Shown: in pieces, positions 1 through 64,000 of the stretch
How the letters are laid out: each line of letters opens with the position of its first letter
How positions within the stretch are numbered: position 1 is the stretch's first letter
NCBI GenBank assembly: GCA_040285855.1
Contig: JAUFOQ010000016.1
Location: 3,162,001-3,226,000 of the forward strand
DNA from: Eukaryota sp. GEM-RC1
Taxonomy: Eukaryota
Length of the DNA: 64,000 nt
Direction: 5' to 3'
The notes under the pieces: generated by a model
Databases searched by the model: none
Told to the model about the DNA's origin: nothing
The model's input: only the letters and a program-made list of their open reading frames with translations
Translations under genes and position numbers: made by a program

Positions 1-1
1 G

Positions 2-802
2 GGTGTTTCAAGAAGTTGCTCAGCAGTTATTGCTTACTTAATGATGACGAAGCAGAGGAGTTTTAGCGACTGTTTCCAAGATGTTAGGGAGAAACGACCG
101 ATTTGTAGACCAAACCTTGGTTTCCAGTTATCATTGGACAAATTTTTTCAAGATTTTCAAAATTCTAGAATTTGCTGCTTCAGAGGATGTGAAAGGTCAC
201 AAGAAGATCCCATGTTTGTTTTGACAGTCTCTGAGCTCAATCAAATTGATTGGGAACGTGAGTCTGTGGTTTTGGTTCATAATAAGGATAATATGCGATT
301 GTATCTCTGGTATCCTTCCGAAATTGACCCTGAAAATCTAAATTTTTTGAACAACACTGTGTCCTTTTTCCAGAAGTTCCTCTCAGTTGTTTCTGTCTCC
401 ACGGAACTACACGGTAACGAAAGCAGAGACTTCCAACAATTGGTCAACTTCCCCTCAAAGAAGTCAACGGAAGTCTTTGATAGTTGTCCATCACCTTCTC
501 TCAATGTTAAACCTGAAATTCCTCGGTTTTTTGCTCTTGTTGAAGGGAAGTTTAATGAATTAAAAGTATTTGACGACCAGGATTTAGATAGCAATGTTGT
601 TGCAATTCTTACTGTTCCAAAGAACTCTTTTGACTTAGACATGGACTTCTTTGTGTATATTGGGTCATCTAGAGTAGTTAATGCTGAAGAAGTGGCGAAT
701 AACTTTGCCCAATTTTTTGAATTAGGTAATAATTTTAAATTTGACATTGTTATGGAGGATGACGAACCCGAATCTTTCTTTGAAGTGTTGGATTCTGTGT
801 AA
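2..802 (+). CDS. Dual-specificity phosphatase with two gelsolin-like repeats (plant MKP1-like architecture); 5' partial
   Basis: Frame 2 opens with GVSRSCSAVIAYLM...VREKRPICRPNLGF (DSP catalytic C-terminal half). Two gelsolin-like segments follow: LYLWYP...HGNESRDF and FDDQDLDSNVVAIL...FVYIG...EDDEPESFF. Confidence 0.8.
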   Translation, partial: GVSRSCSAVIAYLMMTKQRSFSDCFQDVREKRPICRPNLGFQLSLDKFFQDFQNSRICCFRGCERSQEDPMFVLTVSELNQIDWERESVVLVHNKDNMRLYLWYPSEIDPENLNFLNNTVSFFQKFLSVVSVSTELHGNESRDFQQLVNFPSKKSTEVFDSCPSPSLNVKPEIPRFFALVEGKFNELKVFDDQDLDSNVVAILTVPKNSFDLDMDFFVYIGSSRVVNAEEVANNFAQFFELGNNFKFDIVMEDDEPESFFEVLDSV

Positions 803-985
803 TTTAAAAAAATTCAATTAATTTGAATTTGTTATATATTTTAGTTATTTTTGGTCACAATATTTGACAAATTGGTGTGTCCATATTTTTTTTGAATAAA
901 TTGAAACGTCACTAATGTATCGAATCAAAACTGATCAGGAAAGTTTGTTTGGGATCCACTCCCAACAAAACAAGTACAGACTGTG

Positions 986-1842
986 CTACAAAAAACTATC
1001 TAATCCAAAATCTAAATCATCATTAAATGAGTCACTAAATGTAGAATTATGTACAGTGCTGTCAAAATTCGAAGGATCCACCAGAGGATTAAACAAAGAA
1101 TCATCACTCATTTGTTCAGAGTTTGCCAAGGGAGATGGAGCCACGGAAAGAGACACGGAGTTGGGGGAAGCAGAAGCGATCGATGATCTTCTTGACCGCC
1201 GTCCATGGAGACTCTTCACAACTTCGTCCTCTAACGAAAGAGGAGAAGGTGCATGTGGAGAAGATGTGGACAAATCTACTGTTTTTAAGACGTGCCAACT
1301 TTGAGAATCAGCAGGTAAACGGTGTGAAAATTGTTCTTTAAAGTGGGACAAAATCAAACATGCCATCCACTTCATATGTTCATTGATATACCGTTGTTGA
1401 ATTTCACGAAAACGAGGTGTGAGTTCCGAGCTCGGGAGAGCACAGAAACGTATGGGATCCTGTTCTGCCATTTGTGACAATGTGAGTGTCAGAAAGGCTC
1501 TGTTGAAAGCAGGATTATGGGTATTTGGTTCATGAAGATATTGAGGAGAGTCTGCATGTTCAGTTTTCGTCATTTTGGACGGGCTACAACTAGCCGACGC
1601 TCGACGATGCCGAGAATTCACTTCTGAGACGTTGTGACTCGGAAAATCGGCTGTTGGTGAATGAAAATGCTGAAATGTCGGACTAGGATCATTGAAGTTT
1701 GGTTCCCACGATCCGCCCAGATCGACTGGAAAAACGTTCTGATCTATTGGTTAGAGTGTAATTAGACCATACTGGAACCTACAGGTGAACAAGTGTTTAT
1801 ATTTGGAGATGGTCGATATGATATTCTCATTGGAAGGGTCAT
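986..1842 (-). CDS. Hypothetical Ser-rich protein, 2 exons (intron 1744-1772)
   Basis: ATG at 1842. A 29-nt intron gtatggtctaattacactctaaccaatag (ctaac branch motif) joins exon 1 in frame to ORF 986..1621. Confidence 0.7.
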
Positions 1843-2463
1843 TTCTTTTCAATCAAGTAAGGAAAAGTACAGACGGTAGGGTTAGCAGAGCAACTGTTGA
1901 TGACAAATGACAAGAGATTGACAATCAGTTCGCAGACTCTACAGAAAGTCATTGGCGCTTTTACATTAGGATAGAGGTTGCGTTTCAAGACAAAAACAGA
2001 ACAACCAGTTGGATTAGATGATGGCCATTTGCAACAAGTTCTTGTACATGTAGGTTGTTTGTTTTCTAAAAGTCAATTTACCACTCTTGTTACACAGTCT
2101 GTTAGAATTGATGATTCACAAGACTATGATCTCCTTTAGGCTTTCATATCAACTATTACACTACTTTCGAGCTAGATTTCCTTGGCATTTTAATGTTGTC
2201 AACCCAAATTGAATTGTTCCTGTTAAATATTAGGTAGACTAGACCAGCAATGACAATCAATATTTTCTTATTGTAGTGTTAATTGTGTGAACGAACAATG
2301 GATATATTGTTGCAACAACAACAGATAATACAAAAACAATGCCACAATGTATTGCAACAGTACAGTAAATTGTTCCTGGTTGATGGCCCGCACCTGCTAT
2401 ACGTTAATGAGATATGGACAATCTGTTATTGGAATATATAAGTCTAGGTACATTTATGCCAAA

Positions 2464-5044
2464 ATGTTCCCCTTTCGATGTTCGCACAGGTCTTCAGAAC
2501 CATGCCCTCTACCTCCTCACATTGATTCTCTACCTTCTCAAATTCAACCTTTCTTTCACAAACCCAATGATAAACGAAATATCAATAAGCTCAAACAGCA
2601 TCTTCATTGTCTACACCAACAGACTTCAGACGACATCAAACTAACTCTACGAAGTCTAATACATATTTTATCTGGTTGCAGTTGTAAGACAGAGTTCATA
2701 ATGGAAGCCGGTGCTATAGAGAGTTGTGTCAGAATACTACGAAGAACATCTCTCAACCAAGGGTCTTCCTTCTCTTTTGATCTCATCTCTTTCTATGCCG
2801 CCACAGTCCTTGGTGGCTGTTTCTCTTGTGTTCCTCCCTCTGCTCTTCCCAGGTTGTGGGAGACTGGTGCAGTGGATGAGCTTATCAAGCTAGCCAAGGG
2901 AACCCACACTTGGTTGGAGGAGAGGGCAGCTATCAGAGCACTGTTTTGCTTTACCACGGATGAACGACAACTTCGTAGACTAGCTATTAACATTGGTTTA
3001 GTCACTGACATTATTGACTCTCTTTTACTAACACCTTCACGTGTTTTTGTAGACGTGTTTTGTGATCCTACCTGTTCCTCTCACCGCCACTACAACTTCT
3101 TCCTAGATGTTTTCTCTCAATCTGAAGGCTACGAACCTCCACCAGAAGTTAGCAAAGACATTTCTAACGCAGTTGACGGTTGCTTCATTCGAACGCACAG
3201 TTTAGAGTTTTTGATTGACTACCGAGAGCAGAGTCTTTCCTTTTTAAACGTCATGACACGTGATCAGGTCACAATGAAAGGGGTTTCGACAGATTGTTTG
3301 GTGAAATATTGTAGTTATTTTTCAAAAATGGTATTTGTAATCCCCCATACTTGGACCACTGTTAGTGTTGGTTTAACTATATTTAATAGATTTATCATGG
3401 CTCTAGAGATCGACAAAAGAAGAAGAAAATTGATCAATCCTTAGAAGGGATTATCCATCAATCAGGGGTTTTAACCTTCCTAACTTGCCTAATCCGATGT
3501 CCTGCCACCTCACATGATGCAATCAAATTAGTCTCATGGTTACTTAAGTTCAATCCCAATCACTTTGAGCCGATTCTTTCCTCTCTCGGAGTCTTTGCCA
3601 GTCTGATTGATCCATTAGAAGGACTTTTTGCCCCCGTCACTGCTGATTGCTTACTTGAATCAGGATCGTCGTCTTTGTTTTGGGCAATGTACAACGCTAA
3701 AACCTCTGGAGAAGCCGCGCTACGATTACTTTTGTGGCTAGCTAATGCTGATCGTTGTTGTTTATTAGATCCAGAGAAGATGTTGTTGAATTACTATCAT
3801 CAGGGATATGAACAACTTTATCCAGGTTCTCAAAACAAATTCCGAAAGCAATTCTTAACCTTTAAAGCTCAACATTTATCAAATCTCCCAGAGTTACCTA
3901 ATATGTCTCCATCAATTTCAAAAGCGGCTGATTTAAGATCAAAAGGAAACAACCTCTTTAGAAACGGGGATTATTCCTCTGCTCTTACTCTCTATTTACA
4001 AGGACTTTGGCGATGTCCTTTCTCCGAGACCCAGCAGCGGAGAATGTTTCTATCAAATATCTCAGAATGTTGTCTTCGGCTTGGTAATTATCGTTCAGCT
4101 GTGAGTTACGCCTCAAGAGGTTTGTTTCTAGGGAAGGGAGAATTGGTGGAGAAATGCTTGTACAGAAGGGGAAAAGCCTGGTATCACTTGTCACGTCACC
4201 CACCTTCCTATTTTGATTTTCTGGAGGCAGGTACAGATTCTAGATTCAAAGATAAGGTTTTTAAAAGTGTACAAGATTTAGTTTGTGATATAAGAACTGA
4301 AGATTCTCTGTTGGACTTATATGACTTTAGCGTTCCGAACAAGACTATAATTCTATCAATTTTAGGTAAAACGTTACTCCAATCTCCAATGTTGTTTAAT
4401 GAGCAGGAAAATTCACCTTCAAAATTGTTTAATTTATTAAATATTGAAGAATGTTTAACCCCACCACCTTATCCAGAACTTTTAAAATTTGGTGTTTACA
4501 ATGAAAAACTTGCGACCAGAGAAATTCAAAAATACTTTGAGACCTTTTTGGACCCTATTTTTCAAACCCTTTCCCTTTTGATGAAGGACGAAGAAACTGA
4601 AGATGCCAGTCAATCAGAAGAATCAGATGATTGGCAAAACGACGCCATTGATGATCTCATGATTGGTGACGTGCAAGAGTTACCTGACCTTGATGAGGAT
4701 CAACTTTCCTCTTTATCAACTAAACTCTTTGATGGATCAGATCAATCTTCATTTTCTGATGGCTCTTTTCAGATTTTCCTGATTGTGTTTCTGAAGTACT
4801 GGAGCCAGGATCATCAATCATTCAACGATTAGCTCAAAGTAAGGCAGTCGATAAGGATTGGTTCATGACAGTTTCGTCATCATTAGATCTTAGTAGGTAT
4901 TCAAGGAAGGTGTTCGAAGAGGAAAAGTTTTTAAAAGGTGTTGGTGATGTAGTTCGAAATCCTTCCAAAAATAGACCTGGGTTGATTGCAATCAAAAATG
5001 AGTTCTTAGATTCAGTTTGTGAAAGATTGTGGATTGAGATTTAA
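2464..5044 (+). CDS. Armadillo-like + TPR protein with an acidic C-terminal stretch
   Basis: ORFs 2347..3444 (ARM-like: EAGAIESCVRIL, ETGAVDELIKL) and 3675..4832 (TPR: LRSKGNNLFRNGDYSSALTLY, FLSNISECCLRLGNY, KCLYRRGKA) join, with a tail ending at TAA 5044, if one base is added in homopolymers at ~3415 and ~4768. Start at 2464 is inferred. Confidence 0.7.
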
Positions 5045-5344
5045 ATACAGACAAAATACTTAGTAATTTTTTGATTAGAATAATTTGAAAATAATATAGG
5101 AAATTGTAGAAGTAAAACTCAATGCTATTGTGGCAAACTATATAAGTACTGGTTTTCAAACATAGTTGCAAATCTCAAATTCTTGTGATGTGATTACATC
5201 ACATGAACTGTTTGCTGTGAAGAGGTCAATTTAGTTTATTTGTGGTTCCTGATCAATAAAAATTGACTGTGCTGACTTCAAACTGTACCAGTACTAGTAA
5301 GTTGCTTCTATATTTACAGAAATTCATTTAGAAGCAATTTATCA

Positions 5345-6250
5345 ACTATCATGAAAGCTTGGACTTTAACAATCGTATTAGCTTGGCTAAAATCGAGAGT
5401 CCCGCTTTTGGTGCTTTTTTGAAAGACATTTCTAGTGATGAGGCTTCTACTTTGATTACTCGATATCCTCAAAGATATAGTTTCAACTTAAACGATCATG
5501 AATGGCTTATCAACATTCGTTTGAGGTTGGGTCTATGGCCTGTTGGTCTCCTTCAAAAGTCTACTTGTGTGTGTGGTTCTTCTTTGACCTCTTTCCATCA
5601 GGTGGTCAACTGTCCTAAGTTTATTCATTTAAGATCAATTATTCACAACAGTTTCCGTGATCAATGTTTAGAATTGTTTAAGAGTAATGGTTTCCATGGG
5701 AAAATCGAACCAGTTTTAAATAGTTTGTCTCACTCAATTTTGAGAGATAAGAGCAGAGGTGATTTGATTGGTCCTTGGTTGTCCTCTCAAGAAATAATTA
5801 TGGACTTTACTACTGTTGATCCTTGTAACTCAACTTCTGTTAACAAAATTTTAGACGAAAACTATTCTGCTCTTGAAACTGCTGAAAGGAAAAAATTAAA
5901 TCGTTATGGCGAATTAATTTCCAAGATGAATTCTCGCTGACACAATCCTTTTGTTTTCCATCCTTTTGCTATTTCTCTTTATGAAACGTTTGGTTGCTTC
6001 GGTCAACAATTTCTCACAGATTTTGGCAAATTGTGTAAGCAGTATGGAAAGAATTTTAATGAAAGTTACTGGAGAGGAAGGTTGTCGTTTTCCCCTTTCA
6101 AAGCACTGTTTAGGTATTTTGATTCGATTTTGAACCGTCTCTTTGCATTGAGACATGAATTTGGGATGATGTAGAGGTATTTGTCTCTCCTTTGTTGGTA
6201 TTGATGATGGTTTGTATTTGTAAGAGTAAATAAAAGGCGTTTTTGGTTAA
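5345..6250 (+). mobile_element. 3' fragment of RLE-type (CRE-like) non-LTR retrotransposon
   Basis: IRLRLG..CVCG..HQVVNC zinc knuckle, then RGDL..IIMDFTTVDP..AERKKLNRY..FHPFAISLY (restriction-like endonuclease). Contains stops/frameshifts. Confidence 0.8.
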
Positions 6251-6333
6251 TTAATTGAGAGTTTATTTGCAACAATATATTAAGACATACTAATTCAGAA
6301 AATGAAAGAAGTTAAATTCTCCACATCAACACA

Positions 6334-6690
6334 TTAATTGTCCCTATACAAGTTCGAATAAATGGAACATAAATACTTGGGAATGCTTCTATAAAGAGCG
6401 AACATAATTCGATTAATCCATACAGCGCTATTAAACATCTTGCCATTAGAACGACATAAAAGACTAAAATCACTGAAAAACTGTAAACCAGCGGGACCAA
6501 TATTACCAAAAATTGTAATTACAAATGGAACAAATGAAAACTGAGAATATAGATTTTCATTAAGCTTCTGCAAAGCATCCGCATAATTTGAACACTTTCG
6601 TTGTTCAGCCTTTTCCAGATGACCATTCGAATCATTCAATATGGAGTTTTGGTAGACTTTTGCAAACGGGTCAACTGTAGTAAAATCAAA
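6334..6690 (-). mobile_element. RLE non-LTR retrotransposon 3' fragment
   Basis: DFTTVDP..AEQRKCSNY..FVPFVITIFGNIGP..WINRIMFALYR, homologous to the 5345-6250 fragment. Confidence 0.75.
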
Positions 6691-6741
6691 ATTAAATTAA
6701 TTATTGTTTTTCAGGAACATAAGGACTACAGCAATTGGTTT

Positions 6742-6902
6742 AATTAGTGTGGACCACACTAATTTTCATATTTTTTTCAGCTCGTAGAAAGTAGAATTAG
6801 TGTGGATTACACTATTTTATAATCCACGCTATTTATAATTTAATAAAAATAGTGTAAACCACACTAATTTTCTGAAAAAATAATTACTAGTAGTGTGGAT
6901 TG
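6742..6902. repeat. Cluster of palindromic aattagtgtgg/ccacactaatt motifs (MITE-like remnant)
   Basis: Perfect inverted repeat aattagtgtgg-a-ccacactaatt at 6742-6764, and a 23/24 inverted repeat spanning ~6795-6869. Confidence 0.6.
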
Positions 6903-7012
6903 AAATATTTTTTTAAGGATGTTATTATAATTGTAGTTGGTGTTGTGTATATTCTTGGAACAATACACAACTATAGAAGTTCTTTCAATAATGTTTTTAA
7001 TTTACTACTGTA

Positions 7013-8009
7013 CATTCTTCACAACAATTAGTCTGAATCAGAGTAATTATTATTCTTTCTGATCAGCCAAAAGTTGATAGAAGTCGTGGTGATTTGATTG
7101 GTCCTTGGTTATCTTGTCAGGAAATTATCACGGATTTCACGACTGTTGATCCTTGTAATTCAAGATCAATTTCCAAAATTTTTGATGATGATTTTTCTGC
7201 TCTTAAAGTGGCTGTAAAAGGAAAAAATACAAAGTACTGTCACTTAATTAACCAATTGAATGTTGACAATTACAATTCTTTTGTGTTTCAACCTTTTGCG
7301 ATGTCGATATACGGTAATATTGGACCCGTTGCACAATGTTTTTTAACTTCCTTTGGTAAATTGTGTTCTGAGTACGGTAAAGCTTTCAATGAAAATTTTT
7401 GGTTGAGTAGGTTAACGTTTGCGTTGTTTCGTTCAATGCACAGATATTTTAATTCAATTTTAGGTAAGTTGTTCGGTGATGGACAGAAGGATCATAGTTT
7501 AGATACTTTAGTTAGTGTCTGTTAGTCAATAACTGCAAATGCATTTATTTCACTGACTGATCATGAACCCCGTTTTTTAGAGTAATTATGAATATTCATA
7601 TTTAGTCTGAAAAAATATCTCAAACAAAAGGAATTCCTTGACCATAAATTGTTATTATTAGTATGTCTTCACAAATGTTACATTGAACACCTCCATCGTT
7701 GTTTGCACCGTCAATGGTTGTTTTACACCGAAGAAATCCAGAAACAGGACTGGTCTGCTATCAGATTGTCTCATAAAAAATTGATTAGTGACCAAATTGT
7801 CCTTCACGCAAGTGTAAACAGTGTGGGACAAGGTTTGTACATTTCAATTCAAACAGTATCTGGAAAAATAATGAAAGATACGGACTGTTTAATACCATTT
7901 CACTGAAATTTTTGGATATTCCTACAGTGATCAAACAATAATTAGTCTGATTCAGACTAATAAGTGATTCAGACTAATTATGAATTCAGACCAATTGTTG
8001 TGAAGAGTG
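7013..8009. mobile_element. Non-autonomous TIR DNA transposon with TA flanks (Tc1/mariner-like by TSD)
   Basis: Left TIR cattcttcacaacaattagtctgaat (7013-7038) matches the reverse complement of 7984-8009 at 24/26. TA on both sides. Subterminal ttagtctga/tcagactaa repeats. Confidence 0.7.
7051..7578 (+). mobile_element. 5'-truncated RLE retrotransposon insertion nested in the TIR element
   Basis: RSRGDLIGPW..DFTTVDP..FQPFAMSIYGNIGP; flanked by the 11-bp direct repeat agagtaattat (7040-7050, 7579-7589). Confidence 0.75.
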
Positions 8010-8126
8010 TACCAATGCGAAAATTCTATTTCACTATTACAACAACTCCTTAACTGCGATCAGGATACTTTTTGTTAGTTTCTTGAAGCTCTGATTTCAA
8101 CTGGTCAATTTGTAGTAAATGAGTGG

Positions 8127-8260
8127 TCACACACAAGTAGACGTTTGCAGGAGACCAACAGGCCATAAACCTAGTCTCAAACAAATGTGGATCAGCCATT
8201 CATGATCTTTATCACTAGAAATGTCTTTCAACAAAGCACAAAAATAGGTGAGAAATTGAG
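8127..8260 (-). mobile_element. Short, internally deleted RLE retrotransposon fragment
   Basis: LKDISSD-KDHEWLIHICLRLGLWPVGLLQTSTCV matches 5420-5572 with an internal deletion. Confidence 0.7.
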
Positions 8261-8374
8261 CCATTTTCACAAATTCATTTTCATTCGATAATTTATGTTC
8301 CTTCATTTCATCTTGACAAATTGTTCGGAAACAGTTGTGGTGATGTGATATTTCCTGGTCTTGATGGATCATTT

Positions 8375-8850
8375 ATTATTGCTGATGTTATGTCTATCGA
8401 TGTTTGTAATGATTCCAACAAAAACTTGCTAAATCTAATGCTCAAAACCTCCTGTTGATTGGTGAAAAATAAAAAATGGAAAAGTATTCTGCTAAATTGA
8501 AACTGATGAATTCGGTTTCACACTCAAATTACTTGTTGTACCCTTTTGTATTTTCACTGTACGGTTCTTTAGGTGAATCTGTAACACCATTACTTGAAAT
8601 CTTTGTGAAGATTGTAAAAGAAAAACATCTAGGACTTTTGATCTTAGATTTTGGAAAAATCGAATTGTGTTTGCTATCTTTAGAGGTATGGTGACGACTT
8701 CCGTATCCAGCGTTTTTTTATCTCTTGGCAGAGATTATGAGGATAAGGTTGGTGACAATTTCCAGATAAATCTGGACTTTGAGGATACTGATTATAAGAT
8801 GTATGTACACTGTAGTGTTGTTGTCAATAAAAATTTTTGTCCAAAAAAAC
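8375..8850 (+). mobile_element. RLE retrotransposon 3' end with short A tail
   Basis: IADVMSIDVC..YPFVFSLYGSLG..FWKNRIVFAIFRG across frameshifts; ends aataaaaatttttgtccaaaaaaa. Confidence 0.7.
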
Positions 8851-9642
8851 CCTTTATACAGTTTCCTTTCTTGTATTGTTCATCACTTTTTCAAGAATGC
8901 TTTTGAGTGGGCGTGCAACGAATGGATGAAAGGTCAACGAATTGTGTTCCCAAACAAAGTATCATATGATACTTTGACAACGAATACGAACCTATTGACG
9001 TATCAAATCACGATACATTAAGAAACAAATTATGCACTTGTTAATACAATAACTCAACCCAAAAATTAGTCGTAGCAAATCTCAGGGAGATTATTACAAT
9101 TCTTGTACTGAGAATGAAATTACGCAATTGATAAATCGCTAAACAGACTTCATTACCCAGAGTTACTCAATAACACACCAATGATCGTTATTTCCAAAAG
9201 AATTTTTGACGTCTTAATTTATGGTAAGCAAGCGTTCCTTTCGTGATGTTTATCAGGTAGAACATGGATATAGTCTCGTGAACAGCTCTCTTATTATAAT
9301 TATTTGAGTCGTCTTTAAAATAGTGTACTCTTGGTTGCAAGCTGAACAATATGAACTATAAGGGAAGTGTAACTGATAACTGTGTAGAACTATAGACAAT
9401 GACAAAAGAAACAACCTATTATTTGGTATATACTATCTACATATCATTGCAATTGAATGTTGGCAGTGGTTTGCAAGATCATAAACAATAGTTCTTATGT
9501 AGTTTTTGACTTGGAAAAATATAGTCCTTCCCTATTACTAGCCACGACGGGGTAGGTCAGTAATGGTTTTTTGCAGGCTCGAATTAGGTAAATTAGAGTA
9601 AGTTCGACACAATTTGTATTTGTTTAATAAGCCACATAGCTA

Positions 9643-10621
9643 ATGTCTGATACTGATAACAACCTTCTGAACGACTTGGACATCTTTCTGTCCGGAAGCC
9701 AGCCTCCCCAGGATTCTGAACATCCTGACATTGAGATAAACTCCAATGTATCAGCTCCCCAAGCTCCAACGTTTATCGACTCCACACACACTTCTACCTC
9801 TGGAACCACCCAAAAACAACAGAAAAAAGACGAGGACACTTTTAAAATCCCTTCCCATATCCAACAAGCTGCCGTAAGAGCTGTAGTCTCTGAGTTCACT
9901 GGCGAAGACATCCTTCCACCTGCTAAGACTACACAACAGGCACAACAATCTGGTGACAAACCCCCTTTCTACAAGCTTTCTCGGTACAGCTTTCTCTTTG
10001 ACGTTGACACCAAAGACGTCTTAAAGCGAATGGGTGACGCTATCCTCCCAATTAAGGCTAAGAACTTTGTACCTAGTTTGAACAACAATCCAGATTTCTA
10101 TGGTCCATTCTGGATCGTCACCACCTTAATTCTGTTGCTTTCCATGGGTGGTAACTTCAACTCCTTGTGGAATGCTGTTTTCAATGACGAAGAGTTCCAC
10201 TTCAACGTAGCTTTGGTGGGTCGGGCCGTTTCCATCATGTACTTCTATTTTGGTTTGATGCCTTCAGTCATGTGGGCTTTGTATGCATGGATAGCTCCTG
10301 TATGTCCTCGTCTTCGTGAACTCTATTGTATTTATGGATATTCATCTACTATTTATCTTGCAAGTATGTATTTAATTCTCATTTATTTCAGCGTTTTTTA
10401 TCGATTTGATGCCACTAGCTTTGTTTTGGTGGCTTAGCGGTGTCATAGGTGGTACTGTTGCTGGTCTCTTCACTATGCAGGCCTTGCTGGGTGTTGTGGA
10501 GACGGTACCAACAGTTGAAGGTAAGATTCCTAACAATTCAAAATCTGTGATGCTGTCAATGGTCGCTGGAGGTGTACAAGTTGGTTTTGCTCTGCTTTTA
10601 AAACTAGTTTTGAGAGGTTAA
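9643..10621 (+). CDS. Yip1-domain protein (YIPF1/YIPF2-like), intron 10364-10391
   Basis: FDVDTKDVLKR..PDFYGPFWIVTTL..CIYGYS motifs. A 28-nt intron gtatgt...ttcag joins ORF 9643 in frame to ORF 10406..10621. Confidence 0.9.
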
Positions 10622-10753
10622 TGTCTTTTCTTTAATTGTATAAATTTATTGAGTATGAACATTGTAGCTGAAAACTGTCGAGGATGTTCAAACAAGAATA
10701 GCCAACTAAATTACTTGTTTGAGATTCTTTGGATATAACAGACTTCTTCTGTT

Positions 10754-12196
10754 ATGTCCACTACTTTACGGTCGGCTGTTTCAAAGAACAAACGGCGATA
10801 TGTTGATGCTGAATACAACTTAGACCTTACTTACATTACTCCTCAAGTAATAGCAATGGGATTCCCCTGTATGGGTGTCAAAGCTCTTTACCGTAATCCT
10901 TATCCCCAAGTTAAAGCATTTCTTGACCACTATCACAAAGACCGTTTCAAAGTCTATAATCTTTGTGCTGAAGCTCCCTTCCAGTACGAAGCTTCTCTCT
11001 TTGACAATCGTGTTGCCAAGTTTCCTTTCATTGATCACGCTCCACCACCGTTTGAGTTGATCCCTCGCTGGTGCCTAGACCTTGAGCAGTGGCTCATCAA
11101 CACGTCACAGGTGGCCGCGATCCATTGCAAAGCAGGCAAGGGTCGTACTGGCCTTGTGATCTGTACTTGGCTGGTTCACTCAAAGGAATCTGAATCGGCA
11201 GGTGAAGCCATATCCTTGTATGGAAGGAAGCGTACACATGACGGGAAAGGGCTCACGATCCCCAGTCAACAGAGGTACGTCTACTACTATGACCACTACT
11301 TAAAATCATTAACAATCGATCCTTCGATATCTTTAGATAACTTTCAACATGTTCTACTCACCAACTTTATTGTTTCTCATTGTCCTGATGTCCAATCGGG
11401 AGCTAGGTTGTGTTACACTGTCAAAGTCTCTGGGTCAGAAGTATTTAACTCAACTTCTGTCAGGAGGTCATCTTGGGCAAAGTTAGGAGATTCTGTCTCT
11501 TTGCCTGCGTGTCCTTTATCACTAGTTAATGACTTTGAGCTCAACCTCTATCACGTGAAGCCACTAGGAAAGAGGGTCAAATTAGCCAGGATTTGTTTAA
11601 ACAGTGGTTTCCTGCCCAGTAATGGAAACATTGTTATAACCAAGTTTGAAATTGATCATGTTCACAAAGACAAACATCACAAAACCTTTCACTCTGACTT
11701 CTCTGTCAATCTTTACTTTTTCTCGCCAGATAATGGCCTATCTATTTACGACCTTCTAAAGGAACACGAGCAAAGTGTTGTAGATTCTGAGCTATTAAGT
11801 TCCCCCGATACTGATCCGGAATCTATTTCTGATAGACTCTCGGAGAATTCATCACTGGAAGAAGTTAATGATGAAGGAACTACAGGATTTGATGAGGAAG
11901 CTATGATCCATACATTGTCTTCAACAAGTAGTAGTGAGAATTTAGGATTCTTTGAGAATCTTTCAGAAACTGATTCAATCAATGGTGATGGTGTGACTTT
12001 TGTAAACTTCGCTGACTCTCATATTCCTTGTGATTTTGTCCCTCCGGTCAATAGATGTGAGACTTCTCCAGTAAGTAAACATGATTTAGTTGAAAAAGCT
12101 ACGAAATCAATCAATTTTGATTCTCACGATTATTCCAACGTTGAGTTTGTCATTGCTCGATTGCAAATTATAGAACATAATTTGTCCCAAATATGA
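10754..12196 (+). CDS. PTEN: PTEN phosphatidylinositol-3,4,5-trisphosphate 3-phosphatase
   Basis: VSKNKRRY..LDLTYIT..IAMGFP, HCKAGKGRTG active site, TIPSQQRYV, C2 domain ending IDHVHKDKHHK, acidic tail. Confidence 0.93.
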   Translation: MSTTLRSAVSKNKRRYVDAEYNLDLTYITPQVIAMGFPCMGVKALYRNPYPQVKAFLDHYHKDRFKVYNLCAEAPFQYEASLFDNRVAKFPFIDHAPPPFELIPRWCLDLEQWLINTSQVAAIHCKAGKGRTGLVICTWLVHSKESESAGEAISLYGRKRTHDGKGLTIPSQQRYVYYYDHYLKSLTIDPSISLDNFQHVLLTNFIVSHCPDVQSGARLCYTVKVSGSEVFNSTSVRRSSWAKLGDSVSLPACPLSLVNDFELNLYHVKPLGKRVKLARICLNSGFLPSNGNIVITKFEIDHVHKDKHHKTFHSDFSVNLYFFSPDNGLSIYDLLKEHEQSVVDSELLSSPDTDPESISDRLSENSSLEEVNDEGTTGFDEEAMIHTLSSTSSSENLGFFENLSETDSINGDGVTFVNFADSHIPCDFVPPVNRCETSPVSKHDLVEKATKSINFDSHDYSNVEFVIARLQIIEHNLSQI

Positions 12197-12383
12197 CTCT
12201 GTTTTATAGTGATTACCTTTTTGATTTGTGTACATATTCTTTTTGTTTTTATGAAGCTGATTCAATCCGTATAAAATTTGTAAATTATGACACCAATATC
12301 ATTTTTTTGAAAAATTTATAAACTAAAAATAATTACAATATCGAAAACAACACAAAAACAGAAGACATAAAATCTAATTGTTT

Positions 12384-13295
12384 TTACAAAAAGTAGCGTA
12401 TACTCATGTTATCTGATTTTCTTGTTTTCGGGACCTCAGCCTCTTTAAATGTCTTGAAATCGTGGTGGTTAGCTTCTATTCTCATTACTGCTGCACTGTT
12501 ACCGCATCTACCTACGTAGTTGGGCGCTGACCATACTGTTACTGCTTTCTTTTCAAACATATATTCATATCCCGAAGCAACTAATTGGTGAGCACGAACT
12601 AACATTGACAAATTGTTGAGATGAAGGAACTCAAGTGTCGGACCTTCTCCAAACTCATAACCAGCGCCACGTGGCGAGGATTGCCACGTCACTGACGGTG
12701 CTGAAACTGGATCCGACCAAACGACGTCACTAGAGGGTCCTGCAGTGGGAATTTCGCAACAACGAGCCAACATCCGTAGCTGGTCAACTGTTCTAATGTC
12801 TGGAGAAAGACCACCATGCACACAAAGATAGCTATTATCAATAACAGCGGCCAAGGCAAGGGCATCAAAGACTTCCATGAAGAGATTCCAGGGTAACGAG
12901 CATCCAAAGCGTCTGAAGCAGTCATCATAGAAGCCATAAGCAGAGGAAATAGCTCGTGTTTCGTGATTTCCCCTTAATAGATAGATACGATCTGGATACT
13001 TGGCCTTATACAATAGAAGTAAAGTGATGGTTTCTAGCGAGTAAAACCCCCTGTCAACAAAGTCTCCTAGGAAAAGGTAGCATGTGTCAGAAACAGGACC
13101 GCCTTCTTCGAATAACTTCAAAAGGTCAAAGAATTGGCCATGTATATCACCACAAACAGTAATAGGTGATGAAAGTTCAAGAACTGTTGGCTCTTCATGC
13201 AATAATTCAACAATGTAGTAACAGAGAGCTTTTGTATTGTCGTAGGAAAGACTTTTACACTGACGAACTTCGTCAATAAGATTGTCAATATTCAT
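12384..13295 (-). CDS. PP2A-family Ser/Thr phosphatase catalytic subunit, most like PP6/Sit4
   Basis: GDIHG, GDFVDRG, RGNHE, HGGLSP, RAHQ, SAPNY motifs and C-terminal YFL. Start inferred at MNIDNL. Confidence 0.92.
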   Translation of the reverse strand: MNIDNLIDEVRQCKSLSYDNTKALCYYIVELLHEEPTVLELSSPITVCGDIHGQFFDLLKLFEEGGPVSDTCYLFLGDFVDRGFYSLETITLLLLYKAKYPDRIYLLRGNHETRAISSAYGFYDDCFRRFGCSLPWNLFMEVFDALALAAVIDNSYLCVHGGLSPDIRTVDQLRMLARCCEIPTAGPSSDVVWSDPVSAPSVTWQSSPRGAGYEFGEGPTLEFLHLNNLSMLVRAHQLVASGYEYMFEKKAVTVWSAPNYVGRCGNSAAVMRIEANHHDFKTFKEAEVPKTRKSDNMSIRYFL

Positions 13296-13335
13296 GTTAG
13301 CAATATGGATTGAGAGGTGAAAAACTAAAAATCTC

Positions 13336-13351
13336 CTACTACTAGTAGTAG
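13336..13351. promoter_or_regulatory. 16-bp perfect palindrome in a 77-bp divergent intergenic region
   Basis: ctactactagtagtag is its own reverse complement and lies between the PP6-like ATG (13295) and the DRAP1 ATG (13373). Confidence 0.4.
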
Positions 13352-13372
13352 TCTCCTCAAACTTAAACCAAA

Positions 13373-13701
13373 ATGCCACAAAATCTCTCATCAGCCTTTC
13401 CGACGAGCAAAATAAAGAAGTTGATCCAATCCAATGAAGAAGTCGGAAAGCTAACAGCTTCTGTCCCCTTCATTGTTTGTAAGTACTACATTTGCTTCTT
13501 TTACATCAGCGAGAGCTCTTGAACTTTTCATTCATGATGTCATCACTTCATCTGCCCAGATAACATCAGAAGATGGGGCAAGGATTATGAAAAAAGACCA
13601 CCTGTTTGTCTTAAGCCTTTTGTAATCATAGAAAAACTGCGATTGACTTAGATCTATCCAAGTTTGGGTTTCTTAAGAATCATTTTGAACAAGAACAATA
13701 G
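13373..13701 (+). CDS. DRAP1: NC2 alpha / Dr1-associated corepressor (histone fold), 3 exons
   Basis: Splicing introns 13479-13509 (31 nt, gtaagt..cag) and 13604-13631 (28 nt, gtttgt..tag) gives MPQNLSSAFPTSKIKKLIQSNEEVGKLTASVPFIVSRALELFIHDVITSSAQITSEDGARIMKKDHLKTAIDLDLSKFGFLKNHFEQEQ*. Confidence 0.88.
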
Positions 13702-13936
13702 TTTACTGTATATGAATCGACGCATCTTTCTCTTCAAAACTTCTTCGTTGTTGTTTTCCTTTCGAAATGTAAATGATGGTTGTTAATAGTGACGTTTGTG
13801 CATGTGATTTCACATTATTATTTGGTTACTGGATTTATTCTTCGTAACAATTTGACCAGAGTAGATGTGTCATGTTTGGATCATTCCAAATCTAGGAAAC
13901 TTCTAAGCAATACCAGAAACTAAAAAGATCAAATGT

Positions 13937-14926
13937 CTACTGTACGTGAGGTTTCCCTCGACGAGATCCCTTTTCACTCAAGAAACGAAGATATCGCGTG
14001 CCTGTACTAGTACCAATATCTAATGGAGGTGTGTTAGTCAAATAAGATAGCTCTGTCTGACAAAAACGCTGATTCTCTGATGGAATCTCCCCAACTGCCA
14101 CAGGTTCAGAATAAAGTACTTGACAGACATTGGTTTGAGAGCATAAGTGAAACATCTTTTTGTAGACGCTGCAACTAAACATTGGCCAAGTAACAGGATA
14201 ACGTTGTCGTCTGGACATTGGGTACTTGGGAGCCACGAAACATACTGAGGAGAAACTCGCCAATTCATTGATAGGAATCTTGTATTCTGGAAACAATATC
14301 CCTGCACCATTTGACGGGCTTCCTTCAATGAACAGAACCACGGGACAACGATGACGTTTAGCTCTTATGGCAGCAAGTGGCAGATCACAAGGGGAAGGGT
14401 GAGGCAGCAAGGGGATCATCCATCGTAGAAGAAGGCTTGACAAGGTGTAGAGTCTAATCTTGTTAGAGGAAGAGGATACTGGAATCGCAAACAATGGGGA
14501 ATGTCGAAAGGAAAGAACAATAGGATCAAATAACGAAGAAAAAGTAGAGACAATAAGATTAGTGTGGTTCAATGAGGGGGGAGTCAGATCGATTTGAGGA
14601 AAGGGTTGGTCCCGATTGGAAAGAAACTTAACATCAAAGAACCCGGCTACATATAAAATAACTCTCAAACCAAGCAAATGGAAGTACCTGAGCGTAAGGC
14701 GTCGTAAGAAGGGTACTAAACGAAACAGAGAAGCAACAAGGTTTGCAGCGCTTAGCCAAGAGAACAGAACAAACAGCGCAAAGAAGCGAGAGAAAGCGAA
14801 ACCAAACCTGAGTGGCAATTTGACTAGTTTAAGTAGCAGGTGTTCTCTGCCACATCCTGGAGCCGCTATGTCAACAAAAGGGTTCACACCAGTGGATTTA
14901 TCAGAAAACTCAGTGAACTTTTCCAT
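13937..14926 (-). CDS. Lysophosphatidic acid acyltransferase, LOA1/VPS66-like
   Basis: N-terminal MEKF..D..TGVNPF signature, hydrophobic segment, SSLFDP and VLFIEGSPSNGAGIL acyltransferase motifs. Confidence 0.8.
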   Translation of the reverse strand: MEKFTEFSDKSTGVNPFVDIAAPGCGREHLLLKLVKLPLRFGFAFSRFFALFVLFSWLSAANLVASLFRLVPFLRRLTLRYFHLLGLRVILYVAGFFDVKFLSNRDQPFPQIDLTPPSLNHTNLIVSTFSSLFDPIVLSFRHSPLFAIPVSSSSNKIRLYTLSSLLLRWMIPLLPHPSPCDLPLAAIRAKRHRCPVVLFIEGSPSNGAGILFPEYKIPINELASFSSVCFVAPKYPMSRRQRYPVTWPMFSCSVYKKMFHLCSQTNVCQVLYSEPVAVGEIPSENQRFCQTELSYLTNTPPLDIGTSTGTRYLRFLSEKGSRRGKPHVQ

Positions 14927-15175
14927 AAAAGAGGAATTTTTCTCAACAAATGCCCACTGATCGTCTCCTATATCAATCCGTTCAACTCGTCGGGTTTCTT
15001 GTGATAGTCCTCATCATGTCCAAAATGTTCAAATCGTCAAGCAAATAGAATATCGAGAGGCCTTTCCTGACAACAACTTTTCCAGTGTCTAACATGTTCA
15101 TTTCACCTTCCATTCTTACTTCCATTTCCTGTGATCAAATACATTGATTGTTTATGTTCAAATTTATTGGTATTT

Positions 15176-15628
15176 CTAAACAAACAGTTGAGTTCGGTCC
15201 GTTCCGACTGAACTGAATCGTAACACACAAATATAACCTCCCCCAACAATAAAGAAAACAGACAATAGGAATAATGTGGAAATAAAAGGGATCCAAGTCA
15301 TCACAACAACAAGTAGCACATGAGCGAAGGTGGAGATGTATGCTCTTAGTTTGAAAGAAGCCTTTTGAGTTTTGTGATGCAATTGATACATTGAAAACCA
15401 ACTGGCATAAGGACAAGCTATAAAGGTGGTGAGCAAAAGTCTTTCAGATACTCTACCATCATTATTCTGGGCTGCTTGTTTATCCTTGCGAAACAATGTG
15501 TAAGTTATAACTGTGCAGAAAAGAAGTGACCCGGTGAAAAGAATTAGGCTGAACATCAGGACCAATGACTGGTTTGGAAAAGTTGAACTCTTTTCTTTGT
15601 TATCAACGTTCCTGATGATTCCTCTCAA
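15176..15628 (-). CDS. Hypothetical multi-pass membrane protein; boundaries uncertain
   Basis: 150-aa ORF with about four hydrophobic segments; no family recognised. Confidence 0.4.
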   Translation of the reverse strand: MRGIIRNVDNKEKSSTFPNQSLVLMFSLILFTGSLLFCTVITYTLFRKDKQAAQNNDGRVSERLLLTTFIACPYASWFSMYQLHHKTQKASFKLRAYISTFAHVLLVVVMTWIPFISTLFLLSVFFIVGGGYICVLRFSSVGTDRTQLFV

Positions 15629-15929
15629 TAAGCAGTATCATTCAACAATGACCTCATTTATTTAATAAATATTACCACTACATAGTTGATGAGTGATCAA
15701 AAAAGTTTGTTTTTGCAGTCAAAAGTCGAACTCTTTGTATAATTGTACAACAATTGAACCCTTATTGAGGAGTTTTTGCTTGAATTGAATTGTCTTTACA
15801 TTCTTGATGACAAGTCATGTCATGACCTCGAAAGTTCTTTTTAGCTCATAGAACACTCTGTGAAGAAAGTATTTCAGTGGTAATGAATTCTGTTTTTATT
15901 TATGTTGAGTTTTTTTAAATTGAATTAAG

Positions 15930-17020
15930 GGAGAGTTCTGCTGTGGCATTAATTAATCATATTCCACAAGTATATGGTTTGTTATTAAATGATCATCAAT
16001 GGACCACAACACTGAGACTTCGTGGTTATTTATGGCCATATAATTGGCCAAATGATCTTCAATGTAGCTGTGGAAAAGAATTAACGTTTTCTCATTTGTT
16101 AAGTTGTAATCGATACATAACGTATCGAACGTGTATGTATGATGCTGTATGAGACCAAATACATGCTACATGTATGTGTAAGTCGTACAAAATTGAGTCA
16201 TTTGTTGAACCACTTCTAAGATCTTTAGAACCAAATAATAATTGTAATGTCGAAAAACAGAACCAATGCTTTGGTAAACGGAGAGCAGATGTTGTCCCTT
16301 CTTCGTCAGACAAATTGTTTGTTGTTGATGTAGTATCAGTGGATATTTGTAAAAAGACATCTTTAAAGAATGCTTACTCTGAAACTTCCCCTTTAGACAT
16401 ATCTGAACAACCCAAACAGGATAAGTACAAGAAACCATTGATGGCTTTAAAACATGTAAAACATGTTGAATTATGTCCTTTGTTGTTTCCAATTTATGGA
16501 CCTTTAGGAAAAAGTGCATTGAATTTTTTAAACGATTTCGGAAAAATCGTAAAAACTCAAAAAAAGGGGATCTTCATTCCCGTTGGCATAAATCGAGTCA
16601 GTCATTAATGGATGTTCCCACAGTAGATGTTTGTAACAAATCGAATGCCAGTAGGATATTAGATTTTTCTTTTAATCCATTAACAGCAGCTGAAAAGCTC
16701 AAACACTCCAAGTATGACTATCAAGTAAAGAATTAAATCGAAACTCATATTCCAAATTTGTGTTTCGCCTTTGTGATGTTTCTCTTTTTGGATCAATTAG
16801 TCCTGCTGGTGATCAATTTTTTAAGGATTTCGAAGAATTGTGTAAAAAAAGAAGCGTAAGTTTAGAACGGCTGAATGGAAAAACCGTATTGTGTTTTTCG
16901 TAAATCGGAATATGCCTTTCTATTTCTCACGGTTAGTTGAGAAATTGTACAAGTTTGGTGTGAAGGTTAGTGTTGAAAAACGTAATCTTTTATCGGATGT
17001 GGATGATGTCGCTTTGATTT
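15930..17020 (+). mobile_element. Two fused RLE retrotransposon 3' fragments (degenerate)
   Basis: LRLRG..CSCG..HLLSC knuckle, FGKRRADV..VDVVSVDICK..CPLLFPIYGPLGK. A second endonuclease segment begins at ~16608 (MDVPTVDVC..AEKLKHSKY). Confidence 0.8.
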
Positions 17021-17333
17021 AGTCATAGTGTTATTTGTTCGTTTTTACAAATTCGCATTTTTGACATATGCCCAAATAAATTAAATCAATTTTCCGACAG
17101 TTATGTAACCGCCTAGGCTGTTGATCACATACTGTCATTGCGGTGTTGTTCAGATTTGAAAGAAAAAACAAAGGATGTCGTAAAAATCAGATATTTAAAA
17201 TCCTTTCAGTAAAATTTATTCAAACACAATTTATTCAAACACAATTTGGTTTGAATATTCAAGCCAAAAAAGTGAACAAGAAAAAATCAGATTGAAACAA
17301 TTTTGAACCGACCTCTAATACTGATAAAAACAC

Positions 17334-19365
17334 TCATTTTTTGCCCTTACCTTTAGATTTTCCTTTTGACTTCTGCTTCCCAGGTCTTTTGCTAGTATGT
17401 TGAACAACTTTCCCAGTAGTAACTGTCGCCTGGGGGATAAATGATTCACCTTCCAACGCTTTCCCTCCCTGGTGACCAAATCCCATGGCCTGGTCCTTCT
17501 TTTGTTTGCCTCTTCTACCTCTTTTATTGACACGGTCTTTTAGAGGAAGCCACCGGTCAGGATCAGGTTTACCTACTAGTTCTGAAGGAACGTGTGCAGG
17601 AATTTTGGCCTTTTTCTTGGCTTTGCGGTGAATTCTTGATTCTTCCTTCTGCTTCTTAATAACAACTGTCTCTGTTTGAAATACGAGAGGTGCAGGGAGT
17701 TGTGATGATGGTAGATGTATGGCAATAGCAGGATCAACTGTAGCGGCAGGAACGGATGATTGAATAGCTGACATATCATTATCCATCTGATTTTGATTGG
17801 TTTTTGACTGGGAAAGTGCATTTGATTTCAAACGTAACGATTGCAGATGTTTGACATCAACAATGTCCCCATTCTGGAGATTACATAACAACTCATTGGC
17901 TTTGACTGCACGAGCTTGACTATCGGAAACCTTCCCTTCTTGGAGAAGTCGATGAGACTGATTAATTAGAAATTGAGCTTTAGAAAACTTAACAAAGTCG
18001 TTTTCCTGGTCAAAAATAACTGTGAATTTGTCCTCTGTTCCAAGATAATCACAAAGTTCAATGAACGCTATTAGACATCGTAAATAATCCTTACCATTTT
18101 GAGAAGACTTACCAGTTTTGACGTCATCAAAGTCGTTAGAAGTCAAGAGAACATTTGATAGTTCATCAGCTGCTTTTTGAAGCTCTTTCCTACGACAAAG
18201 ATATGAAATAAAACAAAAGAATATTTCAAAATTACCAATAGATGCTTTTTTCAAATACTCTTCGCAATCTCTAAAACTTTTTTCCAATTCCAATACAAAA
18301 GCCATCAGAATAACGAAACGATCGTATATTCTGTTTAACTGACATGAAACACGGTTTTCATTTTTAATTTGATCAAGAGCACCATGAATTAGTTTTTGCT
18401 ATCCTTATACTTTTCAATTTCAATAACAAAATCACGTGATTGGACAAAAGCAAAAGACTCTGCTCAATCGTGAGCCCCTCCGCTTGGAATTTCTTTGAAA
18501 AACGTGTCAGGCGATAGACTTGTGATTCATTCCCTTTTGTGAGAATTCTATTACCAGTATTTAAAGCCGACAAAACCCCCCCATATGACGACTTTTGGAC
18601 TGATTCCTGGAGTTCAGACACAGAATCTAGAACTAAAGAAGCATCTTCATTGTTTCCCGCAACTATATGAGCGACTGCTAGCTGAATTTGGATTTGGTTT
18701 ACCAAAGTTGATGAAATTCCAGCTGCTTTAGCTTTTGAAGAGATGTTGTTAGAAGAGAAACAGCAGAGACAGGTCTATTATGTAGGCACTCATAAATACC
18801 AATGTTAAGCAGAAAATCCCAGGATAAAGACATCGGATCTAGGGTGGGAAGAGGATCGGCAATGTCAATATCACTTCCATTAGAAACACCACAAGCATAG
18901 ATATTTGTCAGCAGATCGACATCAGATGTATCAAGAACAGACTTCAGAGAGGAAAGAGCATTAGAAAAGTTACGAAGACGGTAATACTGGAATAAGCTGT
19001 TGTTTGTTTAAACACACGATTTGAGCATGTAAAAAGGCAGAACATTCAATCAAATTAGGAGAAGACAGACACAACTGTGATACAGTAGAAAAGTACTCCA
19101 ATGCTTTCTGACATTGCTCGGTTCTGTACAAACAATAGACGAACTCCAGAGGCAAAGTTTCATGCAAGGAGGAGTGCTGATCAAATCGTTTGAGAGCTGT
19201 GTTGAAATCGCCATTTAAGACGTGTACAACAGTTTCGATTGAAAGTGCATCGATATCATTGGGGGAAACAGTGAGAATTTGTGAGCATTGGTTAAGGATA
19301 CGATCAAAATCATCATCCTCTATAGCAGCATTAAGCTGCTTGAAGTGAGATAGAAGAGGTATCAT
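17334..19365 (-). CDS. SRP72: Signal recognition particle subunit SRP72
   Basis: N-terminal LEFVYCLYR, LHAQI|YYRL across a 31-nt intron (18987-19017), IQIQLA, and C-terminal KPDPDRWLPLKDR..GHQG. Two single-A homopolymer frameshifts (~18735, ~18395). Confidence 0.88.
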
Positions 19366-19412
19366 TTATAAGCAGAAGAACCTACAGACTGTACCAGTGA
19401 AAGATCCTTTCA

Positions 19413-21345
19413 ATGATTCATCAACGATTCAGACTTCTGACTACAGTTCTTGTCTCTGCTGCTTCTCTCTCAGGAGTAGCTTATCTTGTGCACAGGAGAT
19501 GCGGCCGTCGTGTTCTTAATAGTAAAGAGCAGCTTATTGTACAACAGATTCTCTCAGACTTCTCATTGGATAATGTTGCCCACTATCTCAAATCATCATC
19601 AACGTCGCGCCGTCTAATATCAATCCATGTTCTTAACAACTTGTCTCCAAATTCTCAAGATATAGTCACCCTTGTAGACTCACATGTCGTCTCTGACTTA
19701 CTCTCTGCCTTTCCTCCCTCGCCACAGTGTTCAACTTTTTCCTTTTATCCAGAATCTTGTATCTTCTTCTTTGGACATGCCACCTCATGCAATCACAATG
19801 ATTTTCAAGGTTTGTCTTGACATCTTAATGAATGATCCCAATCTGATTGATCTCTATAGTCTCATCTATGATCTCAGTCGAAAACAATCAGGTGCTGTGA
19901 CTCATTTAGCTCAATCAACAGATATACTCTGCCCAATGAATTTAATTTGTCAGCAATCAAGTGACGTCGTATGTCAATCAACAATTCTTTTAATTTTTGC
20001 CGTTGTTTCTGAATTAAATTCTTCTGCTCCAGCTTTAGTTCGATCTGGAGTTTTAAAAACAATTCAAATGTTCTTGAAAAAAGAAGACAATACTGATATT
20101 CTTGTTCCATGTAGCTTTCTCCTGGCAAATATATCACGCAATATTTCTGTTCATGATCATTTCACAATCGAATTTTTGGAATTATTCACAGTGAAATTCA
20201 AAAATCTTTATTTTGATCATCAAGTAGGGATTTGTACTGAGCTAATTAGATCACTTGCTAGTCTCAGTGCTTCATCTTTTGTTGCTGATTTTCTGGTCGA
20301 ATCTGGATTTATTTTGGACATTTTGAAAACTTTGAAAATTGAAATGATCAAAGAAGTTCATGATTTTAGATTTCTTTCTTTTCTTATTTGGATTGTCGCG
20401 AACACTGCAAGAGATGTTTTAAAAATCTTGTTTTTAATTACCAATGGAATTTTGGTTCAGATTAAAGATTGCAGTGTCTTAAAAGACCCCAAAGTTCGAC
20501 TTCAACTTTCCCGAGTACTGGACAACGTTACTAGAATTGATCTCGATCAATCTACAGAGCGATCATCAGAATTGATTTTTGAACCACTTGCCACGTGTTT
20601 TTTGAACCTCTGTCGTTCACCAACTGAAAACGTGGCTTTGTTTAGTTTAAATGCATTTTCTAATGCTTGTTCACTCCAATTTTTCCAAAAATTGGACAAT
20701 CTTCATGAATTTAAGTCAATGCTATCTTTTGTCAGTCTTTCCTATTCAAACAATCAAAAGATTTTAGAACAAGTTAAATTTATATCTGAAAAACTTCATA
20801 TTGATTTACAATCTGACGTTAATGCAATCATACCGTATATCAATCAAGTTCCTCGTGATTTTGATTGGAAGTCAACTGATACATCATTCTTTCCTATTTG
20901 GTATCTGATTCCTAATGATTGGCACTCGAAAGTCCAAAGTACTCCATCGTCCATTTCTATTGTTCTTTCTTCTGCTCCAATTTCTCATGACGTTTCTGGT
21001 AACGACACCATTTCAGTTAATATCTTTTTAAATACCAATCTTTTTGAATGCTCAGCATCTGATTTAGGAAAGAAGTTTATTACAACTGCTTTTAGTGATG
21101 ATCAGTCGCAAACTGTAGATGATGTGACCGTAGATGACGTGGAAGTTTCCTTTTTCCGGTCGTTAGTTTCATCTACTTTAATTAAGGAACATGAAGATAT
21201 GATGTTAAAAGACAGTTTTTATGCCGATGATCGACAAAATTTGTTGTTTTTGTTCTCAATTCGGGCTCTTAAGACGTCGTTCAGTACTGTAAACAATATT
21301 GAAGGGATTTTGATAGAAAACTTTGTATGTAGCAGTTTTCAATAA
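19413..21345 (+). CDS. Armadillo-like repeat protein with N-terminal hydrophobic anchor
   Basis: Overlapping ORFs 19413..19820 and 19684..21345 need an unresolved +1 shift near 19700. ARM-like LVRSGVL, LVESGFI, LITNGIL motifs. Confidence 0.6.
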
Positions 21346-21469
21346 ACAATTAGGAGGCTCCTCAAAATCTCTTTTACCTACATCAATGAAAGTTCAAATT
21401 TTCTCTCCGTAAAAGTCCTTTTCAGACTTCTTCTCAGCTCTGAGGGATATCCTTGAATCCAATAGAAAA

Positions 21470-21960
21470 AATTGAATACTGCCAGGTGTTTTCTGTATTC
21501 TTTTGAAAAAGAATGCTGAAAACACCAGACCAGTAAAAAAATTTTGATTGAATAGAATTTCCCCAACCCCGCAATCTATCTATGTTTCAAGACAGTGAAC
21601 AGAAATCATTATGTACTGTACTAGTAATCCAGACCTTGATGTTTTCAGTATTCAAGTGTTTTCTTGAATACAATATCAAATGAAGAAAAGTGATTAATAA
21701 TGAAATTTATTCAAAGATTAAAAAGAACACTTACAACACTTTAAAGTTACACTTCATTTCTATGTGTGTTGTCAGAATTCTCATTTCCGACGTAGGGTTA
21801 GGTAGTCATAATAGGAAGGAGTTAGAATTATGATTTAATTTTTTGAATCGAATTTCCCTTGAATACTGAAAACTCCAAGATATCTATATAATAATAAAAG
21901 CTAATCTAAAAAAATTGAATACTGAAAACAACATCATTCATTTGTCCAATCTGTACTGTC
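21470..21960. repeat. Degenerate element with repeated/inverted ttgaatactgaaaac motifs
   Basis: gttttcagtattcaa at ~21641 is inverted relative to ttgaatactgaaaac at ~21859 and ~21915; weaker copies at ~21472 and ~21511. Confidence 0.4.
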
Positions 21961-22084
21961 ATTTCTCTTCGAACAAAAGGGAATGATTTTGCAAGTCCAA
22001 AAACCGTTTTTTAAAAATAGGATATACTATTAATTAAGAAATTTTTTCAATACAGTGAAATATTGCATTTGCAAAAAATATTAA

Positions 22085-22197
22085 CTAACTAACAGACACA
22101 GTATCTAAACTATGATCCTTCTGTCCTTCACCAAACAACTTACCTAAAATTGAATTAATATATCTGTGCATTGAACGAAACAGTTCAAACGTTAACC
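22085..22197 (-). mobile_element. Very short 3' fragment of the retrotransposon family at 7051-7578
   Basis: Reverse complement closely matches 7410-7525 (ttcaatgcacagatat..ggacagaaggatcatagtttagatac). Confidence 0.7.
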
Positions 22198-25100
22198 AAG
22201 TCAACCAAAAATCAAAACTTTACACAACAATATATTAAAACGAAATCCCTGCATCAAAACTTTTTTGATCAAATCAAAGCCATGTATCTAAACTAAGGAG
22301 AGACCACAACTTTTCTGAAGTCTTGCAACAAGTCTTTCAACCAAAGTGTTTTTAACTTATGTTCTGGGTATTACAGTTTCAAATTTTTGGACAATAAATT
22401 ATCGCACAAATTACAAACAATATTACTCTGAACTTCAGTTATCAGTTACTTGTCACATTCTGGGTCAGTGTTTGTCAAAAAGGAATAATAAAAAAAGAAT
22501 AATTAATTAAAACAACAAAAAAAATGAAACACAGTACGTATTTTTCATTGATTCCGTCATCGTTTCTATCTTCCACAAATCTTTATTGTAATAAAACATC
22601 ATGGATAAACTGACAGTCCCGAGAGCAGTCCTCCTGAGCCGTGCTGCTCAATGAATACATTTTTCTTGCTTTGTTGGAGCAGGAAGGAATAAAATTATGG
22701 CAGTAGTGAGAGCTTTCCTGGGTAGCAGCATCGTGTTGCTCAACTAGACAAAAAAAAGTACCACATATGCTTTTTGGAAGTACAGGTCATGTAGAAGTCA
22801 ACAATACATTATTGCCATTTATTGTATTGCAATTATTGGCCCCATCAATTATTTTTTCGGAATCCCTGCATTGATGGATGTACTAATCATTTATCTGTTC
22901 ATCTGCTGCAATTTGTCTGAATATCAAAATCCAGAATTATTGTAGTATCGAACCGAAACCCCAACTTTTGAAAATTCGATGAATTAATGTCAACTGTTTT
23001 ATCCGTGTTACCACTTTCTGTTTGTTATACCCTTTCGGCCAACGGCCTTTGTTGTCAATCTCAGCCATAATTGGAGATCGATTCAATAGGAGGTGGCATT
23101 TTTCAATAGCGATATGTTTATCAACAACATAACATTGTACCTACGAGCAATTTCTGCAGAAGCTGCCACTTTGAATGAAGAGATTGGTTTAAATCTAAAT
23201 ATTGAACAGTGTTTCGTTATAGGAAAAGAACCTAATTTATTAACAATTCGTTCAACTAAAGTACCTTTTATTAACTATCTTTCTGATTTCTTGATTGTTT
23301 TCTATTGGTAAAAAGGAGGATGTTGTCAAAAATCTTGATGATTACTTGATTTAGATTCAACAAGAGTTGGATAAAATCAAAGTTCTTGAAATTAAAAACA
23401 CTTAAAGTTCTTCATGCTCTAAATTTGTTATTCTGGTTTTAATCAATTTGAAGGACAGATGTTCAGTTGCTTTGATTAACCAAATTCGACAGATTTATGG
23501 ATTGTTGTCCAAAGATCTTCAATGGATCACAACATTTTAGGACTTGCATTCATGATGCTGTCATAGATCAAATTCATGCAATGTGTAAGTCCTACAAAAT
23601 CGAATGTTTGAAATCAATAATTTAAAAAATAGTGATTCCGATAAAATGTGTATTTTATGTTATAAATTAAGGAAATACAAACAACTAGTACTTAAAAGAT
23701 ATTAAAAAGTGATTCTGATAAGTTATTTTGGTAAAGAACAGCTGATGTGATCGTTCCATCAGTCAAGGATGAACTAACGGCTGTTGATGCGATTACTGTG
23801 GATGTTTGCAAAAAAGGGCATTTAAGGATGCTAAAATGAAGTGTCTCCACTTGATTTTTCAGAACAATACAAGAGAAACAAATATGTTGTTCCCTTGACT
23901 ACTCTCAAACATTCTTGACATGTTGAGTACGAATTATGTCCTATTTCCATTTCAATTTATGGTCGACTTGGTAAAGAAGCTCTTTGTTTTCTCTCTGATG
24001 TTGAGATAGTTGTAAAAAAAGAATGAACAAGAAATTTGACTTTCAGTTTTGCTTGACTTGTATTGTTCATCAAAGGATTTGGCTTACATCTAGATTGAAG
24101 AGGTTTAATTTATTGCACCTTTTGAGACTATACGAGCAATTTCTGCAGAAGCTGCCACTTTGAATGAAGAGATGGGTTTAAATCTAAATATTGAAAAGTG
24201 TTTCGTTATAGGAAAAGAACCTAATTTATTAACAATTCGTTCAATTGAAGTACCTTTTATTAATTATCTTTCTGATTTCTTGATTGTTTCTTATTTTTTT
24301 TACCAAAGCAAACTTTTATGGAACAAAAACACTAAAATTCCAAAATTGTTTCTTATTGGTAAAAAGGCAAAGTTCCTGAAATTAAAAACACTTAAAGTTC
24401 TTCATGCTCTAAATTTGCTATTCTGGTTTTAATCAATTTGAAGGACATATGTTCAGTTGCTTTGATTAACCAAATTCGACACCAAAGACCTTCAATGGAA
24501 CACAACATTTTAGGACTTGCATTCATGATGCTGTCATAGATCAAATTCGTGCAATGTGTAAGTCCCACAAAATCGAATCTTTGAAATCAATAATTAAAAA
24601 ATAGTGATTCTGATAGGAGTTTTGGTAAAGAACAGCTGATGTCATGGTTCTATCAGTCAATGATGAACTAACGGCTGTTGATGCGATTACTGTGGATGTT
24701 TGCAAAAAGGGCATTTAAGGATGCTAACAATGAAGTGTCTCCACTTGATTTTTCAGAACAATACAAGAGAAACAAATATGATGTTCCCTTGACTACTCTC
24801 AAACATTCTAGACATGTTGAGTACGAATTTTGTCCTATTGCCATTTCAATTTATGTTCGACTTGGTAAAGAAGCTCTTTGTTTTCTCTCTGATGTTGAGA
24901 TAGTTGTAAAAAAGAATGACCAATAAATTGGACTTTCAGTTTTGCTTGACTTGTATTGTTCATCAAAGGATTTGGCTTACATCTAGATTGAAGAGGTTTA
25001 ATTTATTGCACCTTTTGAGACTATACGAGCAATTTCTGCAGAAGCTGCCACTTTGAATGAAGAGATGGGTTTAAATCTAAATATTGAAAAGTGTTTCGTT

Positions 25101-28100
25101 ATAGGAAAAGAACCTAATTTATTAACAATTCGTTCAATTGAAGTACTAGTACCTTTTATTAATTATGTTTCTGATTTCTTGATTGTTTCTTATTTTTTTT
25201 TACCAAAGCAAACTTTTATGGAACAAAAACACTAAAATTAAAAAATTGTTTCTTATTGGTAAAGAGAAGCATGTTGTCAAAAATCTTGATGATTACTTGA
25301 TTTAGATTCAACAAGAGTTGGATAAAATCAAAGTTCTTGAAATTAAAAACACTTAAAGTTCTTCATGCTCTAAATTTGTTATTCTGGTTTTAATCAATTT
25401 GAAGGGCAGATGTTCAGTTGCTTTGATTAACCAAATTCGACAGATTTATGGATTGTTGTCCAAAGATCTTCAATGGAACACAACATTTTAGGACTTGCAT
25501 TCATGATGCTGTCATAGATCAAATTCGTGCAATGTGTAAGTCCCACAAAATCGAATCTTTGAAATCAATAATTAAAAAATAGTGATTCTGATAGGAGTTT
25601 TGGTAAAGAACAGCTGATGTCATGGTTCTATCAGTCAATGATGAACTAACGGCTGTTGATGCGATTACTGTGGATGTTTGCAAAAAAGGGCATTTAAGGA
25701 TGCTAACAATGAAGTGTCTCCACTTGATTTTTCAGAACAATACAAGAGAAACAAATATGATGTTCCCTTGACTACTCTCAAACATTCTAGACATGTTGAG
25801 TACGAATTTTGTCCTATTGCCATTTCAATTTATGTTCGACTTGGTAAAGAAGCTCTTTGTTTTCTCTCTGATGTTGAGATAGTTGTAAAAAAAGAATGAC
25901 CAATAAATTGGACTTTCAGTTTTGCTTGACTTGTATTGTTCATCAAAGGATTTGGCTTACATCTAGATTGAAGAGGTTTAATTTATTGCACCTTTTGAGA
26001 CTATACGAGCAATTTCTGCAGAAGCTGCCACTTTGAATGAAGAGATGGGTTTAAATCTAAATATTGAAAAGTGTTTCGTTATAGGAAAAGAACCTAATTT
26101 ATTAACAATTCGTTCAATTGAAGTACTAGTACCTTTTATTAATTATGTTTCTGATTTCTTGATTGTTTCTTATTTTTTTTTACCAAAGCAAACTTTTATG
26201 GAACAAAAACACTAAAATTAAAAAATTGTTTCTTATTGGTAAAGAGAAGCATGTTGTCAAAAATCTTGATGATTACTTGATTTAGATTCAACAAGAGTTG
26301 GATAAAATCAAAGTTCTTGAAATTAAAAACACTTAAAGTTCTTCATGCTCTAAATTTGTTATTCTGGTTTTAATCAATTTGAAGGGCAGATGTTCAGTTG
26401 CTTTGATTAACCAAATTCGACAGATTTATGGATTGTTGTCCAAAGATCTTCAATGGAACACAACATTTTAGGACTTGCATTCATGATGCTGTCATAGATC
26501 AAATTCGTGCAATGTGTAAGTCCCACAAAATCGAATCTTTGAAATCAATAATTAAAAAATAGTGATTCTGATAAGAGTTTTGGTAAAGAACAGCTGATGT
26601 CATGGTTCTATCAGTCAATGATGAACTAACGGCTGTTGATGCGATTACTGTGGATGTTTGCAAAACAGGGCGTTTAAGGATGCTAACAATGAAGTGTCTC
26701 CACTTGATTTTTCAGAACAATACAAGAGAAACAAATATGATGTTCCCTTGACTACTCTCAAACATTCTAGACATGTTGAGTACGAATTTTGTCCTATTGC
26801 CATTTCAATTTATGTTCGACTTGGTAAAGAAGCTCTTTGTTTTCTCTCTGATGTTGAGATAGTTGTAAAAAAAGAATGAACAAGAAATTGGACTTTCAGT
26901 TTTGCTTGACTTGTATTGTTCATCAAAGGATTTGGCTTACATCTAGATTGAAGAGGTTTAATTTATTGCACCTTTTGAGACTATACGAGCAATTTCTGCA
27001 GAAGCTGCCACTTTGAATGAAGAGATGGGTTTAAATCTAAATATTGAAAAGTGTTTCGTTATAGGAAAAGAACCTAATTTATTAACAATTCGTTCAATTG
27101 AAGTACTAGTACCTTTTATTAATTATGTTTCTGATTTCTTGATTGTTTCTTATTTTTTTTTTACCAAAGCAAACTTTTATGGAACAAAAACACTAAAATT
27201 AAAAAATTGTTTCTTATTGGTAAAGAGAAGCATGTTGTCAAAAATCTTGATGATTACTTGATTTAGATTCAACAAGAGTTGGATAAAATCAAAGTTCTTG
27301 AAATTAAAAACACTTAAAGTTCTTCATGCTCTAAATTTGTTATTCTGGTTTTAATCAATTTGAAGGCAGAGGTTCAGTTGCTTTGATTAACCAAATTCGA
27401 CAGATTTATGGATTGTTGTCCAAAGATCTTCAATGGATCACAACATTTTAGGACTTGCATTCATGATGCTGTCATAGATCAAATTCGTGCAATGTGTAAG
27501 TCCCACAAAATCGTATCTTTGAAATCAATAATTAAAAAATAGTGATTCTGATAAGAGTTTTGGTAAAGAACAGCTGATGTCATGGTTCTATCAGTCAATG
27601 ATGAACTAACGGCTGTTGATGCGATTACTGTGGATGTTTGCAAAACAGGGCGTTTAAGGATGCTAACAATGTCTCCACTTGATTTTTCAGAACAATACAA
27701 GAGAAACAAATATGATGTTCCCTTGACTATTCTCAAACATTCTAGACATGTTGAGTACGAATTTTGTCCTATTGCCATTTCAATTTATGTTCGACTTGGT
27801 AAAGAAGCTCTTTGTTTTCTCTCTGATGTTGAGATAGTTGTAAAAAAAGAATGAACAAGAAATTTGACTTTCAGTTTTGCTTGACTTGTATTGTTCATCA
27901 AAGGATTTGGCTTACATCTAGATTGAAGAGGTTTAATTTATTGCACCTTTTGAGACTATACGAGCAATTTCTGCAGAAGCTGCCACTTTGAATGAAGAGA
28001 TGGGTTTAAATCTAAATATTGAAAAGTGTTTCGTTATAGGAAAAGAACCTAATTTATTAACAATTCGTTCAATTGAAGTACTAGTACCTTTTATTAATTA

Positions 28101-31100
28101 TGTTTCTGATTTCTTGATTGTTTCTTATTTTTTTTACCAAAGCAAACTTTTATGGAACAAAAACACTAAAATTAAAAAATTGTTTCTTATTGGTAAAGAG
28201 AAGCATGTTGTCAAAAATCTTGATGATTACTTGATTTAGATTCAACAAGAGTTGGATAAAATCAAAGTTCTTGAAATTAAAAACACTTAAAGTTCTTCAT
28301 GCTCTAAATTTGTTATTCTGGTTTTAATCAATTTGAAGGCAGAGGTTCAGTTGCTTTGATTAACCAAATTCGACAGATTTATGGATTGTTGTCCAAAAGA
28401 TCTTCAATGGATCACAACATTTTAGGACTTGCATTCATGATGCTGTCATAGATCAAATTCGTGCAATGTGTAAGTCCCACAAAATCGTATCTTTGAAATC
28501 AATAATTAAAAAATAGTGATTCTGATAAGAGTTTTGGTAAAGAACAGCTGATGTCATGGTTCTATCAGTCAATGATGAACTAACGGCTGTTGATGCGATT
28601 ACTGTGGATGTTTGCAAAACAGGGCGTTTAAGGATGCTAACAATGTCTCCACTTGATTTTTCAGAACAATACAAGAGAAACAAATATGATGTTCCCTTGA
28701 CTATTCTCAAACATTCTAGACATGTTGAGTACGAATTTTGTCCTATTGCCATTTCAATTTATGTTCGACTTGGTAAAGAAGCTCTTTGTTTTCTCTCTGA
28801 TGTTGAGATAGTTGTAAAAAAGAATGAACAAGAAATTTGACTTTCAGTTTTGCTTGACTTGTATTGTTCATCAAAGGATTTGGCTTACATCTAGATTGAA
28901 GAGGTTTAATTTATTGCACCTTTTGAGACTATACGAGCAATTTCTGCAGAAGCTGCCACTTTGAATGAAGAGATGGGTTTAAATCTAAATATTGAAAAGT
29001 GTTTCGTTATAGGAAAAGAACCTAATTTATTAACAATTCGTTCAATTGAAGTACTAGTACCTTTTATTAATTATGTTTCTGATTTCTTGATTGTTTCTTA
29101 TTTTTTTTACCAAAGCAAACTTTTATGGAACAAAAACACTAAAATTAAAAAATTGTTTCTTATTGGTAAAGAGAAGCATGTTGTCAAAAATCTTGATGAT
29201 TACTTGATTTAGATTCAACAAGAGTTGGATAAAATCAAAGTTCTTGAAATTAAAAACACTTAAAGTTCTCCATGCTCTAAATTTGTTATTCTTGGTTTTA
29301 ATCAATTTGAAGGACAGATGTTCAGTTGCTTTGATTAACCAAATTCGACAGATTTATGGATTGTTGTCCAAAGATCTTCAATGGATCACAACATTTTAGG
29401 ACTTGCATTCATGATGCTGTCATAGATCAAATTCATGCAATGTGTAAGTCCTACAAAATCGAATGTTTGAAATCAATAATTTAAAAAATAGTGATTCCGA
29501 TAAAATGTGTATTTTATGTTATAAATTAAGGAAATACAAACAACTAGTACTTAAAAGATATTAAAAAGTGATTCTGATAAGTTATTTTGGTAAAGAACAG
29601 CTGATGTGATCGTTCCATCAGTCAAGGATGAACTAACGGCTGTTGACGTGATTACTGTGGATGTTTGCAAAAGAGGGCATTTAAGGATGCTAACAATGAA
29701 GTGTCTCCACTTGATTTTTCAGAACAATACAAGAGAAACAAATATGTTGTTCCCTTGACTACTCTCAAACATTCTTGACATGTTGAGTACGAATTATGTC
29801 CTATTTCCATTTCAATTTATGGTCGACTTGGTAAAGAAGCTCTTTGTTTTCTCTCTGATGTTGAGATAGTTGTAAAAAAAGAATGAACAAGAAATTTGAC
29901 TTTCAGTTTTGCTTGACTTGTATTGTTCATCAAAGGATTTGGCTTACATCTAGATTGAAGAGGTTTAATTTATTGCACCTTTTGAGACTATACGAGCAAT
30001 TTCTGCAGAAGCTGCCACTTTGAATGAAGAGATGGGTTTAAATCTAAATATTGAAAAGTGTTTCGTTATAGGAAAAGAACCTAATTTATTAACAATTCGT
30101 TCAATTGAAGTACCTTTTATTAATTATCTTTCTGATTTCTTGATTGTTTCTTATTTTTTTTTTACCAAAGCAAACTTTTATGGAACAAAAACACTAAAAT
30201 TCCAAAATTGTTTCTTATTGGTAAAAGGCAAAGTTCCTGAAATTAAAAACACTTAAAGTTCTTCATGCTCTAAATTTGCTATTCTGGTTTTAATCAATTT
30301 GAAGGACATATGTTCAGTTGCTTTGATTAACCAAATTCGACACCAAAGACCTTCAATGGAACACAACATTTTAGGACTTGCATTCATGATGCTGTCATAG
30401 ATCAAATTCGTGCAATGTGTAAGTCCCACAAAATCGAATCTTTGAAATCAATAATTAAAAAATAGTGATTCTGATAAGAGTTTTGGTAAAGATCAGCTGA
30501 TGTCATGGTTCTATCAGTCAATGATGAACTAACGGCTGTTGATGCGATTACTGTGGATGTTTGCAAAAAAAGGGCATTTAAGGATGCTAACAATGAAGTG
30601 TCTCCACTTGATTTTTCAGAACAATACAAGAGAAACAAATATGATGTTCCCTTGACTACTCTCAAACATTCTAGACATGTTGAGTACGAATTTTGTCCTA
30701 TTGCCATTTCAATTTATGTTCGACTTGGTAAAGAAGCTCTTTGTTTTCTCTCTGATGTTGAGATAGTTGTAAAAAAAGAATGACCAAGAAATTGGACTTT
30801 CAGTTTTGCTTGACTTGTATTGTTCATCAAAGGATTTGGCTTACATCTAGATTGAAGAGGTTTAATTTATTGCACCTTTTGAGACTATACGAGCAATTTC
30901 TGCAGAAGCTGCCACTTTGAATGAAGAGATGGGTTTAAATCTAAATATTGAAAAGTGTTTCGTTATAGGAAAAGAACCTAATTTATTAACAATTCGTTCA
31001 ATTGAAGTACTAGTACCTTTTATTAATTATGTTTCTGATTTCTTGATTGTTTCTTATTTTTTTACCAAAGCAAACTTTTATGGAACAAAAACACTAAAAT

Positions 31101-34100
31101 TAAAAAATTGTTTCTTATTGGTAAAGAGAAGCATGTTGTCAAAAATCTTGATGATTACTTGATTTAGATTCAACAAGAGTTGGATAAAATCAAAGTTCTT
31201 GAAATTAAAAACACTTAAAGTTCTTCATGCTCTAAATTTGTTATTCTGGTTTTAATCAATTTGAAGGGCAGATGTTCAGTTGCTTTGATTAACCAAATTC
31301 GACAGATTTATGGATTGTTGTCCAAAGATCTTCAATGGAACACAACATTTTAGGACTTGCATTCATGATGCTGTCATAGATCAAATTCGTGCAATGTGTA
31401 AGTCCCACAAAATCGAATCTTTGAAATCAATAATTAAAAAATAGTGATTCTGATAAGAGTTTTGGTAAAGAACAGCTGATGTCATGGTTCTATCAGTCAA
31501 TGATGAACTAACGGCTGTTGATGCGATTACTGTGGATGTTTGCAAAACAGGGCGTTTAAGGATGCTAACAATGAAGTGTCTCCACTTGATTTTTCAGAAC
31601 AATACAAGAGAAACAAATATGATGTTCCCTTGACTACTCTCAAACATTCTAGACATGTTGAGTACGAATTTTGTCCTATTGCCATTTCAATTTATGTTCG
31701 ACTTGGTAAAGAAGCTCTTTGTTTTCTCTCTGATGTTGAGATAGTTGTAAAAAAAGAATGAACAAGAAATTGGACTTTCAGTTTTGCTTGACTTGTATTG
31801 TTCATCAAAGGATTTGGCTTACATCTAGATTGAAGAGGTTTAATTTATTGCACCTTTTGAGACTATACGAGCAATTTCTGCAGAAGCTGCCACTTTGAAT
31901 GAAGAGATGGGTTTAAATCTAAATATTGAAAAGTGTTTCGTTATAGGAAAAGAACCTAATTTATTAACAATTCGTTCAATTGAAGTACTAGTACCTTTTA
32001 TTAATTATGTTTCTGATTTCTTGATTGTTTCTTATTTTTTTTACCAAAGCAAACTTTTATGGAACAAAAACACTAAAATTAAAAAATTGTTTCTTATTGG
32101 TAAAGAGAAGCATGTTGTCAAAAATCTTGATGATTACTTGATTTAGATTCAACAAGAGTTGGATAAAATCAAAGTTCTTGAAATTAAAAACACTTAAAGT
32201 TCTTCATGCTCTAAATTTGTTATTCTGGTTTTAATCAATTTGAAGGGCAGAGGTTCAGTTGCTTTGATTAACCAAATTCGACAGATTTATGGATTGTTGT
32301 CCAAAGATCTTCAATGGATCACAACATTTTAGGACTTGCATTCATGATGCTGTCATAGATCAAATTCGTGCAATGTGTAAGTCCCACAAAATCGTATCTT
32401 TGAAATCAATAATTAAAAAATAGTGATTCTGATAAGAGTTTTGGTAAAGAACAGCTGATGTCATGGTTCTATCAGTCAATGATGAACTAACGGCTGTTGA
32501 TGCGATTACTGTGGATGTTTGCAAAACAGGGCGTTTAAGGATGCTAACAATGTCTCCACTTGATTTTTCAGAACAATACAAGAGAAACAAATATGATGTT
32601 CCCTTGACTACTCTCAAACATTCTAGACATGTTGAGTACGAATTTTGTCCTATTGCCATTTCAATTTATGTTCGACTTGGTAAAGAAGCTCTTTGTTTTC
32701 TCTCTGATGTTGAGATAGTTGTAAAAAAGAATGAACAAGAAATTTGACTTTCAGTTTTGCTTGACTTGTATTGTTCATCAAAGGATTTGGCTTACATCTA
32801 GATTGAAGAGGTTTAATTTATTGCACCTTTTGAGACTATACGAGCAATTTCTGCAGAAGCTGCCACTTTGAATGAAGAGATGGGTTTAAATCTAAATATT
32901 GAAAAGTGTTTCGTTATAGGAAAAGAACCTAATTTATTAACAATTCGTTCAATTGAAGTACCTTTTATTAATTATCTTTCTGATTTCTTGATTGTTTCTT
33001 ATTTTTTTACCAAAGCAAACTTTTATGGAACAAAAACACTAAAATTCCAAAATTGTTTCTTATTGGTAAAAAGGCAAAGTTCCTGAAATTAAAAACACTT
33101 AAAGTTCTTCATGCTCTAAATTTGCTATTCTGGTTTTAATCAATTTGAAGGACATATGTTCAGTTGCTTTGATTAACCAAATTCGACACCAAAGACCTTC
33201 AATGGAACACAACATTTTAGGACTTGCATTCATGATGCTGTCATAGATCAAATTCGTGCAATGTGTAAGTCCCACAAAATCGAATCTTTGAAATCAATAA
33301 TTAAAAAATAGTGATTCTGATAAGAGTTTTGGTAAAGAACAGCTGATGTCATGGTTCCATCGGTCAATGATGAACTAACGGCTGTTGATGCGATTACTGT
33401 GGATGTTTGCAAAAAAGGGCATTTAAGGATGCTAACAATGAAGTGTCTCCACTTGATTTTTCAGAACAATACAAGAGAAACAAATATGATGTTCCCTTGA
33501 CTACTCTCAAACATTCTAGACATGTTGAGTACGAATTATGTCCTATTGCCATTTCAATTTATGTTCGACTTGGTAAAGAAGCTCTTTGTTTTCTCTGATG
33601 TTGAGATAGTTGTAAAAAAAGAATGAACAAGACATTTGACTTTCAGTTTTGCTTGACTTGTAATGTTCATCAAAGAATTTGGCTTACATCTAGATTGGGG
33701 CGTTTCCTTTATTGCACCTTTTGAGACTATACGAGCAATTTCTGCAGAAGCTGACACTTTGAATGAAGAGATTGGTTTAAATCTAAATATTGAAAAATGT
33801 TTCGTTATAGGAAAACAACTTAATTTATTAACAATTCGTTCAACTGAAGTACCTTTTATTAATTATCTTCCTGATTTCTTTATTTTTTCTTATTTTTTTC
33901 CAAAGCAAACTTTTATGGAACAAAAACACTAATATTACAAAATTGTTTCTTATTGGTAAAAAGGCAAAGTTCTGGAAATTAACAACTCTTAAAGTTCTTC
34001 ATGCTCTAAATTTGCTATTCTGGTTTTAATCAATTTGAAGGACACATGTTCAGTTGCTTTGATTAACCAAATTCGACCAAATTCGGGATTGTTGTCCAAA

Positions 34101-36614
34101 GATCTTCAATGGATCAGAACATTTTAGGACTTGCATTCATGATGCTGTCATAGATCAAATTCGTACAATGTGTAAGTCCCACAAAATCGAATCTTTGAAA
34201 TCGATAATTCAAAAATAGTGATTCTGATAAGAGTTTTGGTAAAGAACGGCTGATGTCATGGTTCCATTAGTCAATGACGAACTAACGGCTGTTGATGCGA
34301 TTACTGTGGATGTTTGCAAAAAAAGGGCATTTAAGGATGCTAACAATGAAGTGTCTCCACTTGATTTTTCAGTACAATACAAGAGAAACAAATATGATGT
34401 TCCCTTGACTACTCTCAAACATTCTAGACATGTTGAGTACGAATTATGTCCTTTGCCATTTCAATTTATGGTCGACTTGGTAAAGAAGCTCTTTGTTTTC
34501 TCTGATGTTGAGATAGTTGTTAAAAAAGAATGAACAAGACATTTGACTTTCAGTTTTGCTTGACTTGTATTGTTCATCAAAGGATTTGGCTTACATCTAG
34601 ATTGAAGAGGTTTAATTTATTGCACATTTTGAGACTAAGCAATTTCTGCAGAAGCTGCCACTTTGAATGAAGAGATGGGTTTATATCTAAATATTGAAAA
34701 GTGTTTCGGTATAGGAAAAGAACCTAATTTATTAACAATTCGTTCAATTGAAGTACCTTTTATTAATTATCTTTCTGATTTCTTGATTGTTTCTTATTTT
34801 TTTTTACCAAAGCAAACTTTTATGGAACAAAAACACTAAAATTCCAAAATTGTTTCTTATTGGTAAAAAGGCAAAGTTCCTGAAATTAAAAACACTTAAA
34901 GTTCTTCATGCTCTAAATTTGCTATTCTGGTTTTAATCAATTTGAAGGACATATGTTCAGTTGCTTTGATTAACCAAATTCGACACCAAAGACCTTCAAT
35001 GGAACACAACATTTTAGGACTTGCATTCATGATGCTGTCATAGATCAAATTCGTGCAATGTGTAAGTCCCACAAAATCGAATCTTTGAAATCAATAATTA
35101 AAAAATAGTGATTCTGATAAGAGTTTTGGTAAAGAACAGCTGATGTCATGGTTCCATCGGTCAATGATGAACTAACGGCTGTTGATGCGATTACTGTGGA
35201 TGTTTGCAAAAGAGGGCATTTAAGGATGCTAACAATGAAGTGTCTCCACTTGATTTTTCAGAACAATACAAGAGAAACAAATATGATGTTCCCTTGACTA
35301 CTCTCAAACATTCTAGACATGTTGAGTACGAATTTTGTCCTATTGCCATTTCAATTTATGTTCGACTTGGTAAAGAAGCTCTTTGTTTTCTCTCTGATGT
35401 TGAGATAGTTGTAAAAAAAGAATGAACAAGAAATTTGACTTTCAGTTTTGCTTGACTTGTATTGTTCATCAAAGGATTTGGCTTACATCTAGATTGAAGA
35501 GGTTTAATTTATTGCACCTTTTGAGACTATACGAGCAATTTCTGCAGAAGCTGCCACTTTGAATGAAGAGATGGGTTTAAATCTAAATATTGAAAAGTGT
35601 TTCGTTATAGGAAAAGAACCTAATTTATTAACAATTCGTTCAATTGAAGTACTAGTACCTTTTATTAATTATGTTTCTGATTTCTTGATTGTTTCTTATT
35701 TTTTTTTTTACCAAAGCAAACTTTTATGGAACAAAAACACTAAAATTAAAAAATTGTTTCTTATTGGTAAAGAGAAGCATGTTGTCAAAAATCTTGATGA
35801 TTACTTGATTTAGATTCAACAAGAGTTGGATAAAATCAAAGTTCTTGAAATTAAAAACACTTAAAGTTCTTCATGCTCTAAATTTGTTATTCTTGGTTTT
35901 AATCAATTTGAAGGACAGATGTTCAGTTGCTTTGATTAACCAAATTCGACAGATTTATGGATTGTTGTCCAAAGATCTTCAATGGATCACAACATTTTAG
36001 GACTTGCATTCATGATGCTGTCATAGATCAAATTCATGCACTGTGTAAGTCCTACAAAATCGAATCTTTGAAATCAATAATTAAAAAATAGTGATTCTGA
36101 TAAGAGTTTTGGTAAAGAACAGCTGATGTCATGGTTCTATCAGTCAATGATGAACTAACGGCTGTTGATGCGATTACTGTGGATGTTTGCAAAACAGGGC
36201 GTTTAAGGATGCTAACAATGAAGTGTCTCCACTTGATTTTTCAGAACAATACAAGAGAAACAAATATGATGTTCCTTGACTACTCTCAAACATTCTAGAC
36301 ATGTTGAGTACGAATTTTGTCCTATTGCCATTTCAATTTATGTTCGACTTGGTAAAGAAGCTCTTTGTTTTCTCTCTGATGTTGAGATAGTTGTAAAAAA
36401 AGAATGAACAAGAAATTGGACTTTCAGTTTTGCTTGACTTGTATTGTTCATCAAAGGATTTGGCTTACATCTAGATTGAAGAGGTTTAATTTATTGCACC
36501 TTTTGAGACTATACGAGCAATTTCTGCAGAAGCTGCCACTTTGAATGAAGAGATGGGTTTAAATCTAAATATTGAAAAGTGTTTCGTTATAGGAAAAGAA
36601 CCTAATTTATTAAC

Positions 36615-37487
36615 AAATCGTAGCTTATATGGATGACATTTCTTTTATTGCTCCTATGTCAACTCTTCGTATTATTGCGAATCAGGCTGCTGATTTGTAT
36701 GATGCTATTGGACTTCAATTAAATGTGCAAAAATGTTTTTGATTGCCAAGGTACCTGTAACTTTAATTGTTAATTCTTTAGAGGTTCCCTTTGTGAACTA
36801 TTTATCTTCAAGCTTTAGATTTCTAGGTTGTTATCTTGGTTCATATGACAACATTGTTAAAGATCTGAATGTATATTTGGATTCAATGCGAAAAGAATTA
36901 GATCAAATTAAGGAATTACAATTGGAAAAACATCTCAAATTCTTTATGCTAAAAATTTGTTATTCAGGAAAAGTTACCCATCTGCTTCGATCTCTCCCCC
37001 CTGTACTTACCTATAACTTCTGTAGAAGCTTTAACAAAATTCGTACTGACTTTCTTGCATTTTTGTTATCAGTGGATCCTGCTGCTTTGAACAATCAAAT
37101 CTTCTCAGATCCTCATCTTGGTGGTATTGGTTTCACTTCGTCTAAATGGTGGACCAAATCTGCTTTCATTGGTGGTGGTAAGAATTTTGTCTTTGAGTTC
37201 TGTAGACGGTACCCAAGTCAAGAAAATCTTCTTGTTTCGACAAGTAGTTTTTTCTTGGTAAATTTGAGATCAGAATTGTCACTAATTTCACCTGACCTCT
37301 GGCAAACTTGTTTTCCAGCAGATATTTGTGAAATACCAGAACGATGTGTCACCTCGTTAAAATTTGCTCTTAAGAAACTCCAAAAACACCTTTTAAAACA
37401 TTTTGAATGTCTGGATTTTAAAATTCGACTTGGCTCGGCCAAAGAAAAAAATCCAGCTTTCGCAAATTTTTAATCGATTTAAAGGAC
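36615..37487 (+). mobile_element. Internal RT/thumb fragment of a near-intact RLE non-LTR retrotransposon
   Basis: IVAYMDDISFIAP..IGLQLNVQKC..FRFLGCYLG..HLLRS..HLGGIG; nearly identical to 63168-64000. Confidence 0.9.
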
Positions 37488-39825
37488 AAGTTGTTTTCCT
37501 ATAACGAAACATTTTTCAATATTTAGATTTAAACCAATCTCTTCATTCAAAGTGTCAGCTTCTGCAGAAATTGCTCGTATAGTCTCAAAAGGTGCAATAA
37601 AGGAAACGCCCCAATCTAGATGTAAGCCAAATTCTTTGATGAACATTACAAGTCAAGCAAAACTGAAAGTCAAATGTCTTGTTCATTCTTTTTTTACAAC
37701 TATCTCAACATCAGAGAAAACAAAGAGCTTCTTTACCAAGTCGAACATAAATTGAAATGGCAATAGGACATAATTCGTACTCAACATGTCTAGAATGTTT
37801 GAGAGTAGTCAAGGGAACATCATATTTGTTTCTCTTGTATTGTTCTGAAAAATCAAGTGGAGACATTGTTAGCATCCTTAAATGCCCTTTTTGCAAACAT
37901 TCACAGTAATCGCATCAACAGCCGTTAGTTCGTCATTGACTGATGGAACCATGACATTAGCCGTTCTTTACCAAAACTATTATCAGAATCACTATTTGTG
38001 AATTATTGATTTCAAAGATTCGATTTTGTGGGACTTACACATTGTACGAATTTGATCTATGACAGCATCATGAATGCAAGTCCTAAAATGTTGTGATCCA
38101 TTGAAGGTCTTTGGTGTCGAATTTGGTTAATCAAAGCAACTGAACATATGTCCTTCAAATTGATTAAAACCAGAATAGCAAATTTAGAGCATGAAGAACT
38201 TTAAGTGTTTTTAATTTCAGGAACTTTGCCTTTTTACCAATAAGAAACAATTTTGGAATTTTAGTGTTTTTGTTCCATAAAAGTTTGCTTTGGAAAAAAA
38301 AATAAGAAACAGTCAAGAAATCAGAAAGATAATTAATAAAAGGTACTTCAATTGAACGAATTGTTAATAAATTAGGTTCTTTTCCTATAACGAAACACTT
38401 TTCAAAATTTAGATTTAAACCCATCTCTTCATTCAAAGTGGCAGCTTCTGCAGAAATTGCTCGTATAGTCTCAAAAGGTGCAATAAATTAAACCTATTCA
38501 ATCTAGATGTAAGCCAAATCCTTTGATGAACAATACAAGTCAAGCAAAACTGAAAGTCCGATTTCTTGTTCATTCTTTTTTTACAACTATCTCAACATCA
38601 GAGAGAAAACAAAGAGCTTCTTTACCAAGTCGAACATAAATTGAAATGGCAATAGGACAAATTCGTACTCAACATGTCTAGAATGTTTGAGAGTAGTCAA
38701 GGGAACATCATATTTGTTTCTCTTGTATTGTTCTGAAAAATCAAGTGGAGACACTTCATTGTTAGCATCCTTAAACGCCCTGTTTTGCAAACATCCACAG
38801 TAATCGCATCAACAGCCGTTAGTTCATCATTGACTGATAGAACCATGACATCAGCTGTTCTTTACCAAAATTCTTATCAGAATCACTATTCTTTAAATCA
38901 TTGATTTCAAAGATTCGATTTTGTAGGACTTACACATTGTACGAATTTGATCTATGACAGCATCATGAATGCAAGTCCTAAAATGTTCTGATCCATTGAA
39001 GATCTTTGGACAACAATCCCGAATTTGGTCGAATTTGGTTAATCAAAGCAACTGAACATGTGTCCTTCAAATTGATTAAAACCAGAATAACAAATTTAGA
39101 GCATGAAGAACTTTAAGTGTTTTTAATTTCAAGAACTTTGATTTTATCCAACTCTTGTTGAATCTAAATCAAGTAATCATCAAGATTTTTGACAACATGC
39201 TTCTCTTTACCAATAAGAAACAATTTTTTAATTTTAGTGTTTTTGTTCCATAAAAGTTTGCTTTGGTAAAAAAATAAGAAACAATCAAGAAATCAGAAAC
39301 ATAATTAATAAAAGGTACTAGTACTTCAATTGAACGAATTGTTAATAAATTAGGTTCTTTTCCTATAACGAAACACTTTTCAATATTTAGATTTAAACCC
39401 ATCTCTTCATTCAAAGTGGCAGCTTCTGCAGAAATTGCTCGTATAGTCTCAAAAGGTGCAATAAATTAAACCTCTTCAATCTAGATGTAAGCCAAATCCT
39501 TTGATGAACATTACAAGTCAAGCAAAACTGAAAGTCAAATGTCTTGTTCATTCTTTTTTACAACTATCTCAACATCAGAGAAAACAAAGAGCTTCTTTAC
39601 CAAGTCGAACATAAATTGAAATGGTAATAGGACATAATTCGTACTCAACATGTCTAGAATGTTTGAGAGTAGTCAAGGGAACATCATATTTGTTTCTCTT
39701 GTATTGTTCTGAAAAATCAAGTGGAGACATTGTTAGCATCCTTAAATGCCCTTTTTGCAAACATTCACAGTAATCGCATCAACAGCCGTTAGTTCGTCAT
39801 TGACTGATGGAACCATGACATCAGC
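37488..39825 (-). repeat. Inverted block of about 2.5 monomers
   Basis: Monomer sequence and its ORFs are on the minus strand; sharp switch back to plus at ...catcagc|acgaattatg. Confidence 0.95.
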
Positions 39826-42800
39826 ACGAATTATGTCCTTTTGCCATTTCAATTTATGGTCGACTTGGTAAAGAAGCTCTTTGTTTTCTCTAATGTTGAG
39901 ATAGTTGTTAAAAAGAATGAACAAGAAATTTGACTTTCAGTTTTGCTTGACTTGTATTGTTCATCAAAGGATTTGGCTTACATCTAGATTGAAGACGTTT
40001 CCTTTATTGTACCTTTTGAGACTATACGAGCAATTTCTGCAGAAGCTGACACTTTGAATGAAGAGATTGGTTTAAATCTAAATATTGAAAAATGTTTCGT
40101 TATAGGAAAACAACTTAATTTATTAACAATTCGTTCAACTGAAGTACCTTTTATTAATTATCTTCCTGATTTCTTTATTTTTTCTTATTTTTTTTCCAAA
40201 GCAAACTTTTATGGAACAAAAACACTAATATTACAAAATTGTTTCTTATTGGTAAAAAGGCAAAGTTCTGGAAATTAACAACTCTTAAAGTTCTTCATGC
40301 TCTAAATTTGCTATTCTGGTTTTAATCAATTTGAAGGACATATGTTCAGTTGCTTTGATTAACCAAATTCGACCAAATTCGGGATTGTTGTCCAAAGATC
40401 TTCAATGGATCAGAACATTTTAGGACTTGCATTCGTGATGCTGTCATAGATCAAATTCGTACAATGTGTAAGTCCCACAAAATCGAATCTTTGAAATCGA
40501 TAATTCAAAAATAGTGATTCTGATAAGAGTTTTGGTAAAGAACGGCTGATGTCATGGTTCCATCAGTCAATGACGAACTAACGGCTGTTGATGCGATTAC
40601 TGTGGATGTTTGCAAAAAAAGGGCATTTAAGGATGCTAACAATGAAGTGTCTCCACTTGATTTTTTCAGTACAATACAAGAGAAACAAATATGATGTTCC
40701 CTTGACTACTCTCAAACATTCTAGACATGTTGAGTACGAATTATGTCCTTTGCCATTTCAATTTATGGTCGACTTGGTAAAGAAGCTCTTTGTTTTCTCT
40801 CTGATGTTGAGATAGTTGTAAAAAAAGAATGAACAAGAAATTTGACTTTCAGTTTTGCTTGACTTGTATTGTTCATCAAAGGATTTGGCTTACATCTAGA
40901 TTGAAGAGGTTTAATTTATTGCACCTTTTGAGACTATACGAGCAATTTCTGCAGAAGCTGCCACTTTGAATGAAGAGATGGGTTTAAATCTAAATTTTGA
41001 AAAGTGTTTCGTTATAGGAAAAGAACCTAATTTATTAACAATTCGTTCAATTGAAGTACCTTTTATTAATTATCTTTCTGATTTCTTGATTGTTTCTTAT
41101 TTTTTTTTACCAAAGCAAACTTTTATGGAACAAAAACACTAAAAATTCCAAAATTGTTTCTTATTGGTAAAAAGGCAAAGTTCCTGAAATTAAAAACACT
41201 TAAAGTTCTTCATGCTCTAAATTTGCTATTCTGGTTTTAATCAATTTGAAGGACATATGTTCAGTTGCTTTGATTAACCAAATTCGACACCAAAGACCTT
41301 CAATGGATCACAACATTTTAGGACTTGCATTCATGATGCTGTCATAGATCAAATTCGTACAATGTGTAAGTCCCACAAAATCGAATCTTTGAAATCAATA
41401 ATTCACAAATAGTGATTCTGATAATAGTTTTGGTAAAGAACGGCTGATGTCATGGTTCCATCAGTCAATGACGAACTAACGGCTGTTGATGCGATTACTG
41501 TGAATGTTTGCAAAAAGGGCATTTAAGGATGCTAACAATGTCTCCACTTGATTTTTCAGAACAATACAAGAGAAACAAATATGATGTTCCCTTGACTACT
41601 CTCAAACATTCTAGACATGTTGAGTACGAATTATGTCCTATTGCCATTTCAATTTATGTTCGACTTGGTAAAGAAGCTCTTTGTTTTCTCTGATGTTGAG
41701 ATAGTTGTAAAAAAAGAATGAACAAGACATTTGACTTTCAGTTTTGCTTGACTTGTAATGTTCATCAAAGAATTTGGCTTACATCTAGATTGGGGCGTTT
41801 CCTTTATTGCACCTTTTGAGACTATACGAGCAATTTCTGCAGAAGCTGACACTTTGAATGAAGAGATTGGTTTAAATCTAAATATTGAAAAATGTTTCGT
41901 TATAGGAAAACAACTTAATTTATTAACAATTCGTTCAACTGAAGTACCTTTTATTAATTATCTTCCTGATTTCTTTATTTTTTCTTATTTTTTTCCAAAG
42001 CAAACTTTTATGGAACAAAAACACTAATATTACAAAATTGTTTCTTATTGGTAAAAAGGCAAAGTTCTGGAAATTAACAACTCTTAAAGTTCTTCATGCT
42101 CTAAATTTGCTATTCTGGTTTTAATCAATTTGAAGGACACATGTTCAGTTGCTTTGATTAACCAAATTCGACCAAATTCGGGATTGTTGTCCAAAGATCT
42201 TCAATGGATCAGAACATTTTAGGACTTGCATTCATGATGCTGTCATAGATCAAATTCGTACAATGTGTAAGTCCCACAAAATCGAATCTTTGAAATCGAT
42301 AATTCAAAAATAGTGATTCTGATAAGAGTTTTGGTAAAGAACGGCTGATGTCATGGTTCCATCAGTCAATGACGAACTAACGGCTGTTGATGCGATTACT
42401 GTGGATGTTTGCAAAAAAAGGGCATTTAAGGATGCTAACAATGAAGTGTCTCCACTTGATTTTTTCAGTACAATACAAGAGAAACAAATATGATGTTCCC
42501 TTGACTACTCTCAAACATTCTAGACATGTTGAGTACGAATTATGTCCTTTTGCCATTTCAATTTATGGTCGACTTGGTAAAGAAGCTCTTTGTTTTCTCT
42601 CTGATGTTGAGATAGTTGTAAAAAAAGAATGAACAAGAAATTTGACTTTCAGTTTTGCTTGACTTGTATTGTTCATCAAAGGATTTGGCTTACATCTAGA
42701 TTGAAGAGGTTTAATTTATTGCACCTTTTGAGACTATACGAGCAATTTCTGCAGAAGCTGCCACTTTGAATGAAGAGATGGGTTTAAATCTAAATTTTGA

Positions 42801-45800
42801 AAAGTGTTTCGTTATAGGAAAAGAACCTAATTTATTAACAATTCGTTCAATTGAAGTACCTTTTATTAATTATCTTTCTGATTTCTTGATTGTTTCTTAT
42901 TTTTTTTTTACCAAAGCAAACTTTTATGGAACAAAAACACTAAAATTCCAAAATTGTTTCTTATTGGTAAAAAGGCAAAGTTCCTGAAATTAAAAACACT
43001 TAAAGTTCTTCATGCTCTAAATTTGCTATTCTGGTTTTAATCAATTTGAAGGACATATGTTCAGTTGCTTTGATTAACCAAATTCGACACCAAAGACCTT
43101 CAATGGATCACAACATTTTAGGACTTGCATTCATGATGCTGTCATAGATCAAATTCGTACAATGTGTAAGTCCCACAAAATCGAATCTTTGAAATCAATA
43201 ATTCACAAATAGTGATTCTGATAATAGTTTTGGTAAAGAACGGCTGATGTCATGGTTCCATCAGTCAATGACGAACTAACGGCTGTTGATGCGATTACTG
43301 TGAATGTTTGCAAAAAGGGCATTTAAGGATGCTAACAATGTCTCCACTTGATTTTTCAGAACAATACAAGAGAAACAAATATGATGTTCCCTTGACTACT
43401 CTCAAACATTCTAGACATGTTGAGTACGAATTATGTCCTATTGCCATTTCAATTTATGTTCGACTTGGTAAAGAAGCTCTTTGTTTTCTCTGATGTTGAG
43501 ATAGTTGTAAAAAAAGAATGAACAAGACATTTGACTTTCAGTTTTGCTTGACTTGTAATGTTCATCAAAGAATTTGGCTTACATCTAGATTGGGGCGTTT
43601 CCTTTATTGCACCTTTTGAGACTATACGAGCAATTTCTGCAGAAGCTGACACTTTGAATGAAGAGATTGGTTTAAATCTAAATATTGAAAAATGTTTCGT
43701 TATAGGAAAACAACTTAATTTATTAACAATTCGTTCAACTGAAGTACCTTTTATTAATTATCTTCCTGATTTCTTTATTTTTTCTTATTTTTTTCCAAAC
43801 CAAACTTTTATGGAACAAAAACACTAATATTACAAAATTGTTTCTTATTGGTAAAAAGGCAAAGTTCTGGAAATTAACAACTCTTAAAGTTCTTCATGCT
43901 CTAAATTTGCTATTCTGGTTTTAATCAATTTGAAGGACACATGTTCAGTTGCTTTGATTAACCAAATTCGACCAAATTCGGGATTGTTGTCCAAAAGATC
44001 TTCAATGGATCAGAACATTTTAGGACTTGCATTCATGATGCTGTCATAGATCAAATTCGTACAATGTGTAAGTCCCACAAAATCGAATCTTTGAAATCGA
44101 TAATTCAAAAATAGTGATTCTGATAAGAGTTTTGGTAAAGAACGGCTGATGTCATGGTTCCATTAGTCAATGACGAACTAACGGCTGTTGATGCGATTAC
44201 TGTGGATGTTTGCAAAAAAAGGGCATTTAAGGATGCTAACAATGAAGTGTCTCCACTTGATTTTTCAGTACAATACAAGAGAAACAAATATGATGTTCCC
44301 TTGACTACTCTCAAACATTCTAGACATGTTGAGTACGAATTATGTCCTTTTGCCATTTCAATTTATGGTCGACTTGGTAAAGAAGCTCTTTGTTTTCTCT
44401 GATGTTGAGATAGTTGTTAAAAAAGAATGAACAAGACATTTGACTTTCAGTTTTGCTTGACTTGTATTGTTCATCAAAGGATTTGGCTTACATCTAGATT
44501 GAAGAGGTTTAATTTATTGCACATTTTGAGACTAAGCAATTTCTGCAGAAGCTGCCACTTTGAATGAAGAGATGGGTTTATATCTAAATATTGAAAAGTG
44601 TTTCGGTATAGGAACAGAACCTAATTTATTAACAATTCGTTCAATTGAAGTACCTTTTATTAATTATCTTTCTGATTTCTTGATTGTTTCTTATTTTTTT
44701 TTACCAAAGCAAACTTTTATGGAACAAAAACACTAAAATTCCAAAATTGTTTCTTATTGGTAAAAAGGCAAAGTTCCTGAAATTAAAAACACTTAAAGTT
44801 CTTCATGCTCTAAATTTGCTATTCTGGTTTTAATCAATTTGAAGGACATATGTTCAGTTGCTTTGATTAACCAAATTCGACACCAAAGACCTTCAATGGA
44901 ACACAACATTTTAGGACTTGCATTCATGATGCTGTCATAGATCAAATTCGTGCAATGTGTAAGTCCCACAAAATCGAATCTTTGAAATCAATAATTAAAA
45001 AATAGTGATTCTGATAAGAGTTTTGGTAAAGAACAGCTGATGTCATGGTTCCATCGGTCAATGATGAACTAACGGCTGTTGATGCGATTACTGTGGATGT
45101 TTGCAAAACAGGGCGTTTAAGGATGCTAACAATGAAGTGTCTCCACTTGATTTTTCAGAACAATACAAGAGAAACAAATATGATGTTCCCTTGACTACTC
45201 TCAAACATTCTAGACATGTTGAGTACGAATTTTGTCCTATTGCCATTTCAATTTATGTTCGACTTGGTAAAGAAGCTCTTTGTTTTCTCTCTGATGTTGA
45301 GATAGTTGTAAAAAAAGAATGAACAAGAAATTTGACTTTCAGTTTTGCTTGACTTGTATTGTTCATCAAAGGATTTGGCTTACATCTAGATTGAAGAGGT
45401 TTAATTTATTGCACCTTTTGAGACTATACGAGCAATTTCTGCAGAAGCTGCCACTTTGAATGAAGAGATGGGTTTAAATCTAAATATTGAAAAGTGTTTC
45501 GTTATAGGAAAAGAACCTAATTTATTAACAATTCGTTCAATTGAAGTACTAGTACCTTTTATTAATTATGTTTCTGATTTCTTGATTGTTTCTTATTTTT
45601 TTACCAAAGCAAACTTTTATGGAACAAAAACACTAAAATTAAAAAATTGTTTCTTATTGGTAAAGAGAAGCATGTTGTCAAAAATCTTGATGATTACTTG
45701 ATTTAGATTCAACAAGAGTTGGATAAAATCAAAGTTCTTGAAATTAAAAACACTTAAAGTTCTTCATGCTCTAAATTTGTTATTCTGGTTTTAATCAATT

Positions 45801-48800
45801 TGAAGGACACATGTTCAGTTGCTTTGATTAACCAAATTCGACCAAATTCGGGATTGTTGTCCAAAGATCTTCAATGGATCAGAACATTTTAGGACTTGCA
45901 TTCATGATGCTGTCATAGATCAAATTCGTACAATGTGTAAGTCCTACAAAATCGAATCTTTGAAATCAATGATTTAAAGAATAGTGATTCTGATAAGAAT
46001 TTTGGTAAAGAACAGCTGATGTCATGGTTCTATCAGTCAATGATGAACTAACGGCTGTTGATGCGATTACTGTGGATGTTTGCAAAACAGGGCGTTTAAG
46101 GATGCTAACAATGAAGTGTCTCCACTTGATTTTTCAGAACAATACAAGAGAAACAAATATGATGTTCCCTTGACTACTCTCAAACATTCTAGACATGTTG
46201 AGTACGAATTTTGTCCTATTGCCATTTCAATTTATGTTCGACTTGGTAAAGAAGCTCTTTGTTTTCTCTCTGATGTTGAGATAGTTGTAAAAAAAGAATG
46301 AACAAGAAATCGGACTTTCAGTTTTGCTTGACTTGTATTGTTCATCAAAGGATTTGGCTTACATCTAGATTGAAGAGGTTTAATTTATTGCACCTTTTGA
46401 GACTATACGAGCAATTTCTGCAGAAGCTGCCACTTTGAATGAAGAGATGGGTTTAAATCTAAATTTTGAAAAGTGTTTCGTTATAGGAAAAGAACCTAAT
46501 TTATTAACAATTCGTTCAATTGAAGTACCTTTTATTAATTATCTTTCTGATTTCTTGATTGTTTCTTATTTTTTTTTACCAAAGCAAACTTTTATGGAAC
46601 AAAAACACTAAAATTCCAAATTTGTTTCTTATTGGTAAAAAGGCAAAGTTCCTGAAATTAAAAACACTTAAAGTTCTTCATGCTCTAAATTTGCTATTCT
46701 GGTTTTAATCAATTTGAAGGACATATGTTCAGTTGCTTTGATTAACCAAATTCGACACCAAAGACCTTCAATGGATCACAACATTTTAGGACTTGCATTC
46801 ATGATGCTGTCATAGATCAAATTCGTACAATGTGTAAGTCCCACAAAATCGAATCTTTGAAATCAATAATTCACAAATAGTGATTCTGATAATAGTTTTG
46901 GTAAAGAACGGCTGATGTCATGGTTCCATCAGTCAATGACGAACTAACGGCTGTTGATGCGATTACTGTGAATGTTTGCAAAAAGGGCATTTAAGGATGC
47001 TAACAATGTCTCCACTTGATTTTTCAGAACAATACAAGAGAAACAAATATGATGTTCCCTTGACTACTCTCAAACATTCTAGACATGTTGAGTACGAATT
47101 ATGTCCTATTGCCATTTCAATTTATGTTCGACTTGGTAAAGAAGCTCTTTGTTTTCTCTGATGTTGAGATAGTTGTAAAAAAAGAATGAACAAGACATTT
47201 GACTTTCAGTTTTGCTTGACTTGTAATGTTCATCAAAGAATTTGGCTTACATCTAGATTGGGGCGTTTCCTTTATTGCACCTTTTGAGACTATACGAGCA
47301 ATTTCTGCAGAAGCTGACACTTTGAATGAAGAGATTGGTTTAAATCTAAATATTGAAAAATGTTTCGTTATAGGAAAACAACTTAATTTATTAACAATTC
47401 GTTCAACTGAAGTACCTTTTATTAATTATCTTCCTGATTTCTTTATTTTTTCTTATTTTTTTCCAAAGCAAACTTTTATGGAACAAAAACACTAATATTA
47501 CAAAATTGTTTCTTATTGGTAAAAAGGCAAAGTTCTGGAAATTAACAACTCTTAAAGTTCTTCATGCTCTAAATTTGCTATTCTGGTTTTAATCAATTTG
47601 AAGGACACATGTTCAGTTGCTTTGATTAACCAAATTCGACCAAATTCGGGATTGTTGTCCAAAGATCTTCAATGGATCAGAACATTTTAGGACTTGCATT
47701 CATGATGCTGTCATAGATCAAATTCGTACAATGTGTAAGTCCCACAAAATCGAATCTTTGAAATCGATAATTCAAAAATAGTGATTCTGATAAGAGTTTT
47801 GGTAAAGAACGGCTGATGTCATGGTTCCATTAGTCAATGACGAACTAACGGCTGTTGATGCGATTACTGTGGATGTTTGCAAAAAAAGGGCATTTAAGGA
47901 TGCTAACAATGAAGTGTCTCCACTTGATTTTTCAGTACAATACAAGAGAAACAAATATGATGTTCCCTTGACTACTCTCAAACATTCTAGACATGTTGAG
48001 TACGAATTATGTCCTTTTGCCATTTCAATTTATGGTCGACTTGGTAAAGAAGCTCTTTGTTTTCTCTGATGTTGAGATAGTTGTTAAAAAGAATGAACAA
48101 GACATTTGACTTTCAGTTTTGCTTGACTTGTATTGTTCATCAAAGGATTTGGCTTACATCTAGATTGAAGAGGTTTAATTTATTGCACATTTTGAGACTA
48201 AGCAATTTCTGCAGAAGCTGCCACTTTGAATGAAGAGATGGGTTTATATCTAAATATTGAAAAGTGTTTCGGTATAGGAAAAGAACCTAATTTATTAACA
48301 ATTCGTTCAATTGAAGTACCTTTTATTAATTATCTTTCTGATTTCTTGATTGTTTCTTATTTTTTTACCAAAGCAAACTTTTATGGAACAAAAACACTAA
48401 AATTCCAAAATTGTTTCTTATTGGTAAAAAGGCAAAGTTCCTGAAATTAAAAACACTTAAAGTTCTTCATGCTCTAAATTTGCTATTCTGGTTTTAATCA
48501 ATTTGAAGGACATATGTTCAGTTGCTTTGATTAACCAAATTCGACACCAAAGACCTTCAATGGAACACAACATTTTAGGACTTGCATTCATGATGCTGTC
48601 ATAGATCAAATTCGTGCAATGTGTAAGTCCCACAAAATCGAATCTTTGAAATCAATAATTAAAAAATAGTGATTCTGATAAGAGTTTTGGTAAAGAACAG
48701 CTGATGTCATGGTTCCATCGGTCAATGATGAACTAACGGCTGTTGATGCGATTACTGTGAATGTTTGCAAAAAGGGCATTTAAGGATGCTAACAATGTCT

Positions 48801-51526
48801 CCACTTGATTTTTCAGAACAATACAAGAGAAACAAATATGATGTTCCCTTGACTACTCTCAAACATTCTAGACATGTTGAGTACGAATTATGTCCTATTG
48901 CCATTTCAATTTATGTTCGACTTGGTAAAGAAGCTCTTTGTTTTCTCTGATGTTGAGATAGTTGTAAAAAAAGAATGAACAAGACATTTGACTTTCAGTT
49001 TTGCTTGACTTGTAATGTTCATCAAAGAATTTGGCTTACATCTAGATTGGGGCGTTTCCTTTATTGCACCTTTTGAGACTATACGAGCAATTTCTGCAGA
49101 AGCTGACACTTTGAATGAAGAGATTGGTTTAAATCTAAATATTGAAAAATGTTTCGTTATAGGAAAACAACTTAATTTATTAACAATTCGTTCAACTGAA
49201 GTACCTTTTATTAATTATCTTCCTGATTTCTTTATTTTTTCTTATTTTTTTCCAAAGCAAACTTTTATGGAACAAAAACACTAATATTACAAAATTGTTT
49301 CTTATTGGTAAAAAGGCAAAGTTCTGGAAATTAACAACTCTTAAAGTTCTTCATGCTCTAAATTTGCTATTCTGGTTTTAATCAATTTGAAGGACACATG
49401 TTCAGTTGCTTTGATTAACCAAATTCGACCAAATTCGGGATTGTTGTCCAAAGATCTTCAATGGATCAGAACATTTTAGGACTTGCATTCATGATGCTGT
49501 CATAGATCAAATTCGTACAATGTGTAAGTCCCACAAAATCGAATCTTTGAAATCGATAATTCAAAAATAGTGATTCTGATAAGAGTTTTGGTAAAGAACG
49601 GCTGATGTCATGGTTCCATTAGTCAATGACGAACTAACGGCTGTTGATGCGATTACTGTGGATGTTTGCAAAAAGGGCATTTAAGGATGCTAACAATGAA
49701 GTGTCTCCACTTGATTTTTCAGTACAATACAAGAGAAACAAATATGATGTTCCCTTGACTACTCTCAAACATTCTAGACATGTTGAGTACGAATTATGTC
49801 CTTTGCCATTTCAATTTATGGTCGACTTGGTAAAGAAGCTCTTTGTTTTCTCTGATGTTGAGATAGTTGTTAAAAAAGAATGAACAAGACATTTGACTTT
49901 CAGTTTTGCTTGACTTGTATTGTTCATCAAAGGATTTGGCTTACATCTAGATTGAAGAGGTTTAATTTATTGCACATTTTGAGACTAAGCAATTTCTGCA
50001 GAAGCTGCCACTTTGAATGAAGAGATGGGTTTATATCTAAATATTGAAAAGTGTTTCGGTATAGGAAAAGAACCTAATTTATTAACAATTCGTTCAATTG
50101 AAGTACCTTTTATTAATTATCTTTCTGATTTCTTGATTGTTTCTTATTTTTTTTTTACCAAAGCAAACTTTTATGGAACAAAAACACTAAAATTCCAAAA
50201 TTGTTTCTTATTGGTAAAAAGGCAAAGTTCCTGAAATTAAAAACACTTAAAGTTCTTCATGCTCTAAATTTGCTATTCTGGTTTTAATCAATTTGAAGGA
50301 CATATGTTCAGTTGCTTTGATTAACCAAATTCGACACCAAAGACCTTCAATGGAACACAACATTTTAGGACTTGCATTCATGATGCTGTCATAGATCAAA
50401 TTCGTGCAATGTGTAAGTCCCACAAAATCGAATCTTTGAAATCAATAATTAAAAAATAGTGATTCTGATAAGAGTTTTGGTAAAGAACAGCTGATGTCAT
50501 GGTTCCATCGGTCAATGATGAACTAACGGCTGTTGATGCGATTACTGTGGATGTTTGCAAAAGAGGGCATTTAAGGATGCTAACAATGAAGTGTCTCCAC
50601 TTGATTTTTCAGAACAATACAAGAGAAACAAATATGATGTTCCCTTGACTACTCTCAAACATTCTAGACATGTTGAGTACGAATTTTGTCCTATTGCCAT
50701 TTCAATTTATGTTCGACTTGGTAAAGAAGCTCTTTGTTTTCTCTCTGATGTTGAGATAGTTGTAAAAAAAGAATGAACAAGAAATTTGACTTTCAGTTTT
50801 GCTTGACTTGTATTGTTCATCAAAGGATTTGGCTTACATCTAGATTGAAGAGGTTTAATTTATTGCACCTTTTGAGACTATACGAGCAATTTCTGCAGAA
50901 GCTGCCACTTTGAATGAAGAGATGGGTTTAAATCTAAATATTGAAAAGTGTTTCGTTATAGGAAAAAAACCTAATTTATTAACAATTCGTTCAATTGAAG
51001 TACTAGTACCTTTTATTAATTATGTTTCTGATTTCTTGATTGTTTCTTATTTTTTTTTACCAAAGCAAACTTTTATGGAACAAAAACACTAAAATTAAAA
51101 AATTGTTTCTTATTGGTAAAGAGAAGCATGTTGTCAAAAATCTTGATGATTACTTGATTTAGATTCAACAAGAGTTGGATAAAATCAAAGTTCTTGAAAT
51201 TAAAAACACTTAAAGTTCTTCATGCTCTAAATTTGCTATTCTGGTTTTAATCAATTTGAAGGGCAGATGTTCAGTTGCTTTGATTAACCAAATTCGACAG
51301 ATTTATGGATTGTTGTCCAAAGATCTTCAATGGATCACAACATTTTAGGACTTGCATTCATGATGCTGTCATAGATCAAATTCATGCAATGTGTAAGTCC
51401 TACAAAATCGAATGTTTGAAATCAATAATTTAAAAAATAGTGATTCTGACAAGAGTTTTGGTAAAGAACAGCTGATGTCATGGTTCTATCAGTCAATGAT
51501 GAACTAACGGCTGTTGATGCGATTAC

Positions 51527-51838
51527 TAGGGGTGTACAATACTCGAGTCGGACTCGAGTCGGACTCAGCTATTGTAAGTCTGAGTCTGAGTCCGACTCAC
51601 CGTATCTGAGTCTGAGTCTGAGTCGAACTCAACTAGTCTGAGTCTGAGTCCGACTCACCGTATCTGAGTCTGAGTCTGAGTCCCACTCATAATATCTGAG
51701 TCTGAGTCTGAGCTTGAGTTTCACATCATAAACAATCTTTATTAAGTACATTATTAACCATTATTATTCTACAGTCCACCGCTTAAGACAGACACATGCT
51801 TCAACATTTAAATCTGTTAGACGTGATCTGTCAGGAGC
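51527..51838 (-). mobile_element. hAT transposon 3' end (terminus, subterminal repeats, transposase C-terminus), copy 1
   Basis: taggggtgtacaatactcgag terminus and tctgag repeats; essentially identical to 56651-56962. Confidence 0.85.
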
Positions 51839-52771
51839 AAATTTGTAATACGAACTCACAGAGCCTGAATTCCATATTCAGCATAAGTAGTCAGAACCCA
51901 CTCCCTCTTCTCAGCTGCAAACTGATGATTAACGGAATTCCGGTTCAAGGTTTTTAGGACAGTGGAGCAACCATGTCCGTAATCACACAAGACCCGGCTA
52001 CGAAGCGTAACATGACGCCTGTCAACAAAAATGTTCGCTTCACATCCGCAAACAATGTTGAGTCCCGGTCCTTGGGTAGCGCCCAGGGCATCTTGACCTT
52101 CGATACCAGTAGCATCGCGTACCTGACACATGTGGATAAGGCATTACCAATAATACCTGGATCCAACAAACTATTATTGGGAATTGATCTGATGAAACAG
52201 TTAGGACTACTGACCGAAGACGGACTAGTCATCCCGATTGACAGTGCCATCCTGGCCACCGTGAACGATGAGTCCGAGTTCGACTCACGCATCATACAAC
52301 CTTTCCACAGCCCCTCTATCATTAACGTAGACTTTAATAAACATGTTTTTGATTCCGGTTATACAATACTTTTAGACGATGACACCAGAGCCGAGAGCTT
52401 ATTGAACCTGTTTCAGAAGTTTTCTTCAATATTCTTAACAGCTCCTCACAAAGATTGCATCGATTGTCCTCCCATGGCGATCGACTTCTACAACGAGGAG
52501 TCCACTGTGAGACGGAAACCTCGACGGCTCAATCCAATGAAACAGCAGATTGCCGAACAGATTTTCGATGAACTTGTCCGTCAGGACCTTGCTGAGTTAA
52601 CAACTCCCAATGGACAGTTCAGTTCACCGGTAGTACTGGTGGTCTATCCCGATCAACGTAAGCCCCGCCTTACGGGTGACTTCAGTGGTTCCGATGGAAT
52701 TAACGCATTGACCCGAGTTGTCGAACCGAATCTTCCAATTCTAAAAGTAATAGACAACAACACTACAGTGT
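51839..52771 (+). mobile_element. Ty3/gypsy LTR retrotransposon pol fragment (protease + RT N-terminus), copy 1
   Basis: INGIPVQGF*DSGATMSVI and LLLGIDLM protease motifs, then PRRL..FSSPVVLV..PRLTGDF..INALT..NLP. Confidence 0.85.
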
Positions 52772-54088
52772 AAGTTCTTGAAATTAAAAACACTTAAAGT
52801 TCTTCATGCTCTAAATTTGCTATTCTGGTTTTAATCAATGTGAAGGACAGATGTTTAGTTGCTTTGATTAACCAAATTCGACAGATTTATGAATTGTTGT
52901 CCAAAGATCTTCAATGGATCACAACATTTTAGGACTTGCATTCATGATGCTGTCATAGATCAATTCGTGCAATGTGTAAGTCCCACAAAATCGAATCTTT
53001 GAAATCAATAATTAAAAAATAGTGATTCTGATAAGAGTTTTGGTAAAGAACAGCTGATGTCATGGTTCTATCAGTCAATGATGAACTAACGGCTGTTGAT
53101 GCGATTACTGTGGATGTTTGCAAAACAGGGCGTTTAAGGATGCTAACAATGAAGTGTCTCCACTTGATTTTTCAGAACAATACAAGAGAAACAAATATGA
53201 TGTTCCCTTGACTACTCTCAAACATTCTAGACATGTTGAGTACGAATTTTGTCCTATTGCCATTTCAATTTATGTTCGACTTGGTAAAGAAGCTCTTTGT
53301 TTTCTCTCTGATGTTGAGATAGTTGTAAAAAAAGAATGAACAAGAAATTTGACTTTCAGTTTTGCTTGACTTGTATTGTTCATCAAAGGATTTGGCTTAC
53401 ATCTAGATTGAAGAGGTTTAATTTATTGCACCTTTTGAGACTATACGAGCAATTTCTGCAGAAGCTGCCACTTTGAATGAAGAGATGGGTTTAAATCTAA
53501 ATATTGAAAAGTGTTTCGTTATAGGAAAAAACCTAATTTATTAACAATTCGTTCAATTGAAGTACTAGTACCTTTTATTAATTATGTTTCTGATTTCTTG
53601 ATTGTTTCTTATTTTTTTTTACCAAAGCAAACTTTTATGGAACAAAAACACTAAAATTAAAAAATTGTTTCTTATTGGTAAAGAGAAGCATGTTGTCAAA
53701 AATCTTGATGATTACTTGATTTAGATTCAACAAGAGTTGGATAAAATCAAAGTTCTTGAAATTAAAAACACTTAAAGTTCTTCATGCTCTAAATTTGCTA
53801 TTCTGGTTTTAATCAATTTGAAGGGCAGATGTTCAGTTGCTTTGATTAACCAAATTCGACAGATTTATGGATTGTTGTCCAAAGATCTTCAATGGATCAC
53901 AACATTTTAGGACTTGCATTCATGATGCTGTCATAGATCAAATTCATGCAATGTGTAAGTCCTACAAAATCGAATGTTTGAAATCAATAATTTAAAAAAT
54001 AGTGATTCTGACAAGAGTTTTGGTAAAGAACAGCTGATGTCATGGTTCTATCAGTCAATGATGAACTAACGGCTGTTGATGCGATTAC

Positions 54089-54400
54089 TAGGGGTGTACA
54101 ATACTCGAGTCGGACTCGAGTCGGACTCAGCTATTGTAAGTCTGAGTCTGAGTCCGACTCACCGTATCTGAGTCTGAGTCTGAGTCGAACTCAACTAGTC
54201 TGAGTCTGAGTCCGACTCACCGTATCTGAGTCTGAGTCTGAGTCCCACTCATAATATCTGAGTCTGAGTCTGAGCTTGAGTTTCACATCATAAACAATCT
54301 TTATTAAGTACATTATTAACCATTATTATTCTACTGTCCACCGCTTAAGACAGACACATGCTTCAACATTTAAATCTGTTAGACGTGATCTGTCAGGAGC
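54089..54400 (-). mobile_element. hAT transposon 3' end, copy 2
   Basis: Same sequence and same monomer insertion point as 51527-51838. Confidence 0.85.
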
Positions 54401-55334
54401 AAATTTGTAATACGAACTCACAGAGCCTGAATTCCATATTCAGCATAAGTAGTCAGAACCCACTCCCTCTTCTCAGCTGCAAACTGATGATTAACGGAAT
54501 TCCGGTTCAAGGTTTTTAGGACAGTGGAGCAACCATGTCCGTAATCACACAAGACCCGGCTACGAAGCGTAACATGACGCCTGTCAACAAAAATGTTCGC
54601 TTCACATCCGCAAACAATGTTGAGTCCCGGTCCTTGGGTAGCGCCCAGGGCATCTTGACCTTCGATACCAGTAGCATCGCGTACCTGACACATGTGGATA
54701 AGGCATTACCAATAATACCTGGATCCAACAAACTATTATTGGGAATTGATCTGATGAAACAGTTAGGACTACTGACCGAAGACGGACTAGTCATCCCGAT
54801 TGACAGTGCCATCCCTGGCCACCGTGAACGATGAGTCCGAGTTCGACTCACGCATCATACAACCTTTCCACAGCCCCTCTATCATTAACGTAGACTTTAA
54901 TAAACATGTTTTTGATTCCGGTTATACAATACTTTTAGACGATGACACCAGAGCCGAGAGCTTATTGAACCTGTTTCAGAAGTTTTCTTCAATATTCTTA
55001 ACAGCTCCTCACAAAGATTGCATCGATTGTCCTCCCATGGCGATCGACTTCTACAACGAGGAGTCCACTGTGAGACGGAAACCTCGACGGCTCAATCCAA
55101 TGAAACAGCAGATTGCCGAACAGATTTTCGATGAACTTGTCCGTCAGGACCTTGCTGAGTTAACAACTCCCAATGGACAGTTCAGTTCACCGGTAGTACT
55201 GGTGGTCTATCCCGATCAACGTAAGCCCCGCCTTACGGGTGACTTCAGTGGTTCCGATGGAATTAACGCATTGACCCGAGTTGTCGAACCGAATCTTCCA
55301 ATTCTAAAAGTAATAGACAACAACACTACAGTGT
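54401..55334 (+). mobile_element. Ty3/gypsy pol fragment, copy 2
   Basis: Matches 51839-52771 except for one extra C near 54813. Confidence 0.85.
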
Positions 55335-56650
55335 AAGTTCTTGAAATTAAAAACACTTAAAGTTCTTCATGCTCTAAATTTGCTATTCTGGTTTTAATCA
55401 ATGTGAAGGACAGATGTTTAGTTGCTTTGATTAACCAAATTCGACAGATTTATGAATTGTTGTCCAAAGATCTTCAATGGATCACAACATTTTAGGACTT
55501 GCATTCATGATGCTGTCATAGATCAATTCGTGCAATGTGTAAGTCCCACAAAATCGAATCTTTGAAATCAATAATTAAAAAATAGTGATTCTGATAAGAG
55601 TTTTGGTAAAGAACAGCTGATGTCATGGTTCTATCAGTCAATGATGAACTAACGGCTGTTGATGCGATTACTGTGGATGTTTGCAAAACAGGGCGTTTAA
55701 GGATGCTAACAATGAAGTGTCTCCACTTGATTTTTCAGAACAATACAAGAGAAACAAATATGATGTTCCCTTGACTACTCTCAAACATTCTAGACATGTT
55801 GAGTACGAATTTTGTCCTATTGCCATTTCAATTTATGTTCGACTTGGTAAAGAAGCTCTTTGTTTTCTCTCTGATGTTGAGATAGTTGTAAAAAAAGAAT
55901 GAACAAGAAATTTGACTTTCAGTTTTGCTTGACTTGTATTGTTCATCAAAGGATTTGGCTTACATCTAGATTGAAGAGGTTTAATTTATTGCACCTTTTG
56001 AGACTATACGAGCAATTTCTGCAGAAGCTGCCACTTTGAATGAAGAGATGGGTTTAAATCTAAATATTGAAAAGTGTTTCGTTATAGGAAAAAACCTAAT
56101 TTATTAACAATTCGTTCAATTGAAGTACTAGTACCTTTTATTAATTATGTTTCTGATTTCTTGATTGTTTCTTATTTTTTTTACCAAAGCAAACTTTTAT
56201 GGAACAAAAACACTAAAATTAAAAAATTGTTTCTTATTGGTAAAGAGAAGCATGTTGTCAAAAATCTTGATGATTACTTGATTTAGATTCAACAAGAGTT
56301 GGATAAAATCAAAGTTCTTGAAATTAAAAACACTTAAAGTTCTTCATGCTCTAAATTTGCTATTCTGGTTTTAATCAATTTGAAGGGCAGATGTTCAGTT
56401 GCTTTGATTAACCAAATTCGACAGATTTATGGATTGTTGTCCAAAGATCTTCAATGGATCACAACATTTTAGGACTTGCATTCATGATGCTGTCATAGAT
56501 CAAATTCATGCAATGTGTAAGTCCTACAAAATCGAATGTTTGAAATCAATAATTTAAAAAATAGTGATTCTGACAAGAGTTTTGGTAAAGAACAGCTGAT
56601 GTCATGGTTCTATCAGTCAATGATGAACTAACGGCTGTTGATGCGATTAC

Positions 56651-58069
56651 TAGGGGTGTACAATACTCGAGTCGGACTCGAGTCGGACTCAGCTATTGTA
56701 AGTCTGAGTCTGAGTCCGACTCACCGTATCTGAGTCTGAGTCTGAGTCGAACTCAACTAGTCTGAGTCTGAGTCCGACTCACCGTATCTGAGTCTGAGTC
56801 TGAGTCCCACTCATAATATCTGAGTCTGAGTCTGAGCTTGAGTTTCACATCATAAACAATCTTTATTAAGTACATTATTAACCATTATTATTCTACTGTC
56901 CACCGCTTAAGACAGACACATGCTTCAACATTTAAATCTGTTAGACGTGATCTGTCAGGAGCCACAACTCTTCCAGCTTGTGAAAAAAAAGACTCAGAAG
57001 CTACATTAGAGGCTTGAACTGATAGTGCAATTCGAGATGTTCTTGCAAGTGTAGGGAACTTTGATTCATTAAGTTTCCACCACATCAAAGGATCTTGGTC
57101 CATTTCAATCAGTCCATCACTGAGATAGATATCAAGTTCATCTAACTCAGTTAATTATTCTTCGTTACGAACACATACTTTTATTCTTACAAGCTCTTTC
57201 ATTAGAGATTTTCCTTGAGGGTTGTTCTGCGATTCTTCTGTACTTACTGCAAGACTTCCAACTTTGGATTCAATAAACTCCCTCATTGAACCCTTCAGCA
57301 TCTCTTCATTCTCAATGTAACAACTTGGTAGGAAGTTCTGATTGTTTTTGAATCTAGGATCCAACACAAGACCGACATATCCTGCAAAATCGAACACACT
57401 TCTGTCACTTCGACGTCCACTGATATACTGCGTAAACTTTTCCAACACTTTTGATGCTACGGCAGAAATAAAACCAGATTCACGTCCTTCTACAGGATCG
57501 CAAATTACTTTAAGCTTTTCCCATAATAAATTGAACAAAGTTAAACCTACGGACACAGTAACGGTAGACCTTGAAGAACAAATTTCAGTTAACTCATAGA
57601 AATCCGATAACAAGAAGATCAACAGCTGATGAAGATCTTCTCTTTCAGAAATGGTGAGTTTCAAATGCATCAACTTGTTGTCATTGAAAATCATATGATC
57701 TACAATGTCTATCAATTGGCTGTACCTTTCTAGCATCATGAAGGACGAATTCCATCTTGTTGAAACATCAACAATCATGGAGGTGGTTTCAAGTCCTTCC
57801 AACTTGCATCTATCAGAAATACGTTCCCTCAAGTCTGAGCTTCTGTGTGATCTGACACAAAACTCTCTAATTTTTTTGACGAAAAAACAACCCTGATCTT
57901 CAAGAAAATTTGGAGTACTTCTGAATAATTGGTTGAGGGCAAGGTGAAGAACATGCGCCAAACATCTTCTATGATAAACAATACCAGGTGTACCCAATAA
58001 TTCCACAAATTTTGTTAAATCAATGTTTGAGACATTGTCTGAAGTCACAGAAAAAACACATCATTGATG
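56651..58069 (-). mobile_element. 5'-truncated hAT DNA transposon with transposase pseudogene
   Basis: TSDN, RCLAHVLHL, DVSTRWNS, LDPRFK and dimerisation domain DPLMWWK..FPTLAR..ASNVASESFFS. One in-frame TAA at 57155-57157. Only one terminus is present. Confidence 0.92.
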
Positions 58070-61000
58070 ACATTTTAGGACTTGCATTCATGATGCTGTC
58101 ATAGATCAAATTCGTGCAATGTGTAAGTCCCACAAAATCGAATCTTTGAAATCAATAATTAAAAAATAGTGATTCTGATAAGAGTTTTGGTAAAGAACAG
58201 CTGATGTCATGGTTCTATCAGTCAATGATGAACTAACGGCTGTTGATGCGATTACTGTGGATGTTTGCAAAACAGGGCGTTTAAGGATGCTAACAATGAA
58301 GTGTCTCCACTTGATTTTTCAGAACAATACAAGAGAAACAAATATGATGTTCCCTTGACTACTCTCAAACATTCTAGACATGTTGAGTACGAATTTTGTC
58401 CTATTGCCATTTCAATTTATGTTCGACTTGGTAAAGAAGCTCTTTGTTTTCTCTCTGATGTTGAGATAGTTGTAAAAAAAGAATGAACAAGAAATTGGAC
58501 TTTCAGTTTTGCTTGACTTGTATTGTTCATCAAAGGATTTGGCTTACATCTAGATTGAAGAGGTTTAATTTATTGCACCTTTTGAGACTATACGAGCAAT
58601 TTCTGCAGAAGCTGCCACTTTGAATGAAGAGATGGGTTTAAATCTAAATATTGAAAAGTGTTTCGTTATAGGAAAAGAACCTAATTTATTAACAATTCGT
58701 TCAATTGAAGTACTAGTACCTTTTATAATTATGTTTCTGATTTCTTGATTGTTTCTTATTTTTTTTACCAAAGCAAACTTTTATGGAACAAAAACACTAA
58801 AATTAAAAAATTGTTTCTTATTGGTAAAGAGAAGCATGTTGTCAAAAATCTTGATGATTACTTGATTTAGATTCAACAAGAGTTGGAGAAAATCAAAGTT
58901 CTTGAAATTAAAAACACTTAAAGTTCTTCATGCTCTAAATTTGTTATTCTGGTTTTGATCAATTTGAAGGGCAGATGTTCAGTTGCTTTGATTAACCAAA
59001 TTCGACAGATTTATGGATTGTTGTCCAAAGATCTTCAATAGATCACAACATTTTAGGACTTGCATTCATGATGCTGTCATAGATCAAATTCGTGCAATGT
59101 GTAAGTCCCACAAAATCGTATCTTTGAAATCAATAATTAAAAAATAGTGATTCTGATAAGAGTTTTGGTAAAGAACAGCTGATGTCATGGTTCTATCAGT
59201 CAATGATGAACTAACGGCTGTTGATGCGATTACTGTGGATGTTTGCAAAACAGGGCGTTTAAGGATGCTAACAATGAAGTGTCTCCACTTGATTTTTCAG
59301 AACAATACAAGAGAAACAAATATGATGTTCCCTTGACTACTCTCAAACATTCTAGACATGTTGAGTACGAATTTTGTCCTATTGCCATTTCAATTTATGT
59401 TCGACTTGGTAAAGAAGCTCTTTGTTTTCTCTCTGATGTTGAGATAGTTGTAAAAAAAGAATGAACAAGAAATTTGACTTTCAGTTTTGCTTGACTTGTA
59501 TTGTTCATCAAAGGATTTGGCTTACATCTAGATTGAAGAGGTTTAATTTATTGCACCTTTTGAGACTATACGAGCAATTTCTGCAGAAGCTGCCACTTTG
59601 AATGAAGAGATTGGTTTAAATCTAAATATTGAAAAGTGTTTCGTTATAGGAAAAGAACCTAATTTATTAACAATTCGTTCAATTGAAGTACTAGTACCTT
59701 TTATTAATTATGTTTCTGATTTCTTGATTGTTTCTTATTTTTTTTACCAAAGCAAACTTTTATGGAACAAAAACACTAAAATTAAAAAATTGTTTCTTAT
59801 TGGTAAAGAGAAGCATGTTGTCAAAAATCTTGATGATTACTTGATTTAGATTCAACAAGAGTTGGATAAAATCAAAGTTCTTGAAATTAAAAACACTTAA
59901 AGTTCTTCATGCTCTAAATTTGTTATTCTGGTTTTAATCAATTTGAAGGACATATGTTCAGTTGCTTTGATTAACCAAATTCGACCAAATTCGGGATTGT
60001 TGTCCAAAGATCTTCAATGGATCAGAACATTTTAGGACTTGCATTCATGATGCTGTCATAGATCAAATTCGTACAATGTGTAAGTCCTACAAAATCGAAT
60101 CTTTGAAATCAATGATTTAAAGAATAGTGATTCTGATAATAGTTTTGGTAAAGAACGGCTGATGTCATGGTTCCATCAGTCAATGACGAACTAACGGCTG
60201 TTGATGCGATTACTGTGAATGTTTGCAAAAAGGGCATTTAAGGATGCTAACAATGTCTCCACTTGATTTTTCAGAACAATACAAGAGAAACAAATATGAT
60301 GTTCCCTTGACTACTCTCAAACATTCTAGACATGTTGAGTACGAATTATGTCCTATTGCCATTTCAATTTATGTTCGACTTGGTAAAGAAGCTCTTTGTT
60401 TTCTCTGATGTTGAGATAGTTGTAAAAAAAGAATGAACAAGACATTTGACTTTCAGTTTTGCTTGACTTGTAATGTTCATCAAAGAATTTGGCTTACATC
60501 TAGATTGGGGCGTTTCCTTTATTGCACCTTTTGAGACTATACGAGCAATTTCTGCAGAAGCTGACACTTTGAATGAAGAGATTGGTTTAAATCTAAATAT
60601 TGAAAAATGTTTCGTTATAGGAAAACAACTTAATTTATTAACAATTCGTTCAACTGAAGTACCTTTTATTAATTATCTTCCTGATTTCTTTATTTTTTCT
60701 TATTTTTTTCCAAAGCAAACTTTTATGGAACAAAAACACTAATATTACAAAATTGTTTCTTATTGGTAAAAAGGCAAAGTTCTGGAAATTAACAACTCTT
60801 AAAGTTCTTCATGCTCTAAATTTGCTATTCTGGTTTTAATCAATTTGAAGGACACATGTTCAGTTGCTTTGATTAACCAAATTCGACCAAATTCGGGATT
60901 GTTGTCCAAAGATCTTCAATGGATCAGAACATTTTAGGACTTGCATTCATGATGCTGTCATAGATCAAATTCGTACAATGTGTAAGTCCCACAAAATCGA

Positions 61001-62869
61001 ATCTTTGAAATCGATAATTCAAAAATAGTGATTCTGATAAGAGTTTTGGTAAAGAACGGCTGATGTCATGGTTCCATTAGTCAATGACGAACTAACGGCT
61101 GTTGATGCGATTACTGTGGATGTTTGCAAAAAAAGGGCATTTAAGGATGCTAACAATGAAGTGTCTCCACTTGATTTTTCAGTACAATACAAGAGAAACA
61201 AATATGATGTTCCCTTGACTACTCTCAAACATTCTAGACATGTTGAGTACGAATTATGTCCTTTGCCATTTCAATTTATGGTCGACTTGGTAAAGAAGCT
61301 CTTTGTTTTCTCTGATGTTGAGATAGTTGTTAAAAAAGAATGAACAAGACATTTGACTTTCAGTTTTGCTTGACTTGTATTGTTCATCAAAGGATTTGGC
61401 TTACATCTAGATTGAAGAGGTTTAATTTATTGCACATTTTGAGACTAAGCAATTTCTGCAGAAGCTGCCACTTTGAATGAAGAGATGGGTTTATATCTAA
61501 ATATTGAAAAGTGTTTCGGTATAGGAAAAGAACCTAATTTATTAACAATTCGTTCAATTGAAGTACCTTTTATTAATTATCTTTCTGATTTCTTGATTGT
61601 TTCTTATTTTTTTTTTACCAAAGCAAACTTTTATGGAACAAAAACACTAAAATTCCAAAATTGTTTCTTATTGGTAAAAAGGCAAAGTTCCTGAAATTAA
61701 AAACACTTAAAGTTCTTCATGCTCTAAATTTGCTATTCTGGTTTTAATCAATTTGAAGGACATATGTTCAGTTGCTTTGATTAACCAAATTCGACACCAA
61801 AGACCTTCAATGGAACACAACATTTTAGGACTTGCATTCATGATGCTGTCATAGATCAAATTCGTGCAATGTGTAAGTCCCACAAAATCGAATCTTTGAA
61901 ATCAATAATTAAAAAATAGTGATTCTGATAAGAGTTTTGGTAAAGAACAGCTGATGTCATGGTTCCATCGGTCAATGATGAACTAACGGCTGTTGATGCG
62001 ATTACTGTGGATGTTTGCAAAAGAGGGCATTTAAGGATGCTAACAATGAAGTGTCTCCACTTGATTTTTCAGAACAATACAAGAGAAACAAATATGATGT
62101 TCCCTTGACTACTCTCAAACATTCTAGACATGTTGAGTACGAATTTTGTCCTATTGCCATTTCAATTTATGTTCGACTTGGGAAAGAAGCTCTTTGTTTT
62201 CTCTCTGATGTTGAGATAGTTGTAAAAAAAGAATGAACAAGAAATTTGACTTTCAGTTTTGCTTGACTTGTATTGTTCATCAAAGGATTTGGCTTACATC
62301 TAGATTGAAGAGGTTTAATTTATTGCACCTTTTGAGACTATACGAGCAATTTCTGCAGAAGCTGCCACTTTGAATGAAGAGATGGGTTTAAATCTAAATA
62401 TTGAAAAGTGTTTCGTTATAGGAAAAAAACCTAATTTATTAACAATTCGTTCAATTGAAGTACTAGTACCTTTTATTAATTATGTTTCTGATTTCTTGAT
62501 TGTTTCTTATTTTTTTTTACCAAAGCAAACTTTTATGGAACAAAAACACTAAAATTAAAAAATTGTTTCTTATTGGTAAAGAGAAGCATGTTGTCAAAAA
62601 TCTTGATGATTACTTGATTTAGATTCAACAAGAGTTGGATAAAATCAAAGTTCTTGAAATTAAAAACACTTAAAGTTCTTCATGCTCTAAATTTGCTATT
62701 CTGGTTTTAATCAATTTGAAGGGCAGATGTTCAGTTGCTTTGATTAACCAAATTCGACAGATTTATGGATTGTTGTCCAAAGATCTTCAATGGATCACAA
62801 CATTTTAGGACTTGCATTCATGATGCTGTCATAGATCAAATTCATGCAATGTGTAAGTCCTACAAAATC

Positions 62870-64000
62870 CCTTTCTTCTGATGTTTTCTTCAATGCGGTT
62901 GAAAATAATTGCATTTTCAATTTGGATTTTAAGAATGCTTTTAATTCTGTTAAACGATCTGCCATTTGTTCTGAATTGGAAAAGAGTTTTCCAGAATTAG
63001 GTACCTTTTTCATTGTTTTTATGGTCACTCTTCTGACTTAGTTTTTAATTCATTTGTTCTTAATTCTGTTTCTGGTGTTAAACAAGGAGATCCTCTTGGT
63101 CCCTTCTTTTTTTGTTTGGCTATTCATCCAATCCTGAAAAAACTCAAAGAAGAACATGCAGACTTAGAAATCGTAGCTTATATGGATGACATTTCTTTTA
63201 TTGCTCCTATGTCAACTCTTCGTATTATTGCGAATCAGGCTGCTGATTTGTACGATGCTATTGGACTTCAATTAAATGTGCAAAAATGTTTTTTGATTGC
63301 CAAGGTACCTGTAACTTTAATTGTTAATTCTTTAGAGGTTCCCTTTGTGAACTATTTATCTTCAAGCTTTAGATTTCTAGGTTGTTATCTTGGTTCACAT
63401 GACAACATTGTTAAAGATCTGAATGTATATTTGGATTCAATGCGAAAAGAATTAGATCAAATTAAGGAATTACAATTGGAAAAACATCTCAAATTCTTTA
63501 TGCTAAAAATTTGTTATTCAGGAAAAGTTACCCATCTGCTTCGATCTCTCCCCCCTGTACTTACCTATAACTTCTGTAGAAGCTTTAACAAAATTCGTAC
63601 TGACTTTCTTGCATTTTTGTTATCAGTGGATCCTGCTGCTTTGAACAATCACATCTTCTCAGATCCTCATCTTGGTGGTATTGGTTTCACTTCGTCTAAA
63701 TGGTGGACCAAATCTGCTTTCATTGGTGGTGGTAAGAATTTTGTCTTTGAGTTCTGTAGACGGTACCCAAGTCAAGAAAATCTTCTTGTTTCGACAAGTA
63801 GTTTTTTCTTGGTAAATTTGAGATCAGAATTGTCACTAATTTCACCTGACCTCTGGCAAACTTGTTTTCCAGCAGATATTTGTGAAATTCCAGAACGATG
63901 TGTCACCTCGTTAAAATTTGCTCTTAAGAAACTCCAAAAACACCTTTTAAAACATTTTGAATGTCTGGATTTTAAAATTCGACTTGGCTCGGCCAAAGAA
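62870..64000 (+). mobile_element. 5'-truncated, near-intact RLE non-LTR retrotransposon RT (runs off the window)
   Basis: LDFKNAFNSV, GVKQGDPLGPFFF, AYMDD, GLQLNVQKC, FLG motifs; a single frameshift in a T-run at ~63010. Confidence 0.92.

Follow-up and report, generated by a model that had tools for sequence, protein, structure and literature searches.

A tandem satellite apparently assembled from two subfamilies of CRE-like retrotransposons in a skoliomonad-type metamonad

Introduction

Satellite DNA built from the coding regions of LINEs has already been described and includes chicken HinfI, which derives from CR1, as well as Phodopus PROsat and the common satellite of cetaceans, which derive from L1 (PMC9659126). 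Hence a satellite made from the coding region of a non-LTR element, as proposed in a first-pass annotation of the locus studied here, has precedents. Tandem junctions between transposable elements (TEs) are also described as seeds of satellites (PMC5932611). The members of the CRE clade described so far are site-specific or telomeric (PMC12857005). In the literature that we covered, which included few subscription papers, we found neither a satellite derived from a CRE-like element nor any satellite described for skoliomonads. Three skoliomonad assemblies are reported to hold 28–55% repetitive DNA in 16–21 contigs, and the main text of that genome paper contains neither "centromer" nor "kinetochore" (PMC11316075).

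Results

Self-comparison of the 64-kb window, which is the whole stretch of DNA that was analyzed, confirmed a tandem array at positions 23142–62869. The last long ORF ends at 21345, and the array begins 1.8 kb further on. The domain as a whole, to which no strand is assigned, is composed of ~38 monomer units and captured TE pieces and includes no host genes; the coordinates, size, and layout given by the first-pass annotation therefore hold. Matches within the array are hundreds of bases long at 90–100% identity, far above chance, and TRF was blind to them only through its period limit of 500. The monomers follow one another head-to-tail at a spacing of 0.9–1 kb. Leaving aside two leading partial copies at 23142–23377, we cut the array into 41 pieces, of which 36 reach a length of 680 bp or more and 32 a length of 850 bp or more. 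Monomer DNA amounts to 34,977 bp in total, equivalent to 37.6 units of 930 bp, and pairwise substitution divergence among the 36 monomers of at least 680 bp is 0–5.5%, with a mean of 2.9%.

The monomers fall into classes A (960–980 bp), B (~885 bp), C (905–916 bp), D, and E, which form clades in the tree; both the labels and the assignments are our own, made from the divergence comparison and the tree. Along the array, the classes are ordered EAAAAAEAAABCAABDABCBCBCADBCBCApApApAABCAp, where p denotes a partial copy. BC dimers and BCA trimers constitute higher-order repeats, and whole blocks are duplicated with a period of 5.86, 5.47, or 2.56 kb. The first forward run of monomers (23142–36621, plus strand) consists mostly of class A, with two class E monomers and the first BCA trimer. 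Each of these two class E monomers carries an extra piece of ~60 bp that is not CRE sequence, and a duplication with the 5.86-kb period relates 23294–27227 to 29152–33073. The second run (39823–51535, plus strand) is characterized by BC dimers and the 5.47-kb-period block duplication, and the final run (58070–62869, plus strand) reads AABCA followed by a partial copy. Together with an inverted block at 37490–39825, these features bear out the variant classes, higher-order periodicity, and inversion that had been noticed at first pass.

The first run is followed by a young subfamily-1 CRE-like RT piece (36622–37489, plus strand), which is truncated on either side and shows 99.4% identity to 63175–64000. 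It acts as filler at the left inversion junction, bridging a forward monomer and the inverted block, and the junction homology is short or imperfect. The inverted block itself (minus strand) comprises ~2.5 monomers, or 2.3 kb, and is 99.0% identical to 45036–47384. An inversion with CRE filler of this kind looks like the outcome of a multi-step template switch.

At 51536, a hAT end enters a monomer and is continued by a piece of an LTR retrotransposon in two copies and by the C terminus of a transposase in a third. The first captured copy (51536–52771, unstranded) joins the hAT end, with its subterminal repeats (303 bp), to a piece covering the protease and the start of the RT of the LTR element. 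The second (54098–55334, unstranded) is 99.8% identical to the first and lies within a 2,562-bp unit. In the third (56660–58069, minus strand), the hAT end is accompanied by a truncated C-terminal transposase with a Dimer_Tnp_hAT match (E 1e-25) and a weak RNase-H-like part. The hAT element is represented by a single end and the LTR element by an internal piece, and both kinds of piece have been duplicated together with monomers. PDB searches with the LTR-element piece and the hAT piece gave 0 matches; the LTR-element identification comes from sub-threshold Pfam protease matches and Atlas neighbors, and we take the element to be of the Ty3/gypsy type. A 5′-truncated young subfamily-1 CRE-like copy (62870–64000, plus strand; RVT_1 E 1.5e-10) follows the final run and continues past the end of the window. 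The "nested young TEs" of the first-pass annotation thus include no intact nested copy: all are truncated on the sides visible, and some were amplified along with the array.

The nearest relatives of the monomer are CRE-like retrotransposons of skoliomonad metamonads that encode an RT and a restriction-like endonuclease (REL). In the parent ORF, the RT is followed by a C-terminal CCHC knuckle and the REL endonuclease. The RVT_1 domain was detected in relatives P0005 and P0131, and a loosened version of the published REL pattern matched 42 of 293 proteins, including P0005 and P0271, with R-x3-HD replacing RHD. The closest PDB matches of the parent were R2 proteins (E 2e-11). Its first match in the Atlas has Euglenozoa as its commonest phylum, with the phylum recorded for three members, and serves as a lead only. 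We file the parent as CRE-like and no more narrowly, on its motif content, including motifs that we take to be those of CRE elements.

Compared with P0005 (838 aa), the monomer corresponds to residues ~571–603, then 640–790, and then 290–403. It therefore reads from the post-RT linker into a REL endonuclease devoid of the zinc knuckle, after which it returns to the RT catalytic motif and proceeds through the end of the RT, with neither the C terminus nor the 3′ end of the element. It is at the repeat junction that the sequence returns from within the endonuclease to the catalytic motif of the RT. In the example monomer M04, the subfamily-1 post-RT linker (26370–26468, plus strand) agrees with P0271 at 24 of 33 aa and with P0131 at 20 of 32, and the subfamily-1 REL endonuclease (26461–26920, plus strand) has lost the knuckle, is frameshifted, and stops before the C terminus and 3′ end. 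The third piece, a subfamily-2 RT running from a dead catalytic motif to KICYSG (26930–27349, plus strand), spans the phase boundary between M04 and M05.

The pieces of the unit differ in their closest relatives. The RT piece shares 41–42 of 48 aa with P0131, P0149, and P0203 of subfamily 2 versus 24 of 48 with P0124 and P0248 of the young family, and a 94% split in the tree places it with subfamily 2. The endonuclease piece shares 53–55 of 70 aa with P0248, P0271, and P0279, which belong to subfamily 1, the young family. Over longer alignments, the two subfamilies are 63–74% identical, and no subfamily-2 endonuclease protein was found among the 293 compared relatives. These matches show that the unit is a mosaic in which a subfamily-2 RT piece is joined to a subfamily-1 linker and endonuclease, and they displaced our initial reading, in which a single element had undergone two internal deletions. 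The origin might also have been a recombinant parent that had simply lost an internal stretch. Of the single RT-plus-endonuclease fragment seen at first pass, the source in CRE-like RT and REL coding sequence stands, whereas the single fragment has given way to a multi-junction mosaic of two subfamilies.

The copies share inactivating lesions. The RT catalytic motif is broken in 32 of the 32 pieces in which its pattern could be located, and the same stop codon occurs in all 37 monomer pieces that cover its site. The junction between RT and linker is common to 37 of the 41 pieces, and the knuckle deletion to 39 of the 41. As the lesions are common to all copies covering them, decay preceded amplification. 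The unit is 15–25% diverged from its parents in protein, as against 0–5.5% between copies in DNA, which likewise indicates that the unit died first and was amplified later. Judged by these lesions, the unit is incapable of encoding or mobilizing anything. A match of at least 40 aa to the unit is found in 175 of the 293 relatives' proteins. With many homogenized head-to-tail units, homology to a TE, and no remaining mobility, the array is a TE-derived satellite, and the proposal of a homogenized kilobase satellite of CRE-like RT and REL coding sequence in a gene-free block of a protist genome is supported.

Several subfamilies of CRE-like elements with RT and REL occur dispersed across a genome of this kind. 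The young subfamily-1 family yielded matches at 93–100%, and the 46 members listed of the 52 in six of its clusters lie on contigs of 11 different lengths. One of these is 3,558,747 bp long and is taken to belong to the same assembly. On two contigs, the copies that carry names are spread over 942 and 1,038 gene numbers, respectively. In the left flank of the array, five CRE-like segments lie among genes, and CRE-like protein matches cover 3,508 of the 23,141 bp. One segment is a decayed, dispersed linker and REL copy with subfamily-2 linker states (15838–16995, plus strand), which at 15.9–16.6 kb shares only 35 of 67 aa with the monomer endonuclease. Together with the 28–55% repetitive DNA of skoliomonads (PMC11316075), this coverage indicates that the genome is not TE-poor. 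Scanning of the whole window gave 0 Rfam matches and 0 tRNAs, and no small RNA gene was found inside the unit. Nor did we find a fixed target of the SL RNA gene or telomere repeat kind: telomere arrays are absent, and copies lie on 11 contigs.

Jumps from downstream back to upstream sequence were seen in 26 of 288 P0005-mapped proteins, at scattered positions; all 26 come from the gene models of a single relative, so that some may be splicing artifacts. P0294 joins two subfamilies. These cases suggest that CRE-in-CRE junctions may be common raw material for such units. A fixed self-target near residue 570 of P0005 was considered and rejected, as the 20-residue bin of internal boundaries was not enriched (three starts and two ends). 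P0304, with nine matched stretches, was considered as a second array and proved to be an unrelated repeat protein.

Eukaryotic housekeeping genes are also present in the left flank and encode Yip1, PTEN, a calcineurin-like phosphatase, TPR proteins, and SRP72-like proteins. Of the 80 long proteins related to the flanking RT, the best 47 are gene models from the isolates TZLM1-RC and TZLM3-RCL, the latter being a Skoliomonas (PMC11316075), so the host is a skoliomonad-type metamonad.

The number of loci was approached through gene models. With the endonuclease ORF of one monomer as the query, two clusters were recovered among two candidates (representatives of 53–170 aa); their four members are each located on one contig of 3,558,747 bp, and all are encoded in the window. 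An HMMER scan of 1.84 billion representatives, behind which the members of 50% clusters stay hidden, gave 48 matches, and the one exceeding 63% identity was the window's own. This proxy sees gene models only, and the four of six M-started endonuclease ORFs of at least 90 aa that are in the collection are all class A, so that it would overlook masked arrays and arrays built from other variants. Within these bounds, the proxy argues against one array per chromosome for this repeat family, with four of four members on one contig versus 11 contigs for the young family as a control. Because the young family is seen on 11 contigs, the collection samples the TE gene models of the genome widely and holds the monomer only here. 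One further array could have been missed by this count; a dozen or more chromosomes with an array apiece would probably have been noticed. Uniqueness to one locus, which the first-pass annotation had itself named as the result that would count against its reading, is thus what the proxy indicates. A metagenome locus with a match to the 24-mer of the monomer junction was dismissed as chance, since it matched over 22–24 bases and had no CRE protein match.

Discussion

We consider the array to be probably a local, non-centromeric, TE-derived satellite specific to this locus in a repeat-rich genome, with a unit that is a mosaic of two CRE-like subfamilies. It was likely amplified by unequal exchange together with replication template switching. 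The mosaic would have arisen through insertion of one copy into or next to another, or from a recombinant parent, with deletions to follow, and an initial tandem duplication would then have seeded the array. Repeated exchange could have yielded the dimers, the trimers, and the blocks of 2.6–5.9 kb, copying the captured hAT and LTR-element pieces along with them, and the inversion with its CRE filler may record a multi-step switch of template. The block would be silent chromatin that a genome rich in repeats tolerates.

Against this local origin, a gene-free array of 40 kb with higher-order repeats resembles small regional centromeres. The array might be the regional centromere of the 3.56-Mb contig, with a repeat unique to its chromosome and different repeats on the others, and its 40 kb of homogenized, higher-order repeats with captured TEs and no host genes would suit that role. 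Nevertheless, a gene-free repeat domain with higher-order structure is common in regional centromeres and not diagnostic of them, and nothing beyond shape and size speaks specifically for one here. A dyad excess or a marked AT shift is a correlate of centromeres, although not a universal one. The three monomers examined all fell below their own shuffles in dyad symmetry (z −1.65, −1.70, and −1.94), and the GC content of the satellite (31.8%) is near that of dispersed CRE copies (33–34%) and intergenic DNA (32.2%). A study of chicken centromeres reportedly links them to CR1, a point given no weight here. Chromosome-specific CENP-A-bound repeats are known in chicken (PMC11602149), CENH3-bound kilobase arrays of Athila sub-sequences in Rosa canina (10.64898/2026.09.17.752431), and protist or algal centromeres can be as small as this array, with Zepp clusters of 1.5–42.3 kb (PMC3446292). 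However, the gene-model proxy shows no member of the monomer family on any other contig, and the parent family is scattered rather than centrophilic. The young family does not form a Zepp-type cluster per chromosome, since its copies on two contigs each range over ~1,000 gene numbers, and gene-free TE blocks are to be expected where genomes are 28–55% repetitive (PMC11316075). We therefore regard a centromere as unlikely, and the "undescribed centromere type" of the first-pass annotation is not supported, given a single locus in the proxy and a parent family scattered along contigs.

It is very unlikely that the array is subtelomeric and formed like the telomere-associated arrays of Cnl1, MoTeR, and FoTeR. 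These elements do belong to the clade that the parent resembles (PMC12857005), and the right end of the domain falls outside the window. However, the left side is flanked by housekeeping genes, the window holds no tandem TTAGGG or CCCTAA (a lone hexamer lies at 84), and the copies are near-identical duplicates without element 3′ ends instead of independent insertions; a telomeric retrotransposon array with intact 3′ ends beside telomere repeats was not found in the 64 kb. A shorter real repeat that was inflated or rearranged by long-read assembly is, in our estimate, highly improbable. The copies differ by many homopolymer indels, one 2,562-bp pair differs by one substitution and could be an artifact, one monomer pair differs by none, and the published skoliomonad assemblies used early nanopore data (PMC11316075). 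However, the large block pairs are 25, 42, and 57 substitutions apart and carry multi-base indels, which argues that the variation is not assembly error, and classes up to 5.5% apart form clean clades with shared diagnostic substitutions, a pattern that error does not make.

As a local satellite, the array provides a snapshot of satellite birth from dead retrotransposon debris, in which parents, junctions, lesions, and later amplification can all be read. If it were a centromere, it would be the first centromere DNA from a skoliomonad and a centromeric satellite made from RT and REL sequence of a non-centrophilic element. Binding by CenH3 would give a first handle on centromeres in a lineage adjoining Carpediemonas, in which the kinetochore proteins detected are few in number (PMC9089191).

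Comparing the locus with described systems, the parent resembles CRE1/2, SLACS, CZAR, Cnl1, MoTeR, and FoTeR in having a CCHC knuckle and REL motifs after its RT, whereas its skoliomonad families are scattered among genes, unlike the site-specific or telomeric members of the CRE clade (PMC12857005). Similar to the Zepp and ZeppL clusters at algal centromeres, the array is a non-LTR block of tens of kilobases in a small unicellular genome (PMC3446292; 10.1101/2025.03.28.645958). However, Zepp forms one nested cluster of independent insertions per chromosome (PMC3446292), whereas the array consists of homogenized duplicates of a dead unit on one contig. The Athila arrays of Rosa canina, 40–240 kb long, likewise have kilobase monomers composed of TE sub-sequences and include mosaics; they come from a centrophilic LTR family with measured CENH3, whereas the parent here is dispersed and the array is known from its sequence alone (10.64898/2026.09.17.752431).

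The R1 array of Drosophila, an example of tandem TE arrays that arise by double insertion, is also comparable, since a TE–TE junction seeded an array that gained deletions, nested insertions, and structural variants. The R1 units are joined head-to-tail with a target-site duplication, whereas the unit described here has internal-to-internal junctions and no 3′ end (PMC5932611). Like the LINE-derived satellites, the array is a head-to-tail repeat that contains a portion of a non-LTR element with ORF2 sequence in it. It differs from them in its REL-type, CRE-like source, in a unit that is nearly all coding sequence and drawn from two subfamilies, and in its metamonad host (PMC9659126). The kind of satellite is thus already known, and what is unusual about this one is its two-subfamily unit and the little-studied lineage in which it occurs.

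Near-coincident boundaries in some CRE-like sequences

Among the CRE-like retrotransposon pieces inside and outside the satellite array, some boundaries fall close together at two sites in the element. The end of the young subfamily-1 insert (37470-37489), the start of the subfamily-1 piece within the monomer (26370 in the example monomer M04), and the start of a dispersed copy (15913) fall at nearly the same element position. Their common point is the LIDLK motif, at about residue 570 of P0005, the 838-residue CRE-like relative used as a ruler, and the sequence at this boundary is an AT-rich near-palindrome. When the boundaries in the proteins of relatives were mapped on P0005, no enrichment was present at about residue 570.

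The second site lies near the RT catalytic motif. The insert (from 36622) and the monomer RT piece (junction at 26930 in M04, for example) both begin a few bases upstream of this motif. In addition, the monomers flanking the insert at 36622 are broken at nearly equal unit positions, 766 and 746.

Both class E monomers carry an AT-rich piece of about 60 bp (23644-23703 and 29503-29562), which is adjoined by a short duplication and has no further match within the window. The hAT end contains subterminal repeats (51541-51712, and again at 54103 and 56665) that are rich in GAGTCT and have periods of 26-58 bp. In the gene model of P0273, young CRE-like sequence is fused to a Mem_trans transporter (E 9e-16); either an element inserted within or next to a host gene, or the model is an artefact.

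Genes and repeats of the left flank

Two overlapping plus-strand ORFs of 371 and 480 aa (2329-4832), with weak ARM and TPR matches, look like a single gene interrupted by an intron or frameshift. Long ORFs without a Pfam match occupy 986-1750, 13937-15010, and 19678-21345. The gap ahead of the array contains a segment (22053-22212) that matches 7395-7555 in inverted orientation at 85% and is a further repeat fragment. Between the host genes, at 5272-8795 and 15838-16995, CRE-like sequence occurs as five degenerate segments that belong to different subfamilies and total 3,508 bp.

Follow-up and report, generated by a model that had tools for sequence, protein, structure and literature searches.

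The window analyzed, i.e., the whole stretch of 64,000 nucleotides from Eukaryota sp. GEM-RC1, an anaerobic eukaryote that is single-celled, begins with ~21 kb of gene-dense eukaryotic DNA in which fragments of RLE elements are scattered. The following genes are found there:

1-21345: host genes, compact, on long stop-free frames
2-802: DSP-like (labelled by eye)
2329-4832: TPR/ARM-like (labelled by eye)
9640-10437: Yip1-like (labelled by eye)
10739-12196: PTEN-like (checked with Pfam)
12384-13469: PPP phosphatase (checked with Pfam)
13937-15010: acyltransferase-like (labelled by eye)
17334-18398: SRP72-like (checked with Pfam)

Decayed 3' fragments of RLE elements belonging to at least two other families were noticed between the host genes (5300-8800, 15900-16900, and 22088-22213), and at ~16610 one of these fragments seems to adjoin another. 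Searches with Rfam and ARAGORN yielded no RNA or tRNA gene in the window, and the repeated unit described below therefore contains no Rfam-type RNA target gene.

An interrupted tandem array of retrotransposon-derived monomers, delimited by matches to the unit 24058-24950, extends on the plus strand from 23142 to 62869. It spans 39.7 kb (at least 39 kb, the right end being located outside the window, which stops within an inserted element of a sister RLE family) and is built from a single broken retrotransposon piece repeated head to tail about 40 times, amounting to 34,968 bp of monomer DNA (~35.0 kb) in the window. The joints at which one unit ends and the next begins, called wrap joints here, number 37 (34 on the plus strand and three on the minus strand). 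The 31 complete units are 882-1059 bp long and show pairwise identities of 93.4-100% (mean 96.9%); deletions of 62 and 16 bp and a duplication of 6 bp define their subtypes. The GC content of the monomer DNA (measured on 24058-36438) is 31.5%, as compared with 37% in the gene region. The array was not reported by TRF because the longest period allowed (500) was shorter than the unit.

The monomer is derived from a non-LTR retrotransposon, of which it represents the 3' half; the motifs suggest that this element was RLE-encoding. It has the following organization:

24068..24072 and again 24961-24965, plus strand: wrap joint between the RLE end and the RT start, with five unassigned bases, placed by alignment with the parent
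24073..24427, plus strand: part 1, remains of a decayed RT that begin at K-D-L / A-Y-M-D-D, include the thumb, and end at I-C-Y-S-G (P0067 residues 179-300), by alignment
24283..24357, strand not assigned: 49-bp insert (24296-24344) starting with a T run and flanked by copies of a 13-mer, recognized by comparing units
24427..24429, plus strand (25388/25390 in the next unit): deletion 1 joint, from which parent residues 301-467 are gone (167 codons, ~500 bp of thumb/linker), by alignment with the parent
24429..24507, plus strand: part 2, a retained pre-knuckle island of 32 codons (parent residues 468-499), by alignment
24507..24511, plus strand: deletion 2 joint, from which ~36 codons including the CCHC-type zinc knuckle are gone (P0005 residues 604-639)
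24509..24960, plus strand: part 3, post-knuckle F-R-T-C-I-H-D-A-V and the RLE region up to parent R-I-V (P0052 residue 146 of 188)

The natural unit thus runs from 24073 (parent RT K179) to 24960 (parent RLE V146) and is followed by the 5-base joint, giving a period of 893. The original prediction, which located a fused RT-to-endonuclease unit with its junctions at 24070..24970, is borne out by a homology far beyond chance: tblastn against one unit gave E-values of 9e-30 with the parent protein P0067 and 4e-47 with the parent protein P0052. The prediction envisaged one deletion leading from the thumb to the post-knuckle region: the loss and its endpoints stand, but two deletions are present, with the island retained between them. 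The size of deletion 2 was determined on P0005 and on the fragment 16015-16122 of the window; judging from the protein, a T-x-R-like repeat would be expected to flank this deletion on its two sides. When aligned with P0005, a relative of 838 aa that is nearly complete, the unit corresponds to residues 290-403, 571-603, and 640 to ~790. The stretch of the parent RT that was kept gave 39 tblastn matches inside the array, while none was obtained there with the parent's first 178 residues, its last 42 residues, the linker that was deleted, or the knuckle; nor was any match to these last 42 codons found elsewhere in the window, where a query of 42 residues had no positive control.

At the wrap joint, 24067 is the last base of the RLE match and 24073 the first of the RT match (K-D-L, then A-Y), which leaves the five bases of the joint. 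The RLE end meets the RT seven parent residues ahead of YMDD; should the K-D-L match be due to chance, the interval becomes 24068-24090. The decayed YMDD can be aligned in two ways, 6 nt apart, with GCT TAC ATC read as A-Y-M (protein alignment) or TAG ATT GAA GAG read as Y-M-D-D (DNA alignment). The motif is indeed decayed, as had been noted previously, but the intact RT with which it was compared (36623, 63176) belongs to the sister family. Part 1 at 24073..24427 carries stops and frameshifts and lacks the 62-bp piece present in the long units. With its stops, its frameshifts, its two deletions, and its missing 3' end (the parent's last 42 codons and the tail), the monomer has no intact ORF, no 3' UTR, and no tail. 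The 49-bp insert (47-52 bp, depending on the unit) is present in 35 of the 36 units covering the site and missing from the unit at the left edge of the array and from the parent RT. The 13-mer copies surrounding it can be read as a duplication of the target-site type, and what was inserted may be either a scrap of RLE in inverted orientation or a retro-insert with an A tail; searches for the source of this insert and of a 63-bp insert in the edge unit did not find any (best E-values 0.21 and 0.075, respectively).

When the RT peptide of the monomer (58 aa) was used as a query, four matches 75-87% identical to it were obtained among 19 candidates (P0065-P0068). The RLE peptide (137 residues) gave four matches among six candidates, two of which are encoded in the window and two of which are named; one of the named ones is a cluster of 22 members, and the 15 members listed fall on contigs of seven different sizes. 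Dispersed copies of the parent family, showing 83-87% identity in the RT stretch, are annotated in Eukaryota sp. GEM-RC1. The parent ORFs P0066 and P0067 retain the linker, and P0067 is 56% identical to P0005. Pfam RVT_1 was matched on the sister RT and on P0005/P0006. The best matches of P0005 among solved structures are R2 proteins (E 1.9e-11), the PDB matches spanning the RT only, and the parent is a non-LTR element whose nearest counterpart among them is R2. In P0005/P0052, the pattern C-x-C...H...C followed by R-A-D...D-V...K-x-x-K-Y was recognized by eye in a region matching no Pfam family; based on the definition of these motifs, we take it to be a zinc knuckle followed by a putative PD-(D/E)xK-like endonuclease (RLE). 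The RLE-encoding non-LTR clades described are CRE, R2, R4, NeSL, and HERO (PMC4640811).

The sister family shows 66% protein identity with the parent. Its RT (62975-64000) gave 43 matches among 2891 candidates of 600-2000 aa, 40 of them named from Eukaryota sp. TZLM1-RC or TZLM3-RCL; identity is ~45-55% for the best-scoring matches. In several proteins from a related species (P0001-P0004, P0007, P0012, P0016, P0022, and P0039), the order of RT and RLE is permuted or repeated, suggesting either that tandem or nested copies may be frequent in this family or that the gene models may be mis-spliced. A self-targeting site was considered in view of a breakpoint near residue 787 common to three related proteins and was rejected, since the alignment with the parent continues to ~796; the gene models concerned may also be mis-spliced.

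All the joints are invariant wherever they are covered: the wrap joint in 37/37 cases, deletion 1 in 38/38, and deletion 2 in 39/39, one of the latter being partial because a unit restarts there. Neither a target duplication nor a tail was detected at any of the 37 wrap joints, and the longest run of A or T between positions -30 and +50 is four in every case. The units also have stops and frameshifts in common. Comparison of the 31 units in two mapped frames gave 25 distinct single-base variants, eight of which affect codon position 1, 11 position 2, and six position 3, and three are synonymous; nothing in the variants indicates that they passed through a coding element, and the substitutions are neutral. 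That truncated copies were retrotransposed serially into one site is a reading to which we give next to no credence: the head-to-tail orientation of the units is what it would predict, but the identical 5' and 3' ends at all the joints, together with the lack of poly(A), exclude it, and the loss of the 3' end, the private insert shared by the units, and the absence of any synonymous bias point in the same direction. The claims that all the units have the same junctions, that the RLE end rejoins YxDD without any 3' UTR or poly(A), and that one founder was amplified as DNA are upheld here, and neither differing junctions nor individual TSDs or poly(A) tails, which would have spoken against the original prediction, were seen at the 37 wraps. 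The element was likely to have been already dead before the array grew.

The internal structure of the array bears on the way in which it expanded. Self-comparison brought to light three block duplications, with periods of 2.6, 5.5, and 5.9 kb and identities of 98.6-99.2%, along with other rearrangements:

23294-27227 = 29152-33073: block duplication, 98.7%
40261-46079 = 45730-51535: block duplication, 98.6%
50225-54400 = 52772-56962: block duplication, 99.2%, including the inserted transposable elements
23142..24067, plus strand: edge unit, which begins 58 bases inside the monomer and adjoins unrelated DNA
28859..29917, plus strand: recombinant unit with a long-type head and an edge-type tail, marking the duplication 23294-27227 = 29152-33073
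37488..39825, minus strand: inverted block of ~2.5 monomers, 99.0% identical to 45036-47384
39952..50807, plus strand: dimeric higher-order stretch of 12 units, with 98-99% identity when the lag is even and 95.7-95.8% when it is odd

No dimer period was found in the lag identities of the 13 units starting at 24058. In the four-gamete test, 270 of the 1953 pairs formed by the 63 informative sites failed, and the failures increase with the distance (4.7% under 50 bp and 17.9% over 500 bp); conflicts of this kind can also stem from recurrent mutation or chimeric assembly. Units at array edges escape homogenization. The edge unit lacks the 49-bp insert, carries the private 63-bp insert between 14-mer repeats (23631-23721), shows a mean identity of 95.6% with the other units, and has 23 positions at which it departs from the majority of the array. 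The idea that it might be closer to the parent failed when matching residues were tallied (136/173, tied with five other units), and it is regarded as the oldest unit because of the insert it lacks and of a few residues.

Since the array has a higher-order structure and contains recombinant units, unequal exchange between monomers is favored as the process responsible for its growth, and is likely to have been so. Unequal exchange is known to build higher-order repeats and to spread one junction through an array (PMC5932611). Unequal crossing-over and conversion would have spread the lineage carrying the 49-bp insert through all the units apart from the sheltered edge unit, and the same exchange would have built the dimers and the multi-kb blocks. 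We consider it quite probable that the whole array is a satellite made from a doubly deleted fragment fused end to start, which grew by unequal exchange after the death of the element. The original prediction had left rolling circle and unequal exchange on a par: amplification by exchange is preferred as far as growth is concerned, and a circle is conceivable for the seeding alone.

The rolling-circle mechanism, in which a circle of 0.9-1 kb would have been excised, copied into a concatemer, and re-inserted, giving most of the array in one step, has been proposed for tandems of transposable elements (PMC5932611) and accounts for an end-to-start joint that is single and invariant, as well as for a left edge lying mid-monomer on unrelated DNA. 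The lineages are up to 6.6% apart, however, they alternate as dimers or make up blocks of several monomers, recombinants occur among them, and the insert found in all 35 other units is absent from the edge unit; one burst is therefore insufficient, the circle would have been a seed at most, and we hold amplification by this means to be improbable. The length and the order of the array could in part be artefacts of the assembly, given that some units are 100% identical, that close to three copies of the 2563-bp block are present with 99.2% identity, and that differences in homopolymer length between units are frequent. Of the 32 rows, however, 29 differ in sequence and group into coherent lineages, which makes this very doubtful, and distinct insertions and an inversion would not be expected from an artefact; the copy number and some blocks could nevertheless be erroneous. 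It is also fairly improbable, and more so than a burst from a circle, that a non-autonomous copy with deletions landed within or next to another one, in the manner of Cnl1 or R1, and that exchange between the two then amplified the internal segment they had in common, without the tail. The sister RLE family was in fact inserted twice in the array in the same orientation, several of the 43 related proteins read RLE-then-RT (P0007, P0012, P0022, and P0039, although splicing of the gene models may explain this order), and Cnl1 is described as inserting into itself (PMC9942834); but both founders would need to have had the same two large deletions, stops, and frameshifts, no dispersed deleted copy was seen, the parent ORFs found being those with the linker, and the joint has neither a target duplication nor a tail.

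As regards the seeding, under the favored scheme of a dead fragment expanded by unequal exchange, a genomic copy would have lost its linker and its knuckle by DNA deletion and then decayed, and one break-repair event would have joined the RLE end to the RT, giving the first dimer. Duplication in place is the most likely route to this dimer, with about an even chance of being correct; excision and re-insertion of a circle is possible but clearly less probable, and a deletion across a nested pair is unlikely. The left edge opens 58 bases inside the monomer on DNA without any detectable RT homology: with the family HMM, the best domain to the left of the edge unit had an E-value of 0.55 and lay mostly on the unit itself, and Pfam searches in six frames gave a single weak, unrelated match. 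A likeness of this flank to YMDD or to a gypsy RT that had been seen by eye was dropped. The mid-monomer edge counts against duplication in place, which requires a later loss, while a re-inserted circle predicts such an edge. A later loss in the left flank is plausible, and scraps of another decayed element are present there (22088-22213).

The array would subsequently have gathered insertions (the sister RLE family twice, a hAT, and a gypsy-like element), one of which was duplicated along with it:

36615..37487, plus strand: fragment of the sister RLE family that begins at I-V-A-Y-M-D-D and extends to the pre-knuckle linker (99.4% identity with 63168-64000)
51527..52770, strand not assigned: hAT-like terminus carrying subterminal GAGTCT repeats, together with a Ty3/gypsy-like protease-RT fragment; both recur, along with monomer DNA, at 54089-55334 (period 2563)
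56651..58069, minus strand: truncated hAT-like transposon with a transposase fragment at 57155-58060 (Pfam hAT-like RNase H, E 0.0019, below the cut-off)
62870..64000, plus strand: young 5'-truncated copy of the sister RLE element inside a monomer, running off the window

The sister RLE family was inserted after the array had formed. Its fragment at 36615-37487 has lost its 3' part at the inversion and shows a 2-base microhomology at its 5' joint. The 5' joints of both sister copies lie at ACAA(A/T)-TC-like monomer sequences, which, with only two cases, may reflect chance or a target preference. The fragment at 36615-37487 starts at approximately the counterpart of the monomer RT start and ends at the counterpart of the right side of deletion 1, a coincidence of positions. 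The Ty3/gypsy-like label of the fragment at 51527..52770 is our assumption based on motifs, Pfam having given no match. A hAT-like end occurs three times at one and the same monomer position, followed twice by the gypsy-like fragment and once by the transposase, and no second hAT end or LTR was noticed in 51527-58069. These three ends probably correspond to one insertion copied along with the array. After the hAT and gypsy insertions, the monomer resumes a few bases from deletion joints (52772, 55335, and 58070); this concerns two of ~9 breakpoints examined by eye and is probably due to chance.

The long head-to-tail array, the dispersed homology with transposable elements, and the amplification at the DNA level make this array a satellite DNA derived from a transposable element. 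The process leading from transposable elements to satellites is known in plants and animals, and the array is a clear but ordinary case. The Athila-derived arrays described in Rosa (bioRxiv 10.64898/2026.09.17.752431) are likewise composed of kilobase monomers from one retrotransposon repeated over tens of kb, with insertions copied by host recombination; they originate from an LTR element, however, whereas the GEM-RC1 array comes from a non-LTR RLE element in a protist host, and binding of centromeric histone has been demonstrated in Rosa. The group of LINE/CR1-derived satellites, which includes the chicken HinfI and Cen repeats, the cetacean common satellite, PROsat, maize CRM1TR, and potato Sobo (PMC9659126, PMC6947457), is described as having monomers that hold part of a retrotransposon ORF and were amplified as DNA. 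The GEM-RC1 monomer differs from these in being nearly all coding relic, with three blocks in the parental order and no 3' UTR.

Among tandem arrays of non-LTR elements, the Drosophila R1 array and the internal-to-internal tandems of transposable elements reported (PMC5932611) resemble the present array in their head-to-tail arrangement, internal deletions, and nested transposable elements, and the R1 array has also expanded by unequal exchange with identical junctions. The R1 units are near full length and are separated by a 33-nt target duplication, while the GEM-RC1 array has neither a target duplication nor an intact end. The nested subtelomeric Cnl1 arrays of Cryptococcus are similarly tandem, non-LTR, and in one orientation, with insertions of related elements, but they are described as growing through retrotransposition that occurs repeatedly, and they contain full-length copies as well as copies truncated to varying extents at the 5' end (PMC9942834). 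Unlike those of Cnl1, the units of the GEM-RC1 array all have fixed ends and lack the 3' end. The GilM/GilT arrays of Giardia are also tandem non-LTR arrays in one orientation which have grown by repeated retrotransposition. The features of a self-inserting array (a kept 3' end, a varying 5' truncation, and a target duplication at the joint) were not found here, and the array is therefore neither self-inserting like Cnl1 nor an R1-type tandem. In the literature searched on metamonad satellites, on centromeric retrotransposons of Giardia and other diplomonads, and on RLE tandem arrays, which included few subscription papers, no such array is described; nor is it in the part of bioRxiv 10.1101/870949 that was available, and no description of satellites or centromeres was found in this literature for Skoliomonas-like metamonads. 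The labels GEM-RC1, under which the closest named relatives of the monomer are found, TZLM1-RC, and TZLM3-RCL probably designate Skoliomonas strains. Skoliomonas are free-living metamonads, the assemblies of which are reported to be 28-55% repetitive, and the character string 'centromer' does not occur in the main text of that source (PMC11316075). Among metagenome contigs, the exact junction pattern had no match, and the parent RLE protein had 84 pattern matches, with no confirmed relatives.

Most probably, the array encodes no functional product and represents passive repeat DNA. All four array-type ORFs found are encoded in the window and none is named from elsewhere, which is a weak sign that the array may be confined to a single locus. 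Its length of at least 39 kb, its AT-richness, its higher-order repeats, its colonization by transposable elements, and its sharp border with the genes are compatible with a centromeric role. It is nonetheless rather unlikely that it forms the centromere or pericentromere of its chromosome, which would then be a regional metamonad centromere made of a dead RLE fragment and colonized by a living sister family. If this were the case, the satellite-retrotransposon cycle seen in plants and animals would also operate in a deep-branching protist lineage, and the array would provide a sequence handle on metamonad centromeres. The birth of the satellite is unusually legible at this locus, where the parent family, the three founding joints, the edge unit left behind, and higher-order repeats in the course of formation are all present. 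ORFs of 90-94 aa located in the monomers after the R-A-D motif (24664-24950 and homologous places) have been annotated as the predicted proteins P0045, P0046, P0063, and P0064; these 'hypothetical proteins' are relics and not genes, and in practice the short ones annotated in the array should be counted as such.
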